A stretch of 64,000 nucleotides of DNA. It comes from a bacterium. Its GTDB lineage: Bacteria; SAR324; JACQKK01. The position numbers were made by a program, and so were the translations under genes. The stretch is from the NCBI GenBank assembly GCA_965240465.1, contig OZ251219.1:896001-960000 (forward strand). Direction: 5' to 3'. The notes beneath the pieces were generated by a model, which made no database searches, was not told the DNA's origin, and saw nothing but the letters and a program-made list of their open reading frames with translations. Position 1 is the stretch's first letter. Every line of letters begins with the position of its first letter. Shown here one piece after another: positions 1 through 64,000 of this stretch.

Positions 1-121
1 CGGGGACGCCATCGGAATCGGTATCAGTAGTGCCAATAGCTCCACCCCCGCCCTCGCTCCCCCCGCAGCTAGCTAAAAATATAGCGAAAATACAAGCCGA
101 AAGTAGTGATAATCTTTGCAC
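1..121 (-). CDS. 5' fragment of another TSP3-like/GLUG lipoprotein paralog (runs off window start)
   Basis: Manual translation from GTG at 121: MQRLSLLSACIFAIFLASCGGSEGGGGAIGTTDTDSDGVP, nearly the same lipoprotein signal (FLASC) and start as ORF 12862..13524. Confidence 0.85.
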   Translation of the reverse strand, partial: MQRLSLLSACIFAIFLASCGGSEGGGGAIGTTDTDSDGVP

Positions 122-204
122 GGAAAGCCTATGTCAGAATTCCTGAAAGTGCCAGTCCTAGGATAGCACCCGAGGAGGCAAGAAGTCAAGATGTAGGGAA
201 TATC

Positions 205-1965
205 CTAAGGCGTAGGAGTACACTGAACGAAATCGGTGGGCTGCCCGCAGAGTAACTTGCCTGCGATTTGGGTGATCACGGGGGGGGTGCTGGTATCAGT
301 GGTAGTCTCATAAGACTTGAGGCTGGGGTATTGGGTGTTTGTGCCAAAATTCCAGTCGTTGGTACTCCAGCCGTTATTGTCGCCTGTAAAATCAGTTTCG
401 GTAGTGGGGGCAGTCAATCTTTTTAAGTTATCTCTGGTTTTGGCAACTGCCTCGGGGTCGTTAAGGGTTAATTTGGTCTCACCATTATTCAACTGGCTCT
501 CACTATTGTAATAGTTGCTGGTAATTGTAATTGCCTTAGTCCCAGTACCTTTTTTGCCAAGCAAGCGTCCCACTCCATCGGCTCCATTACCACCATCCAC
601 ATTGCCTAAGGAATAACTGTTCTGGAGGGTTACAGAAAAATTATCATTACCAGCATATCCCACCAAGCCGCCTACATAGTCATTGCCAGTACCGCCATTA
701 GCAGAGCCAATGGCATAGCTATCTAGGATTCTGCCCTCAATCTGACCTACCAAACCGCCCACACGGTCATCAGTACCGTTTCCACCGTTGGCAGTGCCAA
801 TGGCATAGCTATTTGTGATGATGCCAATATTATGACCTGCCAAGCCACCCAAAGTACCATGACCACCCGTACTGGCAGTAACCGATAGACTCTTGGTAGA
901 AACATCGGATATTGTTCCCATATTAACGCCTACCAGAACCCCCACAGTGCTACTATCGTTTCCATCAGCAGAAACGTAGGTACTAGCAACTGAACCTGAT
1001 ACAAAGGACAGGTTTCGGATTGTGCTACCAGTAGCCAAGAATGTAAAGAAGCCAGTGCGTCGAGAGCTAATGTTAATGGTCAGGTTGTTGATGGTATTGT
1101 CATTGCCTTCTAAGATAGCGGTAAAATTACCCGTAATGGGTTCAAAGTTGGCGGATAGCAAGTCAATATCATTGGCTAATTCATAGCCCTTGCAAGCTGG
1201 ACCTGAACCTGTATCTTCACAGCCCGCATTAGAGCCTTGATCACTGGCACTTTCTTTATAGCGGCTACCCTCCAGCTGGTAGCGGATGTTTTTTAGCTCA
1301 TCAGCAGTGGCAATTTCTATCAGACCGTTGTTGTTGTCATCTACATCTTCTGTGTCTTTACAGCCGTCGTTGTCGGTATCGAGACCGACGGTGCCAATTG
1401 TGCCTCTGGGACAAGCGTCATTAGTATCTACTTTGCCATCATCGTCATCATCGTCATCCGCTGAATTTTTTTCACCATCCTTGTCAAGGTCAATATCTTC
1501 GTCGGTGCCATCTTCACAGCCGTCGCCATCAACGTCGTTGTTAACGCCGTTGACAATAGTACCACTGACGAAACCGGTACTATTTATACATTTGTCGTTG
1601 GCATTGCCATTTGTCACACCGTTGACCCCATCATTATCGCTATCAATGGTGGAGTCGTCGCAGCCGTCGTTATTATCATCGGTATTGAAGCCGTCAAAAG
1701 GGCATTTATCGTTAGCACTGCCGTCTGCACCGACACCGTTGACCCCATCATTATCGCTATCGGTAGTGGAGTCTTCGCAGCCGTCGGTATTATCATCGGT
1801 AGTGAAGCCGTCAAAAGGGCATTGGTCTAGAAGATCTGGGATCCCATCGCCATCGGCATCAATAAGCACGCTACCCCCTCTCCCCTCTCCTGTGATGGGG
1901 CTACCGCCACAGCTAGCTAAGAATAGAGAGAAAATACAGGCTGAAAGGAGGGATAATTCTTTCAT
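205..1965 (-). CDS. Surface lipoprotein with Asp-rich TSP3-like Ca-binding repeats and GLUG-motif domain
   Basis: LASC lipobox; DxDxDG..D.C repeats; VGGLVG/GGLAG repeats; conserved C-terminal LLCGQPTDFVQC. Confidence 0.85.
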   Translation of the reverse strand: MKELSLLSACIFSLFLASCGGSPITGEGRGGSVLIDADGDGIPDLLDQCPFDGFTTDDNTDGCEDSTTDSDNDGVNGVGADGSANDKCPFDGFNTDDNNDGCDDSTIDSDNDGVNGVTNGNANDKCINSTGFVSGTIVNGVNNDVDGDGCEDGTDEDIDLDKDGEKNSADDDDDDDGKVDTNDACPRGTIGTVGLDTDNDGCKDTEDVDDNNNGLIEIATADELKNIRYQLEGSRYKESASDQGSNAGCEDTGSGPACKGYELANDIDLLSANFEPITGNFTAILEGNDNTINNLTINISSRRTGFFTFLATGSTIRNLSFVSGSVASTYVSADGNDSSTVGVLVGVNMGTISDVSTKSLSVTASTGGHGTLGGLAGHNIGIITNSYAIGTANGGNGTDDRVGGLVGQIEGRILDSYAIGSANGGTGNDYVGGLVGYAGNDNFSVTLQNSYSLGNVDGGNGADGVGRLLGKKGTGTKAITITSNYYNSESQLNNGETKLTLNDPEAVAKTRDNLKRLTAPTTETDFTGDNNGWSTNDWNFGTNTQYPSLKSYETTTDTSTPPVITQIAGKLLCGQPTDFVQCTPTP

Positions 1966-2020
1966 GGGTAATTCTTGAGTAATTAGAGGCTGTGCTGCCA
2001 GAAAGTGCTACCCCCACGAT

Positions 2021-2117
2021 AGCAACCGTAGCAACCGTAGCAACCGTAGCAACCGCAGCAACCGTAGCAACCGTAGCAACCGCAGCAACCGTAGCAACCG
2101 TAGCAACCGCAGCAACC
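2021..2117. repeat. 9-bp tandem repeat AGCAACCG(T/C), about 11 copies, intergenic
   Basis: Directly visible; T,T,C variants give a higher-order 27-bp period. Confidence 0.95.
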
Positions 2118-2170
2118 AAGGGGGCAAGAGTTGCTACAGTTGCTGTAGTCAAAGATGTATTAGGTGTAGC

Positions 2171-5100
2171 CTAAGGCGTAGGACACTGAACGAAATCGGT
2201 GGGCTGCCCGCAGAGTAACTCACCCTCAATTTGGATAGGGTTGCCATCGACGTCAGTACCTTCTGTCTTATAAGACCTCAAGCTGGGGTATTGGCTTGTT
2301 GAACCAAAATTCCAGTCGTTAGTACTCCAGCTTGTATCGGTGGAGGTCAAGGCTTTTAAGTCATCGCTGGTTTTGGCAACCGCTTCGGGGTCTATAAGGG
2401 TTAATACGGTCTCACCATTATTCAACTGGCTCCCACTATTATAATAGCTGTTGGTAATTGCAATTGCATTAGTCCCAATACCTTTTTTGCCCAGCAAGCG
2501 TCCCACTCCATCGTCTCCCTCGCCCCCATCCACATTGCCTAAGGAATAACTGTTTTGGAGGGTTACAGAAGAATTATCATTATTAGCATATCCCACCAAG
2601 CCGCCTACATAGTCATTGCCAGTACCGCCATTAGCAGAGCCAATGGCATAGCTATCTAGGATTCTGCCCTCAAGCTGACCTACCAAGCCGCCCACACGGT
2701 CATCAGTACCGTCTCCACCGTTGGCAGTGCCAATGGCATAGCTATTTGCGATGATGTTGATATTATGACCTGCCAAGCCGCCCACATAGTCATCATCATT
2801 ACCGCCATCGGCAGTGCCAGTGGCATAGCTACTTGTGATAACTCCATAATTAGAACCAACCAAGCCGCCGACAAAATCATACTCTGCACCGCTAGTAGCG
2901 TTGCCAGTGGCATAGCTATCTCGGATGATGCCGCTACTCTCATTAGAACCAACCAAGCCGCCCACATATGCTGTAGAATCACCGCCGATAGCATTACCAG
3001 TGGCATGGCTATTTTGAATGGTGCCTCCATTACTGCCTGCTAAGCCGCCCACATTGTCCTTATTACCACCACTGCCATTGACAGTTACATTATTGGCATA
3101 GCTACCATCGATAGTTCCAGCATTATAACCCACCAAGCCACCCAAAGTACCATAACCACCCGTACTGGCAGTAACCGATAGACTCTTGGTAGAAACATCG
3201 GATATTGTTCCCATATTAACGGCTACCAGAACCCCCACAGTGCTACTATCGTTTTCATCAGCAGAAACGTAGGTACTAGCAACTGAACCTGATACAAAGG
3301 ACAGGTTTCGGATTGTGCTACCAGCAGCCAAGGATGTAAAGAAGCCAGTGCGTCGAGAGTCAATGTTAATGGTCAGGTTGTTGATGGTATTGTCATTGCC
3401 TTCTAAGATAGCGATAAAATCACCCGCAATGGGTACCCAGTTGCCAGTGGCAGTACTAACCAGGTCTGCTAAATCAATGTCCCCGATTAGTTCATAGCCC
3501 TTGCAAGCTGGACCTGAACCTGTATCTTCACAGCCCGCATTAGATGAATTACTGCCATCACCATAGTAAGTGCCATTCAGGCTGTAGCGGATATTGTTTA
3601 GCTCCTCAGCAGTGGCAATTTCTATCAGACCGTTGTTGTTGTCATCCACATCAATGTCGTCGGTTACGCCATCGGCATCGGCATCGGCAGAAGTAACAGG
3701 CGTGGGGGGGGCGACAGGGCCACACTGAACGAAGTCAGCTACGGGTAATTGCCCACAGAGTAACTCACCCTCAATTTGGATAGAGTTGCCATCGACGTCA
3801 GTACCTTCTGTCTTATAAGACCTGAGGCTGGGGTATTGGGTATCTGTGCCAAAATTCCAGTCGAATTCATTCCAGCCGTTATCGTCGCCTGTAAAGTCAC
3901 CTTCGGTGATGTCGGCAGTCAAGGCTTTTAGTTTGGTGCTGGTTCTGCCAAGCCCCTCGGCGGCGGTATAGGCTGATACGCTCTCAGCACCCTCAAGTTG
4001 ACCCTCATTATTATAGTAGTTGCCGGCAAGTGTACCAGAGCTTTTCCCGCCGATCAAGTAGCCAACATAGTCACTACCAACACCACCATCAACATCGCCT
4101 AAGACATAACTATTATTGATGCCTCCAGAAACAAAACCTCCCACCAAGCCACCTACATAGTCATCACCAGCACCGCCAGTAGCATTACCAGCGGCATAGC
4201 TGTCTAGGATGATGTTGTAATTACCACCCACCAAGCCACCTACGAAACTACCGCCAGAACCATCAGTAACATTGCCAGTGGCATAGCTATTTTTGATGAC
4301 GCCAGCATTACCACCCACTAAGCCACCCACACGGTCATTACCAGCATTGCTTTTAGTATTGACAGTAGCAGAGCTGTTTAGGATGGCATTGTAATTACTC
4401 CCTACCAAGCCACCTACGAAACTACTGCCAGAACCATCAGTAACATTGCCAGTGGCAGAGCTACCCTGGATGATGCCAGTATTAGTATTATCACCTACTA
4501 AACCGCCCACGCTGTCATCTCCAGCACCGCTATTAACAGTGCCAGCGGCAGAGCTGCTTTGGATGATGTTGTAATTACGACCCACTAAGCCACCTACAAG
4601 GTCATAATCACCATCGCCGGTAGTAACCGAGATCCCCGTAATAGAAACATCGGATATTGCTCCAAGATTACTAGCGGCTAGAACTCCTACAAAGTTGGGA
4701 CTGTTTTTAGTGCCACCAACATAGTTACTGGTAACTGAACCTGTTGCAAAGGACAAGTTCCGTACCGTGCTACCAGAAGCCAAGAACACAAAGAAGCCCG
4801 CTTTTCTGGTGTTAGCGTCAGTGACGATGACTAGGTTGCTGATGGTTTTATTATTGCCTTCTAAGATAGCGGCAAAACTACCCTCAATGGGTTCAAAGTT
4901 GGCGGATAGCAAGTCAATATCATTGGCTAATTCATAGCCAATGCAACCCACAGGATTAATAGTAGAACAGCCCGCATCAGATGAACTACTGACATCACCA
5001 TAGGAAGTGCCATTCAGGCTGTAGCGGATATTGCCTAGCTCATCAGCAGTGGCAATTTCTATCAGACCGTTGTTGTCGTCATCTTTGTCTTCGCCATCAT

Positions 5101-6439
5101 CTTTGCAACCGTCGCTATCACGGTCATTGGTGGCACTGCTTCTAAAGGCGGTGTCTGTGCTTATTATGCATTTGTCAGAATCGTCGAATACCAGATCACC
5201 ATCGGTATCGGTAGTGGTGTCTTCGCAGCCGTCGGTATTATCATCGGTAGTGAAGCCTGCAAAAGGGCATTTATCGTTAGCACTACCGTCTGCACCGACA
5301 CCGTTGACCCCATCATTATCGCTATCGGTAGTGGAGTCTTCGCAGCCGTCGGTATTATCATCGGTAGTGAAGCCTGCAAAAGGGCATTTATCGTTAGCAC
5401 TACCGTCTGCACCGACACCGTTGATCCCATCATTATCGCTATCGGTAGTGGTGTCTTCGCAGCCGTCGGTATTATCATCGGTAGTGAAGCCGTCAAAAGG
5501 GCATTTATCGTTAGCACTACCGTCTGCACCGACACCGTTGACCCCATCATTATCGCTATCGGTAGTGGAGTCTTCGCAGCCGTCGGTATTATCATCGGTA
5601 GTGAAGCCTGCAAAAGGGCATTTATCGTTAGCACTACCGTCTGCACCGACACCGTTGATCCCATCACCATCGCTATCGGTAGTGGTGTCTTCACAGCCGT
5701 CGTTATTATCATCGGTATTGAAGCCTGCAAAAGGGCATTTATCGTTAGCACTACCGTCTGCACCGATACCGTTGACTCCATCACCATCGGTATCGGTGGT
5801 GGAGTCTTCGCAGCCGTCGTTATTATCATCGGTATTGAAGCCTGCAAAAGGGCATTTATCGTTAGCACTACCGTCTGCACCGACACCGTTGATCCCATCA
5901 TTATCGCTATCGGTAGTGGTGTCTTCGCAGCCGTCGGTATTATCATCGGTAGTGAAGCCTGCAAAAGGGCATTGATCTAGCTTGGTGCCGTCTGCATTAA
6001 GATCGTTGACAGTATCATTGTCGTCATCTTCGTCTTCGCCAGCATCTTCGCAGCCGTCGCCATCGTAGTCGTTGATAGCTGCGGGATCGCCGGTGCTAAC
6101 GCTGACAAAGCCTGAGGTTTCGCTGGTGCGGCATTTGTCTAGCTCGCTGCCGTCTGCATTAAAATCGTTGACCTCGTCATTATCGTCATCAATGTCTTCG
6201 CCGTCATCTTTGCAACCGTCTCCATCGTAGTCGTTTTCGGGGGTACTGACGAATTTCTCATCTTTACTAGGGGAGCATAGGTCTAACACGTTGCCTTTTT
6301 CATCAAAATCAGGGACGTCGTCGCCATCGGTATCAACAAGCTTCACAGTCTTGCTACTGGTACCTCCTCCACTAATGCCACAGCTGGCTAGGAAAAGAGT
6401 GATAACAAAAATGCTTGAGAGTAATGATAATTTTCCCAC
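2171..6439 (-). CDS. Large surface lipoprotein: TSP3-like repeats plus two tandem GLUG-motif domains
   Basis: LASC lipobox, GTG start with AGGAG RBS; seven 39-aa CPF..GCED repeats; two GLIEIAT...FVQC units. Confidence 0.85.
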   Translation of the reverse strand: MGKLSLLSSIFVITLFLASCGISGGGTSSKTVKLVDTDGDDVPDFDEKGNVLDLCSPSKDEKFVSTPENDYDGDGCKDDGEDIDDDNDEVNDFNADGSELDKCRTSETSGFVSVSTGDPAAINDYDGDGCEDAGEDEDDDNDTVNDLNADGTKLDQCPFAGFTTDDNTDGCEDTTTDSDNDGINGVGADGSANDKCPFAGFNTDDNNDGCEDSTTDTDGDGVNGIGADGSANDKCPFAGFNTDDNNDGCEDTTTDSDGDGINGVGADGSANDKCPFAGFTTDDNTDGCEDSTTDSDNDGVNGVGADGSANDKCPFDGFTTDDNTDGCEDTTTDSDNDGINGVGADGSANDKCPFAGFTTDDNTDGCEDSTTDSDNDGVNGVGADGSANDKCPFAGFTTDDNTDGCEDTTTDTDGDLVFDDSDKCIISTDTAFRSSATNDRDSDGCKDDGEDKDDDNNGLIEIATADELGNIRYSLNGTSYGDVSSSSDAGCSTINPVGCIGYELANDIDLLSANFEPIEGSFAAILEGNNKTISNLVIVTDANTRKAGFFVFLASGSTVRNLSFATGSVTSNYVGGTKNSPNFVGVLAASNLGAISDVSITGISVTTGDGDYDLVGGLVGRNYNIIQSSSAAGTVNSGAGDDSVGGLVGDNTNTGIIQGSSATGNVTDGSGSSFVGGLVGSNYNAILNSSATVNTKSNAGNDRVGGLVGGNAGVIKNSYATGNVTDGSGGSFVGGLVGGNYNIILDSYAAGNATGGAGDDYVGGLVGGFVSGGINNSYVLGDVDGGVGSDYVGYLIGGKSSGTLAGNYYNNEGQLEGAESVSAYTAAEGLGRTSTKLKALTADITEGDFTGDDNGWNEFDWNFGTDTQYPSLRSYKTEGTDVDGNSIQIEGELLCGQLPVADFVQCGPVAPPTPVTSADADADGVTDDIDVDDNNNGLIEIATAEELNNIRYSLNGTYYGDGSNSSNAGCEDTGSGPACKGYELIGDIDLADLVSTATGNWVPIAGDFIAILEGNDNTINNLTINIDSRRTGFFTSLAAGSTIRNLSFVSGSVASTYVSADENDSSTVGVLVAVNMGTISDVSTKSLSVTASTGGYGTLGGLVGYNAGTIDGSYANNVTVNGSGGNKDNVGGLAGSNGGTIQNSHATGNAIGGDSTAYVGGLVGSNESSGIIRDSYATGNATSGAEYDFVGGLVGSNYGVITSSYATGTADGGNDDDYVGGLAGHNINIIANSYAIGTANGGDGTDDRVGGLVGQLEGRILDSYAIGSANGGTGNDYVGGLVGYANNDNSSVTLQNSYSLGNVDGGEGDDGVGRLLGKKGIGTNAIAITNSYYNSGSQLNNGETVLTLIDPEAVAKTSDDLKALTSTDTSWSTNDWNFGSTSQYPSLRSYKTEGTDVDGNPIQIEGELLCGQPTDFVQCPTP
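5200..5975 (-). repeat. 117-bp (39-aa) intragenic tandem repeat, about 7 copies
   Basis: AAAAGGGCATTTATCG recurs at 5261 and 5378 (117-bp period); encodes DKCPFAGFxTDDNxDGCEDxTTDxDxDGxNGxGADGSAN. Confidence 0.9.
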
Positions 6440-6533
6440 TGAGATTTCTCCTATTTGTTAAGTTCAATGATGGAGTAACACAAATCGCCGTAAATCGACA
6501 CACTTTAGGGCATAAAACAACCCCAGCTAGCCA

Positions 6534-6562
6534 GTGCTACACTATAAATTATCTAATGTCAA
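6534..6562 (-). promoter_or_regulatory. Putative sigma70 promoter (TTGACA-N17-TAGCAC), repeated in all three cassettes
   Basis: Perfect -35 and weak -10 about 95 bp upstream of the GTG start. Confidence 0.4.
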
Positions 6563-6651
6563 GCTTTAATTGTTAACACACTAAAAAAGTCAGCCAGAAC
6601 TTCATTGGCGATAAGTTTATCAAGTGCTTAAAAGAGCAACACGCAGTTCCC

Positions 6652-6686
6652 AAAAAGAAAAAGGGAGTGAGTTAATACTCACTCCC
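6652..6686 (-). terminator. Rho-independent terminator
   Basis: Perfect 10-bp stem GGGAGTGAGT/ACTCACTCCC, 4-nt loop, followed by TTTTTCTTTTT on the minus strand. Confidence 0.85.
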
Positions 6687-6734
6687 AAATGCTCTGCTGC
6701 CTTTTTCAAGCAGTCGGGGGGGGGGGGGTCTAGC

Positions 6735-9485
6735 CTAGGGATTACTGGTACACTGAACGAAATCGGTGGGTTGCTCGCAGAGTAACTCACCCTCAATTTG
6801 GATAGAGTTGCCATCGGCGTCAGTACCTGTCTTATAAGACCTGAGGCTGGGGTATTGGGTATCTGTGCCAAAATCCCAGTCGAATTCATTCCAGCCAGCC
6901 AAACTCAAGCCAGAGCATGTACTGCTAGCGGTATCCCAATCTCCGCCAGCTGAGGTGCAAGCATTTTCCGTGATAATAGTGCATGTACCACCACTAAAAG
7001 TTCCGCCAGCTGCGGTGCAAGCATTTTCCATTGTGATGTCGGCAGTCAAGGCTTTTAGTTCGGTGCTGGTTTTACCAAGCCCCTCGGCGGCGGTATAGGT
7101 TGATACGCTCTCAGCACCCTCAAGTTGACCCTCATTATTATAGTAGTTGCGGGCAAGAAGTGTACTTGTACCAGATCTCTCGCCGATCAAGTAGCCAACA
7201 TTGTCATCACCAACACCACCATCAACATCGCCTAAGACATAACTATTTGAGGCATAACTCTTACCAGAAAAAACTCCCGCCAAGCCACCTACATAGTCAT
7301 CACCAGCACCGCCAGTAGCATTACCAGCGGCATAGCTGTCTATGATGGCGCCGTACTTATCATCACTGCCGGTGTAATTACCACCCACCAAGCCACCTAC
7401 GACACTATTGCCAGAACCATCAGTAACATTGCCAGCGGCATAGCTATTATAGATGTTGCCATTATTACCACCCACCAAGCCACCCACACTGCTATTACCA
7501 GCATTGCTTTTAGTATTGCCAGCGGCATAGCTATTTCCGATGCTGCCACCATTATAACCCGCCAAGCCGCCTACATAGTCACTACCATCACCGCCATTAA
7601 CAGTGCCAGTGGCAGAGCTGCTTTGGATGTTGTTGTAATTACCACCCACCAAGCCACCTACAAGGTCATTACCAGCACCGCCAACAACATTGCCAGCGGC
7701 AGAGCCATTTTTGATGGTGCCAGCACTAGCACCCACTAAGCCACCTACACGGTCATAATCACCATCGCCGGTAGTAACCGAGATCCCCGTAATAGAAACA
7801 TCGGATATTGCTCCAAAATTAAGAGCGGCTAGAACTCCTACAAAGTTGGGATAGTCTTCAGTGCCACCAACATAGTTACTGGTAACTGAACCTGTTGCAA
7901 AGGACAAGTTCCGTACCTTGCTACCAGAAGCCAAGATCACAAAGAAGCCCGCGTTTCCGGTGTTAGCGTCAGTGACAATGACTAGGTTGCTGATGGTATT
8001 GTCATTGCCTTCTAAGATAGCGGTAAAACTACCCGTAATGGGTTCAAAGTTGGCGGATAGCAAGTCAATATCATTGGCTAATTCATAGCCCTTGCAAGCT
8101 GGACCTGAACCTGTATCTTCACAGCCCGCATTAGAGCCTTGATCACTGGCACTTTCTTTATAGCGGCTACCGTCCAGCTGGTAGCGGATGTTTTTTAGCT
8201 CATCAGCAGTGGCAATTTCTATCAGACCGTTGTTGTCGTCATCTACATCTTCTGTGTCTTTACAGCCGTCGTTGTCGGTATCGAGACCGACGGTGCCAAT
8301 TGTGCCTCTGGGACAAGCGTCATTAGTATCTATTTTGCCATCATCGTCATCATCGTCATCCGCTGAATTTTTTTCACCATCCTTGTCAAGGTCAATATCT
8401 TCGTCGGTGCCATCTTCACAGCCGTCGCCATCAACGTCGTTGTTAACGCCGTTGACAATAGTACCACTGACGAAACCGGTACTATTTATACATTTGTCGT
8501 TGGCATTGCCATTTGTCACACCGTTGACCCCATCATTATCGCTATCAATGGTGGAGTCGTCGCAGCCGTCGTTATTATCATCGGTATTGAAGCCGTCAAA
8601 AGGGCATTTATCGTTAGCACTACCGTCTGCACCGATACCGTTGACTCCATCACCATCGGTATCGGTGGTGGAGTCTTCGCAGCCGTCGTTATTATCATCG
8701 GTATTGAAGCCTGCAAAAGGGCATTGATCTAGCTTGGTGCCATCTGCCTCGAAATCGTTGACAGTATCATCGTCGTCATCTTTGTCTTCGCCAGCATCTT
8801 CGCAGCCGTCGCCATCGTAGTCGTTGATAGCTGCGGGATCGCCGGTGCTAACGCTGATAAAGCCGGAGTTTTCGCTGGTGCGGCATTTATCTTTCTCGGT
8901 GGTGCCATCTGCCTCGAAATCGTTGACAGTATCATTGTCGTCATCTTCGTCTTCGCCAGCATCTTCGCAACCGTCGCCATCGTAGTCGTTGATAGCTGCG
9001 GGATCGCCGGTGCTAACGCTGATAAAGCCGGAGGTTTCGCTGGTGCGGCATTTGTCTAGCTCGCTGCCGTCTGCATTAAAATCGTTGACAGTATCATTAT
9101 CGTCATCGGGGTCTTCGGGGTCATCATCTTTACAGCCGTCGTCATCGTAGTCGGTGGTTCTATCGCCGCTGAGGAAGCCTTTGGGGCTTTTTTCGCAGTC
9201 ATCAACAGCATCTTCTTTGTTATCATTGTCGTCATCAGTGTCTTCACCGTCATCTTTGCAACCGTCTCTATCGTAGTCGTTTTCGGGGGTACTGACGAAT
9301 TTCTTATCAGCACTAGGGGAGCATAGGTCTAACACGTTGCCTTCTTCATCAAAATCAGGGACGTCGTCGCCATCGGTATCAACAAGCTTCACAGTCTTGC
9401 TACTGGTACCTCCTCCACCAATGCCACAGCTGGCTAGGAAAAGAGTGATAACAAAAATGCTTGAGAGTAATGATAATTTTCCCAC
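6735..9485 (-). CDS. Surface lipoprotein with TSP3-like repeats and GLUG-motif domain
   Basis: Paralog of neighbours; LASC lipobox; extra Cys-paired ENACTxAGG repeats near C-terminus. Confidence 0.85.
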   Translation of the reverse strand: MGKLSLLSSIFVITLFLASCGIGGGGTSSKTVKLVDTDGDDVPDFDEEGNVLDLCSPSADKKFVSTPENDYDRDGCKDDGEDTDDDNDNKEDAVDDCEKSPKGFLSGDRTTDYDDDGCKDDDPEDPDDDNDTVNDFNADGSELDKCRTSETSGFISVSTGDPAAINDYDGDGCEDAGEDEDDDNDTVNDFEADGTTEKDKCRTSENSGFISVSTGDPAAINDYDGDGCEDAGEDKDDDDDTVNDFEADGTKLDQCPFAGFNTDDNNDGCEDSTTDTDGDGVNGIGADGSANDKCPFDGFNTDDNNDGCDDSTIDSDNDGVNGVTNGNANDKCINSTGFVSGTIVNGVNNDVDGDGCEDGTDEDIDLDKDGEKNSADDDDDDDGKIDTNDACPRGTIGTVGLDTDNDGCKDTEDVDDDNNGLIEIATADELKNIRYQLDGSRYKESASDQGSNAGCEDTGSGPACKGYELANDIDLLSANFEPITGSFTAILEGNDNTISNLVIVTDANTGNAGFFVILASGSKVRNLSFATGSVTSNYVGGTEDYPNFVGVLAALNFGAISDVSITGISVTTGDGDYDRVGGLVGASAGTIKNGSAAGNVVGGAGNDLVGGLVGGNYNNIQSSSATGTVNGGDGSDYVGGLAGYNGGSIGNSYAAGNTKSNAGNSSVGGLVGGNNGNIYNSYAAGNVTDGSGNSVVGGLVGGNYTGSDDKYGAIIDSYAAGNATGGAGDDYVGGLAGVFSGKSYASNSYVLGDVDGGVGDDNVGYLIGERSGTSTLLARNYYNNEGQLEGAESVSTYTAAEGLGKTSTELKALTADITMENACTAAGGTFSGGTCTIITENACTSAGGDWDTASSTCSGLSLAGWNEFDWDFGTDTQYPSLRSYKTGTDADGNSIQIEGELLCEQPTDFVQCTSNP

Positions 9486-9780
9486 TGAGATTTCTCCTAT
9501 TTGTTAAGTTCAATGACATGGAGTAACACAAATCGCCGTAAATCTACACACTTTAGGGCATAAAACAACCCCAGCTAGCCAGTGCTACACTATAAATTAT
9601 CTAATGTCAAGCTTTAATTGTTAACACACTAAAAAAGTCAGCCAGAACTTCATTGGCGATAAGTTTATCAAGTGCTTAAAAGAGCAACACGCAGTTCCCA
9701 AAAAGAAAAAGGGAGTGAGTTAATACTCACTCCCAAATGCTCTGCTGCCTTTTTCAAGCAGTCGGGGGGGGGGGTCTAGC
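9486..9780. repeat. Intergenic cassette, copy 2 of 3
   Basis: Near-identical to 6440..6734. Confidence 0.95.
9700..9734 (-). terminator. Rho-independent terminator
   Basis: Same hairpin and U-tract as 6652..6686. Confidence 0.85.
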
Positions 9781-12249
9781 CTAGGGATTACTGGTACACT
9801 GAACGAAATCGGTGGGTTGCTCGCAGAGTAACTCACCCTCAATTTGGATAGAGTCGCCATCGGCGTCAGTACCTTCTGTCTTATAAGACCTGAGGCTGGG
9901 GTATTGGGTATCTGTGCCAAAATTCCAGTCGAATTCATTCCAGCCGTTATCGTCGCCTGTAAAGTCACCTTCGGTGATGTCGGCAGTCAAGGCTTTTAGT
10001 TCGGTGCTGGTTTTGCCAAGCCCCTCGGCGTCGGTATAGGTTGATACGCTCTCAGCACCCTCAAGTTGACCCTCATTATTATAGTAGTTGCGGGCAAGAA
10101 ATGTACTTGTACCAGATCTCTCGCCGATCAAGTAGCCAACATTGTCATCACCAACACCACCATCAACATCGCCTAAGACATAACTATTTGAGGCATAACT
10201 ATTACCAAAAAAACCTCCCGCCAAGCCACCTACATAGTCATCACCAGCACCGCCAGTAGCATTACCAGCGGCATAGCTGTCTAGGATGGTGCCGTACCTA
10301 TCATCACTGCCGGTGTAATTACCACCCACCAAGCCACCTACGACACTATTGCCAGAACCATCAGTAACATTGCCAGCGGCATAGCTATTATAGATGTTGC
10401 CAGCATTACCACCCACTAAGCCACCCACACTGTCATCACCAGCATTGCTTTTAGTATTGCCAGCGGCATAGCTATTTCCGATGGTGCCACCATTATAACC
10501 CACCAAGCCGCCTACATAGTCACTACCATCACCGCCATTAACAGTGCCAGTGGCAGAGCTGCTTTGGATGTTGTTGTAATTACCACCCACTAAGCCACCC
10601 ACATTGTCATTACCAGCACCGCCAACAACATTGCCAGTGGCAGAGCCATTTTTGATGGTGCCAGCACTAGCACCCACTAAGCCACCTACAAGGTCATGAT
10701 CACCATCGCCGGTAGTAACCGAGATCCCCGTAATAGAAACATCGGATATTACTCCAACATTAGCAGCGGCTAGAACTCCTACATAGTTGGGATAGTCTTG
10801 GGTGCCACCAACATAGTTACTGGTAACTGAACCTGTTGCAAAGGACAAGTTCCGTACCTTGCTACCAGAAGCCAAGAACACAAAGAAGCCCGCGTTTCTG
10901 GTGTTAGCGTCAGTGACAATGACTAGGTTGCTGATGGTATTGTCATTGCCTTCTAAGATAGCGATAAAACTACCCGTAATGGGTTCAAAGTTGGCGGATA
11001 GCAAGTCAATATCATTGGCTAATTCATAGCCCTTGCAAGCTGGACCTGAACCTGTATCTCCACAGCCCGCATTAGAGCCTTGATCACTGGCACTTTCTTT
11101 ATAGCGGCTACCCTCCAGCTGGTAGCGGATGTTTTTTAGCTCATCAGCAGTGGCAATTTCTATCAGACCGTTGTTGTCGTCATCTACATCTTCTGTGTCT
11201 TTACAGCCGTCGTTGTCGGTATCGAGACCGACGGTGCCAATTGTGCCTCTGGGACAAGCGTCATTAGTATCTATTTTGCCATCATCGTCATCATCGTCAT
11301 CCGCTGAATTTTTTTCACCATCCTTGTCAAGGTCAATATCTTCGTCGGTGCCATCTTCACAGCCGTCGCCATCAACGTCGTTGTTAACGCCGTTGACAAT
11401 AGTACCACTGACGAAACCGGTACTATTTATACATTTGTCGTTGGCATTGCCATTTGTCACACCGTTGACCCCATCATTATCGCTATCAATGGTGGAGTCG
11501 TCGCAGCCGTCGTTATTATCATCGGTATTGAAGCCGTCAAAAGGGCATTTATCGTTAGCACTGCCGTCTGCACCGACACCGTTGACCCCATCATTATCGC
11601 TATCGGTAGTGGAGTCTTCGCAGCCGTCGGTATTATCATCGGTAGTGAAGCCGTCAAAAGGGCATTGATCTAGCTTGGTGCCGTCTGCATTAAGATCGTT
11701 GACGGTATCATCGTCGTCATCTTCGTCTTCGCCAGCATCTTCGCAACCGTCGCCATCGTAGTCGTTGATAGCTGCGGGATCGCCGGTGCTAACGCTGATA
11801 AAGCCGGAGGTTTCGCTGGTGCGGCATTTGTCTAGCTCGCTGCCGTCTGCATTAAAATCGTTGACAGTATCATTGTCGTCATCTTCGTCTTCGCCAGCAT
11901 CTTCGCAGCCGTCGTCATCGTAGTCGGTGGTTCTATCGCCGCTGAGGAAGCCTTTGGGGCTTTTTTCGCAGTCATCAACAGCATCTTCTTTGTTATCATT
12001 GTCGTCATCGGTGTCTTCACCGTCATCTTTGCAACCGTCTCTATCGTAGTCGTTTTCGGGGGTACTGACGAATTTCTTATCAGCACTAGGGGAGCATAGG
12101 TCTAACACGTTGCCTTCTTCATCAAAATCAGGGACGTTGTCGCCATCGGTATCAAGAGGCTTGCTACTGATACCTCCTCCACTAATGCCACAGCTGGCTA
12201 GGAAAAGAGTGATAACAAAAATGCTTGAGAGTAATGATAATTTTCCCAC
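9781..12249 (-). CDS. Surface lipoprotein with TSP3-like repeats and GLUG-motif domain
   Basis: Paralog; long blocks near-identical to 6735..9485 and 205..1965. Confidence 0.85.
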   Translation of the reverse strand: MGKLSLLSSIFVITLFLASCGISGGGISSKPLDTDGDNVPDFDEEGNVLDLCSPSADKKFVSTPENDYDRDGCKDDGEDTDDDNDNKEDAVDDCEKSPKGFLSGDRTTDYDDDGCEDAGEDEDDDNDTVNDFNADGSELDKCRTSETSGFISVSTGDPAAINDYDGDGCEDAGEDEDDDDDTVNDLNADGTKLDQCPFDGFTTDDNTDGCEDSTTDSDNDGVNGVGADGSANDKCPFDGFNTDDNNDGCDDSTIDSDNDGVNGVTNGNANDKCINSTGFVSGTIVNGVNNDVDGDGCEDGTDEDIDLDKDGEKNSADDDDDDDGKIDTNDACPRGTIGTVGLDTDNDGCKDTEDVDDDNNGLIEIATADELKNIRYQLEGSRYKESASDQGSNAGCGDTGSGPACKGYELANDIDLLSANFEPITGSFIAILEGNDNTISNLVIVTDANTRNAGFFVFLASGSKVRNLSFATGSVTSNYVGGTQDYPNYVGVLAAANVGVISDVSITGISVTTGDGDHDLVGGLVGASAGTIKNGSATGNVVGGAGNDNVGGLVGGNYNNIQSSSATGTVNGGDGSDYVGGLVGYNGGTIGNSYAAGNTKSNAGDDSVGGLVGGNAGNIYNSYAAGNVTDGSGNSVVGGLVGGNYTGSDDRYGTILDSYAAGNATGGAGDDYVGGLAGGFFGNSYASNSYVLGDVDGGVGDDNVGYLIGERSGTSTFLARNYYNNEGQLEGAESVSTYTDAEGLGKTSTELKALTADITEGDFTGDDNGWNEFDWNFGTDTQYPSLRSYKTEGTDADGDSIQIEGELLCEQPTDFVQCTSNP

Positions 12250-12543
12250 TGAGATTTCTCCTATTTGTTAAGTTCAATGATATGGAGTAACATAAATCGT
12301 CGTAAATCGACACACTCTAGGGCATAAAACAACCCCAGCTAGCCAGTGCTACACTATAAATTATCTAATGTCAAGCTTTAATTGTTAACACACTAAAAAA
12401 GTCAGCCAGAACTTCATTGGCGATAAGTTTATCAAGTGCTTAAAAGAGCAACACTCAGTTCCCAAAAAGAAAAAGGGAGTGAGTTAATACTCACTCCCAA
12501 ATGCTCGGCTGCCTTTTTCAAGCAGTCGGGGGAGGGGTCTAGC
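12250..12543. repeat. Intergenic cassette, copy 3 of 3
   Basis: Near-identical to 6440..6734; poly-G tract interrupted by an A. Confidence 0.95.
12464..12498 (-). terminator. Rho-independent terminator
   Basis: Same hairpin and U-tract as 6652..6686. Confidence 0.85.
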
Positions 12544-13524
12544 CTAGGGATTACTGGTACACTGAACGAAATCGGTGGGTTGCTCGCAGAGTAAAACACC
12601 TGCGATTTGGGTGATCACGGGGGGGGTGCTGGTATCAGTGGTAGTCTTATAAGACTTGAGGGTGGGATAGAAGCCAGCTTGGAATTCCCAGTTGAAAGCG
12701 TTCCAGCCAGCTAGATTACCAGAAGTACACGATGATGCAGTACCATCCCAAGTTCCCCCAGCTGCTTCGCAAGCAGCCTGATTATCAACCTGGGCCGGCA
12801 ACAACCGAGATCCCCGTAGAAACACCCGATATTGTTCCATTATTTCTGCCTGCCAGAACCCCTATACTGCTGGGGTTAGAGTTACTGCCACTGTACGTAC
12901 TGGTACTGAACCTTCTACAAAGGACAAGCTTTGTACCGTGCTACCAGATGCCAAGCCTGTAAAGAGACCAGAATATCTGATATTATTGGCCACAACAAGG
13001 TTTCTGATGGTATTGCCATTGCCTTCTAAGGTAGCGGTAAAATGCTCGCTTTTGCTACCGATGGGATCCCAGTTTTTAGTGGCAGAGCCAGTCAGATCTG
13101 CTAGTCTGATGTCCTGAGCTAGTTCATAGCCCTTGCAACCTACGGGATTAGTAGTAGGACAGCCTGCGTTAGATGAACTATTGCCATCATTATAATGAGT
13201 GCCTGCCAAATTATGGCGGATGTTGTTTAGCTCCTCAGCAGTGGCAATATCTATTAGACCATCGTTGTCGTCATCCACGTCAGTGACGTCTAGGATGGTG
13301 TCATTATCGTCCTCGTCTGAGTCTCGGCAGCCGTCGCCATCATGGTCGGTGGTGCTACTGCTGATGAAGTTCTCGTCAAGGCTATTTTCACACAAATCCT
13401 CGCTGTCAAAGATACCATCGGAATCGGTATCAGTAGTGTTAATAGCTCCACCCCCGCTACCCCCGCAGCTAGCTAAAAATAGAGCGAAAATACAAGCCGA
13501 AATTAAGGATAACCTGCTCATCAA
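12544..13524 (-). pseudogene. Disrupted TSP3-like/GLUG lipoprotein paralog
   Basis: N-terminal ORF 12862..13524 frameshifts near 12905 (the other frame continues TSTYSGSNSNPSSIGVLAGRNNGTISGVSTGISV); the GLUG repeat block is then missing and the family C-terminus (LLCEQPTDFVQCTSNP) lies in ORF 12544..12840. Confidence 0.85.
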
Positions 13525-13664
13525 AAGGCCTCCAGTTTAATAGTGGTGAATTTAACATTGTGAATTTAACGCGGCGAGATGCTGGCTAAAAAGCCCCGAC
13601 CAAGCATCCTAGCCCCGCTGGGATACCACGATTTAACTCTGTGTCAAACTTTCTTGTGGGGATA

Positions 13665-13847
13665 TTATTGCTTTTTAGGGCTGATTTTATCAGTTTTGCT
13701 GGTTTTTTTGGTTTCCTTGAGGTTCTTACGGAAGTTGGTGATCATCTTTCCCATGCCATCCCCTATTTGAGGTAGGCGGGAAGCTCCGAACACCACTACT
13801 ACAATCATCAAGATGATAACTAATTCTTGTGTTCCTAGTCCGAACAT
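13665..13847 (-). CDS. tatA: Twin-arginine translocase TatA/E subunit
   Basis: MFGLGTQELVIIL..VVVFGASRLPQIG..MGK.I.NFRK signature. Confidence 0.93.
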   Translation of the reverse strand: MFGLGTQELVIILMIVVVVFGASRLPQIGDGMGKMITNFRKNLKETKKTSKTDKISPKKQ

Positions 13848-13973
13848 GTTTTATCCTTTGGTGATAGATGATACTAGACAATGTTATTAAGGTTTGCAAC
13901 GGTAATGGCAAATCGCTGATTTTACGGTTTGGCGAGTGTATTTTCACATCATTGCATAGATGAGTTTATCATG

Positions 13974-14065
13974 GCAACCTGCCGAGCAACCTGCCGAGCA
14001 ACCTGCCGAGCAACCTGCCGAGCAACCTGCCGAGCAACCTGCCGAGCAACCTGTCCGAGCAACCT
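13974..14065. repeat. 12-bp tandem repeat GCAACCTGCCGA, about 7.5 copies
   Basis: Directly visible just upstream of the phosphatase gene. Confidence 0.95.
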
Positions 14066-14075
14066 ATCTATTTAA

Positions 14076-15113
14076 TTGGTTCTTATGGTTATAGGTAAAA
14101 ACATGTTAAGACGCATATTTGGGGTCATTAAAATACGAATTATTTGGTACTCAATAGGCGTTCTGTTGCTTTTGATGGGGTTGCTGATCGGAATGCTGGT
14201 TTTTTGGATGTTGTCGGATGTTGATTGTTTTAGGGATGGTGGCAGAGTAGAGATACCACCATCTTTGAATGATGTTTCAGGGTCGGTAAGGTTACTGGCA
14301 TTAGGAGATGTTGGTAGCGGTGATGTGCATCAGCATCGGTTGGCACAGACCATGGGGAAGGTTTGCGAGCAGCGTGGTTGTGATGCGGCATTGTTACTGG
14401 GCGATAATTTTTATCCTAATGGAGTAAAAGATGTAGACGATCCGCAGTGGAAGAGCACTTTTGAAGATGTTTATGCGGATCTCGGGATACCTTTTTTTGC
14501 GGTGTTGGGGAATCATGACACTTATCAGTCTGGAACGGCTCAGATTGAGTACACTGGGCATAGTGATTGGTGGTATATGCCTGATTATCATTATGATTTT
14601 CGTTTAGGGTCGGTGCAGGTTTATGCTAGGAACAGCAATTGTAGTATTTTCACTTGGGGTCGTACTCCACGGGTATGGCCGCCGGTGCGGTCTGCTGATT
14701 CTCCTTGGGTGATAGTGATGGGACATCACTCTATCTATAGTACGGGTTCGCATAATGATGCTGATATTCTTAGCATTTACTGGTGGCGTCAGAAATGGGA
14801 TCCTCACACCGATATTCTTCTCACTGGACACAATCATGTTTTGGAGTCTCTCACTCGTCCTCCAGAGAGGACGCTCCATCTGGTTTCTGGGGCTGGGGGC
14901 AGACTAGGGGGGAGGCCCTATAGGGTTCGTGATGCCAAAGGGAGGATAAAGCCTCTACTCTCCTCTGTTGCCGACAGCGAATTTATGTACCGAAGTAGCA
15001 CTGGATTTATCTGGTTGGAGTTCACCTCCGATGAGGCCAGGATCATCTTTTATGGCAAAGATGGGCAGATACTCCATCAGCAGCGTTTGAGGAAACCAGC
15101 AGAGGCGGGATAA
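14076..15113 (+). CDS. Calcineurin-like metallophosphoesterase (purple/tartrate-resistant acid phosphatase-like); start probably ATG 14103
   Basis: GDVG, GDNFY, GNHD, GHH and GHNH metal-binding motifs; N-terminal hydrophobic segment. Confidence 0.9.
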   Translation: MVLMVIGKNMLRRIFGVIKIRIIWYSIGVLLLLMGLLIGMLVFWMLSDVDCFRDGGRVEIPPSLNDVSGSVRLLALGDVGSGDVHQHRLAQTMGKVCEQRGCDAALLLGDNFYPNGVKDVDDPQWKSTFEDVYADLGIPFFAVLGNHDTYQSGTAQIEYTGHSDWWYMPDYHYDFRLGSVQVYARNSNCSIFTWGRTPRVWPPVRSADSPWVIVMGHHSIYSTGSHNDADILSIYWWRQKWDPHTDILLTGHNHVLESLTRPPERTLHLVSGAGGRLGGRPYRVRDAKGRIKPLLSSVADSEFMYRSSTGFIWLEFTSDEARIIFYGKDGQILHQQRLRKPAEAG

Positions 15114-15114
15114 T

Positions 15115-15455
15115 ATCTACCACCGATGCGAGGATCTACCACCGATGCGAGGATCTACCACCGATGCGAGGATCTACCACCGATGCGAGGATCTACCACC
15201 GATGCGAGGATCTACCACCGATGCGAGGATCTACCACCGATGCGAGGATCTACCACCGATGCGATGGAGGTGAAAGCTCTTTCGGATCATTATTGCAGGG
15301 GGGCTATATCTTTTTGGGGGGATGCGAGGATCTACCACCGATGCGATGGAGGTGAAAGCTCTTTCGGATCATTATTGCAGGGGGGCTATATCTTTTTGGG
15401 GGGATGCGAGGATCTACCACCGATGCGATGGAGGTGAAAGCTCTTTCGGATCATT
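15115..15455. repeat. Nested tandem repeat: 19-bp ATCTACCACCGATGCGAGG x7 followed by an 82-bp unit x2.6
   Basis: Directly visible; 82-bp units start at 15239, 15321 and 15403 and each contains the 19-mer motif. Confidence 0.95.
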
Positions 15456-15481
15456 CAGGGGGGGGGGTATTGCGGGGGGTG

Positions 15482-15694
15482 CTATAGGTATTGCCCAGTG
15501 CGTTCACGTTCTCGGCGGGCTTCTCGGCGGCGCATTTTTTCTGCTTGGGCACGCTTGATACGCTTAGCCAGCGAAGGTTTAATGTTAAATTTTCGCCTAC
15601 TTAATTCTCTAAAAAGTCCCTCTTTGATCAGCTTTCTTTTTAGATCTCGGATGGCACGTTCTATTTGCTCGTTGACTACTTTTATTTGGGTCAT
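15482..15694 (-). CDS. rpsU: 30S ribosomal protein S21
   Basis: 70 aa MTQIKVVNEQIERAIRDLKRKLIKEGLFRELSRRKFNIKPS..., typical bS21 pattern; start reassigned to ATG 15694. Confidence 0.9.
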   Translation of the reverse strand: MTQIKVVNEQIERAIRDLKRKLIKEGLFRELSRRKFNIKPSLAKRIKRAQAEKMRRREARRERERTGQYL

Positions 15695-15836
15695 AGGGAA
15701 GGATTTATCTTTCATTCTAAGGCTAAGATGCTCTGCGATTAAACTCACATTATTTGGTAGAAATGCAAGGCTTATTTTATATTTTATCAACAAGTAAGGT
15801 GCTATTTTTTCCTATGGGGTCGGTTAATTAACACAG

Positions 15837-17846
15837 CTAGGGCTTTTTGTGTCCGTAGAATCGGATGCCCCACTCGGTTACTTGGTGGGTTGATTCAGCC
15901 AATAGATCCGCGATTTTCAGGGTCCAGTTGCCATTGGGGGTTTCTCCTAGGTGGCGGGCGGAACCGAATTCTACCTCAGTGGGAGTTGTAAAACTGCAGA
16001 TAATCAATACTTTAGATTTGTTAAAACAAAGATGTGTCTCAGCTAAGATGCTGGTTGTATGTGTGGGTGAGGTGAGCGATATTTGCAAATTGCCGTAGTA
16101 TTCTCCACTCAATTTTATGGTGATTTCTAGATATTCAATGAAATCCAGGGTTGGGTTCAGCTCGGCTACGGTGAGGATGCTGGTTATTCCTGATGGTTGG
16201 TTATCGGGGATGTTTTGCTCATCTTTTGGGATTATCACCGAGTATCCTTCTGCTTTCACCATGGGACCTACATTGTTCCAGTTATGGGCTTTTTTGACCG
16301 CGGCTTCAGCATCAACGAGTCCGAAGCCGTACTGGTGATTGTGATGGTAGGGTGTTTCTGAGTATTCACTACCAGTATAGCTATTGGCTCCATCAAACCA
16401 TCCTGTGTGGCTGGGTTCTATTTTGCGAGCGGTAGCTGCCATGATCAGTCGTACATCTCTCCAGCCCAATCGGGGATTGATAGAACGCATTAAAGCGGCT
16501 ACTCCAGACACGATAGGAGCAGACCCAGATGTACCACTAAAGGTATCTGTATAATCTGTAGGGTTATAACCCATCTCGCCAGGGATATCGGTGGTGACCA
16601 GTCCTGTTGAGCCGATACCATCTCTTGATAGTCCACAAATCCATAGGTTGGCACCCATTTCCGAATAAGTAGCTCGGGAGCCATTATAGTCAACTGCACA
16701 AACGGTAGTTACTCCATGATACTTGGTACGAGCACGGTAGTTGGAATTGTTAGCCCTAAGACCTTTAATCAGGTGATTATTACCTGCTGAAAGGACGTAA
16801 AAAATTCCCTTACCATCGTAGCCAGTTTGGATTCCTTCATCAATGGCAGCCTTCCAGCTACTGGGAGTAGGGACGAAAGTTCCTATGGGAGTACTCCCCC
16901 AGCTATTGTTGGAAACCGCGGTTTCCAGTTTGTGTCTTAGCATGGCATCAACATAATTACCTTTGAGACTCTCTAGCAGATTAAGCCCAAAAAACTTGGA
17001 ATCAGGAGATACTCCGATGACTCCCAGACCATTATCCTTTGCAGCTACTATTAAACCAACTACCGCAGTTCCATGTTCCGATGCACCCTTATTAGCGGGT
17101 TCATGGGGGTCGTTGCCCTTACTTACGTAATTATAACTATACCCATCCTTATGATTAGCACTTAAATCGGGGTGTGATATTATTACCCCGTCGTCAACCA
17201 CGGCTATCAACACCTGAGACAACACCTGAGAACTTCCCTCAATGATCTGCCAGGCCTCGGGAGCATTGATGTCAACATCATTTTCATTATGCAAGTGCCA
17301 CTGAGCCGAGTACAAGGGATCGGCATTGCCAATAACCGTAGGCGAATTCACCACTACCTCAATACCACTGGTGCAGTGGGTGACTTTTGTTAAACAAGCT
17401 CCATAATAATATGTCCCTGGGATGGATCTGTCCCTACGGGGAGTGGTATCTCTTTTGGTACCATTAGCACCGATGCTGCTGAAGAGTACCCCGTCTAATA
17501 GGGTGTCCCTATGAGTGATTTTGTCATTAATGGAACGATAATAGGAAATATCCGCGGGAATGGGTTTGTTGGTGCGATTCCTTACATCCACCGAAAGGGT
17601 AATTCTACTATTAAAGTCAAATGTTGCTGGAGTAACCGATAGGTTTTCCAGTACTAAATCAGTCAGTGGCTCAGGAGGTTCAGGAGGCCCAGGAGGCTCA
17701 GGAGGATCTACGATAGTGGCTTCTTTAGTCCCTCCAGACTCCGAACCCTCGCTTTTGCTACACTGAGAAAGCCACAAAGACGACAATAAAACCACACTCA
17801 GCGACCAAAATAAGCGGTGGCAAGCGTATTTGGTAAGAAACGACAT
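15837..17846 (-). CDS. Kexin/furin-like S8 serine protease, putative lipoprotein, with CARDB-like and P-domain
   Basis: VVDDG, HGTAV, SAGN and GTSGSAP catalytic motifs; LGWRDV, YGFG; P-domain ending WGIRFYG; signal ending LSQC. Confidence 0.92.
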   Translation of the reverse strand: MSFLTKYACHRLFWSLSVVLLSSLWLSQCSKSEGSESGGTKEATIVDPPEPPGPPEPPEPLTDLVLENLSVTPATFDFNSRITLSVDVRNRTNKPIPADISYYRSINDKITHRDTLLDGVLFSSIGANGTKRDTTPRRDRSIPGTYYYGACLTKVTHCTSGIEVVVNSPTVIGNADPLYSAQWHLHNENDVDINAPEAWQIIEGSSQVLSQVLIAVVDDGVIISHPDLSANHKDGYSYNYVSKGNDPHEPANKGASEHGTAVVGLIVAAKDNGLGVIGVSPDSKFFGLNLLESLKGNYVDAMLRHKLETAVSNNSWGSTPIGTFVPTPSSWKAAIDEGIQTGYDGKGIFYVLSAGNNHLIKGLRANNSNYRARTKYHGVTTVCAVDYNGSRATYSEMGANLWICGLSRDGIGSTGLVTTDIPGEMGYNPTDYTDTFSGTSGSAPIVSGVAALMRSINPRLGWRDVRLIMAATARKIEPSHTGWFDGANSYTGSEYSETPYHHNHQYGFGLVDAEAAVKKAHNWNNVGPMVKAEGYSVIIPKDEQNIPDNQPSGITSILTVAELNPTLDFIEYLEITIKLSGEYYGNLQISLTSPTHTTSILAETHLCFNKSKVLIICSFTTPTEVEFGSARHLGETPNGNWTLKIADLLAESTHQVTEWGIRFYGHKKP

Positions 17847-17965
17847 GGCAAAATATAGGCAATCCAGTTACTGAGTTATACAATGAATAAGTGACGGATG
17901 TCAATAATCGCCATTTTTAGCCGTTTAAGAAATAGATTAAACATGGTATGCTGGAAGAACATTCT

Positions 17966-18120
17966 GACGCAAATGAGAGTGCAAAAGCAGGGGACGCAAA
18001 TGAGAGTGCAAAAGCAGGGGACGCAAATGAGAGTGCAAAAGCAGGGGACGCAAATGAGAGTGCAAAAGCAGGGGACGCAAATGAGAGTGCAAAAGCAGGG
18101 GACGCAAATGAGAATGCAAA
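17966..18120. repeat. 27-bp tandem repeat GACGCAAATGAGAGTGCAAAAGCAGGG, 5 full copies plus a partial
   Basis: Directly visible in the divergent intergenic region; no spacers. Confidence 0.95.
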
Positions 18121-18282
18121 TGGAAATTCAAGTGATGCCTCTGATTTGGTGCTAGATGCCGATGGTGTAGGTCTAATATGTGGCTATCGGATAAAAAACC
18201 ATGATTTTCTTGCTTTCTTGACAATTTATGTGTGATACTCACCGCAGGAACCTTTGTACCATTGCTTGACCTCCTAGGAGAA

Positions 18283-18999
18283 ATGTATATGTTTGCTATT
18301 GTAACAAGAAAAAATCAGCATCGCAGAGGTATATTGATGGGACTAGTTGCTCTGGTCTTTGCCCTTGCCTTTGTCTTGCCTTTGGCGTCAACGGCTTGGT
18401 CGCAGAAGATCAAGACAGGAGATCTGGCAGAACTGAAAAAGCAAATCCTGAAAAGGGAAAAGGCTGAGGCAGAAGCTCGTGCTTTGTCCAATGAGCCAGA
18501 ACCAGAGCCCCTCTATTGGTACGATGGCGATGAACGCCGCACAGTATTTGTAGACAACAGATACTATGCAATTTTTCGCAGTGGAGACTCCGTCAAGGAA
18601 CGCACTCAGCCGCCTAGTTTGGGTCAAGGTGAAGAAGTAGTTGTTTCAAATGCTTTTGTGTCTATTGTAAAGAAAGGCAACTCAGAAGCACAAACTCAAA
18701 GCACTTATGACGATAGTCACGATCTTGTTTTTAGTAATCAATATGGTCAATTGCTAGCTCTGCCCGGGGGGGTACTTTTGTTCTTTAACAAAAATATAAC
18801 AGATGCAGAAATTGAACGATTCTTCGTCTCTAAAAACATCCCTAGTAGTCAGTACAAGAAAAACCCCGACATGAGAAACTTCTATGTGGTGGAAACAGAA
18901 CCCGGATTGCCATCACTTGAATTGGCCAACAAACTGAAGCTTTCCCCAGAGTTGTTTATCTCCAGTCCTAACTGGTGGCAAAAATATGAACTGCATTAG
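18283..18999 (+). CDS. Secreted protein resembling a stand-alone subtilase prodomain / external chaperone
   Basis: AGGAG RBS before ATG 18283; signal peptide ending AWS; C-terminal ~80 aa (PGGVLLFF...YVVET..LELANKL..SPELFISSPNW) resembles the pattern of S8 propeptides; first gene of the protease array. Confidence 0.6.
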   Translation: MYMFAIVTRKNQHRRGILMGLVALVFALAFVLPLASTAWSQKIKTGDLAELKKQILKREKAEAEARALSNEPEPEPLYWYDGDERRTVFVDNRYYAIFRSGDSVKERTQPPSLGQGEEVVVSNAFVSIVKKGNSEAQTQSTYDDSHDLVFSNQYGQLLALPGGVLLFFNKNITDAEIERFFVSKNIPSSQYKKNPDMRNFYVVETEPGLPSLELANKLKLSPELFISSPNWWQKYELH

Positions 19000-19057
19000 A
19001 TAAAATGCTGGCATCAATCTGGAACTTATTTAATCGATTGATGGACGAAAATGGTGG

Positions 19058-21445
19058 GTGCTGAGAGGGTGTGGTTTTCGGATGGTTGTTTTGTCTGGTG
19101 GGGGTGTTGTGAGGACGTTATTTTCAGGTAGTTATTTTGCTCACTTGCTTCGCGGTAGCTTGGGCTGGCTTTTGTTGGCAGGTTCCCTGTTTTTGCTGGT
19201 CCAATGTGGAGGTGGGAGTAACAGTGGTGGGAGTAACAGTGGTGGCAGTGGCGAAGGTGAGAGTGGTACTCCCGATTTGGTAATTGTCGGGAGCAAGCTT
19301 AGTTCAAAGAGTGCTGTACTCGGTGGAAACTTGACGATTACCTCAACGATCAAAAATCAGGGTACGGGAATCTCGGGTGGTGCTGATAGTCTACAGACGG
19401 TCACCTTTTATCGTTCTAGCAATAAATTCATTAGTCCCAGAGACGAGGTGCTAGGTACAGCTCCCTTGGATGCTCTGGCACCCAATGCGGAAAGTAATCC
19501 CAGTTTTTCTTTTCTAGCTCGGGCTGGCGATAGTTATTATGGTGCTTGTTTGGGGTTCACCAATGATTGCCAAATTGGAATCAAGCTCAGCGTTCCTAGC
19601 CCTGATATATCTGGTAGTTCAAATAGTGCTACTTGTCAGCTTTCTAAGGGAGGTGTATTTGCATCTGTGCCATCAAGCTCGGCAAATCGTGTGTTGCTGG
19701 ATATGAGTACAAACACTTTTACTGAAAGCATAAGGATAAACCAAGGCAAAATCACACAATATCTTATGCAAATAAAGCAAAAAGGGGTTCTAGATATCTG
19801 GAGTACAGGTTCCGAGGACATGAGTGCTTTACTATTTGATGGGAATTGCAAGGCTATTAGTGAACATTACTATGCCGAAGATGGAGGAATAGGTGGTAGC
19901 AATAACTTCCAGATTTCAGCTATCGCAGCGGAGGGTTATTATTTCTTAGTCCTTTATGAGGAATCTATGAAGCATGCTAGTTTTCGGATAACAGCTAGTC
20001 TTAATTATCCTCCTAGGGTGAAAGGTAGTGACCCGTTGTATCCCCAGCAATGGCACTTAAACAATCCAAATGACCAAGAGATTGATATCAATGCCCCCCA
20101 AGCCTGGGAAATTACACGGGGAAACCCTGAGGTGTTGGTCGCTGTTATTGATACTGGGGCGGAGGTTATACACCCAGATCTAGCCCCGAACCACGATGAT
20201 CGCTATGACATAGAGGTGGATAGTGATACTCCAGATCACGGAACTGCGGTAGTGGGTGTGATAGTCGCAAAAGGAAATAATGGCATAGGCGTTAGCGGAG
20301 TAGCCCCAGAGGTTAGTTTTGTGTCGCGAGGTGCCACACTTGGTACGGATGAGTATATAGCGGGTTCCCTAATCAAAGATAAAGAGCAAGTAGCCATTTC
20401 CAATAATAGTTGGGGTAAGAATTCTAGAGGACGTTTTGTTACAAATTATGAAATCTATAGGGTTGTCCTTGAGGACGGAGTTACCAATGGATATGGTGGC
20501 AAGGGAATTTTCTACGCATTTGCAGGGGGGAATAATCATGAAATAGGTTATAATTCTAACTACGCATTCCCTCAAAGATATTACAGTGTTGCTCCCATTT
20601 GTGCTGTTGGTAAGAATGGTGAAAGAGTCAGTTACTCGGAGAAAGGGGCCAACCTATGGGTTTGTGCTCCCTCTAAGTCCCGCAATCAAATAGGAATTAC
20701 AACTACCGCTGCTGGAGGAGGCTATAAGAGTGATTTCGGGGGCACCTCTGCGGCGGCCCCGATCGTGGCTGGAGTAGCTGCCTTGATGCGTTCTATAAAC
20801 CCAGAACTGGGCTGGAGGGATATACGCCTTATCTTAGCCGTCACCGCCCAAAAAAATGATAGTCTTAACTCAGGATGGTTCCACGGTGTTACTAGCTATG
20901 ATGGTAGCAATTATTCGGGCAGTTTATATCAGCATAATCATGAATATGGCTTCGGGCTTGTCAACGCCGAAGCTGCGGTCCTGAAGTCTCAAAACTGGAA
21001 TAATGTAGGCCAGATGGTGAGAACTCCCTTTTATTCTCAGGATATCCCAACAGCTAAACAGCGGGTCCGTTATGGAGGTACTGGGCTGAGCAGTGTTATT
21101 AAGGTGACAGGCTTAAATGATACCCTTGATTTCATAGAATATATTGACATTGATATTAAAATTAGCGGAAAACACTATGGAAACTTACAGATAAATTTAA
21201 TTTCTCCTGCCAATAAGACCAGTTACTTGGCAGAACAACATCATTGTGTCTATAGTACTATCTATGGTATTATCCAGGGTACATGTGTTTTTAGTGCACC
21301 TACCAAGGCCTACTTTGGTTCAGCCCGCCACTTAGGTGAATCTCCCGATGGAGATTGGACCTTAGAGGTCGTGGATGATGTTATTAACTACAACAACAAT
21401 GTTTATTCCTGGGGTCTTAAGTTCTACGGGCATAAAAAACCGTGA
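19058..21445 (+). CDS. Kexin-like S8 protease, putative lipoprotein (CARDB-like, PPC-like, S8, P-domain); start likely GTG 19109
   Basis: IDTG, HGTAV, GGN, GTSAAAP; YYGAC domain; P-domain; LVQC. Confidence 0.92.
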   Translation: MLRGCGFRMVVLSGGGVVRTLFSGSYFAHLLRGSLGWLLLAGSLFLLVQCGGGSNSGGSNSGGSGEGESGTPDLVIVGSKLSSKSAVLGGNLTITSTIKNQGTGISGGADSLQTVTFYRSSNKFISPRDEVLGTAPLDALAPNAESNPSFSFLARAGDSYYGACLGFTNDCQIGIKLSVPSPDISGSSNSATCQLSKGGVFASVPSSSANRVLLDMSTNTFTESIRINQGKITQYLMQIKQKGVLDIWSTGSEDMSALLFDGNCKAISEHYYAEDGGIGGSNNFQISAIAAEGYYFLVLYEESMKHASFRITASLNYPPRVKGSDPLYPQQWHLNNPNDQEIDINAPQAWEITRGNPEVLVAVIDTGAEVIHPDLAPNHDDRYDIEVDSDTPDHGTAVVGVIVAKGNNGIGVSGVAPEVSFVSRGATLGTDEYIAGSLIKDKEQVAISNNSWGKNSRGRFVTNYEIYRVVLEDGVTNGYGGKGIFYAFAGGNNHEIGYNSNYAFPQRYYSVAPICAVGKNGERVSYSEKGANLWVCAPSKSRNQIGITTTAAGGGYKSDFGGTSAAAPIVAGVAALMRSINPELGWRDIRLILAVTAQKNDSLNSGWFHGVTSYDGSNYSGSLYQHNHEYGFGLVNAEAAVLKSQNWNNVGQMVRTPFYSQDIPTAKQRVRYGGTGLSSVIKVTGLNDTLDFIEYIDIDIKISGKHYGNLQINLISPANKTSYLAEQHHCVYSTIYGIIQGTCVFSAPTKAYFGSARHLGESPDGDWTLEVVDDVINYNNNVYSWGLKFYGHKKP

Positions 21446-21562
21446 TGATTGCCTCAGCGGTGATTTTGTGTTACTCTGCGGTATGCTTGGAATATATTGT
21501 AGGGGGGAGTACCAATGGTTCACCGCTAGTCCCGATCACCAACTCTAATAAGGGACAGAAAT

Positions 21563-23971
21563 ATGAACTGGAAAGCATCATTCTTAGGTAGTTTTACTCA
21601 CTTGCTTCACCGAAGCTTGGGCTGGTTTTTGTTGGCAGGTTCCCTGTTTTTGCTGGTCCAATGCGGAGGTAGTGGTAGCGAAGGTACCGTTCCATCACCA
21701 TCTCCGCCACTGCCATCTCCGCCTGTTGGTACTGATGATTGTAAAACTGAGGCTGAGGGTGCAACTGGTCTGACAATTGTCGGGAGCAAGCTTAGCTCAA
21801 AGAGGGCCTCAATCGGTGATAATCTAAGAGTTACGGTAACGATAAGAAATAAGGGTACGGCTACTTCAGGCGGTACTGGTAGCCCACAGACGGTCACCTT
21901 TTATCGCTCTAGTAATAAATTCATTAGTCCCAGAGACGAGGTGCTAGGTACAGCTTCCTTTGGCACTCTTAGGCCCAATGCGGAAAGTAATCCCAGTTTT
22001 TCTTTTCTAGCCCAGAAAGGCGATAATTATTATGGTGCTTGTTTGGGGACCACCAATAATTGCCAAATTGGGGTCAAGGTCAGCGTTACCAGCCATGATA
22101 TATCCGGTAGCGATAGTTATACTGATCCCTGTACGCTTTATAAGGTGGATAGAACTCCGATTACTACTTCAGCTTCAATAAATGCTAAGTCGCTGACCCT
22201 AGGCAGGACAGTTGATATTGTTACAAGCGTAGAGCAAAATCAAGCCAGATACTATTTGTTGCAAGTAGAGCAAGAAGGGCTTTTGGATATCTGGAGCACC
22301 GGCTCACAAGACACGGTTGCTTTACTATTTGATGGGAATTGCAAGGCTATTAGTGAACATTACTATGCCGAAGATGGAGGAATAGGTGGTAGCAACAACT
22401 TCCAAATTAAGGCTACTGCGGAGGCTGGTTACTATTTTTTAGTGGTTCATGAGAAGTCTCTCAAGGCTGCTAATTTTATGATAAACATCAGGCTTAATGG
22501 TTTTCCAGGGACAGGTGAAGACCCGCTGTATTCTGATCAATGGCACTTAAACAATCCGAATGACCAAGAGATTGATATCAATGCTCCCCAAGCTTGGGAG
22601 ATTACGCGGGGATGTCCTAGTGTGCTAGTTGCTGTTATTGATACTAGGGCGAATGTTGCACACCCAGATTTAGCCCCTAACTACGATGATCGCTACGATA
22701 ATTTTAATCCACCACTTATGCATGAACACGGAACATTAGTATCAGGTGTGATTGCAGCTGCAGGCAATAATGGGATAGGTGTTAGCGGAGTGGCTCCAGA
22801 GGTTGGTTTTGTGTCACGGTTTGCCATTGGGGCGTCGGGTAGTGTTAATTGGAGTATATCAGATGCCCTGATCGGAGATAAGGTGCAAGTAGCCATTTCC
22901 AATAATAGTTATGGTTTGGGGTATATAGTTCAAGGAGACTTTGAGCTAAATAAGGCAATCCATCAGACTGTCCTTGAGGAAGGAATTACCAGTGGATATG
23001 GTGGCAAGGGGATTTTCTACGTATTTGCAGCGGGGAATGATCATGTGTATGGCGATAATTCTAACTATCATAGTCCTGAAAGATATTACAGTGTTGCCAC
23101 CATTTGTGCTGTTGGTAAGAATGGCACCAGATCCTCTTATTCGGAGAAAGGAGCCAACCTGTGGATTTGTGCTCCCTCTTCTGCGTCTGTCACTAACGTA
23201 CAGGCAGGAATCGTAACTACAGATATTGTAGGCAGCGAAGGATCTAGCACAGGTGATTATGCCGATGATTTCAGGGGCACTTCTGCGGCGGCCCCGATCG
23301 TTTCTGGGGTAGCTGCCTTGATGCGTTCTATTAACCCAGAATTGGGTTGGAGGGATGTACGCCTTATCTTAGCCGTCACCGCCCAAAAAAATGATAGCAC
23401 CAACCCAGGATGGTTTGAAGGGATGGCTAGTTATGATGGCAGCAATTATTTGGGCAGTTTATATCAGCATAATCATGAATATGGCTTTGGGGTTGTAGAT
23501 GCCCAAGCTGCGGTCAGTCAATCTCAAAGCTGGAATAATGTAGGCCAGCTGGTAGTAAGTTCTTCTCAATCCAAGGATATCCCAACAGCTAAACAGCAGG
23601 TACCTGATGGAAATACAACTGGGCTAAGCAGTGTTATTACGGTGGCAGGCTTAAATGATACCCTTGATTTCATAGAATATATTGACATTGATATTAATAT
23701 GGATGGAAAACACTACGGAAACTTACAGATAAATTTAATTTCTCCCGACAACAAGACCAGTACTTTGGCAGAAGAACATCATTGTGTCTATAATCGTATA
23801 CTGATTACATGTGCTTTTAATACACCTACCAAGGCCTCCTTTGGCTCTGCCCGCCATTTGGGTGAGTCTCCTGATGGAGATTGGACCTTAGAGATCGTGG
23901 ATGATGTTATTAACCACAACAACAATGTTTATTCCTGGGGTCTTAAGTTCTACGGGCATAAAAAACCGTGA
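21563..23971 (+). CDS. Kexin-like S8 protease, putative lipoprotein (CARDB-like, PPC-like, S8, P-domain)
   Basis: IDTR, HGTLV, AGN, GTSAAAP; paralog. Confidence 0.92.
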   Translation: MNWKASFLGSFTHLLHRSLGWFLLAGSLFLLVQCGGSGSEGTVPSPSPPLPSPPVGTDDCKTEAEGATGLTIVGSKLSSKRASIGDNLRVTVTIRNKGTATSGGTGSPQTVTFYRSSNKFISPRDEVLGTASFGTLRPNAESNPSFSFLAQKGDNYYGACLGTTNNCQIGVKVSVTSHDISGSDSYTDPCTLYKVDRTPITTSASINAKSLTLGRTVDIVTSVEQNQARYYLLQVEQEGLLDIWSTGSQDTVALLFDGNCKAISEHYYAEDGGIGGSNNFQIKATAEAGYYFLVVHEKSLKAANFMINIRLNGFPGTGEDPLYSDQWHLNNPNDQEIDINAPQAWEITRGCPSVLVAVIDTRANVAHPDLAPNYDDRYDNFNPPLMHEHGTLVSGVIAAAGNNGIGVSGVAPEVGFVSRFAIGASGSVNWSISDALIGDKVQVAISNNSYGLGYIVQGDFELNKAIHQTVLEEGITSGYGGKGIFYVFAAGNDHVYGDNSNYHSPERYYSVATICAVGKNGTRSSYSEKGANLWICAPSSASVTNVQAGIVTTDIVGSEGSSTGDYADDFRGTSAAAPIVSGVAALMRSINPELGWRDVRLILAVTAQKNDSTNPGWFEGMASYDGSNYLGSLYQHNHEYGFGVVDAQAAVSQSQSWNNVGQLVVSSSQSKDIPTAKQQVPDGNTTGLSSVITVAGLNDTLDFIEYIDIDINMDGKHYGNLQINLISPDNKTSTLAEEHHCVYNRILITCAFNTPTKASFGSARHLGESPDGDWTLEIVDDVINHNNNVYSWGLKFYGHKKP

Positions 23972-24052
23972 TGATTGCCTCAGCGGTGATTTTGTGCTAC
24001 GCTGTACTTGTCTGGGACCAATTTGCGTTATAGGGGAAATATAGGCGGGGCG

Positions 24053-24129
24053 GTGTCAATCCCGAGTAGTGTCAATCCCGAGTAGTGTCAATCCCGAGTA
24101 GTGTCAATCCCGAGTAGTGTCAATCCCGA
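24053..24129. repeat. 16-bp tandem repeat GTGTCAATCCCGAGTA, about 4.8 copies
   Basis: Directly visible upstream of ATG 24157. Confidence 0.95.
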
Positions 24130-24156
24130 TCGCCAGCCCTGATAAGTGACAGAAAT

Positions 24157-26535
24157 ATGAGCTGGAAAGCATCATTCTTAGGTAGTTTTGCTAACTTGCT
24201 TCGCGGTAGCTTGGGCTGGCTTTTGTTGGCAGGTTCCCTGTTTTTGCTGGTCCAATGTGGAGGTGGCAGTGGCGGAGGTGGCGGAGGTGGCGGAGGTGAG
24301 AGTGATACTCCCGATTTGGTAATTGTCGGGAGCGAGCTTAGTTCAAAGAGTGCTGTACTCGGTGAAAACTTGACGATTACCTCAACGATCAAAAATCAGG
24401 GTACGGGAATCTCGGGTGGTGCTGATAGTCTACAGACGGTCACCTTTTATCGTTCTAGTAATAAATTCATTAGTCCCAGAGACGAGATACTAGGTATAGC
24501 TTCCTTTGGTACGCTGGAACCCAATGCCCAAAGCACTCAATCTTTCAATTTTGAGGCTCGGGCTGGCGATAATTATTATGGTGCTTGTTTGGGGTTCACC
24601 AATGATTGCCAAATTGGAATCAAGGTCAGCATTTCCGTCCCTGATATATCTGGTAGTTCAAATCGTACTACTTGTCAGATTTCTGGGGGAGGTGTATCTG
24701 CGTTCATGACTTCAGGTTCAGAAATTCCTAGGATTCTGTACAGTAGTAAAAACACTTTTACTGAGAGAATGAAGCTAGACCGAGGCGGAGTAGGATACTA
24801 TTTGCTGAAAGTAGAGCGAAAAGGGACTCTAGATATCTGGACTACCGGTTCCGAGGACATGAGTGCTTTACTATTTGATGGGAATTGTAATGCTATTAGT
24901 GAACGTTACTATGCCGAAGACGGAGGAATAGGTGGTGGCAATAACTTCCAGATTTCAGCTATCGCAGCGGAGGGTTATTATTCATTAGTCTTTTATGAGA
25001 AATCCTTCAAGGTCGCTACTTTTGATATCACAGCCATACTTAATTATCCTCCTAGGGTGATAGGGGATGACCCGCTGTATTCTGATCAATGGCACTTAAA
25101 CAATCCGAATGACCAAGAGATTGATATCAATGCCCCCCAAGCTTGGGAAATTACGCGGGGAAACCCTGAGGTGTTGGTCGCTATTATAGATGGTGGGGTG
25201 GAGATTACACACCCAGATCTAGCCCCGAACTACGATGATCGCTATTATGATTTAGAAGATGTTAATGATTACTTAGATCACGGAACATCAGTGGCAGGTC
25301 TGATAGTCGCAAAAGGCAATAATGGCATAGGCGTTAGCGGAGTGGCTCCAGAGGTTAGTTTTGTGTCGCGAGGTTTAGATGCCCCAGGGTCTGATGAATG
25401 GGGTACATTAAGTGCCCTCATCAAAGATAAAGAGCAAGTAGCCATTTCCAATAATAGCTGGAGTACGTCTGGTTCTTTCAAGGGGATATTTTATCCAAGT
25501 GATAGATATGCATCCTATGGGACTGTCATTACAGAAGGAATTACCAGTGGATATGGTGGCAAGGGGATTTTCTACGCATTTGCAGGGGGGAATGATCATG
25601 AAGAAGGTAATAATTCTAACTACACAGTCCCTGGAAGATATTACAGTGTTACCACCATTTGTGCTGTTAGTAAGGATGGCACCAGATCCTCTTATTCGGA
25701 GAAAGGAGCCAATCTGTGGATTTGTGCCCCCTCTTCTGAGTCTGTCACTAACGTACAGGCAGGAGTTGTAACGACAGATGTTACAGGCATGGAAGGAACT
25801 AGTACGGGTGATTATTCCGATGATTTCGGGGGCACTTCTGCGGCGACTCCGATCGTTTCTGGGGTAGCTGCTTTGATGCGTTCTGCTAACCCAGAATTGG
25901 GCTGGAGGGATATACGTCTTATCTTAGCCGTCACCGCCCAAAAGAATGATAGCACCAACCCAGGATGGTTTGAAGGGATGGCTAGTTATGATGGCAGCAA
26001 TTATTCGGGCAGTTTATATCAGCACAATCATGAATATGGCTTTGGGGTTGTAGATGCCCAAGCTGCGGTCAGTCAATCTCAAAACTGGAATAATGTAGGT
26101 GAGATGGTGGTAGGTTCTTCTCAGTCCAAGGATATCCCAACAGCTAAGCAGCAGGTACCTGATGGAAATACAACTGGGCTAAGCAGTGTTATAAGTGTGA
26201 CTGACCTAAATGCTACCCTTGATTTCATAGAATATGTTGACATTGAACTTAATATGGATGGAGAAAACTATGGAGACCTACAGATAAATCTCACTTCTCC
26301 CGCCAATAAGACCAGTACTTTGGCAGAACGACATGATTGTTCTAATATCGAGGTGGTTTTAGTGGTTTTTAAGTGTGTTTTTGACACCCCTACCAAGGTC
26401 TCCTTTGGTTCCGCCCGCCACTTAGGTGAATCTCCTGATGGAGATTGGACCTTAGAGGTTATAGATGGAATTACTGGCGACAACAACAATGTTTATTCTT
26501 GGGGTCTTAAGTTCTACGGGCATAAAAAACCGTGA
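24157..26535 (+). CDS. Kexin-like S8 protease, putative lipoprotein (CARDB-like, PPC-like, S8, P-domain)
   Basis: IDGG, HGTSV, GGN, GTSAATP; paralog. Confidence 0.92.
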   Translation: MSWKASFLGSFANLLRGSLGWLLLAGSLFLLVQCGGGSGGGGGGGGGESDTPDLVIVGSELSSKSAVLGENLTITSTIKNQGTGISGGADSLQTVTFYRSSNKFISPRDEILGIASFGTLEPNAQSTQSFNFEARAGDNYYGACLGFTNDCQIGIKVSISVPDISGSSNRTTCQISGGGVSAFMTSGSEIPRILYSSKNTFTERMKLDRGGVGYYLLKVERKGTLDIWTTGSEDMSALLFDGNCNAISERYYAEDGGIGGGNNFQISAIAAEGYYSLVFYEKSFKVATFDITAILNYPPRVIGDDPLYSDQWHLNNPNDQEIDINAPQAWEITRGNPEVLVAIIDGGVEITHPDLAPNYDDRYYDLEDVNDYLDHGTSVAGLIVAKGNNGIGVSGVAPEVSFVSRGLDAPGSDEWGTLSALIKDKEQVAISNNSWSTSGSFKGIFYPSDRYASYGTVITEGITSGYGGKGIFYAFAGGNDHEEGNNSNYTVPGRYYSVTTICAVSKDGTRSSYSEKGANLWICAPSSESVTNVQAGVVTTDVTGMEGTSTGDYSDDFGGTSAATPIVSGVAALMRSANPELGWRDIRLILAVTAQKNDSTNPGWFEGMASYDGSNYSGSLYQHNHEYGFGVVDAQAAVSQSQNWNNVGEMVVGSSQSKDIPTAKQQVPDGNTTGLSSVISVTDLNATLDFIEYVDIELNMDGENYGDLQINLTSPANKTSTLAERHDCSNIEVVLVVFKCVFDTPTKVSFGSARHLGESPDGDWTLEVIDGITGDNNNVYSWGLKFYGHKKP

Positions 26536-26653
26536 TGATTGCCTCAGCGGTGATTTTGTGTTACTCTACCGTGTGCGGTCGGAATATATTGTAGGGGGAG
26601 TATCAGTGGTTCACTGCTAATCCTGATCGCCAATTCTAGTAAGGGGCAGAAAT

Positions 26654-28999
26654 ATGAACTGGAAAGCATCATTCTTAGGTAGTTTTGCTAACTTGCTTCA
26701 CCGAAGCTTGGGTTGGCTTTTGTTGGCAGGCTCCATGTTTCTTTTGGCACAATGCGGAGGTGGGAGTAGTAGCGGGAGCGGAACGGTTGCTAGTAGTAAT
26801 GATTGTAAAACTGAGGATGACGATGCAACGGGTTTGACAATTGTGGATACCAAGATTAGCTCTCAGAAGGCTGAAATCGGTGATAATCTAAGGGTTACAG
26901 TAACTGTAAGAAATCAGGGTACAGCTACTTCAGGCGGTGCTGGTAGCTCACAGATTGTCACCTTTTATCGTTCTTATAGTAAATTCATTAGTCCCAGAGA
27001 CGAAATGCTGAGTACAGCTCCCTTAGACGCCCTGGAACCCAATGCGGAAAGTAATCCCAGTTTTTCTTTCCCAGCCAGTTCGGGAGATAATTATTATGGT
27101 GCCTGTTTGGGGACCATCAATAGTTGCCAAATTGGGATAAAGGTTAGTGTTCCCCATCCCGATATATCCGGTAGCGATAGTTATACTGATACCTGCACGC
27201 TTTACAGGGTAGATAAAATTCCGATTACTACTTCAGCTTCAATAAATGCTAAGTCGCTGACCCTAGGCAATTCAGTTGAAATTGCGGATGAAGACGTCAA
27301 TCAAAACGAAGCAAAATACTATTTGCTACAATTAAATCAAAAAGGAATCCTGAGTGTCTGGACCACAGGTTCCGCGGACACGGTTGCCTTACTATTTGAT
27401 GGGAATTGCAATCCTGTTAATGGACATGACTATGCTGATAATGGAGGAATAGGTGGTGAAAATAACTCACAGATTTCAGCCACTGCAGAGGCGGGCTACT
27501 ATTTTGTAGTGGTTCATGAAAAGTTCCTCAAGGCAGCGACCTTCTCTGTCCGGTCCAGGCTTGCCTATCCTCCACAAGAAATTGGTGAAGACCGGCTGTA
27601 CCCAAAGCAATGGCACTTAAACAATCAGGATGACATTGATATCAATGCCCCCCAAGCTTGGGAAATTACGCGGGGATGTCCTAGTGTGCTGGTTGCTGTT
27701 CTTGATGGTGGGGTGGAAATTACACACCCAGATTTAGCCCCTAACCACGACGATCGCTATGACAATCCTGGTGTTGAGTATGATACAGCTCACGGAACTG
27801 CGGTAGCGGGTTTGGTCGCTGCGGTAGGCAATAATGGCATAGGCGTGAGCGGAGTAGCTCCAGAGGTTAGTTTTGTGTCACGATTTATCATTGGGTTTGG
27901 CAACACTCAGAATATAGCGGAAGCCCTTGTACGAGATAAAGAGCAAGTAGCCATTTCCAATAATAGTTGGAATAACAAGGGGTTTTACGGAGACTTTGAG
28001 TCAAATAATGAAATCCGTAGGACTGTCATTACAGAAGGAGTTACCAATGGATATGGTGGCAAGGGGATTTTCTACGCATTTTCAGGGGGAAATGGACATT
28101 TGTATGGTGATAATGCTAGCTACAGTACTCCTGAAAGATATTACAGTGTTGTTGCCATTTGTGCTGTCAATAAAAATGGTGAAAGATCCTCTTATTCTGA
28201 GAAAGGAGCCAACCTGTGGATTTGTGCCCCTTCTGGCGGCGTTCCGAATGGAGGACTTGTAACGACAAATATTTCAGGTAATTATACCAATAGTTTCGAT
28301 GGTACTTCTGGTGCAGCCCCGATAGTATCTGGGGTAGCTGCCTTGATGCGTTCTGCTAACCCAGAACTGGGCTGGAGGGATGTACGCCTTATCTTAGCGG
28401 CTACCGCCAAAAAAATTGGTAGCAAATCAGGATGGTTCCAAGGAGTAGCTAGCTACAATGGTAGCGATTATTTCGGAAATCCCTACCAACACAATCATGA
28501 ATATGGCTTCGGGCTTGTCAACGCCCAAGCTGCTGTCAGTCAATCTCTAAACTGGCATAATGTAGGCCAGATGGTGAAAACATCTTATAAATCTAAGGGT
28601 ATCCCGATGGCTAAACGGCAGGTCCGTTATGGAAACCAAAACGGGTTAAGCAGTGTCCTTAAGGTGACGGGCTTAAATGATACCCTGGACTTCATAGAAC
28701 ACGTTGACATTAAAATTAATATATATGGACTAAGCTACGGGGACTTACAGATAAATTTAACTTCTCCCGCCAATAAAACCAGTATTTTGGCAGAAGAGCA
28801 TACTTGTTATAATAGGGGTAATGATAGGTATTATGTCTGTCTTTTTAACAGACCTACCGATGCTTTCTTTGGTTCAGCCCGCCATTTGGGTGAGTCTCCC
28901 GATGGAGATTGGACATTGAAGGTCGTAGATAAGGTTCTCGGCAACACCAACAGGATTTATTACTGGGGTCTTAAGTTCTACGGGCATAAAAAACCGTGA
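26654..28999 (+). CDS. Kexin-like S8 protease, putative lipoprotein (CARDB-like, PPC-like, S8, P-domain)
   Basis: LDGG, HGTAV, GGN, GTSGAAP; paralog. Confidence 0.92.
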   Translation: MNWKASFLGSFANLLHRSLGWLLLAGSMFLLAQCGGGSSSGSGTVASSNDCKTEDDDATGLTIVDTKISSQKAEIGDNLRVTVTVRNQGTATSGGAGSSQIVTFYRSYSKFISPRDEMLSTAPLDALEPNAESNPSFSFPASSGDNYYGACLGTINSCQIGIKVSVPHPDISGSDSYTDTCTLYRVDKIPITTSASINAKSLTLGNSVEIADEDVNQNEAKYYLLQLNQKGILSVWTTGSADTVALLFDGNCNPVNGHDYADNGGIGGENNSQISATAEAGYYFVVVHEKFLKAATFSVRSRLAYPPQEIGEDRLYPKQWHLNNQDDIDINAPQAWEITRGCPSVLVAVLDGGVEITHPDLAPNHDDRYDNPGVEYDTAHGTAVAGLVAAVGNNGIGVSGVAPEVSFVSRFIIGFGNTQNIAEALVRDKEQVAISNNSWNNKGFYGDFESNNEIRRTVITEGVTNGYGGKGIFYAFSGGNGHLYGDNASYSTPERYYSVVAICAVNKNGERSSYSEKGANLWICAPSGGVPNGGLVTTNISGNYTNSFDGTSGAAPIVSGVAALMRSANPELGWRDVRLILAATAKKIGSKSGWFQGVASYNGSDYFGNPYQHNHEYGFGLVNAQAAVSQSLNWHNVGQMVKTSYKSKGIPMAKRQVRYGNQNGLSSVLKVTGLNDTLDFIEHVDIKINIYGLSYGDLQINLTSPANKTSILAEEHTCYNRGNDRYYVCLFNRPTDAFFGSARHLGESPDGDWTLKVVDKVLGNTNRIYYWGLKFYGHKKP

Positions 29000-29086
29000 T
29001 GAGTGCCTCAGCGGTGATTTTGTGTTACTCTGCCGTGTGCGGTTTTCTGGAATATTTTGATGGTTTTTTGGAGTAGGAGCTCGCAC

Positions 29087-30787
29087 ATGTATGTTTTTTT
29101 TAGAAATAAAGTAGATTGGCAAGGTTTTAGCTGGTTTTTGATGTCTGTGTCATTATTTGTCCTATATCAGTGTGCTGATGGCGGTATTGATAAGGGGAAA
29201 GAAGAAGATCCCTACTACAAATATCAATGGCATTTAAATGATCCCGTTAACGATGTTGATATCAATGCTCCCGAAGCTTGGAAGATCTCTGAAGGAGAAG
29301 GAATAACGGTAGCTGTTAATGATGACGGAACTATCGTTAATCATCCAGATTTGGCAGATAACCACAGACCAAAATTGAGTTTTAACTTTGTAACAAAAGG
29401 TATTGATCCAGATCTTCCTTGGAAGAGGGGTGCATCGGATCATGGAACGCTTGTGGCGGGCTTAATTATAGGGGTAAGCGGTAATGGCAAGGGAATCAGG
29501 GGGGTTGCCCCCAAGTCTAAATTTTTTGCTTTGAACATTCTAGAAGGAAAAGGCGTTGTGGACCAGGCACTATCATTTACTAAAAATTTTATTGTAGATG
29601 GAAAACCTAGTAATTATGCTGTTTCAAATAATAGCTGGGGACCTATCCCCGCAGGGGGATGGGGAACTTCTAATTTTGTTATTAATAGTGCATGGGAGGC
29701 AGGACTTAACGAAGGCTTTGGTGGGAAGGGGGTCTCTTATTTGTTTGCAGCCGGTAATGATCGTCATGTATCTTATAAAGATCCCATCTCTGATGCGGCT
29801 ACTTATTATAGATTTGATGATCTGAATTATGCTTGGTCAGGTAAGCACTACGGTGTTATGCAGATTTGTGCTATTAGTAGTTTTGGTAAGATATCTTTTT
29901 ATTCAACACCTGGGGCTACTTTGTGGGTTTGTGGACCATCTAGCGATAGCGGTCCTGATGGAAGCAAGCTCGGTTTGACAACAACAGATAAGCCTGGAGA
30001 AGAAGGGTATAATGCTGGAATACCTTCGCTGGCATACCCAGATTATCGTGATGCTGATTATACCAGTAACTTTGGTGGGACTTCTGGTGCTGCCCCGATT
30101 GTTTCTGGAGTGGTGGCTTTGATTAGATCTGCCAATAAGGAATTAACTTGGAGAGATGTGAAACTTATTTTAGCTGCAACATCTAGAAAAGTTGATCCTG
30201 CTCATAAAGGATGGTTTCTGGGAGTAGATAGTTATGATGGCACCAAATCTGGGTCAGAACGCTACTCTGGTAAGAAGTACAATCATAGTCATGATTATGG
30301 GTTTGGTCTTGCTGATGCTGGACGTGCTGTTAAGGTGGCCCAATCATGGCAAAGTATAGGGGCTGAGTTTATGAAAATAGCAGTGGGGGAAAATAATAAC
30401 ATCCTTGTGGGTGAGAGGAACATTTCGGATAATGATGTAACTGGTAGAATCTATGAACTAACGGTTTCTGATCCTAGAATTGATTTCATAGAATTTGTAA
30501 GTGTCAATGCTTGGTTTGAGGGTAATAGTGCTGGGGATTTACGGGTGGAATTAACTTCGCCGGCAGGAATGACTAGTGTTCTTGCCGAGCCGCATGCTTG
30601 TTTTTATGATGGAAGCCCAACCAGATGTTCGATTTCAGCAAATACTGAGTATGATTTTAGTTCTGCACGTCATCTTGGTGAAGACCCAAATGGAGTTTGG
30701 ACTTTGAGAGTGGTAGACGAGGTTGAAAACGATATTCACCAAATTTATGGCTGGATAATATCTGTTTATGGACATAAGAAGGACTAG
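29087..30787 (+). CDS. Kexin-like S8 protease, putative lipoprotein (S8 plus P-domain only)
   Basis: AGGAG before ATG 29087; LYQC followed by only about 11 aa before DPYYKYQWHL; NDDG, HGT, AGN, GTSGAAP. Confidence 0.92.
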   Translation: MYVFFRNKVDWQGFSWFLMSVSLFVLYQCADGGIDKGKEEDPYYKYQWHLNDPVNDVDINAPEAWKISEGEGITVAVNDDGTIVNHPDLADNHRPKLSFNFVTKGIDPDLPWKRGASDHGTLVAGLIIGVSGNGKGIRGVAPKSKFFALNILEGKGVVDQALSFTKNFIVDGKPSNYAVSNNSWGPIPAGGWGTSNFVINSAWEAGLNEGFGGKGVSYLFAAGNDRHVSYKDPISDAATYYRFDDLNYAWSGKHYGVMQICAISSFGKISFYSTPGATLWVCGPSSDSGPDGSKLGLTTTDKPGEEGYNAGIPSLAYPDYRDADYTSNFGGTSGAAPIVSGVVALIRSANKELTWRDVKLILAATSRKVDPAHKGWFLGVDSYDGTKSGSERYSGKKYNHSHDYGFGLADAGRAVKVAQSWQSIGAEFMKIAVGENNNILVGERNISDNDVTGRIYELTVSDPRIDFIEFVSVNAWFEGNSAGDLRVELTSPAGMTSVLAEPHACFYDGSPTRCSISANTEYDFSSARHLGEDPNGVWTLRVVDEVENDIHQIYGWIISVYGHKKD

Positions 30788-30984
30788 ACCATAGTTTCTC
30801 CCCAGTAGGTTTTTTAGGGCGGCCTATTAAAATCCAGAGTTCTTATATTGGTGTTAGGATATCTGCCAGAGCAGTCTGAGTTGAGAAAATATTGTACTAT
30901 TTTTTCTATAAAGTGTTTACAAACGGTTGTCTTTACACTAGAAAGGATATATTTATATTGAAACGTAGCGAGAATTTGAATTAA

Positions 30985-32685
30985 GTGTATTTATTTCTTC
31001 CAAATAGAGTGTTTCAGCAAGGTTCTGGTTGGGTTTTGCTGTCTGCGTCGTTGTTTTTTCTTGCTCAGTGCGGTGGTGACGGAATATCTGAAGTGAATGA
31101 GGATGAGGATCCCTTGTATCGGTATCAATGGCACCTAAATGACCCCGATAACGATATTGATGTCAATGCTCCTGAAGCTTGGAAGATTACAGAAGGAGAA
31201 GGAATAATTGTAGGTGTTAATGATGACGGGGCTATAATTAATCATCCAGATCTGGAGGCTAACCACAGTAGTGGATTAAGTTATGACTATGTTAACAAAG
31301 ATATAGATCCGCATGCTCCTCAAATTAGTGGTGCCTCAGTGCATGGAACGGCTGTGTCAGGTTTGATTGTAGGAGTGAAAGATAATGATAAGGGAATCAG
31401 GGGGGTGGCCCCAAAGGCTAAATTCTTTGCTACGAACGGTCTAGAAGCCGGTAGATTGCTTGATGGCCTTACGATAAATTTGAGTAATACTCAGTATGCT
31501 GCTTCAAATAACAGCTGGGGTTCTGTTTTTGGGGGAACATTGAATTCTATCAGTGCTACGTATCATGAAGCATTTGATAATGGGGTTAAAAACGGATTTG
31601 GTGGAAAGGGTATTGTTTATTTATTTTCAAGCGGTAATGATCGTTACAGAAGATATAGGGATCCCGTGTCTAAAAAGGATGTTTATTATGTTTATGATAA
31701 TTCAAATTATAGTAACGCACTTAAGCACCCTGGTGTTTTTCCTATTTGTGCTGTTAATAGTTATGGTAAGGTTTCTTTTTACTCAGAACCCGGGGCTAAT
31801 TTACTTGTTTGTGGACCATCGGGCGATGGCGGTCCTGATAGAAGCAGAAGCAAGCGTTCTTTGACAACAACGGATAGGCCTGGAGTAGACGGGTATAATA
31901 GGGGGTCCAGTTCGAGTAATTATAAGAATTATAATTATACCAATACATTTAGTGGGACTTCTGGTTCGGCACCAATTGTGACTGGAGTGGTGGCTTTGAT
32001 TAGATCTGCCGGTCCGGGATTAACTTGGAGGGATGTGAAGCTTATTTTAGCTTCAACAGCTAAAAAAGTTGATCCAGGTGACGCAGGGTGGTTTCAGGGG
32101 GCTGCTAGCTATGATGGCACCAAAGTTGGGCTGGAACGCTATGCTCATACCAATGCAAAATATAATCATAATCACGATTTTGGGTTTGGTCTTGCTGATG
32201 CTGAGCGTGCTGTTAAGGCCGCCAAATCATGGAAGAGTAATGTAGGGGCACTTGAGTTTACGTCAGTAGAGGTGGGGGGAGAGGGTAACATTCCTGCAGG
32301 AAGGATGAATATTCCGGATAATGATACAACTGGTAAAAGCTATAAAATAAGGTTTTATAGTACTAGCATTGATTTCATAGAATTTGTAAGTGTCGATATT
32401 TGGATTAAAGCTGTTGGTTCAGCTACCCATTCTGGAGATTTACGGATAGAATTGACTTCTCCGGTAGGTAAAAGACCAAGTATTCTTGCTGAGCCCCATT
32501 CCTGTTTTTTAGGTGATCACCCCTCAAGATGTGAATTTGATAGTAGGATCGTTTTTTCTTCTTTACGTCATCTTGGTGAAAATCCAAATGGACATTGGAC
32601 TTTGAAAGTGGCAGACGAGGGTGAAAAAGATATTCATCGGATTTCAGGTTGGAAAGTGACTGTCTACGGGCATCGTAAGCAGTAG
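30985..32685 (+). CDS. Kexin-like S8 protease, putative lipoprotein (S8 plus P-domain only)
   Basis: LAQC followed shortly by DPLYRYQWHL; NDDG, HGTAV, SGN, GTSGSAP. Confidence 0.92.
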   Translation: MYLFLPNRVFQQGSGWVLLSASLFFLAQCGGDGISEVNEDEDPLYRYQWHLNDPDNDIDVNAPEAWKITEGEGIIVGVNDDGAIINHPDLEANHSSGLSYDYVNKDIDPHAPQISGASVHGTAVSGLIVGVKDNDKGIRGVAPKAKFFATNGLEAGRLLDGLTINLSNTQYAASNNSWGSVFGGTLNSISATYHEAFDNGVKNGFGGKGIVYLFSSGNDRYRRYRDPVSKKDVYYVYDNSNYSNALKHPGVFPICAVNSYGKVSFYSEPGANLLVCGPSGDGGPDRSRSKRSLTTTDRPGVDGYNRGSSSSNYKNYNYTNTFSGTSGSAPIVTGVVALIRSAGPGLTWRDVKLILASTAKKVDPGDAGWFQGAASYDGTKVGLERYAHTNAKYNHNHDFGFGLADAERAVKAAKSWKSNVGALEFTSVEVGGEGNIPAGRMNIPDNDTTGKSYKIRFYSTSIDFIEFVSVDIWIKAVGSATHSGDLRIELTSPVGKRPSILAEPHSCFLGDHPSRCEFDSRIVFSSLRHLGENPNGHWTLKVADEGEKDIHRISGWKVTVYGHRKQ

Positions 32686-32728
32686 TTTCTCTCCGGCAGG
32701 ATTTTAAGGGATTTTGGGGTTTGTTCCG

Positions 32729-33934
32729 CTATGATATGCAGGGCCAGTTCAGCCATAGCTGTTCTAGGGATAGCTGTTTGTTGGCATGCCAAAGGGAAAT
32801 TTTTTGCTTGGTTTTTAAGGTGTCTTGATAACATCGGAAGGCTGCTTCACAGGAGAATTGTGGGGCTACCTTATGAAGTACTGCTTGGCCATTCGCGTTG
32901 AGCAAGGTGCTATTTTTCAATTGTTCAGCGTTTTCTATTATTTGTTTATCTCCCTGTGATGCCCTCAGTTTTAGTACAGCTACATCATGCCACCATCCTT
33001 CTAGCCAATCTAACACAAAGCACCAGTCATCCCCGGCTGCCCACCTAGTACAATGAGACGATAACTTAGCAAATGAACGTTCTGATGAAGAAAGCAGATC
33101 CAGCAGAATTTTTTCCACCTGTTGCCATTCCTCAGCATGATCCAACAATAGCGGCCAAACTCCGGCAGATATTCCTGAGAATCGCAAAGCAAATTGCAAA
33201 GATTCCCCATGCAGTCCGGCTTTTTTAAGTAGCACTTGTCGCGAGTCATAATTCAGAGGACGGAATGGTAACTTCACACAACGCGAGGCAACGGTCTCAG
33301 GCAAGGAATGCAAGTAATTGGTGGATAATATCAGCACTCCCTTACCTGAGGGTTCTTCCAAGGTTTTTAATAGGGCATTAGCAGTCTCTAATCGCATGGT
33401 CTCCGCGCGGGATATAATTAACACTCGTCTGCCCCAGAGCGAGGTGGACAATGCTAGATTATCAATTGCTTGCCGTAGTTGTTCAATTTTTATGCTTATT
33501 CCCTCAGGTAGCAACTTGCTAATCTGAAGGTTATTCCCCGCCGTTGCCAACTTACAAGCCTGACACTCCCCACAGGCCTCTATTTCGCTATTTGCTAGAC
33601 CTCCGAATTCTGTTTGTGCTAGTCGTTTTAGTAGCGGCTCGCAATTTAAGGCAGCTGCCAATGCTAATGCCGTGCTATGTTTGCCCACATGAGGTGGCCC
33701 GTGAAACAGCCAAGCCCGAGGAGGATCCTCCATCTGTAAGGCGGTTTGAATTTGCTGGATGGCAGGCTGCTGACCCAATAACTGGGAAAATTTTACTACC
33801 AAACTGGTATCCTCTGTAGCTTCTTTCCTCGTAGCTTCTTTTATCGTAGCTTCTTTTATCGTAGATTCTTTTATCATGGCTTCTTTTTTTAAGGGATCTC
33901 CTAATCGCGGGCAGAAGACTAGGTGTCCTTCCAA
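32729..33934 (-). CDS. holB: DNA polymerase III subunit delta' (true start probably downstream of the ORF start)
   Basis: LFHGPPHVGK, CGECQAC zinc motif, ANALLKTLEEP, SRC; follows tmk. Confidence 0.9.
   Translation of the reverse strand: MEGHLVFCPRLGDPLKKEAMIKESTIKEATIKEATRKEATEDTSLVVKFSQLLGQQPAIQQIQTALQMEDPPRAWLFHGPPHVGKHSTALALAAALNCEPLLKRLAQTEFGGLANSEIEACGECQACKLATAGNNLQISKLLPEGISIKIEQLRQAIDNLALSTSLWGRRVLIISRAETMRLETANALLKTLEEPSGKGVLILSTNYLHSLPETVASRCVKLPFRPLNYDSRQVLLKKAGLHGESLQFALRFSGISAGVWPLLLDHAEEWQQVEKILLDLLSSSERSFAKLSSHCTRWAAGDDWCFVLDWLEGWWHDVAVLKLRASQGDKQIIENAEQLKNSTLLNANGQAVLHKVAPQFSCEAAFRCYQDTLKTKQKISLWHANKQLSLEQLWLNWPCIS
33816..33890. repeat. 15-bp degenerate tandem repeat at holB 5' end (KEATI-like, about 5 copies)
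   Basis: GTAGCTTCTTTTATC units. Confidence 0.85.
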
Positions 33935-34584
33935 GCCGTCAATTTTGGTTCTATTAATTTCCAGATCTGCTCATGTACCGCCTGAGGCTCTTTTTCAGCA
34001 AGTACACGCTGGATGCGGTCCGATGACTGGCATAGCCTTTGATAACCCTCTGCGGCACGCTGTTGCAAGGAGAAATTGAGATCAAAGCGATCATTTTTGG
34101 AGAGATCTGGCAAGTTATTTTTTGCTCTAATGCGTGCTTGGCAAGCCTCTGGCGAGGCATCCAGCCACAGGGTCAACTGTGGTAAGAAGGGGACAATGTT
34201 ATCTGTCATCCAATCTTCAAGTGATCGGAGATCTAGTTGCTGACCGTATTGTTGATAAGCAATGGTGGAGTCGTGAAATCTGTCGCAAAGGACTATCTGC
34301 CCCTTATCCAAGGCGGGACAAATAACCGCCTTGAGATGCTGAAGGCGATCGGCAAGAAATAAGAGCAATAGTGCTTGGGAGTCAATTTCATTTCCATCCT
34401 GTAATTTTTTTCTCAGGGCATGACCCAGTAGAGCAGTGCTGGGTTCTTTGGTGATGAGTAACGAGGTGCCTAGGGCCTTCAATTTCGGTTGCAAACGCTG
34501 ATGCAAAAGCTGGATCTGCGAGCTTTTGCCACTACCGTCAATCCCCTCCAGACTGATAAACAAACCATCACCCGATAGTGTCAT
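33919..34584 (-). CDS. tmk: Thymidylate kinase
   Basis: FISLEGIDGSGKSSQ P-loop; LCDRF.DST.AYQ. Confidence 0.95.
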   Translation of the reverse strand: MTLSGDGLFISLEGIDGSGKSSQIQLLHQRLQPKLKALGTSLLITKEPSTALLGHALRKKLQDGNEIDSQALLLLFLADRLQHLKAVICPALDKGQIVLCDRFHDSTIAYQQYGQQLDLRSLEDWMTDNIVPFLPQLTLWLDASPEACQARIRAKNNLPDLSKNDRFDLNFSLQQRAAEGYQRLCQSSDRIQRVLAEKEPQAVHEQIWKLIEPKLTAWKDT

Positions 34585-34601
34585 GTAGATATTCCCTTAG
34601 G

Positions 34602-35114
34602 CTAAAAACGAACTCGCAGGTAATCCCCTTTTTTTATACCTAAATCCTTAGCCCGACCAGCGGCGATTTCCAGAACCAGATTGGCGGGTTTTTTGGGTTC
34701 GTAGACGGGCAGATCCGCTAACGCGGTGCCAGAACTAGGTGGCGGTACCCGATGAGCAATATGTACCACCAGACCATTATTCAGCCAAATGATGTCTATG
34801 GGAATTTTCATTCCCTTCATCCAAAACCGATGACGATCAGCATCGGTATACAAAAACAGCATTCCTTCGTTAGCCCCGAGTTTGATTCTCCCCCCCAGCC
34901 CCTTGGATTGATTTTTCGGGTCTTCTACCACTTCCACCACAAAAGTGGTTTGCTTAAAAATAACCTTCGCCATCACAGGAGCAGTAGCAGGTTTTGCCCT
35001 GGCTGAACCTGTTGATAACAAGATTACTAAGAATAATCCCAGCCACCATAGCCGATGGACTTTTTTCCAAAGGCAATTAAACATGTCTGAAGTAACCAGC
35101 GTATTTAGATACAT
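34602..35114 (-). CDS. DUF192 family protein
   Basis: GL..R..L...GMLF, FWMKGM.IPIDIIW and VLEIAAG motifs. Confidence 0.85.
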   Translation of the reverse strand: MYLNTLVTSDMFNCLWKKVHRLWWLGLFLVILLSTGSARAKPATAPVMAKVIFKQTTFVVEVVEDPKNQSKGLGGRIKLGANEGMLFLYTDADRHRFWMKGMKIPIDIIWLNNGLVVHIAHRVPPPSSGTALADLPVYEPKKPANLVLEIAAGRAKDLGIKKGDYLRVRF

Positions 35115-35141
35115 AGAAGGTCTATAAACTGAACTTTAATC

Positions 35142-35702
35142 CTAAACAACCGCTACTTGCTGAGCCAGCATTCGCCTTTTTAGGTACTGCCGCTTAAATA
35201 AAGATTGATGGTCAATAATCAATTTACCGTGTAAATGGTCTAGTTCGTGTTGGAAGCAAATGGATTCCACCCCAGTTAGTTTTTTCTGTTGCGTTTTGCC
35301 GGCAGTATTTTGGTAGCTAATCTGTATCTCTGCCAAGCGTTTTATGGGCAATGGGTCTAAGCCGAGCAAGCTGAGACAGCTTTCCAATCCAATCTGGGGA
35401 TTAGATCCACCCAGCAATTTAGGATTAATCATCACTCTGGCAGAAGGACTAGGGGATTTATTGATGGGACGAGGAGGCCTAAATTCACTGCTTGAAAGTT
35501 CTAGCATGTCCAGAGGAACATCCATCACCAGCACAGCCCTTGAATCCCCCACTTGAGGAGCTGCTAGCCCAATCCCTCTATTCTGATACATGGTCTCTAG
35601 CATGTCATTGGTGAATTGATACAAATGGTCATCAAAGGTGGTCACAAGCTTGGTTGCCTGCTTCAGGATGGGGTTGGGGTACTGGCGGATTGTCAATGCC
35701 AT
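35142..35702 (-). CDS. def: Peptide deformylase
   Basis: GIGLAAPQVG, ESCLS (variant of EGCLS), QHELDHL; start reassigned to MALTIRQYP. Confidence 0.93.
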   Translation of the reverse strand: MALTIRQYPNPILKQATKLVTTFDDHLYQFTNDMLETMYQNRGIGLAAPQVGDSRAVLVMDVPLDMLELSSSEFRPPRPINKSPSPSARVMINPKLLGGSNPQIGLESCLSLLGLDPLPIKRLAEIQISYQNTAGKTQQKKLTGVESICFQHELDHLHGKLIIDHQSLFKRQYLKRRMLAQQVAVV

Positions 35703-35725
35703 CGTCAATTTATCCAGAGAAGCAC

Positions 35726-35792
35726 GGCAAACTATGGAAACATGGCAAACTATGGAAACATGGCAATCCATGGAAACATGGCAAGCCATGGC
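35726..35792. repeat. 18-bp tandem repeat ATGGAAACATGGCAA(ACT), about 3.5 copies, between lpxK and def
   Basis: Directly visible. Confidence 0.9.
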
Positions 35793-35804
35793 GGTTATTT
35801 TGTT

Positions 35805-37034
35805 TTATTTTAGACCGCATCGCTTTAGAAATTCAAGCAGAAAGTCAAGAAATGCCTTTTGGGGCTGGAGGGTTAAGTGCAGGACTAAGATTTTTTCAGC
35901 TAGTAATTTCTGCGATACACCAGCCTGAGAATAATTAGCCTGAGAATAATTAGCCTGAGAATAATTAGCCTGAGAAGATCTTAGCAGGTTTTTCAGTTTT
36001 ACGGCATCTTTGGCAGTAATCACCCACACTCGTTCTTTGCTCAATTGCCGTAGGTGTTCAAGATCTTTGTTGGTGTAGGAATGGTGGTTTGGAAAATAGT
36101 AGCGGGCAATGATGTTCGCCCCTAAGCGTTTCAGTGAATGCTCCAAATGCTCAGGATGGGCAATTCCGCACCAGCTGCCTACCTCTAGCCCCTTCAGTGT
36201 AGACAGAGGATAGGATTGTTCATCTTGGAGATCACTCAGCCTCAGTTGTTCTGCGTCACAGTGAAATATGGGAATTTTTAATCCCTGTGCTTGCCATTCT
36301 GCTCGGCGTAGCGGGATATTATCATCATCAGATCGGGTAAGCAGCAAGACATCAGCCCGATGTGCTGCCCAAAGCGGCTCCCGCAATTCTCCCCGAGGTA
36401 GTAGGCGAGCCTCCTTCAGCGGTTGAGAGGCATCCCAGATCAGCACATTAAGACGCCGCTTTGGCTCATCTCTACCCCCCCCCTCCCGTACAAAAGCTAC
36501 ATGCTGGAAGGCATCATCCAAAACAGCCACCTGAGGGGCATCCCGAAGAACAGCAGTACGCAAATTAAATCCACGATCAGCACCTACATAAAAAGGAAGC
36601 AGGTCATGCTTAGTAGCCAGCATGGCTACTTCATCACCCAGCCAGCTGGCAGGGTTCTTCCTCCAGTAAGAATTATCATCTTCGCTCATGCACGCCCTTA
36701 AAGAACGAGCCCTTACCTGTCTGCGATAACCCCGACTTAAACACACCACCCGCCAACCCCTCTGACTTATCCAGCCCAGTAGCACATCTACCAGCGGGGT
36801 TTTCCCGCTACCACCAACACTTAATCCTCCCACCACAATACAAACCATCCCGCTTCTTCTAACCCAGTCCCAATCAGAATTATCATCCCGTTCCCTCTTA
36901 TAGCCTTGAATCAAGGCTCTCCATCCCAATCGCAGTCTGATTAGACTCCCATACAGAACCCAGAGCGGCCATCGGAGCAACCAATGAATTTTTATTATGT
37001 CCTGCTGCCGTGAGGTGGAATTAGTGGTGTTCAT
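35805..37034 (-). CDS. lpxK: Tetraacyldisaccharide 4'-kinase
   Basis: VGGLSVGGSGKTP, LSRGY, GDE, LDDAFQH, LLPRGELREP. Confidence 0.93.
   Translation of the reverse strand: MNTTNSTSRQQDIIKIHWLLRWPLWVLYGSLIRLRLGWRALIQGYKRERDDNSDWDWVRRSGMVCIVVGGLSVGGSGKTPLVDVLLGWISQRGWRVVCLSRGYRRQVRARSLRACMSEDDNSYWRKNPASWLGDEVAMLATKHDLLPFYVGADRGFNLRTAVLRDAPQVAVLDDAFQHVAFVREGGGRDEPKRRLNVLIWDASQPLKEARLLPRGELREPLWAAHRADVLLLTRSDDDNIPLRRAEWQAQGLKIPIFHCDAEQLRLSDLQDEQSYPLSTLKGLEVGSWCGIAHPEHLEHSLKRLGANIIARYYFPNHHSYTNKDLEHLRQLSKERVWVITAKDAVKLKNLLRSSQANYSQANYSQANYSQAGVSQKLLAEKILVLHLTLQPQKAFLDFLLEFLKRCGLK
35922..35976. repeat. In-frame 15-bp repeat in lpxK (YSQAN, about 3.5 copies)
   Basis: AGCCTGAGAATAATT units. Confidence 0.95.
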
Positions 37035-37116
37035 TTAAGCTGTACTCAACATTAATTTATCTCTACACCAAAGCTATGGTAAAATGCCTATATTTTCTAG
37101 GATGGCATAATAAGCG

Positions 37117-37190
37117 GCGTATAGGCGTCGGACATATGTAGGCAGCGTATAGGCGTCGGACATGTAGGCAGCGTATAGGCGGCAAATAAA
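37117..37190. repeat. 26-28-bp tandem repeat in the lpxK/mltA divergent spacer
   Basis: GCGTATAGGCGTCGGACAT(AT)GTAGGCA x2 plus a partial copy. Confidence 0.85.
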
Positions 37191-37202
37191 TGGATTCATT
37201 AA

Positions 37203-38534
37203 ATGCAATACCATCAAAGCACCATTCAAACTAGCATTTCTGCTCTTGCTGGTAAGTGTTTCATAGGCACTTGGCAGCAACAGATTAATTTATTGCTAAT
37301 GTTATCGTTTAGTGTACTATGTTTCGCTTGCGGTCAATTTTCCGCAGTGCCAGTACGCCAAGTGAAAAAACTCAACCTAATAGATGGCTGTGATAAGCAA
37401 AGCTTGTCTCAATCAGCCCAACGCTCTTTAACTTATTATGAAAGACTTTCTCGCCTACCCTCATCGCCTGAGAAGCAATCGGAAACACCCCCTGTTTTTC
37501 TATTCGGTGAGCATAGTTACTCGGCTCTGGAAATGGTAGCTTCCACCCAACTATTCCTAAACCTGCTGGATAAATCTAATTCTCCTAAGGAACTTAACCA
37601 GTCATTGCAAAAACATTTTCTCTATTTTGAAATATCCAACTCCCAAAAAAAAATACTCTTTACTGGCTACTTTGAGCCAGAAATTCCTGCTAGCCGTAGA
37701 CCCACCAAAAAACTTAATACTCCTGTCCATGCTCGCCCCAAGGACTTGATCGCGGTGAACCTAAACAGATATGAAAACGCCAAACTGCCCTCCATTCAAC
37801 TTTATGGCAAATTGAAGAACGGCAAGGTGCAACCTTATGACTCCCGAATACAAATTCAGCAACGGAAATCTTTGAAAGGACGCGCCCATGTGATTGCTTG
37901 GGTGAACGAGGTAGATTTGTTTTTCCTCCAAATTCAAGGCTCAGGAACTCTACGCTTTGCAAACAACAAGATTGTTAGGATAGGTTATGCTGCCAGCAAT
38001 AGTAATCCTTATCGCAGCATTGGAGCAATACTGGTAGAGCAAGAAAAAATGCCGCTGGAGGATGTAACCATGCAATCCCTTAAGGCTTGGATCCATAGCC
38101 ACCCTCGGCAAGGGCGTGAACTGATGCTCTCTAACCCTAGCTACGTGTTTTTTGATGTTCGCAAGCAGGGACCCTTAGGTAACATTCAGCTGAAGCTGAC
38201 CCCTCAACGCTCACTGGCAGTAGATAGCAGCCTGCTGCCCAAGGGAGCACTGGCATTTGTGAGCACCCATCTTCCTGCTCCTCAGTTCTTAGATTCGGAA
38301 TCCTTACCGCCCTTCCAGTGCTTTATGATGATCCAAGATACTGGCGGAGCTATCCGTGGCTACAGACGGGGTGATATCTTCTTCGGCTCGGGACCAGAGG
38401 CAGAATGGAACGCTGGTCAAATGAAAAATACTGGACGACTATTCTTGCTGGTCGCCAAAAAATCTGCCTTGACATCTCTTCTGCCCGCAGAATCCTCTGA
38501 TAAATTTCCGTTGGGGTCTCCTGCTTCTCCGTAG
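37203..38534 (+). CDS. mltA: Membrane-bound lytic murein transglycosylase A
   Basis: FTGYFEP, FFLQIQGSG, NPSYVFF, QDTGGAIRG..RGDIFFG (3D domain). Confidence 0.92.
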   Translation: MQYHQSTIQTSISALAGKCFIGTWQQQINLLLMLSFSVLCFACGQFSAVPVRQVKKLNLIDGCDKQSLSQSAQRSLTYYERLSRLPSSPEKQSETPPVFLFGEHSYSALEMVASTQLFLNLLDKSNSPKELNQSLQKHFLYFEISNSQKKILFTGYFEPEIPASRRPTKKLNTPVHARPKDLIAVNLNRYENAKLPSIQLYGKLKNGKVQPYDSRIQIQQRKSLKGRAHVIAWVNEVDLFFLQIQGSGTLRFANNKIVRIGYAASNSNPYRSIGAILVEQEKMPLEDVTMQSLKAWIHSHPRQGRELMLSNPSYVFFDVRKQGPLGNIQLKLTPQRSLAVDSSLLPKGALAFVSTHLPAPQFLDSESLPPFQCFMMIQDTGGAIRGYRRGDIFFGSGPEAEWNAGQMKNTGRLFLLVAKKSALTSLLPAESSDKFPLGSPASP

Positions 38535-38554
38535 CCCTTTGTTCTATCAAGAGC

Positions 38555-39388
38555 ATGAAGAAATTATTACGGTGCGGGGTATCCTCGCTTATTCTCAAAA
38601 GGCAAAAGCTGGAATTCCCTCCAGTACGCCTGATGGGAGTACTCAACCTGACCCCTGATTCATTCAGCGATGGCGGAGAATTTACCACCCCCGAACACGC
38701 CCGCCAGCATGCTCAACGCTTGCTTGCTGCTGGGGCTGATATTCTGGATATCGGTGGTGCTTCTTCTCATCCTCGTGCATCTGTAGTCACCCCAGCCACA
38801 GAACTCCAGCGTGTTGCCGAATTGGTAGAACAACTGGCCGCTCAATTACCGATCCCCATCTCCATTGATACTCAAACCCCATCTGTCGCCCGACAATGCC
38901 TTCAGCTAGGGGCAAACATCATCAATGATGTCAGCGGGTTTGCCAATTCAGAAATGGCTACCATCGCTGATGAATACCAAGCACCACTGGTGATAACCTA
39001 TAATAATTTTCATCATCCGCTCCCACCAGAAGCCTCAATGCTAGAACACATGCTTGATTTCTTTCAGACCACCATAAAAAAAGTTCAACCAGACACTCAA
39101 CTGATACTTGATCCAGGCTATGGCTTTGGCAAAACACCTCAACAAAATCTGCAAATTCTAAATTATCTGCCCCAACTACTTCGCTTGGGACGCCCCGTAC
39201 TCGTTTGTACCTCCCGCAAAGCTTCCCTGGCCCGATTGACTATCGCCGCACCTCCCAAAGAACGCCTCGGGGCCTCCATCGCCAGTGCTCTCCAAGCCGC
39301 CCAGAAGGGAGTACACCTGCTTAGAGTACACGATGTTTTTCCACATCGCCAAGCACTACTATGGCAACAGCAAGTAGAAAATGAATAG
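38555..39388 (+). CDS. folP: Dihydropteroate synthase
   Basis: MGVLNLTPDSFSDGG, INDVSG, LDPGYGFGK, SRK, RVHDV. Confidence 0.95.
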   Translation: MKKLLRCGVSSLILKRQKLEFPPVRLMGVLNLTPDSFSDGGEFTTPEHARQHAQRLLAAGADILDIGGASSHPRASVVTPATELQRVAELVEQLAAQLPIPISIDTQTPSVARQCLQLGANIINDVSGFANSEMATIADEYQAPLVITYNNFHHPLPPEASMLEHMLDFFQTTIKKVQPDTQLILDPGYGFGKTPQQNLQILNYLPQLLRLGRPVLVCTSRKASLARLTIAAPPKERLGASIASALQAAQKGVHLLRVHDVFPHRQALLWQQQVENE

Positions 39389-39423
39389 CTAAAAGCGTCA
39401 GGCGTATTTTTCTATCTAGCAGT

Positions 39424-40443
39424 TTAACTGGCTTTAAGTATTGTTTTATCAAAGGGTGCCAGATGGCAGGCAGAGAAATGTTTGGGGTATATTTCCCTAG
39501 GGATCGGGACTTCTTTTTTGCAACGGTCTTCAGCATATGGGCAGCGAGGATGAAAAGGGCATCCCGAAGGTGGATTAATCGGGTTGGGGACTTCGCCTTT
39601 GATGACTTTTATGGGCGTGGTACTGGGTTTGGGTTCTGGGATGGCCTTCATAAGTGCCTGAGTGTAGGGATGCTGTGGTTTGGAGAATAGTTTTTCAGTG
39701 GGGGCGGTTTCCACCAGACGACCTAGGTACATAACAGCTACCCTCTTGCTGATGTATCTAACAACGGAGAGATCGTGGGAGATAAACAAGAAGGACAGAT
39801 TGTTATTTTTTTGCAGATCAGCCAATAGGTTGACTACTTGGGCTTGAATGGAAACATCTAAGGCAGAAACGGGTTCATCGGCTACAATGAGCCGTGGATT
39901 GAGTGCCAAAGCGCGAGCAATACCAATGCGTTGTCTTTGTCCGCCCGAGAATTCGTGGGGATATTTATGCATTTGCTCTGAGGTTAATCCTACTTGTTCA
40001 AACAGGTCTTTAATTTTTTTGGTGCGTTCTTCAGTAGTGCCCATTTTATGCACCAGCAGGGGTTCTGCCACGATGGTTCCTGCGGTCATGCGAGGATTGA
40101 GCGAAGAATAAGGGTCTTGAAAAATCATTTGCAATTTGCTGCGATACGGCTTGAGAGCAGAACGTTGCAGATGAGTAATATCGTTGCCAGCTAGGGTTAT
40201 TTTACCCGAAGTGGGTTCTAGCAGTCGTACTATTGTTCGTCCTACGGTGGATTTTCCGCAGCCAGATTCTCCTACTAGGCCTAGTGTTTCTGAATCTCCG
40301 ATCTGGAAACTAATTCCATCTACGGCTTTTAGCCAAGCATGGGTGCGGGAGAAGATTCCAGAACGCACTGGAAAATGCATCTTAAGGTTGTTCACCTTTA
40401 GCAAGGGTGTAGTAGATGAGGAAGTTGGGGCTGGTTTTTTCAT
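39424..40443 (-). CDS. Peptide/nickel ABC transporter ATP-binding protein (DppF/OppF-like)
   Basis: GESGCGKS, FSGGQRQR, DEPVSALD, C-terminal CPFHPRC. Confidence 0.95.
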   Translation of the reverse strand: MKKPAPTSSSTTPLLKVNNLKMHFPVRSGIFSRTHAWLKAVDGISFQIGDSETLGLVGESGCGKSTVGRTIVRLLEPTSGKITLAGNDITHLQRSALKPYRSKLQMIFQDPYSSLNPRMTAGTIVAEPLLVHKMGTTEERTKKIKDLFEQVGLTSEQMHKYPHEFSGGQRQRIGIARALALNPRLIVADEPVSALDVSIQAQVVNLLADLQKNNNLSFLFISHDLSVVRYISKRVAVMYLGRLVETAPTEKLFSKPQHPYTQALMKAIPEPKPSTTPIKVIKGEVPNPINPPSGCPFHPRCPYAEDRCKKEVPIPREIYPKHFSACHLAPFDKTILKAS

Positions 40444-40488
40444 CTTCTGTTTAACGGGATTGACAAATAGGGGATGATATTGTGGTAC

Positions 40489-42579
40489 CTAAGCAGAGAG
40501 TTTTTCAGAGTGCCAACAAGCGGCTAGGTGTCCATCAGATTTTTTCTCTAGCGGGGGACGATGTTGACGGCACTTCTCAGTAGCATAAGAACAGCGATCT
40601 CTAAAGACACAGCCCGCGGGCAAATCATGCAGTGGAGGGACAATGCCGGGAATTTCCCTTAATCTCCCGGATTTTTGAGTACTCGGCAAGGAACGCATCA
40701 ATCCTAAGGTATAAGGATGCTTTGGGTTGGAAAAGAGGTCGTTAACCGAAGATTCTTCCACCTTGAAGCCCGCATACATGACGGCTACTCGTTGGCAGGT
40801 TTGGGCAACTACGCCTAAATCGTGGGTAATCATCAGGACCGCAGATTTGCTTTTATGGCAAAGATCTGCCAGTAATTCCAGAATCTGAGCTTGGATGGTA
40901 ACATCCAGGGCGGTGGTGGGTTCATCGGCAATGAGCACTTTGGGGTTGCAGGAAAGAGCCATGGCAATCATCACTCGCTGACGCATTCCCCCTGACATGT
41001 TATGCGGATATTCATCAATTTTGCGATGAGGCTCTGGAATTCGCACTACATCCAACATTTCTATCGTCTTTTGGCGGGCTTCTTTCTTAGACAATCCCTG
41101 GTGTAGGCGAATCACTTCTGATATCTGGAAACCTACCGTCAAGACTGGGTTAAGCGAAGTCATCGGCTCTTGAAAAATCATGGATATATCATTGCCTCTA
41201 ACTCGGCGTAGTTGATTTTCTTTGAGGGAAAGAAGGTCTTTACCCTCAAAATGGATAGATCCTGAGATTTCCACTGGAGGAGAGGGAATAAGCTTCAAAA
41301 TAGTGAGGGCGGCCACGGTTTTGCCACAGCCAGACTCACCTACCAAGCCCATAGTTTGGCCTTTTTTCAGATTCAGGGATAAGTTACTGACGGCCCGCAC
41401 TTTTCCTTGGCGAGCATGAAATACCACGCTGACATCTTCTATTTCCAGCAAATGCCGAGGCGATGATTTGGTATTTGACAAAGGGAGGGTAGCAACATTC
41501 TGCTTAGCGGCGGATTGTTTTTCTGAGCTCCGAGTCTGGGTTGTGAACACTTTTTTGAGATGATAGGGTAGGAGAGCAATAATGTTATGGGGAAGTCTAG
41601 CAGAAATAAATCTGAAATAATAATCCTTTTTATGGGTAGGAGGATTGATGCTTAAACTCATCGGCATATACCAAGGTTTGGTGATTTGAATTAGGGGATC
41701 TAGCCTTTCTCTCAAGGCATCCCCCAGCAGGTTGCTAGCCAGCACTAAGCAGGCAATAGCAGTACCCGGAGCCCACAGCAACCAAGGTGCCTGAGTAGCC
41801 TCAGCTAGACTAAGCTCAGCTAGCATGCGTCCCCATGAAGGAGTAGGGTCTGGGATCCCCAGCCCCAAAAAAGATAGAGAAGCTTCCAGCAATACTGCAT
41901 GTCCTAGTTGGGCACTGACCAATACCAGCAAAGGAGCGTAAAGATTTGGTAATAAATGAAATAATAAAATGCGAAAATAAGAAATCGCCTGCAAATGAGC
42001 CGCTTGAATAAATAAATGCTGACGCAACTCCAGCACCAAGGTACGCACTAAACGGGCCGTTCTTGGGGCCAAAGGAAGAGCAATCGCAACAACCACAGCC
42101 GTCTTTGAAGGACCCACTACCGCTACCAAAACAACCGCCGCTACCAACAAAGGCAAACTCTGCCAAGCTTCCAGCAATCGCTGTAATAAGAAATCGGCAG
42201 CCCGCGGTAGCAAACCACCCAACGCTCCCAGCAAAAATCCGATGCCACCCGATAATAAACACGCCCCGCAAGCAACACTCAGAGATACCCTAGCCCCAAA
42301 CAAAAGACGACTGAAAATATCGCGCCCTAAGGCATCAGCCCCCAGCCAATGAGACCCAGAGGGCAACGACAAGGGCTTTGCTACCGCCTGCAGGGGATCA
42401 TGCAGTACTAACAAATCGGCTGCCAAAGCACAGATAACCAAGCTCCCCAAAACCAGTGCCGCCAACCAAAACTGAACCCCCCATCCCCGCCACCACCAAC
42501 CAACTCGCAGGCTGGATGGCAACTGAGATGGCAATTGAGATGAGAACCGAGATGTTCTGCTAGGCAAAGTTCTTAGCAT
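40489..42579 (-). CDS. Fused ABC permease (DppC-like) and ATP-binding subunit (DppD-like)
   Basis: [21 protein letters not shown] permease, then [24 protein letters not shown] in one frame. Confidence 0.85.
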
Positions 42580-42597
42580 TCAGGTTTTTGATTAAGA

Positions 42598-43557
42598 TTA
42601 GGTCCCATGCAAACGAGGGTTGATAAAGGCATTGATAACATCCACTAGTAAATTGATCATCAAGGTCAGCAAAGTAAAAAGTAGCAACATGGTTCGTACC
42701 GATGACCAATCTCGCCAGCGAACCGCATGCACCAATGCCGTCCCCAAACCCGGAAAGTTGAAAACCGTCTCAGTCACCACCAATCCCCCCAACATAAAGG
42801 CAGCCTCCACCCCCAGCACCGTCACCAACGACGGCAACACATTGCGAACCGCATGCACCAATAACACTCCCCGAGGAGACAACCCCTTAGCCAATGCAGT
42901 ACGCCAATAATCCTGCTCAACAGCATCCAGCAAAGACGCACGAGTTATACGCTGCAACAATCCTGCCCCCCGAAATCCCACAATTAAAGACGGTAACCCC
43001 CACATCAAAACCTCCTGCAATCCAAAATCAACCCGAGTACTATATATAGGCAACACCCCAAACCACCTGAAACTAAACACCAAACCTAGCAATCCCAACC
43101 AAAAAGACGGCAAAGACAAACCCAGCAACCCCACTACCCTCAATACCCCGTCCACCAACCGACCCCGCTGCCAAACAGAACAAAACCCCAACCCAAATCC
43201 CAATAACACCATCCATCCCAATGATAGCAAACCCAGTCGAACACTTATTCCCAAAGCCCCCCACAAATAAGGACGCAATGCTTGCTCAAATACATTAGAA
43301 TATCCCCAATCACCACTGAAAAATCCTGCCAGCCACCTCCCATAGCGAAATATCCAGCTGCCATCCATCCCCCAATCATGCTCTAAATGCACCACTGCCT
43401 CTTTACTCGCCAAACCTGCCGACCCCAACAAAGCCTCCGCCGCACTGCCCGGTGCCAATTCGGCTAACCAAAAAGCAAACAACGACACCAACCCCAATCC
43501 CAAAATAGAACACCATAAACGAAACCCCAACAACCTCCATATACTCTGTCTAACCAT
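42598..43557 (-). CDS. Peptide ABC transporter permease (DppB-like)
   Basis: PSFWLG, TALAKGL, ETVFNFPGLG, NPRL. Confidence 0.9.
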   Translation of the reverse strand: MVRQSIWRLLGFRLWCSILGLGLVSLFAFWLAELAPGSAAEALLGSAGLASKEAVVHLEHDWGMDGSWIFRYGRWLAGFFSGDWGYSNVFEQALRPYLWGALGISVRLGLLSLGWMVLLGFGLGFCSVWQRGRLVDGVLRVVGLLGLSLPSFWLGLLGLVFSFRWFGVLPIYSTRVDFGLQEVLMWGLPSLIVGFRGAGLLQRITRASLLDAVEQDYWRTALAKGLSPRGVLLVHAVRNVLPSLVTVLGVEAAFMLGGLVVTETVFNFPGLGTALVHAVRWRDWSSVRTMLLLFTLLTLMINLLVDVINAFINPRLHGT

Positions 43558-43586
43558 CTTGCTAATTCCCCCTGATATGCTCTCAA

Positions 43587-45245
43587 CTAGGGAGCTCTAT
43601 TACCCGTGGGGGTTGTTTTATTCTCCAGCCATACATTCTCCAGTCGCCAGCCATGATAGGCACTCTGGCGTAACTTCAATCCTTTCAATTCTGGCGATAA
43701 AATCGTGTGCCCCCGCAACTGTAGAATTATCGGACGAGCTTGTTCGGCGATGAGACGGCGTTCAATGATGTGTACCAATCGCAATCTTTTTCTAAAAGAG
43801 CGAGTTTGCGACTGCTTTTGAAATAAAACTTCCAGTTCCAGATTGCAATATCCCGAATAATTGCGTTCTGATTGGCAGGAGTAGTTTTCCAAGTACATAG
43901 CATCGGGGTTGTCGGGACCGAGGCCAGTGACGTTCATCCCCAGCTGGAAATCTCCTTCTTTGATACGGCTATGCCAAGCACTTCTATCTATCACCCGAAT
44001 GGTGGGACGGATGAAGGTTCTGCTTAATTGAGCGGTCAGCAAGGAAGCCGCCTTGCGATAAATTCTCACGTCCCGAGTAGATATGACTAAAGACAGCGGT
44101 TTTTTGGCTGAGTATCCTTGCTCGGCGAGGTATTTTTGGGCTTGCTGGAGGGATTTTCTATTTGCTTGCAAGCGGAGTATCTCCTTAGCGGGCAGTCCCC
44201 AAACCCCGTCTGGAGGAGACATAAGTGCTCCCCCTAAAAAAGATCCTTTTGTCCCCCCGAAAGCTTGTTGAAAGGCTTGGCGGTCAATGGCAAAATCGAT
44301 TGCTTGGCGGATGGAAGTATTCTTTAGCACGGGATCTTTAGGATTAAACAACAGATTCAAGGAAGCATTAGAAGGACGTCCTAAGCTAATCAAATTAGAG
44401 GCACGCTTTTGGATATCTTGAGCATCTTGAGGAGTAGCATCGTGAGGAAAGCCCAACTGTTGTTGACCTGATGCCATCGCCAACATGCGAGTGGGATGAT
44501 TAGGAATTATCAAATACACAATCTCATCCAGATAAGGCCGTCTTGGACGCCAATAATTCTCATTCCGTTGCAACTTGATTTCCTGACCCCGCCGCCAATG
44601 CACAAAACGCATCGGACCACTACCCACCGGCTCGGTACGCATCTTAGCCAAGGACACATGAGCTGGATAAACAGGAGAATAACCGCTAGCTAGCATGTCC
44701 AACAGAGAAGGTTGGGGAGCCCGCAGATGAAAACTTACCTGAAAATTGCCAGCGGTGGTAATCTTTTTCACTTGCTGATACCAAACTCGCCTCGGATTCT
44801 TACGCAATAACTGGGCATTCTCGCCTCTGATAACATCCCAAGTGTACTTAACATCGCTACTGGTTAAGGGTTTGCCATCGTGCCATTTTACGTCTTTTCT
44901 AAGTATCAAGCTTAGACGCAAGCCATCTTTGCTCCACTGCCAGCTTTTGGCCAGCTCGGGAACAATTCTTTTGGGTGATTCCACTGCTGAGCGGGGGTCA
45001 TAGGCTACCAGATTGTTAAACAAAGGCATGGCAGGAAAATTAGTACTCAAGGTAGCTTCCTCGTGAATAGACAAACTAGGAGGATTTCCTCGCAACTGAG
45101 CACGCAAAATCCCTCCCCGCGTCTGTGCCAATCCCTCGGTAGGATATGCCAGTAAGCCTCCTATGATGACGGACGCAATAATCACGAACGCAATAACCAC
45201 GAACGAAATAAAATAAGCTGGAACAAAAGAATTAGGGCGAATCAT
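43587..45245 (-). CDS. ABC transporter substrate-binding protein, family 5
   Basis: PELAKSW, LRKDVKWHDGKP, PVGSGP, NYSGYCN. Confidence 0.92.
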   Translation of the reverse strand: MIRPNSFVPAYFISFVVIAFVIIASVIIGGLLAYPTEGLAQTRGGILRAQLRGNPPSLSIHEEATLSTNFPAMPLFNNLVAYDPRSAVESPKRIVPELAKSWQWSKDGLRLSLILRKDVKWHDGKPLTSSDVKYTWDVIRGENAQLLRKNPRRVWYQQVKKITTAGNFQVSFHLRAPQPSLLDMLASGYSPVYPAHVSLAKMRTEPVGSGPMRFVHWRRGQEIKLQRNENYWRPRRPYLDEIVYLIIPNHPTRMLAMASGQQQLGFPHDATPQDAQDIQKRASNLISLGRPSNASLNLLFNPKDPVLKNTSIRQAIDFAIDRQAFQQAFGGTKGSFLGGALMSPPDGVWGLPAKEILRLQANRKSLQQAQKYLAEQGYSAKKPLSLVISTRDVRIYRKAASLLTAQLSRTFIRPTIRVIDRSAWHSRIKEGDFQLGMNVTGLGPDNPDAMYLENYSCQSERNYSGYCNLELEVLFQKQSQTRSFRKRLRLVHIIERRLIAEQARPIILQLRGHTILSPELKGLKLRQSAYHGWRLENVWLENKTTPTGNRAP

Positions 45246-45354
45246 ATTTTCCTAGAACAGAGAAGATAATAATAATGCTAAAGCATGAGATGCTAATAGT
45301 TGCTTGGTCACCAATAATAGGAACTCAACTCTCTATTAAGTTAATTGAATTTTA

Positions 45355-45852
45355 ATGTCAAATCCCAAGACAGACCCCAAAAAATCTGCCCTTCTTAACA
45401 AAGAAGATTTATCCGCTAAGCAAGCACAGCTGCTTGATAAGGCCAAAGCCTTTCTCCAACTGCATTCACGGGTGGTAGAAGATTTTGAGCGTAGCCTAAC
45501 CAAGGCTAGGCATTATCTTAGCTTGGTACGAATAGCTCTAGAAAAGGAACCCGCAGAAGCTTTATCCCTACTAAAACAAATTGAAGAAACCGAATTATCA
45601 AATCACTTGGAACAACAATTTGAAGCTTATGAATCAATAGCCGATCAATTGGAAAAAATTATCCAAACTCAACCCCAAAAAGAACTATCCCTTCAAATAT
45701 CTGAACTGCTTCCCAAACTACGCGAAAACTACCTCACCCAACTGAGAGAATCTGAAGAACAACAACAAATAATCCAAATCCTAAAAGAAAAATTAGCCGC
45801 TCTGAAAACCAATGATAACAAAACCAATGGCACAGAACATAATCATGGCTAA
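45355..45852 (+). CDS. Hypothetical coiled-coil protein
   Basis: 165-aa ORF rich in E/Q/K/L filling the gap; no recognised motif. Confidence 0.65.
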   Translation: MSNPKTDPKKSALLNKEDLSAKQAQLLDKAKAFLQLHSRVVEDFERSLTKARHYLSLVRIALEKEPAEALSLLKQIEETELSNHLEQQFEAYESIADQLEKIIQTQPQKELSLQISELLPKLRENYLTQLRESEEQQQIIQILKEKLAALKTNDNKTNGTEHNHG

Positions 45853-45872
45853 GCACCGCTATGCTCTGAAAA

Positions 45873-46301
45873 CTAGTCAGGCACTAAAAATACGTACATA
45901 GTCCACCCTAAAACTAAGACCAAAACTCCCAGCATTAACAACAACGGCCAAATAGATTTCTGAGGCTCGGTATCATAAAGGCGTTCTTCTTTGAATCCAG
46001 CTTGAGAACTAGGAGTAGGGGTCTTTTCTTCCAGCTCAATAATACGCCGTAGGTCATCCTTGATGATGCTGTCGTTGATTCCGAGTGCTTGGGCATAATT
46101 GCGAATAAATCCTCGCACAAACACAAAATCTGGCAGCCCTTCCAAACTGCCAGCTTCAATCTGCTGGAGAAAATTAATCTGAATACGGGTACGATCCGAA
46201 ATTTCTTTCAAAGGAACGCCGCGTTCCTCGCGGGCAGCCCGTAAACGCCTGCCTAACTTGGCAAATAAATTGTCTAGCTGATTCTCTTCTGGTACGGACA
46301 T
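45873..46301 (-). CDS. Short RodZ-like HTH membrane protein (HTH plus one TM helix)
   Basis: GRRLRAAREERG..L..IS..TRI...L..IE.G...LP..VFVRGFIRNYA; C-terminal TM; near mre locus. Confidence 0.8.
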   Translation of the reverse strand: MSVPEENQLDNLFAKLGRRLRAAREERGVPLKEISDRTRIQINFLQQIEAGSLEGLPDFVFVRGFIRNYAQALGINDSIIKDDLRRIIELEEKTPTPSSQAGFKEERLYDTEPQKSIWPLLLMLGVLVLVLGWTMYVFLVPD

Positions 46302-46428
46302 GGAAAATTATGAGTCAAGGTGATAATGGAGTAACTACCATTCTCTTCACCTTGAACCAATATAGTCAAGTTATTAACGGGAGAATAATACTGCTAAAAT
46401 CCAATATCCACTATTTCCAAAATAAATG

Positions 46429-46501
<73 letters not shown>

Positions 46502-46663
46502 ATGCTATAAAGAGGTTATCCAAAGTAGCTGGTGTTCTGTCAAGTGTAGGGTACAATTAAATCTTGGCTTGAGGTTGAAAATACGCTGGGAGACCTTGTT
46601 TAATGACATGAACCATTAGAGGATGCTATTCTCACGGAAGAGCAGTAGTCGGCGGCGCAATTG

Positions 46664-46738
46664 GTACTTTCTGGGTACTTTCTGAGTACTTTCTGGGTAC
46701 TTTCTGAGTACTTTCTGAGTACTTTCTGGGCACTTTCT
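46664..46738. repeat. 11-bp tandem repeat GTACTTTCTG(G/A), about 7 copies
   Basis: Directly visible just upstream of the mreB-like gene. Confidence 0.95.
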
Positions 46739-46752
46739 TGGAAGAGTGAGCG

Positions 46753-47661
46753 GTGAATTTATTGGGTAGCTGGATGGCAGCGGATGTTGGTCATCGGCAA
46801 TTGAAATTGGTGTGTAGGGGGCATGAGGTCTGGGATCTGGAGATTCCTCCGCTCAGCGACACAGAAGAAGAAGGTCCGCGCTTAGCTGCGGTACTGAACT
46901 GGGGGTTTAGGCAGGGCTGGAACTGGAGTTGGTTCTTGAGAAGAATGAGTGGTCGGCTGGTGGTGGTATATCCGCCGGGAACGGATGATGAAATTCTACA
47001 GAAGTGGCAGCATGATTTGAGTTCCTTAGGTGTTGCCCGACTGGAGATGGTGGATGCATCTTTGGCAGCGGCGGCTGGTAGCGGCGAACAGGTGGGAGAG
47101 TTAGCCTGTCGGGGGGTGTTGAGTATGGGGGCAATTTGCAGTTGGTTTGCGGTGTATGCCTTGGGAGAATTGGTAGCTTGTTGCGAATTGCCATTTGGAG
47201 GTTGGAATTTTGACGTGGCTATCCAGTCATTTATTAAGAGTCGTGATAAAATAGATATTTCGGAGTTGAAAGCAGAAGGATTGCGATCTCAGTTAGGTAG
47301 ACTTCAATTTGGTACTAAGCGTTCAGAATTGCTATTACAAGGAAGAGAATCTTCTGGTACTGAAAAGACAACCATTCTGTACGATACCGAATTATGTGAG
47401 TTGTTGCAGGATTGTCTGGAACCTTTGTTATGGAGTATTCGGGTAGTTATGCGTAAGATACCTCCTGAGATGTTAGTAGATCTTAGTCGGAATCCTTTGT
47501 GTTTGGTGGGTGGATTGGCTCGTATGACCGGGATGGCAGAATTTTTGGAAAAACAACTTCATCTGCCTGTTAAGGTCCCTTCCAATCCAGAGCATGCGGT
47601 GGTGTTGGGAGCCCTGAAACTGGCCGCTGAAAGACGGTTCTGGAGACCAATCTCTAACTAG
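46753..47661 (+). CDS. Highly divergent MreB/Mbl-like protein
   Basis: AAAAGSG, GG..FD.AI, AE.L, PPE..VD, LVGG.A, LPVKV..NP..AV..G match MreB C-terminal half; immediately upstream of mreC. Confidence 0.8.
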   Translation: MNLLGSWMAADVGHRQLKLVCRGHEVWDLEIPPLSDTEEEGPRLAAVLNWGFRQGWNWSWFLRRMSGRLVVVYPPGTDDEILQKWQHDLSSLGVARLEMVDASLAAAAGSGEQVGELACRGVLSMGAICSWFAVYALGELVACCELPFGGWNFDVAIQSFIKSRDKIDISELKAEGLRSQLGRLQFGTKRSELLLQGRESSGTEKTTILYDTELCELLQDCLEPLLWSIRVVMRKIPPEMLVDLSRNPLCLVGGLARMTGMAEFLEKQLHLPVKVPSNPEHAVVLGALKLAAERRFWRPISN

Positions 47662-47675
47662 TTTTTGATTTATCC

Positions 47676-48566
47676 ATGATTGCATTCATCAGACGCCATA
47701 GTTTTAAGCTCAGCTTAGGGGCTGTTTTGCTCTTATTGATGCTACTTAGCTCTATATATCGCAGTAATCCTGATAAATTACAGCCCCTCAATCAACTTGT
47801 TCACGCGGTAGCTGCACCCTTTCAAAACACTGCTTATATTGCTCAAAAGCAGTTGTCTGGGTGGTTTGAGCAATACTTGATCTTGATGGATATAAAAGAG
47901 GAAAATACCAGATTACAGCAACAACTTATACAAATGCAGGCAGAACTTAATCGCTATATTGATGATGCTACTCGCTTCCGATTGCTAAAAAAACAACTCC
48001 GCCTCGCAGAACAAAAGGTACCCCAAAAAGTCTTTGCAGAAGTAATAGGATATTCCGTGGATGGATTCCATCGGGTAGCGATTATTAACAAAGGGCAAAG
48101 AGTAGGAATTCGCCGTAATTATCCTGTGGTGGTGGTGGAAGGGCTGGTAGGGCGAGTACTGTCCGCATCTACCAATCGGTCGGTAATCCAATTACTCAAT
48201 GATCCTAGGCATCGCTTTCCTGTTTCCATTCAAATTTCTCCTCCCCTGAACGAGGCTATCGAACCTCTGAATAGCTCAGTCATCGGTAATCCTCAAGAAC
48301 GTGCTCTGGCAAGCGGAAGACAAAATAAAATTAGGGCAGAACGCATCAGTACCCTAGCCTCCGTCAAATCAGGTGATAGAGTAATTACCAGCGGACTGGC
48401 AGGTATTTTTCCTCGGGGACTAGCAGTGGGCATCGTGGGAGAAGTCTCCAAACCCAAGCACGATGTGTTCCAATATGCAGATATTATCCCCCACGTAGAT
48501 TTTGATAGTCTGGAAGGAGTTTTTATCATCATCCAGCCCCCCAAAAATGATTTGTTCCAACCTTAG
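47676..48566 (+). CDS. mreC: Rod shape-determining protein MreC
   Basis: N-terminal TM, coiled coil with EN..L, INKG...G, GLVGRV, GDRVITSGLAGIFPRGL.VG. Confidence 0.92.
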   Translation: MIAFIRRHSFKLSLGAVLLLLMLLSSIYRSNPDKLQPLNQLVHAVAAPFQNTAYIAQKQLSGWFEQYLILMDIKEENTRLQQQLIQMQAELNRYIDDATRFRLLKKQLRLAEQKVPQKVFAEVIGYSVDGFHRVAIINKGQRVGIRRNYPVVVVEGLVGRVLSASTNRSVIQLLNDPRHRFPVSIQISPPLNEAIEPLNSSVIGNPQERALASGRQNKIRAERISTLASVKSGDRVITSGLAGIFPRGLAVGIVGEVSKPKHDVFQYADIIPHVDFDSLEGVFIIIQPPKNDLFQP

Positions 48567-48634
48567 TGGAAAATATCGCTAGCCAGCACGGGCCATCATA
48601 AACGCCCATCATAAATGCCCATCCCAAATGATTG

Positions 48635-48712
48635 ACGCAGGAAACTAACGCAGGAAACTAACGCAGGAAACTAACGCAGGAAACTAACGCAGGAAACTAA
48701 CGCAGGAAACTA
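48635..48712. repeat. 13-bp tandem repeat ACGCAGGAAACTA x6 ending 2 bp before the mreD ATG
   Basis: Directly visible; preceded by an imperfect 13-bp GCCCATCATAAA repeat at about 48590-48629. Confidence 0.95.
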
Positions 48713-48714
48713 AT

Positions 48715-49197
48715 ATGACGAAAATACTGGTTTATATTTGCATCGGACTAACAGCCTTATGGTTGCAACTGACCCTTGCCCAATGGCTAGCCTGGGGCGG
48801 TAGCCTAAAGCCCAATTTTCCCCTGCTGACTACCTTGCTACTCAGCCTGAGTGGCATCGGAGCAGCCATATTTCCCTATGCAGCCATTATGGGACTAACC
48901 CAAGACGTCCTTTCTCACAATATCCACGGAATATACAGCATAAGCTTTACCCTCACTGCTTTTGCCATCAGGGGATTTGCAGCTTATATTAACTATCAAC
49001 AATCCATCCTCCTGATAGCTACCGTATTCTTATTTGCCATGCTAGAAAGTATCTTCGCTTGGTTTCTGCTACAATTCTCACTCCAACGGCCCCCACTAGC
49101 TAGCTGGCTACTGAGCGGAATCCAAATGTCCGGCTACACAGCTTTGTTGGCACTGCTAGTCAATCGATTACTGCGTGGCATTTTACCCAATAACTAA
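48715..49197 (+). CDS. mreD: Rod shape-determining protein MreD
   Basis: 160-aa hydrophobic protein with KPN.PL and GL.QD motifs between mreC and mrdA. Confidence 0.8.
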   Translation: MTKILVYICIGLTALWLQLTLAQWLAWGGSLKPNFPLLTTLLLSLSGIGAAIFPYAAIMGLTQDVLSHNIHGIYSISFTLTAFAIRGFAAYINYQQSILLIATVFLFAMLESIFAWFLLQFSLQRPPLASWLLSGIQMSGYTALLALLVNRLLRGILPNN

Positions 49198-49211
49198 AAT
49201 AGGTGCTTTAA

Positions 49212-51065
49212 GTGAAATTCGGTTCTTTTGATTCCAGTGGAAATGACCTACGGCAGTTCCGCACTCGGGTCTCCGTTATGAGGTGGATCATAGTGGGATT
49301 ATCGGTGATATGGATAAGCAAGCTGTTCTTCATGCAGGTGATCTTTTACCAGTACTACGACCGTCTAGCACGAGGAAACCGAATCAGAGTAATTCCACAG
49401 GAAGGCCCCCGAGGATTTATCTATGACCGTACTGGAGAGATCTTGGCGTATAATCGTCCTGCATATCATGTTAATTTTATGAAGGAAGATTCTCCCAACC
49501 CCGAAAAAACCCTAAGCGTTTTATCTCGCCTGACTGGTATCCCCCTAAATAACATCAAGAAGCGTTGGCAGTCCGAGGGCGAAATTCCATTTAGAGCAGT
49601 CCGAATATTGGACTCCATTCATAGAAACACTGCAGACATCATAGACAGCCATCACAGCGATATGCCTGGGGTGGCAGTAGAAGTGGAATTCAAACGCTTC
49701 TACCCTAAGCGGAATGTGTTGTCGCATGTACTGGGATATGTAAGTGCTAGCTCGGGTTTTCAGGCGAATCAGTTAAGATCTAATCAGCGTCTTTCTGGTC
49801 GGGTGGTGGGGCAGACAGGCTTGGAGGAATCCTATAATCAGCAATTACTAGGTACCGATGGAGGACATCAGGTAGAGGTGGATCACCTGGGACGCGATCT
49901 ACGGTTACTGGATAAGCCTGTCCCAGCGGTGGCAGGGAAGGAACTTAGGATCTCCATTGATGTCAATTTACAGCAGTATGCTCGCGATTTATTGGCGGAT
50001 AAAAAGGGGGTAATATTGCTATCTCAAGTAGCCACAGGCAAAATTCTGACTATGGTCAGTAGTCCCGATTACGATCCTAATGTCTTTGTGCGTGGCATCG
50101 CTCAGCAGGAGTGGAAGGACATTACTGATGATGACCAAGCAGCTTTGATCAATCGTGCTATTCAGGGTTTGTATCCCCCAGGGTCTACCTTCAAGATGGC
50201 AGTGGCATTGGCAGCTCTAGAGGAGGGCTTGATTGATGGAAAAAGCACTTTCTATTGTCCAGGGCATTATTTGCTTAGGGGTCGCCGACGATATTGCTGG
50301 TTGAAAAAAGGTCATGGAGTGGTTAATTTGCGTCAGGCGATTGCTAGATCTTGCAATGTGTTTTTTTATAATCTGGGAATCCAGCTAAAGGGCGAGCGAC
50401 TAGCACAGTATGCCCGCTTGCTGGGTTTTGGACGTACTAGCAGTCTGGAGCTGCCTAGCGAGAAGAAGGGCTTGGTCCCAGACCCGCAATGGAAAAAGAA
50501 AACCACCGGGCAACCATGGTTTGAAGGCGATGACATAAACTATGCCATCGGTCAAGGATATCTGAATGTGACTCCCATTCAATTATTGGGATATATTCAA
50601 TTTTTTGCTAGTCGGGGTTCGGTTTCTCATCCGACCCTGCTTAATTTCGCGGCTGATACCAATTCGCAGCCCGCGGATCTTTTTAAGCCTCAGCATCTGG
50701 AAATGATCCGCCAAGGAATGCTGGATGCCGTCAACCACGTAGGCACCGCTGGTAGGGCACGTACCTCGCTGTTTCAAGTAGCTGGCAAAACAGGAACCTC
50801 CCAAGTACAAGGCAGAAGGTACCGAGGTGTAAATAAATTATTACCTCATTCCATCTTCATTGGATATGCACCCGCAGCACTCCCAGAACTAGCTGTGGTG
50901 GTTATAGTGGAACACGGCAAAGAAGGAGGACTGGTGGCTGCTCCATTCGCTAGAAAAATGCTACTGTACGCCCATAAGCACCTGTACCCTCTGTATGATC
51001 CTCCTGCCGAAACAGAGCCATCAACCGAGCCATCAACCAAGCCATCAACCAAGCCATCAACCTAG
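49212..51065 (+). CDS. mrdA: Penicillin-binding protein 2
   Basis: PRGFIYDR, YPPGSTFK (SxxK), SCN (SxN), AGKTGT (KTG). Confidence 0.95.
   Translation: MKFGSFDSSGNDLRQFRTRVSVMRWIIVGLSVIWISKLFFMQVIFYQYYDRLARGNRIRVIPQEGPRGFIYDRTGEILAYNRPAYHVNFMKEDSPNPEKTLSVLSRLTGIPLNNIKKRWQSEGEIPFRAVRILDSIHRNTADIIDSHHSDMPGVAVEVEFKRFYPKRNVLSHVLGYVSASSGFQANQLRSNQRLSGRVVGQTGLEESYNQQLLGTDGGHQVEVDHLGRDLRLLDKPVPAVAGKELRISIDVNLQQYARDLLADKKGVILLSQVATGKILTMVSSPDYDPNVFVRGIAQQEWKDITDDDQAALINRAIQGLYPPGSTFKMAVALAALEEGLIDGKSTFYCPGHYLLRGRRRYCWLKKGHGVVNLRQAIARSCNVFFYNLGIQLKGERLAQYARLLGFGRTSSLELPSEKKGLVPDPQWKKKTTGQPWFEGDDINYAIGQGYLNVTPIQLLGYIQFFASRGSVSHPTLLNFAADTNSQPADLFKPQHLEMIRQGMLDAVNHVGTAGRARTSLFQVAGKTGTSQVQGRRYRGVNKLLPHSIFIGYAPAALPELAVVVIVEHGKEGGLVAAPFARKMLLYAHKHLYPLYDPPAETEPSTEPSTKPSTKPST
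51016..51062. repeat. In-frame 12-bp repeat at the mrdA C-terminus (EPST/KPST x4)
   Basis: AGCCATCAACC(G/A) units ending at the stop codon. Confidence 0.9.
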
Positions 51066-51092
51066 CTGCCATCCTCCAATTTCAAGATTCCA

Positions 51093-51710
51093 ATGCATCA
51101 AACAAGGGCTTTTTGTTTGGCATCAGCTTCTCCTCGCCGACAGGAGCTACTAGCTGAATGGGGGCTGGAATTCACTCAGTTTTCTCCTAAGGTGGATGAA
51201 AAACAGCTGGCTGGAGAATCTCCCAAAGACCAAGTAATGAGGTTGGCTCTTAGCAAAGCCCGAGCAGCTGTAGCCAGTCAAGTAGCCAATACGCCCGAGC
51301 CTCTACCCAGTCTTATTCTGGCAGGCGATACCCTGGTCTCCCTAGGTGGGCAGCCCCTGGGCAAGCCTGCCAATCTGGCTGAGGCAAGGAGTATGTTGCA
51401 TGCTCTGTCGGGCAGAACTCATCAGGTACTTTCTGCCTATTGTCTGCTGGAGGTTGCCGCGGCCCCCAAGAAAATCCAGCGACTGGTCTCCACCAAGGTT
51501 CACTTTCGCGTGTTGCCTACAGACTGGATTGAATGGTACCTTGGACATCACGAAGTGCTAGACAAGGCAGGAGCATATGCCATCCAATCCAGTGGCGGGG
51601 CAATGGTGGAGTGGATTCACGGTTCTTATACCAATGTGATTGGTTTTCCTATGGAGCAAATAATTTGGGACTTATTAAAAAATGGCTGGCTTATCCTAGC
51701 GGACTCTTAG
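51093..51710 (+). CDS. maf: Maf family nucleotide pyrophosphatase
   Basis: LASASPRR, DT.V...LGKP, LSGRTH, DKAGAYAIQ, GSYTNVIG. Confidence 0.93.
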   Translation: MHQTRAFCLASASPRRQELLAEWGLEFTQFSPKVDEKQLAGESPKDQVMRLALSKARAAVASQVANTPEPLPSLILAGDTLVSLGGQPLGKPANLAEARSMLHALSGRTHQVLSAYCLLEVAAAPKKIQRLVSTKVHFRVLPTDWIEWYLGHHEVLDKAGAYAIQSSGGAMVEWIHGSYTNVIGFPMEQIIWDLLKNGWLILADS

Positions 51711-52666
51711 TACTAATTCTGCTGGGAGAACCTCATCAAGCAATAGCACAAGCACCCTGGCAGGTTACTCCTAAGGGAGTAATGTTGCTGGAACTTGGCT
51801 CCAGTCAGGAAAGACAAACCGAAGCGGTAGACTCAGCAGGAATAAAAAAAAGCTTAAGCCAGTATCTGGACTATCAAGACGAAATTAAAGGTCAACTGAA
51901 TGGAAATCTGGAAAGAAACTTTACTCGCAATTATTTATATCTGCAGTATGGACTGAAGGACACCCTGAACCTCAGACTAGAACTGAACCGCGGTACCGCT
52001 AAACAAACTGGCTCGGCAGTACCTTCTGCAGTGTTAATTAGCCAAACCCCATCCCCCCAACTCCAGTCGCAAGATTTGTCGGGCAGTGGTAATCACACCC
52101 TGATGCTGGTGTTTCGGAATCTGTTGGTAGAAGGCAGATCCCTACAGTGGCGATTAGGATATAGCCCTGCCGTCAATCCTAAGGACTTCCCCTACAGTAA
52201 TCCATACTCCCTTTCCCCAGGCTCTTATTCCAGATCCTTGCTCCTTGGAGTGCAAAATACCATCTATCCTGCTAGCAGCAAATCACGACTAGATATGCAA
52301 CTGGCATCCCGATACCACCTAAAAACTCCCCTCACTACCACCGAAAATCAAAACATCATCTTCCAACAAGGACACCAAATAACTGGGCTACTCCACTGGC
52401 AAAGCCTTCTAGATCCCTTAATACTCTCCCTAGGATTGCAAGCTCACTACCAAGGCAGCACCAAAGAAGATAATCAAAAATATGACGACAACAAACGACT
52501 CCTAAACCAAATCTTAGGACTCGCAATAGGAAACCTACATCAACTAGAACAAGGACAAAAACCAACTCTGCCCTGGCAACTGGAACTCAAATACACAAAC
52601 ACAGCCCACGCCCGCAATAGCCCACTGACATCCGAAACCTCCCTATCCTTATTGGCTTATTTCTAA
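51533..52666 (+). CDS. Hypothetical exported protein, possibly outer-membrane beta-barrel (true start likely near 51665)
   Basis: Signal-like segment ending AIA, amphipathic beta-like segments, C-terminal AYF. Confidence 0.55.
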   Translation: MVPWTSRSARQGRSICHPIQWRGNGGVDSRFLYQCDWFSYGANNLGLIKKWLAYPSGLLVLILLGEPHQAIAQAPWQVTPKGVMLLELGSSQERQTEAVDSAGIKKSLSQYLDYQDEIKGQLNGNLERNFTRNYLYLQYGLKDTLNLRLELNRGTAKQTGSAVPSAVLISQTPSPQLQSQDLSGSGNHTLMLVFRNLLVEGRSLQWRLGYSPAVNPKDFPYSNPYSLSPGSYSRSLLLGVQNTIYPASSKSRLDMQLASRYHLKTPLTTTENQNIIFQQGHQITGLLHWQSLLDPLILSLGLQAHYQGSTKEDNQKYDDNKRLLNQILGLAIGNLHQLEQGQKPTLPWQLELKYTNTAHARNSPLTSETSLSLLAYF

Positions 52667-52702
52667 TGTATGCTTAGACCCCTCCTACGACACAATTACT
52701 TT

Positions 52703-52772
52703 AATCATCAACCACTTCAATCATCAACCACTTCAATCATCAACCACTTCAATCATCAACCACTTCAATCAT
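52703..52772. repeat. 16-bp tandem repeat AATCATCAACCACTTC x4.4 overlapping the stop codon of 52765..53520
   Basis: Directly visible. Confidence 0.95.
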
Positions 52773-53520
52773 AAGGCTCAAATGCTAGCCGAATATGAGG
52801 CTCAAGGCGTAAGCATTTTTCCAATTGCTCTAGCTTAGCTACAGTATCAATGGCAGCATAAAAAATTCCCTGAGGCTGAAAAGTTTGAACCGTAGCCCCT
52901 CTGGAAACAGCATCTAGTAAAGCCTGAATAAAATCAAATGGCTCACCAGCCGAAGGAAAAAAATCCCGCAGGCGAGGGCGTAACATAGCAATCCCATTAT
53001 AAGCAACCTGATGAGTATCTCCCTTAGGCTCGGTGTAAAGACCTCTCTGCTGGCGACGTGATGAATCCAACCCGCAAAGGCAATCTTTATCATCAATGAG
53101 TAAGTAGGAACTTGAACTCCTCTCCTGCACTAGAAGGGTAGCCAGTGCTTCGCTTTGTTGATGAACATGCTCCAGCTGGCATAAAGAAACATCCGATATG
53201 GTGTCCGCGTTCCAGATCAATAGTGAATCCTCCCGCCAAAAATCAGCCGCATTCATGAGGGCACCACCGCTATCCAGCAAAATATGCTCCCGAAACAAAC
53301 GCACCCGAAACGGCAAACGAGGATCCCTTAGATAATCCTCCAACTGCTCCGCCAAATGATAGGCATTCATCGCCACCTCCTTCACTCCACCACGATGCAA
53401 CAATGCCAGCAATCTGCTCAGCAAAGGAACTCCCAATACGGGCATTAAGGCTTTGGGCGTACTCAGCCCTGGCTCTCCCAGCCGAATACCCTTGCCCGCA
53501 GCCAACAACATGGCCCTCAT
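52765..53520 (-). CDS. Sugar-phosphate nucleotidyltransferase (MurU-like)
   Basis: MRAMLLAAGKGIRL...TPKAL.PV, LDSGG, NAD. Confidence 0.85.
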   Translation of the reverse strand: MRAMLLAAGKGIRLGEPGLSTPKALMPVLGVPLLSRLLALLHRGGVKEVAMNAYHLAEQLEDYLRDPRLPFRVRLFREHILLDSGGALMNAADFWREDSLLIWNADTISDVSLCQLEHVHQQSEALATLLVQERSSSSYLLIDDKDCLCGLDSSRRQQRGLYTEPKGDTHQVAYNGIAMLRPRLRDFFPSAGEPFDFIQALLDAVSRGATVQTFQPQGIFYAAIDTVAKLEQLEKCLRLEPHIRLAFEPYD

Positions 53521-53948
53521 GGATACCCCTCTATTTCCTGCGATGAACCAATCTTTTCTTCTTCCAACTCCCGATGACGCAAACTCACTTCCACTCCCTC
53601 AGACTCCAAAACACGACGCAAACTCTCAGCCAAAAACACCGAGCGATGACGACCTCCAGTACAACCAAAAGAAACTAGCAAATGATCTCTCCCCAACTCA
53701 GCATAAGATGCTACCGTTTGCTTTATCATCAACTCAGCCGCGGCCTGAAATTCCTGCACCGCAACGTGACCACCTAACCACTGCCTAACCTCCAAATCCC
53801 TACCATCTTGGCTCGCCATGCCTGCCTCAAAATGCGGATTCGGCAAACCACGACAATCAAACACAAATCCCCCCCCATGCGGGCTGGAACTAGATGGCAC
53901 TCCGCCACGATGATACGAAAAACTCCACAATTGAACTACTAACGACAT
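53517..53948 (-). CDS. Stand-alone RapZ C-terminal domain protein
   Basis: SFSY, GGGFVFDCRGLPNP, FGCTGGRHRSV, HREL. Confidence 0.85.
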   Translation of the reverse strand: MSLVVQLWSFSYHRGGVPSSSSPHGGGFVFDCRGLPNPHFEAGMASQDGRDLEVRQWLGGHVAVQEFQAAAELMIKQTVASYAELGRDHLLVSFGCTGGRHRSVFLAESLRRVLESEGVEVSLRHRELEEEKIGSSQEIEGYP

Positions 53949-53968
53949 GCTCTAAAATACCTGAAAAA

Positions 53969-56900
53969 TTAAATAAAATGCTCGGCAAATTCATCTATCT
54001 CAGGCATAAGAATTAGGGTTTCTGCCAAAACGGAGATGATCTCTTTTACCCTCCTTATCTCTTCAAAAGAAAGATCACGCCCATTGCGGTAAGTTAAATA
54101 CTTATCCACCACCTTATAACCACCAAGCTGGAAATCCCAAACTTCAGGGGAAACAGGGCTAAAGTAATTATCTTGGTTAATATAAAGCCTTTTATCAGTT
54201 ACTTGGTAGCGAGGTTCTTCAACTTTGTAATTTACTTTATCACTAACCTCAACATTTGGGCTAATGTCTTTAAGCAAATGTAAATCGGCTAATTTATTGC
54301 CTATCTTAACTAGTTTTATAAAATCTTCTTTTTTGTCAGGGAATGGAATACGGGGGAATTCTATCCTTAAAAAATCAACATATTTATCGCGATAGATAGG
54401 GCAATGCAGTACTGCATAAACATAATAAAATAATTCCTCTGGACTAAATTTTGTATGGTATTTATTATCTAGCCACTGGCGGAACTTACCATCAATGTTT
54501 TCTGTTTTTTCATTTTTATCATTGGGTTCTTCATATTTATATAAAGGAAAGAGATAATTATTTTCACCCTTATTAGAAACGGCATAGCGTTCTACAATTT
54601 TATTGGTAATACCTACATGTTGCCATTTATTAGAGTATAGGGATCTATTGACGGTGACAAGTCCTAGATTATCCTTATGAAGCATGTGTGTCATAATTTC
54701 TCCCCGAGGCCTAGATATAAAACCACGACTTTTAGGAGTATAATAAGTATGGCGTTCATCAAAGGGACGATAAAGTATGGGAGAGAACTTGTCATTTTCC
54801 TGACCATGTTTTATAATACTTTTCTGTGCCGATTTTACCCTCCATTCTTCAGTATCAGCTTTTAATTTATATTTATCGCTGGCTTCTTCTGAGGTAAGCG
54901 AGGCAAGATTTTTGACTACTTTTTTTATATCATCACTACTAAATTGCATGGTTAATTTATCTCTACCAGTAGTAATACCAGAGCTATATTTAGGGAATAT
55001 ATCGGTTACCAACCGTAATTTCTTATAATCTGCATATGATTTATAATCAAAGGGAGTAAAAGAATAACGAGGTTCTTGGGGTTTTACTTCCTGCCATTCA
55101 ATTTGCTGATAAGAACTTTCTGCAGTTTGTTTATATTTATCATCCCGACTACCCCAAAGATCAGCATGATAAATTTTCTTCTTTAAGCCTTTTTTCTTGA
55201 TAAAGAAACTTATGGCTACCCCTTCTTTAATCTCAAATACATTTTCATCTTTTTTGCCCTCAGGTATTAATTCCTTCTCCTTTAAGTTTCCATGTAGATC
55301 CAGGATGTAGATCTGATCAAAGCTTTCCATCAAGGAATAACGCATTCCCATAAAAGTAGGAGCATTAAGGAAGCTATGGCTGGTGATAACCCCCACGATC
55401 CCTTTTTCCATCTTTTCCAGCTTATATTCAGCAAAACAAATAAACTTTACATAGTCATTCTGGAGTGACTTGATATTAGGCACTGGGATTCTTCTACTAC
55501 AAATATATTTATATTTTCCTATTTTTTCTGTTATCCAGTCCCCTTTATTCTTGGATTCTACATTATAGGGAGGATTACCCATAATTACCAAAATATCTTG
55601 ATCTTTAATTTCTTTGGCTGTACTGGATTCTTCAGATAGGGCTGGCAATAGATGGTTCATTTGAGGTCTAATAGGTTCTAAGGTATTGGCTAGGTAAATA
55701 GGTAATCTGCCTTTTAGTTCTAGATTTTTATTCTTAATAAATTGTTGTAGCTTCATGTGGGCTACAATGTAGGGAGCGATTAGGAGTTCAAACCCGAAGA
55801 TGTTTTTGCAGATGTGATCATCCAGTAGTTTTTGGGGATTGGCAGATTGGCTTTCAAAAATTTGGCGGATGGTTTCCAGCATGAATGTTCCCGTCCCGCA
55901 GGCAAAGTCTAGAACGGTGACTTCGCTATCTGCCAAGCCATCGCCGCAGCCTAGCTTATCTTTTAGAAGGTCATTTATGCCTCGCACTATGAAGTTAACT
56001 ACTGGTTGGGGGGTATAATAAACACCCAGCTCTTTACGTTTTTTTTGATTATAGGCCTTGATAAAATTTTCATAAAAACAGATAAAGGGGTCATGGTCAA
56101 AGAGTAGTTGATCTTTATGGGGTGCATCAGTGGGTTTTTCTCTTAGGCTTTTTTCAATTTCGGACTGGTTGAGGTTGTTGATGATGGAGAGGGTGGATTC
56201 TACTATCCAGCTCAGGTGCTTAAATGGTTCTTTTTCTAGTTCATCTAAGAAACCGACTAGTTCACCGATTAAAGGAACTGATTTAGGTATGTTTTCTTGG
56301 ATGTTACTAAGGGTAATATCATTATTTTCTTGGTTAAGTCGTGCCATTAACAAGCCATAGCTTAAGGTTTGGGCAAAGACATCAGCGAATTCATCGGATG
56401 TTAATTGATTGGACACTTGTTTTACAAAGGCATCATAAATACCGTAAAGGCGACCTGTTTCATGTTCTGCTAGGTGTTTTTTTAATTCATAATGCAATAG
56501 TCTGCAGGGTTCAGCTAGGGCATCTGCCAGTTCCTTGGCAGTGCCGATCATTTCGGGTTTTTGCCCCAGAAAACCGCTGAGCATGGTTTCCAGCTCAGGC
56601 AGCTGCCGAGTTTTTAGCTTCTTAGAATAATCTTTCAGTTCTTCTGCCGAGTAGCAGGTGATTAGTTCTTCGGACTTGAGCCAGTAAAATTGGTGGTAAT
56701 TGGTAATGAGGACATTTTCATTGATGGAACTGTATTTTTTAATTTGATCGCTTTTAGCGATTTTTAGGCAGTCGGTACCCGGTTTTTTTGTTTCTAGGTA
56801 TCCAGTTACGCGTCCACTATCATCTTTAACGGTAAAATCAGGGATACCTACACCTTCGGCATATTTTTCTTGTTTGATATTAAAATTCTTCCCAGCCAGT

Positions 56901-57028
56901 TCTTTAAGCAAGTTATGCAGGGGGGTACGTCCATCAAACTCAGAGCTGTTATCGCTACCGTCTTGGTAGGCTTTTCTTAGTTCTGTGAAGTAGGTTTTCA
57001 AATGTTGGATTTTGTCAGTATAGGTCAT
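53969..57028 (-). CDS. Single-chain restriction-modification enzyme (type IIG/ISP-like: nuclease, N6-adenine MTase, specificity domain)
   Basis: PDF...GYLETKK (PD-(D/E)xK), GVYYTP, VLDFACGTGTF, GNPPY, YRPFD, FPRIPF; AT-rich. Confidence 0.9.
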   Translation of the reverse strand: MTYTDKIQHLKTYFTELRKAYQDGSDNSSEFDGRTPLHNLLKELAGKNFNIKQEKYAEGVGIPDFTVKDDSGRVTGYLETKKPGTDCLKIAKSDQIKKYSSINENVLITNYHQFYWLKSEELITCYSAEELKDYSKKLKTRQLPELETMLSGFLGQKPEMIGTAKELADALAEPCRLLHYELKKHLAEHETGRLYGIYDAFVKQVSNQLTSDEFADVFAQTLSYGLLMARLNQENNDITLSNIQENIPKSVPLIGELVGFLDELEKEPFKHLSWIVESTLSIINNLNQSEIEKSLREKPTDAPHKDQLLFDHDPFICFYENFIKAYNQKKRKELGVYYTPQPVVNFIVRGINDLLKDKLGCGDGLADSEVTVLDFACGTGTFMLETIRQIFESQSANPQKLLDDHICKNIFGFELLIAPYIVAHMKLQQFIKNKNLELKGRLPIYLANTLEPIRPQMNHLLPALSEESSTAKEIKDQDILVIMGNPPYNVESKNKGDWITEKIGKYKYICSRRIPVPNIKSLQNDYVKFICFAEYKLEKMEKGIVGVITSHSFLNAPTFMGMRYSLMESFDQIYILDLHGNLKEKELIPEGKKDENVFEIKEGVAISFFIKKKGLKKKIYHADLWGSRDDKYKQTAESSYQQIEWQEVKPQEPRYSFTPFDYKSYADYKKLRLVTDIFPKYSSGITTGRDKLTMQFSSDDIKKVVKNLASLTSEEASDKYKLKADTEEWRVKSAQKSIIKHGQENDKFSPILYRPFDERHTYYTPKSRGFISRPRGEIMTHMLHKDNLGLVTVNRSLYSNKWQHVGITNKIVERYAVSNKGENNYLFPLYKYEEPNDKNEKTENIDGKFRQWLDNKYHTKFSPEELFYYVYAVLHCPIYRDKYVDFLRIEFPRIPFPDKKEDFIKLVKIGNKLADLHLLKDISPNVEVSDKVNYKVEEPRYQVTDKRLYINQDNYFSPVSPEVWDFQLGGYKVVDKYLTYRNGRDLSFEEIRRVKEIISVLAETLILMPEIDEFAEHFI

Positions 57029-58341
57029 GTTATTTTTCTTTCAATTTTTGCTCCGATGGCGTTCAGTCTTTGGTCTATGTGTTCGTAGCCGCGGTCAATT
57101 TGGTGTATGTTTTGGATTACCGATTCGCCTTTGGCAGCGAGAGCAGCGATGAGCAATGCCATGCCTGCTCTTATATCTGGGGAGCTCATGAGTGTTCCGC
57201 TGAGGGTGGTGGCCCCTCTGATGAGGACTCGGTGTGGGTCGCAGAGTATTGCTTGTGCGCCCATTCGGATGATGCGGTCTACCCAGAAGAGGCGATTTTC
57301 AAACATTTTTTCAAACACCAGAGTGCTGCCTTGGCATTGAGTGGCTACTACCGCCATGATGCTGGTAAGGTCGGATGGGAAGAGCGGCCAGGGTCCGCTA
57401 TCTATTTTGACGATGCTGTTATCTGGTCTGGCGATCAGTTTTTGCGAGCCGTGGATGAGGAGGTCGCAGGTAGCATAGGTGCTAGGAGGAGTGGTTACCG
57501 CGGGAGGTTTGGGTTCGGTTTCCACTCCGAGTCGGCGGTACATAAGTCGGATCATGGTTAGATGTTCACAGATGGTGTCACAGATGGTGAGTTCACTGCC
57601 AGTGGCGGCGGCAAGTCCAATGAGAGAGCCGATTTCGGTATGGTCGGGTTGGAGGCGGTGTTCGCAGCCTGTGAGGGTATCGGTGCCTTGGATGTGGATG
57701 CGAGTGCTTCCTTGTCCGGTGATATTGGCTCCCATGGAGTTTAGCAGCTGGCATAGTCCTTGGACGTGAGGTTCAGCGGCGGCGTTGTCTATGATGGTTT
57801 CACCGGCGGTGGCGGCGGCGGCCATGAGAGCATTTTCGGTAGCGGTCACCGAGCATTCATCCAAGAAGATGTAGTTAGGCTGGAAGCGTTTAGGTAGCTG
57901 AAAATGTATACCCGGCGATGCTTGTTTGAGTCGAGCACCCAGCTTGATGAGTGCCATGAAGTGGGTTTCGAGCCTCCGCAGGCCGATGCAATCTCCGCCG
58001 GGTGGCGTCAAAACGACTTCCCCCAGCCTTGCCAACAACGGGCTAAGTAGTAGAATGGAACCTCTAATACGGCAGGCTAGTTTGGGTTCGGGTGCATGGG
58101 AATTCAGTACTTTAGCAGAGATACGAACACTGCCGGGCTGAGGATACTCAATGGAGACTCCCAGACTACTCAGTAACCCCAGCATATCTTGGATATCGTG
58201 AATAGCAGGGACATTGTGCAAAGTAACTGTGTCTCTGGTAAGTAGACAGGCAGCTATGGCTGGCAAAGCTTCGTTTTTGTTTCCTGCAGGGCTGATGCGT
58301 CCCTTTATAGGTTGCTGACCCTGTACGATAAATGTTTCCAA
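57025..58341 (-). CDS. murA: UDP-N-acetylglucosamine 1-carboxyvinyltransferase
   Basis: GNKN.ALP, RGS, PGGD.IG.R, SVTATEN, EPHV, FENR, DIRAG, IDRGYE. Confidence 0.95.
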   Translation of the reverse strand: METFIVQGQQPIKGRISPAGNKNEALPAIAACLLTRDTVTLHNVPAIHDIQDMLGLLSSLGVSIEYPQPGSVRISAKVLNSHAPEPKLACRIRGSILLLSPLLARLGEVVLTPPGGDCIGLRRLETHFMALIKLGARLKQASPGIHFQLPKRFQPNYIFLDECSVTATENALMAAAATAGETIIDNAAAEPHVQGLCQLLNSMGANITGQGSTRIHIQGTDTLTGCEHRLQPDHTEIGSLIGLAAATGSELTICDTICEHLTMIRLMYRRLGVETEPKPPAVTTPPSTYATCDLLIHGSQKLIARPDNSIVKIDSGPWPLFPSDLTSIMAVVATQCQGSTLVFEKMFENRLFWVDRIIRMGAQAILCDPHRVLIRGATTLSGTLMSSPDIRAGMALLIAALAAKGESVIQNIHQIDRGYEHIDQRLNAIGAKIERKIT

Positions 58342-58441
58342 GGTGAGTTGTCCTTAATTAATCCAACGAGGTTGTTAATCTTAGCTAATTCCAATGATCT
58401 GCTGTGCCATTACTCAGATGCTACGGCAGATATGGTCTAAA

Positions 58442-58528
58442 TTCAAATGACATTTCAAATGACATTCCAAATGGCATTCCAAATGGCATTCCAAATGGCA
58501 TTCCAAATGGCATTACTCAAATGACATT
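58442..58528. repeat. 12-bp tandem repeat TTCCAAATGGCA, about 7 degenerate copies
   Basis: Directly visible in the divergent spacer upstream of murA. Confidence 0.9.
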
Positions 58529-58781
58529 GAGTCCCTACTCATTGCTCTTTTGCAACTCGCGATACTAATTATTATTAATTTAATGCCAATAGTTATTTAT
58601 TTTAGTAGATAGTTGTGTTAGTGTGTATGGTAAACCCACTTATGTTCCGTTATGGCGGTACCCTAGTGGTCGTAAAAAAATTAGGTATTAACTATATTAA
58701 GTAGAAGTTATATGCGGGCGTAGGGGGAAACAATTTTTTTATGCTGGTAGTAATGAAATATAAGTCCGGTTTTTTAACAAA

Positions 58782-60554
58782 ATGCTTAAGGTAATAAACA
58801 TGGTTAAAGATAATGATAGGAACCGCCCTCCATTTAATTTTGGAGATTGTTCGCGGGGAACTTTTTGGTTAGGTGCATTGGTGCTGTTTCCGATTCTGCT
58901 AGTACTGGGTCAATGTTCTAGTGGTAATAGCGGTGGATCAGGCTCTGGTGGGGTTACAGCTGCCAGTTTATCCTTTAGTGAAGTAGTGGTGCAATCGCGG
59001 GGAGAAACTCAGAAGGCTGGTTTGGGTACCCCTTTGACCATCTCAGTGGAAATTAAAAATTCTGGAGGTAGATCTGCCATCAATAACAGGTTAGGGTTTT
59101 TTATATCTGTCAATGATACTATTGAAACAACTGATACTAAATTGGGTAATAATATTATAATATCCTCAGTGAAGTCAGGAGATAGTAAGTCTTACAGTCC
59201 AAGCAGCGTTGTAAATGCACAAACTAGTACTGGGGTATCGTACTATGGTGCTTGTCTAATTGAGGCTGATGGTACTGAGATATGTACCGCGGCTGAGAAA
59301 ATCACCGTATTTAATGGGTTGGATATATCTCTGTCAGATTTCACCACTCAATCGTTGGCTTTCACGGCTGAATCTACCAGTTTTGGTATTAGTGATAGTT
59401 TTCAGGTAACTGCCAATATAGACAACAATGGGAATGCTACTCTAGCAGCAGCCACCCCGAATGCTACGGTATCTTTCTACCGTTCTACCGATGGTATCAT
59501 TGATGGTCTGGATGAAACGCGGGACGGTGATGATGTCCTACTAGGAACATTAGATAATAGTGGCGAAATACTCGCTGGCGGGGAAATAGCCACAGTATTA
59601 TCGGGCAATGTGCCTGATGAGGTAGGTACATATTACTACGGTGCTTGTGTGGAGGTTGCGGCTGGAGTAAGTGATGAGGACTCAGATAATAACTGCACCG
59701 AGGGCAAGAAGGTGATTATTATTGATGGTGTTGATATAGAAGCTGTGAACTTTACGGTTACTCCTGAAGCGATTATCAAAGGTGGAGATTTTACCACCCT
59801 TTCTTTGCAGGCTAGGAATAATGGCAATGTTCAATTAACAGCAGATGAGGGGGATAACTTGATAGTGACGTTCTACCGTTCCCCTGATGAAGAAATTACC
59901 AAATATGATATGAAGTTAGATGAAATATCGAGTTTAGAGGCCATCACAGCTAAAACATTGAGCACGTCAATTCTAGCAGCTACAGATTCTATCACTGCTA
60001 CTGACGAGGGTGATTATTACTATGGTGCTTGCATAAGTGTTATTCCTGCAAACATTGATGCAAACACTGAGAATAATTGCATAGGAACGGAAGTAGCAGT
60101 GGTAGATAAGGTGGAATTACAGCTTAGAGAACTCAGGCCTAATGCTGATAACTCTGTTGATGCAAGCCTATTTAATGCTAGTGGAACCATCAATCTAACA
60201 ACGGAAATAGTTCCTCTAAATTTTTCGGTAAGAATTGTAAATGTTGGAAGTAAAGATTTGGCAGAGGTCAGCTTAGGTCATAATCTCAGAGTTATATTCT
60301 ACAGATCCGAAGATAATATTATTAGTGCTGCGGATACTTCAATATCGGTTGAAAGTTTCAGTGATGCCTTAGCTTCCCAGGAAATAACTGTACCAATAAA
60401 GCCTTTAAATATTGCCGCATCCGTATCCGTTCCCGCTAGCGGCACTTATTATTTTGGTGTTTGTGTGGTGGCACTGCCGTTGGTTGAAGAAAAAGATTAT
60501 GACACCACCAATAATTGCACCGCTGCCGATAAAGTGATAACAGTGGCATACTAG
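58782..60554 (+). CDS. Putative lipoprotein with four CARDB-like (YYGAC) domains
   Basis: LGQC signal; four units with N.G, FYRS.D..I...D and YY(G/F)xC..NNC. Confidence 0.8.
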   Translation: MLKVINMVKDNDRNRPPFNFGDCSRGTFWLGALVLFPILLVLGQCSSGNSGGSGSGGVTAASLSFSEVVVQSRGETQKAGLGTPLTISVEIKNSGGRSAINNRLGFFISVNDTIETTDTKLGNNIIISSVKSGDSKSYSPSSVVNAQTSTGVSYYGACLIEADGTEICTAAEKITVFNGLDISLSDFTTQSLAFTAESTSFGISDSFQVTANIDNNGNATLAAATPNATVSFYRSTDGIIDGLDETRDGDDVLLGTLDNSGEILAGGEIATVLSGNVPDEVGTYYYGACVEVAAGVSDEDSDNNCTEGKKVIIIDGVDIEAVNFTVTPEAIIKGGDFTTLSLQARNNGNVQLTADEGDNLIVTFYRSPDEEITKYDMKLDEISSLEAITAKTLSTSILAATDSITATDEGDYYYGACISVIPANIDANTENNCIGTEVAVVDKVELQLRELRPNADNSVDASLFNASGTINLTTEIVPLNFSVRIVNVGSKDLAEVSLGHNLRVIFYRSEDNIISAADTSISVESFSDALASQEITVPIKPLNIAASVSVPASGTYYFGVCVVALPLVEEKDYDTTNNCTAADKVITVAY

Positions 60555-60567
60555 ATACCAGCCATTT

Positions 60568-60589
60568 TGCATCATAGGGATATGATGCA
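60568..60589. terminator. Hairpin between convergent genes, possible terminator
   Basis: TGCATCATA-GGGA-TATGATGCA perfect 9-bp stem; no strong U-tract. Confidence 0.4.
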
Positions 60590-60643
60590 TTGTAGGCTAT
60601 GTGCGGTTTTGTCCGTCTAATTTTAGCAGATGATAACAGAGTA

Positions 60644-62596
60644 TTAGGAGGCTTTAAGTTTCCTTTGTTGTTTTTGTTGGGTTTTCAGCCAACCCGCTAA
60701 AAGAGTGATCGCAGCAGGGGTCATGCCAGAGATACGACTAGCCTGACCTAGATCTTCGGGCTGATGATGACTGAGTTTTTGGGCTAGCTCAGTGGAAAGT
60801 CCACTGAGGGAATGATAGGGCATGTGTTGGGGCAGGCTGAGGGAATGCCATTTTTTCAAAGTAGCCGCTTGACTTTGCTGCCTCTTTAGGTAGCCCTGAT
60901 ATTTCAATTGTAATTCTACTTGCTGACAAACAGTAGCAGGAAAACCCCTCAAGTTGATGTCTAGATTTAGGTGGCTTAGGAATTCAGCTAGGTTGGTGAG
61001 ATACATTGTAGGTCGCTTGAGCAATTCTGCAGCCGTGTAGGGAGAGTTGATGGCAGGTTGCCTAAAAAGCTTAAGGGCATCATTAACGGCTGCGGTGGGG
61101 GTGAGGCGTAACTTATGCAAAGAGGAAGAAAGCGACTGAATAGAACGAGACTTTTCTTGCAGCTGGCAATGGTGAACCCGAGGTAACAAGCCGAGCTCAA
61201 TACTACGCTCACTGAGGCGTAAATCAGCATTGTCCTCCCGCAGATGAATGCGATGCTCAGCCCGAGAAGTGAACATGCGATAAGGCTCATCCACCCCCTT
61301 GGTTATCAGGTCATCCACCATAACCCCGATGATGGACTCATCCCGCCTCAGGATAAATAGCTTCTCCCCTTTGGCAAACAAGCTGGCATTGATGCCCGCT
61401 AGTAATCCTTGGGCAGCCGCTTCCTCATAGCCAGTAGTGCCGTTCAGTTGCCCTGCCAAAAACAAGGTCGGGATGCTCTTCACTGCCAGACTGGCACTTA
61501 ACTGGGTCGGCTGGACAAAGTCGTACTCTACCGCATATCCAGGCTGGATAATTTCTACCTCCTCCAGTCCCTTGATGGTACGAAGATATGCCAACTGTAT
61601 CTCCAAAGGCAGGCTGGTAGATAAGCCATTGGGGTAAATCTCATTGCCCTCCAGAGTGGTTGGCTCCAAAAAAACCTGATGCTCCAAGCGACTAGGGAAC
61701 TTAACTACCTTGTCCTCAATAGAGGGACAATAACGAGGACCAATCCCAGTAATCGCACCCGAATACAAAGCCGAACGATGTAGGTTGTCCCTGATGACTC
61801 GGTGAGTCTCCTCATTGGTACGAGTTATATGACAGCAAACCTGAGGCAAAAATGGCGGAGAATCAGCAGAACGCCAAAAACTAAAAGGCTGAATAGGATC
61901 ATCTCCTGCTTGTGACTCCAAAACATCCCAATCAATGCTGCGTTTATCCAAGCGAGGAACCGTACCTGTTTTCAAACGAGCTAGCGATAATCCCAAATCT
62001 GCCAGTTCTTTAGATAATCCATCCGATGGAGCCTCATTTACTCGCCCAGCTGCAGTTTGCTCAGAGCCAATGTGAGTTAACCCTCTCAAGAAAGTACCAG
62101 TAGTTAAAACAATCGCCCGAGCCATTATGGTAGTGCCATCCGCTAACTCAACCCCCCGCACCAAGGGAGCATTTAGGTTCTCATGTATCAGCCTTTTGAC
62201 CTCCGCTTGGCAAACGTACAACCTCTCTTGATGGGCTACTTGGGTTTGCATATGCTCGCGGTACTTCACCATATCGGACTGGCAGCGACTGCCCCACACC
62301 GCTGGACCCTTGGTACGATTCAATACCCGAAATTGAATTCCAGTAGCATCAGCCGTTTTACCCATCTGACCACCCAAGGCATCTATTTCCTTCACGAGTG
62401 CCCCCTTTCCCACTCCTCCAATGGCAGGATTACAGGGCATGTGTCCTATCATATCTGCTCGCATGGTCACCAATAGAGTTTCGCTTCCCAAGCGGGCTGA
62501 TGCCAAAGCTGCTTCCAATCCTGCGTGACCGCCTCCGACTACCAGCACTTGCCAGCATTTATGGTTATTGATAGGGTTGGCAAGATCGGCAGGCAT
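60644..62596 (-). CDS. mnmG: tRNA uridine 5-carboxymethylaminomethyl modification enzyme MnmG/GidA
   Basis: VVGGGHAG.EAA, CNPAIGG, KTGTVPR, GPRYCPSIEDK, GTTGYEEAAAQG, EPYRMFTSRAE. Confidence 0.97.
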   Translation of the reverse strand: MPADLANPINNHKCWQVLVVGGGHAGLEAALASARLGSETLLVTMRADMIGHMPCNPAIGGVGKGALVKEIDALGGQMGKTADATGIQFRVLNRTKGPAVWGSRCQSDMVKYREHMQTQVAHQERLYVCQAEVKRLIHENLNAPLVRGVELADGTTIMARAIVLTTGTFLRGLTHIGSEQTAAGRVNEAPSDGLSKELADLGLSLARLKTGTVPRLDKRSIDWDVLESQAGDDPIQPFSFWRSADSPPFLPQVCCHITRTNEETHRVIRDNLHRSALYSGAITGIGPRYCPSIEDKVVKFPSRLEHQVFLEPTTLEGNEIYPNGLSTSLPLEIQLAYLRTIKGLEEVEIIQPGYAVEYDFVQPTQLSASLAVKSIPTLFLAGQLNGTTGYEEAAAQGLLAGINASLFAKGEKLFILRRDESIIGVMVDDLITKGVDEPYRMFTSRAEHRIHLREDNADLRLSERSIELGLLPRVHHCQLQEKSRSIQSLSSSLHKLRLTPTAAVNDALKLFRQPAINSPYTAAELLKRPTMYLTNLAEFLSHLNLDINLRGFPATVCQQVELQLKYQGYLKRQQSQAATLKKWHSLSLPQHMPYHSLSGLSTELAQKLSHHQPEDLGQASRISGMTPAAITLLAGWLKTQQKQQRKLKAS

Positions 62597-62604
62597 GTGG
62601 CAAA

Positions 62605-62694
62605 CAGGAGTGAGATGTCAGGAGTGAGATGTCAGGAGTGAGATGGCAGGAGTGAGATGGCAGGAGTGAGATGTCAGGAGTGAGATGGCAGGAG
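62605..62694. repeat. 14-bp tandem repeat CAGGAGTGAGATG(T/G), about 6.4 copies, just upstream of mnmG
   Basis: Directly visible. Confidence 0.95.
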
Positions 62695-62699
62695 GTAGG

Positions 62700-64000
62700 G
62701 CGCGAGGTGTCGGTATAGGTTTGGTGAGGGGTGTCGGTATAGGTGGTGGTGGGGTGTCTAGTGTATAAGTGGGTGCGGTAGGTTTTTGAGCTTCAGCAAT
62801 GGAGGCAAGTGACAAGTGGCAAGTGAGTTTTTTGATAAATATGGTTTTTTGATGAATTAAGTACGCTCATTAAAAATATCATTCATGGAAGATAGGGTCT
62901 CACATTCAGGGTTTGAAAGCCAGCCGAGCGGGGTGATTTATGAGGGGCGATTTGTAAGGGGAGTGTGGCTGGTGGGTTGGGGTTTTTTGTTATTGATATT
63001 ATTAGTGGTGGCATTGGCACCGTTATGGTCGGGGGAGGAATTCAGTTGGGGAGATTGGGAGGGCTGGGTGATAGGGTTGGTGTGGTTGTTGGGGATGTTG
63101 GTGTTAGCGGTGGGGGTAGGAGGGATTTCTTACTGGAGCAGGAATTACGCCTTACAGGAGTTGGTATTGGTGTCTTTGACTTTTAGTTTGGCACTGGTGT
63201 TGCTGGGAGTTTTAAGTCCGCTGATGGGAGCTTGGCCGGTAGTGATTTTGGGGCCATTTGCTTTTTTGCTCCATGATGTGTGGTTCAAGCAGGCGTATTT
63301 TTTATTGGTGGGGGTATTGGTGGGATTGGTGCCGCGGGTGGGGGCGTATTTTTTATTTCATTTATTGTGGGTTTGTTCTCAGGGATTATTGCATGGTTAT
63401 ATTTCACCTGGGTTGTTGTTGTTTGGTGGAGTTTCGGTATTTTTTATGGAGGCAGCTCTATTTTTATCGGGATTAACTAAGAGTTCTTTGGTAGTTGCTG
63501 GTGGGGGGATAAAGTTTGGTGGTGGAAGGATAGGGCGAGCTAGTTTGTCGTTGGGGGATATAGTTAGGATTGCTATTGCGGGGGCTTTAGCGATTGCTTT
63601 GGTGGTGTGGGTGAGTTTGCATTTGTGGAGTTGGTTGTATCGGCTGGAGTGGTCGTGGTGGTACATCGGGTTACAGATGGTTTCGGGTGCGATTAATGGG
63701 GGTTTGGGTTTGGGTTTGGGTTTATGGTTATCGGGTCGGTTGCAGGTTTTGCGTAGGGGTTGGCGAGTAGTGGGGCTGGGGAAATGTGTTCAGGTAGGTA
63801 GTTCAGCCGAGTTAGAGATGGGTTCTGTTTTCTCGGATGGTAGTCCGTCAAATATGGGCTTAGGCAGGGTAGGTTTAGCGGGGGGGAATTTAGGGGATCT
63901 AATAGTGGCGGAGGGGTTAAGTTTTAGCATTCCTCGGGGGGAGGTATTTAGCGGAGTGAGTTTGGTAGTGGGTAGAGGGGAATTGGTAGGTCTTAGTGGG
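62700..64000 (-). other. Strongly skewed low-complexity region with broken Pro/Thr-rich minus-strand frames
   Basis: Plus strand very G/T-rich; minus frames 63790..63999 (open to the edge) and 63397..63666 read as Pro/Thr/Asn-rich peptides interrupted by stops. Confidence 0.35.

Follow-up and report, generated by a model that had tools for sequence, protein, structure and literature searches.

Lif of Pseudomonas and Burkholderia is a separately encoded, dedicated steric chaperone of a secreted hydrolase, with both genes in the same operon; its fold is helical, and it does not mimic a product in the active site. Yeast PBI2, Pleurotus POIA1, and Arabidopsis SPI-1 are stand-alone propeptide-like inhibitors, free-standing proteins with a prodomain fold in the active site of the protease; the subtilases that they target have propeptides, and the inhibitor genes are not known to share operons with the protease genes. 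The Plasmodium SUB1 propeptide-like protein is a further stand-alone inhibitor of this kind (PMC6993865). For the Aeromonas sobria protease ASP, the C-terminal region of the partner protein ORF2 is reported to occupy the catalytic site, where the terminal Lys lies at Ser336; ORF2 is also reported to inhibit ASP and to be required for ASP maturation (PMC5638518).

Here, we describe a small gene, 18283-18999, and the kexin-like proteases encoded beside it in the window (the whole stretch of 64,000 nucleotides analyzed). The gene resembles Lif as a separate, dedicated partner gene, but the Lif fold is unrelated and shows no product mimicry. Its product is free-standing like the stand-alone inhibitors and is predicted to share their prodomain-type fold and active-site position, whereas the partners of the 18283-18999 family lack a propeptide and are encoded by adjacent genes. 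The ASP/ORF2 pair (PDB 3WQB; ORF_2_N, PF18492) likewise joins a kexin-like S8 enzyme that has a P-domain but no propeptide to a separately encoded, exported partner of ~200 residues, and the partner tail lies in the active site, for 18283-18999 in the predicted complex only. The two systems differ in gene order (18283-18999 is upstream of the protease, the ORF2 gene downstream), in the tail (x-K/R, here H, after SSPNWW in the 18283-18999 family; Q-P-K in ORF2), and in the 1:8 ratio of module to proteases in the present genome. The cis subtilase propeptides (PF05922, furin/PC prodomains, and the Fervidolysin_NPro-like PF22148) have the beta-alpha-beta-beta-alpha-beta topology that is predicted for the C-terminal domain of the module and include a structural match, 9fid_D (PC1/3 prodomain bound to furin); the module also ends at the propeptide cleavage position, beyond which its fused forms continue. 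Unlike these propeptides, the module comes from a gene of its own, is exported by its own signal, and has an extra N-terminal beta domain; it shows no HMM match to these families, and its structural scores against them are tied with those of RRM domains.

That 18283-18999 encodes a free-standing, prodomain-like partner for kexin-like proteases lacking a propeptide is strongly supported: conserved gene-pair synteny, a prodomain-type fold, a fixed C-terminal register with a basic residue at the end, cis-fused forms, and the predicted complex with the tail in the active site all speak for it.

The protease array and the small gene family

The features are listed in Table 1; proteases are named by their first nucleotide.

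Table 1. Features of the locus and the additional protease gene of the same genome.
Feature	Coordinates	Strand	Basis
Kexin-like S8 + P-domain protease, 669 aa; CARDB-like N-domain, no propeptide	15837..17846	-	Pfam, N-region alignment
Stand-alone prodomain-like gene	18283..18999	+	ORF, 238 aa
N-terminal beta-rich domain, ~residues 72-160	18496..18762	+	Family alignment invariants, AF2 strands 76-158
C-terminal beta-alpha-beta-beta-alpha-beta domain, ~residues 161-231	18763..18975	+	AF2, VIA-align
Fixed-length tail SSPNWWQKYELH; last residue is the presumed P1 mimic	18961..18996	+	Homologue alignment, predicted complex
Kexin-like S8 + P-domain protease, 795 aa; CARDB + PPC-like N-region, no propeptide	19058..21445	+	Pfam, AF2
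Kexin-like S8 + P-domain protease, 802 aa	21563..23971	+	Pfam
Kexin-like S8 + P-domain protease, 792 aa	24157..26535	+	Pfam
Kexin-like S8 + P-domain protease, 781 aa; weak PPC match	26654..28999	+	Pfam
Short kexin-like S8 + P-domain protease, 576 aa from TTG; ATG at 29087 possible	29057..30787	+	ORF, Pfam
Short kexin-like S8 + P-domain protease, 566 aa; used in complex prediction	30985..32685	+	ORF, Pfam
Eighth such protease, elsewhere in the 1.6 Mb genome	G000:C1:228494-230251		Genome search

All seven window proteases matched Peptidase_S8 (E 6e-34 to 1.5e-40) and P_proprotein (E 1e-11 to 4.5e-14) in Pfam. None of them matched a propeptide family at E <= 0.1, in agreement with the sequence-only reading, and the eighth protease likewise lacks a propeptide. 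The count of seven in that reading is correct for the array, but the genome total is eight. The catalytic Asp, His, and Ser and the oxyanion Asn columns are intact in 8/8 proteases; with S8 followed by the P-domain, their sequences assign them to the kexin/furin subfamily S8B. Residue 38 of 30985 aligns with residue 4 of the mature furin chain (1p8j_A, E 1.7e-30), and 30985 also aligns with ASP (3hjr_A, E 1.2e-26; 3wqb_A, also ~1e-26). In both short proteases, 29057 and 30985, a conserved Cys precedes the DP.Y..QWHL motif by 11-12 residues, and the catalytic domain of 29057 begins 11 residues after this Cys. The earlier observation of a Cys just before the mature catalytic domain was confirmed.

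The canonical lipobox has Gly, Ala, or Ser at position -1 before the Cys. All eight proteases have Gln there and none has a canonical residue. When a simple lipobox pattern was applied to 1807 ORFs of the genome, the -1 residue elsewhere was Ser in 67, Gly in 26, and Ala in 10 cases, and Gln occurred in 9, of which 8 were these proteases. Of the proposed lipid-anchored family, the conserved Cys stands; the Gln at -1 makes lipid anchoring itself uncertain.

The five longer proteases had been described as CARDB-like, usually with PPC. CARDB was found in four of them (21563 scores 22.1 bits against a cut-off of 22.7), and the N-region of the fifth, 15837, has no Pfam match but aligns with the CARDB part of the other longer proteases. 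PPC, however, was detected in 26654 only (E 5e-4, under the cut-off). The AF2 model of the 19058 N-region (residues 60-345) contains 16 strands and no helix, at a mean pLDDT of 61. An N-terminal domain is absent altogether from three of the eight proteases. The eight paralogues form one clade in the tree; 21563 is 74-77% identical to 19058 and 24157, and the most distant array member, 30985, is 58% identical to 29057 and 42-49% identical to the other six.

Gene 18283-18999 heads the plus-strand array and is divergent from 15837-17846; the seven long protease ORFs lie where the earlier description placed them. Its product consists of a hydrophobic, signal-like N-terminus, a charged helix, and a two-domain module. 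No sequence match was found in Pfam, NCBIfam, or PDB, and the Pfam scan returned 0 families even at E <= 10. Homologues number 209 at E <= 1e-3, and the family comprises 1034 clusters at 50% identity. It is a large, unnamed family that occurs beside similar proteases in many bacteria. We located 164 relatives in genome contigs and fetched 78 loci, 74 of which had a kexin-like S8 protease within the flank. At 48 loci both the module and the protease ORFs could be delimited. In 43 of these 48 the module gene was upstream, as in the window, and the start of the protease ORF fell within a range from 53 bases before to 83 bases after the stop of the small gene. Partner proteases scanned in other genomes were S8 + P-domain proteins that matched no propeptide family (17/17).

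In two natural fusions, P0142 and P0137, the module is N-terminal to S8 and the P-domain in a single chain. The junction reads ...SSPNWWREIEAR followed by QDPGE..., with no signal peptide beyond it, and the fused proteins run on past the K/R at which the stand-alone modules stop. Judged from sequence, the module in these fusions appears to sit exactly where propeptide cleavage would be expected.

Fold and C-terminal tail of the module

The N-terminal beta-rich domain carries an invariant W.DGD motif (D81 G82 D83) in the family alignment. In the C-terminal domain, AF2 predicted beta-alpha-beta-beta-alpha-beta at residues 164-228, with a pLDDT of 83-95 over residues 160-220. VIA-align superimposed this domain on the PC1/3 prodomain 9fid_D with Z 7.2 and rmsd 2.4 (66 of 71 residues aligned), and other subtilase prodomains were among the top structural matches (6mw4_A, 3whi_B, 3t41_A, 3bgo_P, 8c4x_B, and 4ne9_C). 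Prodomain scores ranged from Z 5.6 to 7.2 and were tied by RRM domains (best Z 7.3), with none >= 8. Foldseek returned nothing at E <= 1e-3 for the product model, the HMM search of the family for subtilase propeptide families (Inhibitor_I9 PF05922, PF22148) gave no match, and neither the product nor its family showed a significant sequence link to known prodomain or ORF2 families. The predicted fold is of prodomain type and is also a common, generic alpha/beta sandwich. For the resemblance of the last ~80 residues to a propeptide, noted earlier, the topology is present and prodomains are among the structural matches, but RRM domains score equally, and neither sequence nor Foldseek gave a match.

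The product ends in ...SSPNWWQKYELH. Counted from where SSPNW begins, the chain ends at exactly 12 residues in 120/120 homologues; 119 were scored at 12, and P0037 was scored at 11 because the search pattern matched one residue late. The last residue is K in 85, R in 30, Q in 3, and N in 2 of these homologues (K/R in 115), and H in the 18283-18999 product. The 12-residue tail recurs in 112 of 146 further representatives, where it ends in R (49), K (47), or other residues (16).

The column equivalent to furin Asp306 was compared with the tail. It holds D in 59 and E in 6 of 75 protease rows with K/R-tailed partners, and N, N, and S in three rows with E-tailed partners; this tail/S1 covariation is imperfect, as 10 of the 75 rows have no acidic residue, and the non-basic tails in the comparison represent only two independent lineages and one Asn case that retains Asp. 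In the window's seven proteases the same column reads R, A, H, T, S, A, S and the furin-Asp258-equivalent column P/S/Y/G/G/P/F. An acidic S1 pocket, as defined by these two columns, is absent from all seven.

Predicted complex with protease 30985

The complex of module residues 72-238 was predicted with 30985 only, one of the eight paralogues, from unpaired alignments of each chain. The ipSAE values were 0.86, 0.84, and 0.86, compared with 0.00 for the best of three controls; 58 of 80 solved complexes but just 2 of 110 mismatched pairs attained that mark. The runs shared at least 91% of contacts, and the partner pLDDT was 81. This score may reflect resemblance to solved subtilase-prodomain complexes. 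In the predicted complex, tail residues 232-238 touch 30985 residues 80-81, 120, 177-182, 215-218, and 324-327, which include the catalytic D80, H120, N218, and S326. Sheet residues 165, 167, 194-200, and 225-228 contact protease helices, and residues 81-84, 104-108, 123-125, and 153-156 of the N-terminal domain also touch the protease. The sequence-only reading had expected the C-terminal tail in the active-site cleft, and the prediction for 30985 places it there.

This docking, with controls at 0.00, argues against the product being an unrelated accessory (a substrate, anchor, or adaptor of the protease) whose prodomain-like fold is coincidental. The common alpha/beta sandwich and the absence of a significant sequence link to prodomains would suit such a role, but the fixed C-terminal register with its basic last residue, the cis-fused forms, and the tail/S1 covariation would not, and we regard it as very improbable.

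We propose instead that 18283-18999 probably encodes a trans-acting subtilase prodomain that templates folding of the propeptide-less proteases and holds them inactive. It would be exported apart from the proteases. The sheet of its C-terminal domain would pack against two helices on the surface of a kexin-like catalytic domain that has just been exported, with extra contacts contributed by the N-terminal beta domain. The last seven residues would thread the substrate cleft like a cleaved product and place the terminal residue, which is His in this protein and Lys or Arg in most relatives, in the S1 pocket. In this predicted binding mode the module would template folding and then keep the protease inactive until it is released or degraded.

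Chaperone activity is inferred. A product-like tail and a predicted active-site position suffice for an inhibitor and do not show foldase activity. The product could instead be a safety catch or immunity protein that blocks the proteases in the periplasm, which would fold unaided or with general chaperones. Stand-alone propeptide-like inhibitors of subtilases have been published, among them a Plasmodium SUB1 inhibitor (PMC6993865). Such a purely inhibitory role is unlikely. A cis propeptide is absent from 17/17 partner proteases elsewhere and from 8/8 here, and the same module occurs in cis at the expected propeptide cleavage position. Moreover, ASP, the kexin-like protease without a propeptide that has been studied, is reported to depend on its external partner for maturation (PMC5638518).

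One module, eight proteases, and the relation to ORF2

The genome contains a single copy of the module gene and eight proteases, and searches of the same genome for other prodomain-like families (PF18492, PF05922, and PF22148) gave 0 matches each. The module:protease ratios in five other genomes were 1:3, 3:3, 4:5, 2:2, and 2:2, that is, about 1:1. The claim of one chaperone for many proteases is partly supported, by gene counts and common descent. Against it, conservation among the eight paralogues is lowest at the predicted docking surface: the docking helices have identities of 0.13 and 0.19 and similarities of 0.36 and 0.34, with indels, compared with 0.50 and 0.62 for the remaining catalytic domain. 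A role of the one copy for every one of the eight paralogues is quite possible, if short of probable.

The product could also be a trans prodomain for one or a few paralogues, such as the adjacent 19058 group or an ancestral copy, while the others are independent or use their N-terminal beta-sandwich domains. We consider this possible as well, though short of probable. The poorly conserved docking surface, the variable S1-pocket column, and the five genomes near 1:1, in which each protease lies beside its own module gene, are in its favor, as is a subtilase propeptide reported to be highly selective for the enzyme to which it belongs (PMC10580911). However, the ipSAE of 0.86 was obtained with the most distant array member, the genome search revealed no other prodomain-like gene, and three of the eight proteases have no N-terminal domain to use. 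In addition, one module gene is followed by two downstream proteases at eight loci elsewhere (L008, L015, L018, L020, L035, L039, L053, and L057).

We tentatively suggest the broader reading, in which one exported stand-alone prodomain is the common folding template and temporary inhibitor of eight diverged propeptide-less surface proteases. Once the prodomain was uncoupled from the catalytic gene, the protease gene could have multiplied eight-fold on its own within a reduced 1.6 Mb genome, with the S1 pocket and N-terminal domains free to diversify and the partner remaining a generalist through cleft and backbone contacts. The SSPNWW family would then be a second, independent class of external subtilase chaperones, far more widespread than ASP ORF2.

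The locus had been interpreted as a one-to-many version of ASP/ORF2. The protease type and the predicted tail logic are alike; homology, however, was undetectable, and the relation is best regarded as a functional analogy. PF18492 matched 0/140 representatives at E <= 0.05 (1 of 25 family members at E 0.076), and hhalign of the family against eight PF18492-positive proteins of the phylum gave a probability of 0.2% and E 0.3. The gene order is reversed as well. The stretch aligned by hhalign was in topological register (PVFRS..G.L..LPGGVLL vs PVVLN.RTG.LAIVTG.I.V.L), and an ESM Atlas feature search listed ORF_2_N clusters at 0.88-0.90, which serve as leads only. Of the 87 other genomes of the phylum, 9 carry true ORF2-type pairs (PF18492 over the cut-off), whereas the present genome gave 0 matches. 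The ORF2-type genes in the phylum are downstream of their proteases, which form a separate long branch in the tree.

Proteases of the window and their N-terminal regions

The sequence-only reading had described seven S8 proteases within 15837-32685, all seemingly without a propeptide, and a small prodomain-like gene at the head of the plus-strand array. Both descriptions were borne out. All seven proteases matched Peptidase_S8 and the proprotein-convertase P-domain in Pfam, none matched a propeptide family at E ≤ 0.1, and the ORF of the small gene was confirmed. The count of seven holds for the window; the genome total is eight, as the whole-genome search found a further like protease, in which PEPPVT repeats lie between the Cys and the catalytic domain. 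In each of the eight paralogues the columns of the catalytic Asp, His, Asn and Ser are preserved, and pairwise identity among the paralogues is 42-77%.

Coordinates of the small gene, the proteases with their Gln-Cys signal-like segments, and neighbouring genes (G000 is the window's own genome)
Feature	Position	Strand	Gln-Cys segment	Content
Protease ORF	15837-17846	minus	17750-17846	S8 + P-domain (Pfam)
Small gene	18283-18999	plus		heads the array of six protease ORFs
Protease ORF, head-to-tail array	19058-21445	plus	19058-19215	S8 + P-domain (Pfam)
Protease ORF, head-to-tail array	21563-23971	plus	21563-21670	S8 + P-domain (Pfam)
Protease ORF, head-to-tail array	24157-26535	plus	24157-24270	S8 + P-domain (Pfam)
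Protease ORF, head-to-tail array	26654-28999	plus	26654-26760	S8 + P-domain (Pfam)
Protease ORF, head-to-tail array	29057-30787	plus	29057-29180	S8 + P-domain (Pfam)
Protease ORF, head-to-tail array	30985-32685	plus	30985-31075	S8 + P-domain (Pfam)
Eighth protease	G000:C1:228494-230251		G000:C1:228494-228640	
ABC importer, whole	39424-45245	minus		
ABC importer	39424-40443	minus		ATPase
ABC importer	40489-42579	minus		fused permease-ATPase
ABC importer	42598-43557	minus		permease
ABC importer	43587-45245	minus		SBP_bac_5
Large paralogous ORF	6735-9485	minus		GLUG motif
Large paralogous ORF	9781-12249	minus		GLUG motif
Type ISP-like gene	53969-57028	minus		N6_Mtase + Type_ISP_C

Residue 4 of the mature furin chain (1p8j_A, E 1.7e-30) aligned to residue 38 of 30985 (window proteases are named by start coordinate), and the Aeromonas ASP protease (3hjr_A, 3wqb_A) aligned with the same protein at E about 1e-26. 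The alignment with mature furin therefore places the start of the catalytic domain 11-12 residues past the conserved Cys in 29057 and 30985, in agreement with the short spacing read from the sequence. For the five longer proteases, CARDB-like and usually PPC-like N-regions had been proposed. The CARDB part stood: Pfam detected CARDB in four of the five (one slightly below the cut-off), and the N-region of 15837 aligned as CARDB-like, though undetected by Pfam. The PPC part was reduced to a weak match in one protein. An AF2 model of 19058 residues 60-345, of modest confidence (mean pLDDT 61), had 16 strands and zero helices, and the beta-alpha-beta-beta-alpha-beta unit was absent from it.

The signal-like segment ends in [LVY][VAS]-Gln-Cys in all eight proteases. 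A simple pattern run over 1807 ORFs gave nine genome-wide matches with Gln at -1, eight of which are these proteases; 103 other candidates had Ser, Gly or Ala at this position. Judged from sequence, the Gln-Cys end may mark either a non-canonical lipobox or a processing site of another kind. Scans for promoter-like sites (37 vs 35.3 expected) and terminator-like sites (13 vs 15.6 expected) gave no signal, and the absence of terminator-like sites from all six gaps between the array's genes is too weak an observation to prove anything. No RNA dataset was listed among the public runs; both matching runs belong to a single study and probably represent the source sample.

A family of stand-alone prodomain-like proteins

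The 238-residue product of the small gene had no sequence match in Pfam, NCBIfam or the PDB; PDB searches with the single protein and with the family profile returned chance-level rows alone (E ≥ 0.15). One of these rows aligned G(F/L)PSLELAN with a 22-residue stretch of Pup-protein ligase (4b0t_A / 4bjr_A; profile positions 200-221 of the family alignment, E 0.21), whose near-identity to the family's most conserved motif is probably due to chance. Homologues numbered 209 at E ≤ 1e-3 in a word-indexed search, and the family profile reached 1034 clusters at 50% identity (E ≤ 1e-3), 360 of them at ≤ 1e-30. The 120 relatives listed from the word-indexed search carried no precomputed Pfam domain. 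When 140 representatives were compared with Pfam at E ≤ 0.05, there were few matches: fn3 in two extended members and otherwise rows at chance level, with no propeptide or ORF2 family among them. The family alignment shows a variable N-terminus (a hydrophobic segment and a low-complexity linker), W.DGD near the start of the conserved module and LPGGVLL...FF..N.I...N.F.VET.PG.PSLELAN.L....V.ISSPNW near its end. This SSPNWW family ranges over Chloroflexota, Binatia, Acidobacteriota, Actinomycetota and the present small-genome bacterium. It is named in no curated library and carries the known external-chaperone principle in a new form, and a large set of hypothetical proteins thus gains a name and a testable function.

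Gene pairing was surveyed in a one-genome-per-species scan with 164 relatives, of which the best 80 of 164 matches gave 78 distinct loci (by record title mostly Dehalococcoidia, also Tepidiformaceae, Binatia, Acidimicrobiia, Candidatus Multivorans and Holophagales). At 74 of the 78, tblastn with protease 30985 gave a match inside the 6 kb flanks. Both ORFs could be delimited at 48 loci, and at 43 of these the protease ORF started -53 to +83 bases from the stop of the small gene, ten delimited loci having a 4-base overlap; the other 30 comprised 29 without delimitable ORFs and one with proteases upstream. The 17 partner proteases scanned all had S8 and P-domain, with PPC or fn3 in their N-regions, and none matched a propeptide family.

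The AF2 model built with the family alignment (mean pLDDT 71) folds residues 164-228 of the small protein as beta-alpha-beta-beta-alpha-beta at pLDDT 83-95. Against 48,161 chains in VIA-align, the PC1/3 prodomain bound to furin (9fid_D) ranked second (Z 7.2, rmsd 2.4, 66 residues), and six further subtilase prodomains were among the best 50. RRM domains scored equally and no match reached Z 8, so the fold is compatible with a prodomain but not diagnostic; Foldseek against the PDB gave no match at E ≤ 1e-3.

Counted from the initial Ser of SSPNW, the C-terminus lies 12 residues away in all 120 homologues, with Lys (85), Arg (30), Gln (3) or Asn (2) as last residue. The window protein keeps this register and has His as its last residue. 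The module also occurs in cis, at residues 131-282 of P0142 (1286 aa) and 119-285 of P0137 (3846 aa), with S8 and P-domains further along the chain. At the junction ...SSPNWWREIEAR is followed directly by QDPGE..., and no signal peptide follows it; these are real cis forms, not merged gene calls. The free-standing proteins end precisely at the residue beyond which the fused chains run on. Synteny, fold type, fixed register, cis forms and the predicted complex described below together give good support to the small gene encoding a stand-alone prodomain-like partner of the proteases, as the sequence-only reading had proposed. The fused proteins differ in layout: P0137 opens with a signal peptide and fn3, continues with the module, a PPC-like stretch, S8 and the P-domain, and then carries many CARDB, fn3 and cadherin repeats, and P0142 has the module, S8 and P-domain without the N-terminal parts and repeats of P0137. 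P0147 (5724 aa) is another giant protein with the module in cis.

Predicted docking and the number of proteases per module

A complex of small-protein residues 72-238 with residues 36-566 of 30985, alone of the eight paralogues, was predicted with ipSAE of 0.86, 0.84 and 0.86, against 0.00 for the best of three controls. Among 80 solved complexes 58 reached that mark, as did 2 among 110 mismatched pairs; a pass may stem from resemblance to solved complexes. Contacts agreed across runs to at least 91%, and the partner pLDDT was 81. The C-terminal tail had been expected in the active-site cleft. In this one predicted complex it lies there: tail residues 232-238 contact 30985 residues 80-81, 120, 177-182, 215-218 and 324-327, including D80, H120, N218 and S326. 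The C-domain sheet packs on residues 153-167 and 185-199, and the N-domain with the invariant DGD makes extra contacts.

The furin S1 pocket uses Asp258 and Asp306 (PMC8453481). The equivalent columns were placed through the 30985-furin alignment, and 79 protease rows were scored. Beside K- or R-tailed modules (75 rows) the Asp306-equivalent was D in 59, E in 6, S in 6, N in 3 and G in 1; beside the E-tailed modules of two Acidimicrobiia loci (3 rows) it was N, N and S, and beside an N-tailed module (1 row) D. The window's seven proteases, with an H-tailed module, have R, A, H, T, S, A and S. At the sequence level this trend fits a tail residue seated in S1, with few independent events and with exceptions. 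A fixed tail with a varying last residue and S1 pocket offers a natural system for prodomain/pocket co-evolution. Six Dehalococcoidia loci (L008, L015, L018, L035, L053 and L057) have one Lys-tailed module gene followed by two proteases, with Ser in the Asp306 column of the first and Asp in that of the second. In G041 both P-domain matches were reported in a single 2233-residue open frame, so the two proteases may be one polypeptide.

The family, synteny, fold type, register, cis forms and gene counts are observed, and the docking mode is model-based. In the mechanism we propose, the small protein would be exported by its own signal (a putative site between Ala-Ser-Thr-Ala and Trp was read by eye), would meet the unfolded protease outside the cytoplasm and would template its folding, like cis propeptides. 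Its C-terminus in S1 would hold the protease inactive, and the small protein would afterwards be released or degraded. This route may allow folding without a propeptide in hundreds of giant multidomain kexin-like proteases.

It had further been proposed that one module serves many proteases. The genome (one contig, 1.6 Mb, 83.6% by marker genes) has one module gene and eight proteases, and no match to PF18492, PF05922 or PF22148. In the tree the eight proteases descend from one ancestor; therefore it was the protease gene, not the module gene, that duplicated. Counts and descent thus favour the proposal. Against it stand the predicted docking helices, where conservation among the eight paralogues is lowest (identity 0.13 and 0.19, similarity 0.36 and 0.34, with indels; rest of the catalytic domain: identity 0.50, similarity 0.62), and the S1 columns, which vary between paralogues. 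One-to-many is plausible from counts and descent, and unproven: the small protein probably serves at least some of the eight, and that it serves them all is a more doubtful possibility. Module to P-domain counts in five genomes of other phyla were 1:3, 3:3, 4:5, 2:2 and 2:2 (one 2:2 genome with an additional weak N-terminal match), mostly in adjacent pairs; one module gene followed by two proteases was found at eight of the fetched loci. The 1:8 arrangement is the best available case in which to ask whether a single trans prodomain could serve many diverged enzymes.

The module was absent from all 40 relatives searched (one congener, 17 others at family level and 22 at order level), and 8 of the 40 had P-domain proteins. 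The congener lacks both module and P-domain proteases. Its lpxK-def-DUF192-tmk-holB block is syntenic with that of the window, with holB just 50% identical; beyond holB its neighbourhood differs (MacB-type ABC, mutL), and the Metallophos gene of the array's other flank was not found in it. The comparison with the congener marked no boundaries of an insertion. Both genomes are single-contig (1.6 and 1.7 Mb), far below the other family members compared (2.3-5.2 Mb).

Comparison with ASP/ORF2, and neighbouring genes

Subtilases serve as the textbook example of folding assisted by a propeptide. In the literature searched, no studied subtilase besides Aeromonas ASP/ORF2 has a separately encoded partner. 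According to PMC5638518, ASP maturation requires ORF2, encoded just downstream; the C-terminal region of ORF2 binds round the ASP catalytic site and places its terminal Lys at Ser336, and ORF2 inhibits ASP. Homologous operons are reported there from four further genera, making five gammaproteobacterial or betaproteobacterial genera.

The proposed parallel with ASP/ORF2 stood in functional logic and was not demonstrable in sequence: the SSPNWW module with a propeptide-less protease follows the same logic, but homology is undetectable. PF18492 matched none of 140 family representatives and one of 25 family members, at E 0.076. Alignment of the family with eight ORF2-like proteins by hhalign gave a probability of 0.2% (E 0.3), the aligned stretch being in topological register. 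ORF2 (3WQB chain B) was not among the best 50 VIA-align matches of either list, and a likeness may exist. Leads to PF22148 and PF18492 from the ESM Atlas were unconfirmed by HMMER or hhalign.

True ORF2-like genes do occur in the window's phylum. PF18492 exceeded its cut-off in 9 of 87 other genomes, at 10 places, three of them just after a P-domain match (G015, G016, G027), and in each of six regions compared by tblastn (G016, G027, G081, G083, G084, G087) the ORF2-like gene had a kexin-like protease as its neighbour. A Cys-containing signal end lies close before the catalytic domain in four of the six proteases (L095-L098); the N-terminal regions of the remaining two are long. The range of ORF2 operons thus appears wider than the five published genera. 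Canonical pairs in the phylum are L083 and L094-L099 (G027, G016, G081, G083, G084, G087), in the order kexin-like protease, then PF18492-positive gene ending ...P-x.

In a tree of 94 catalytic plus P-domain sequences, the six ORF2-type proteases formed a long branch (1.34), the window's eight proteases one clade (SH-aLRT 99) and 80 SSPNWW-family partner proteases another (95). The two external-partner systems therefore match two protease lineages, and by sequence the window proteases group nearer the SSPNWW type than the ORF2 type. The SSPNWW family, with more than a thousand clusters at 50% identity, is a second external-partner family of the same logic, unrelated to ORF2 in sequence or very remote from it.

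The protease array is followed, 7 kb downstream, by a complete oligopeptide-type ABC importer, which fits a peptide-scavenging life and is not evidence for the prodomain mechanism. The GLUG motif is the sole Pfam match of two large paralogous neighbours, ORFs of 916 and 822 aa. The Type ISP restriction-modification-like gene overlaps the GC minimum of the window (0.358 at 54001-56000 vs about 0.46 elsewhere) and may have been acquired horizontally.
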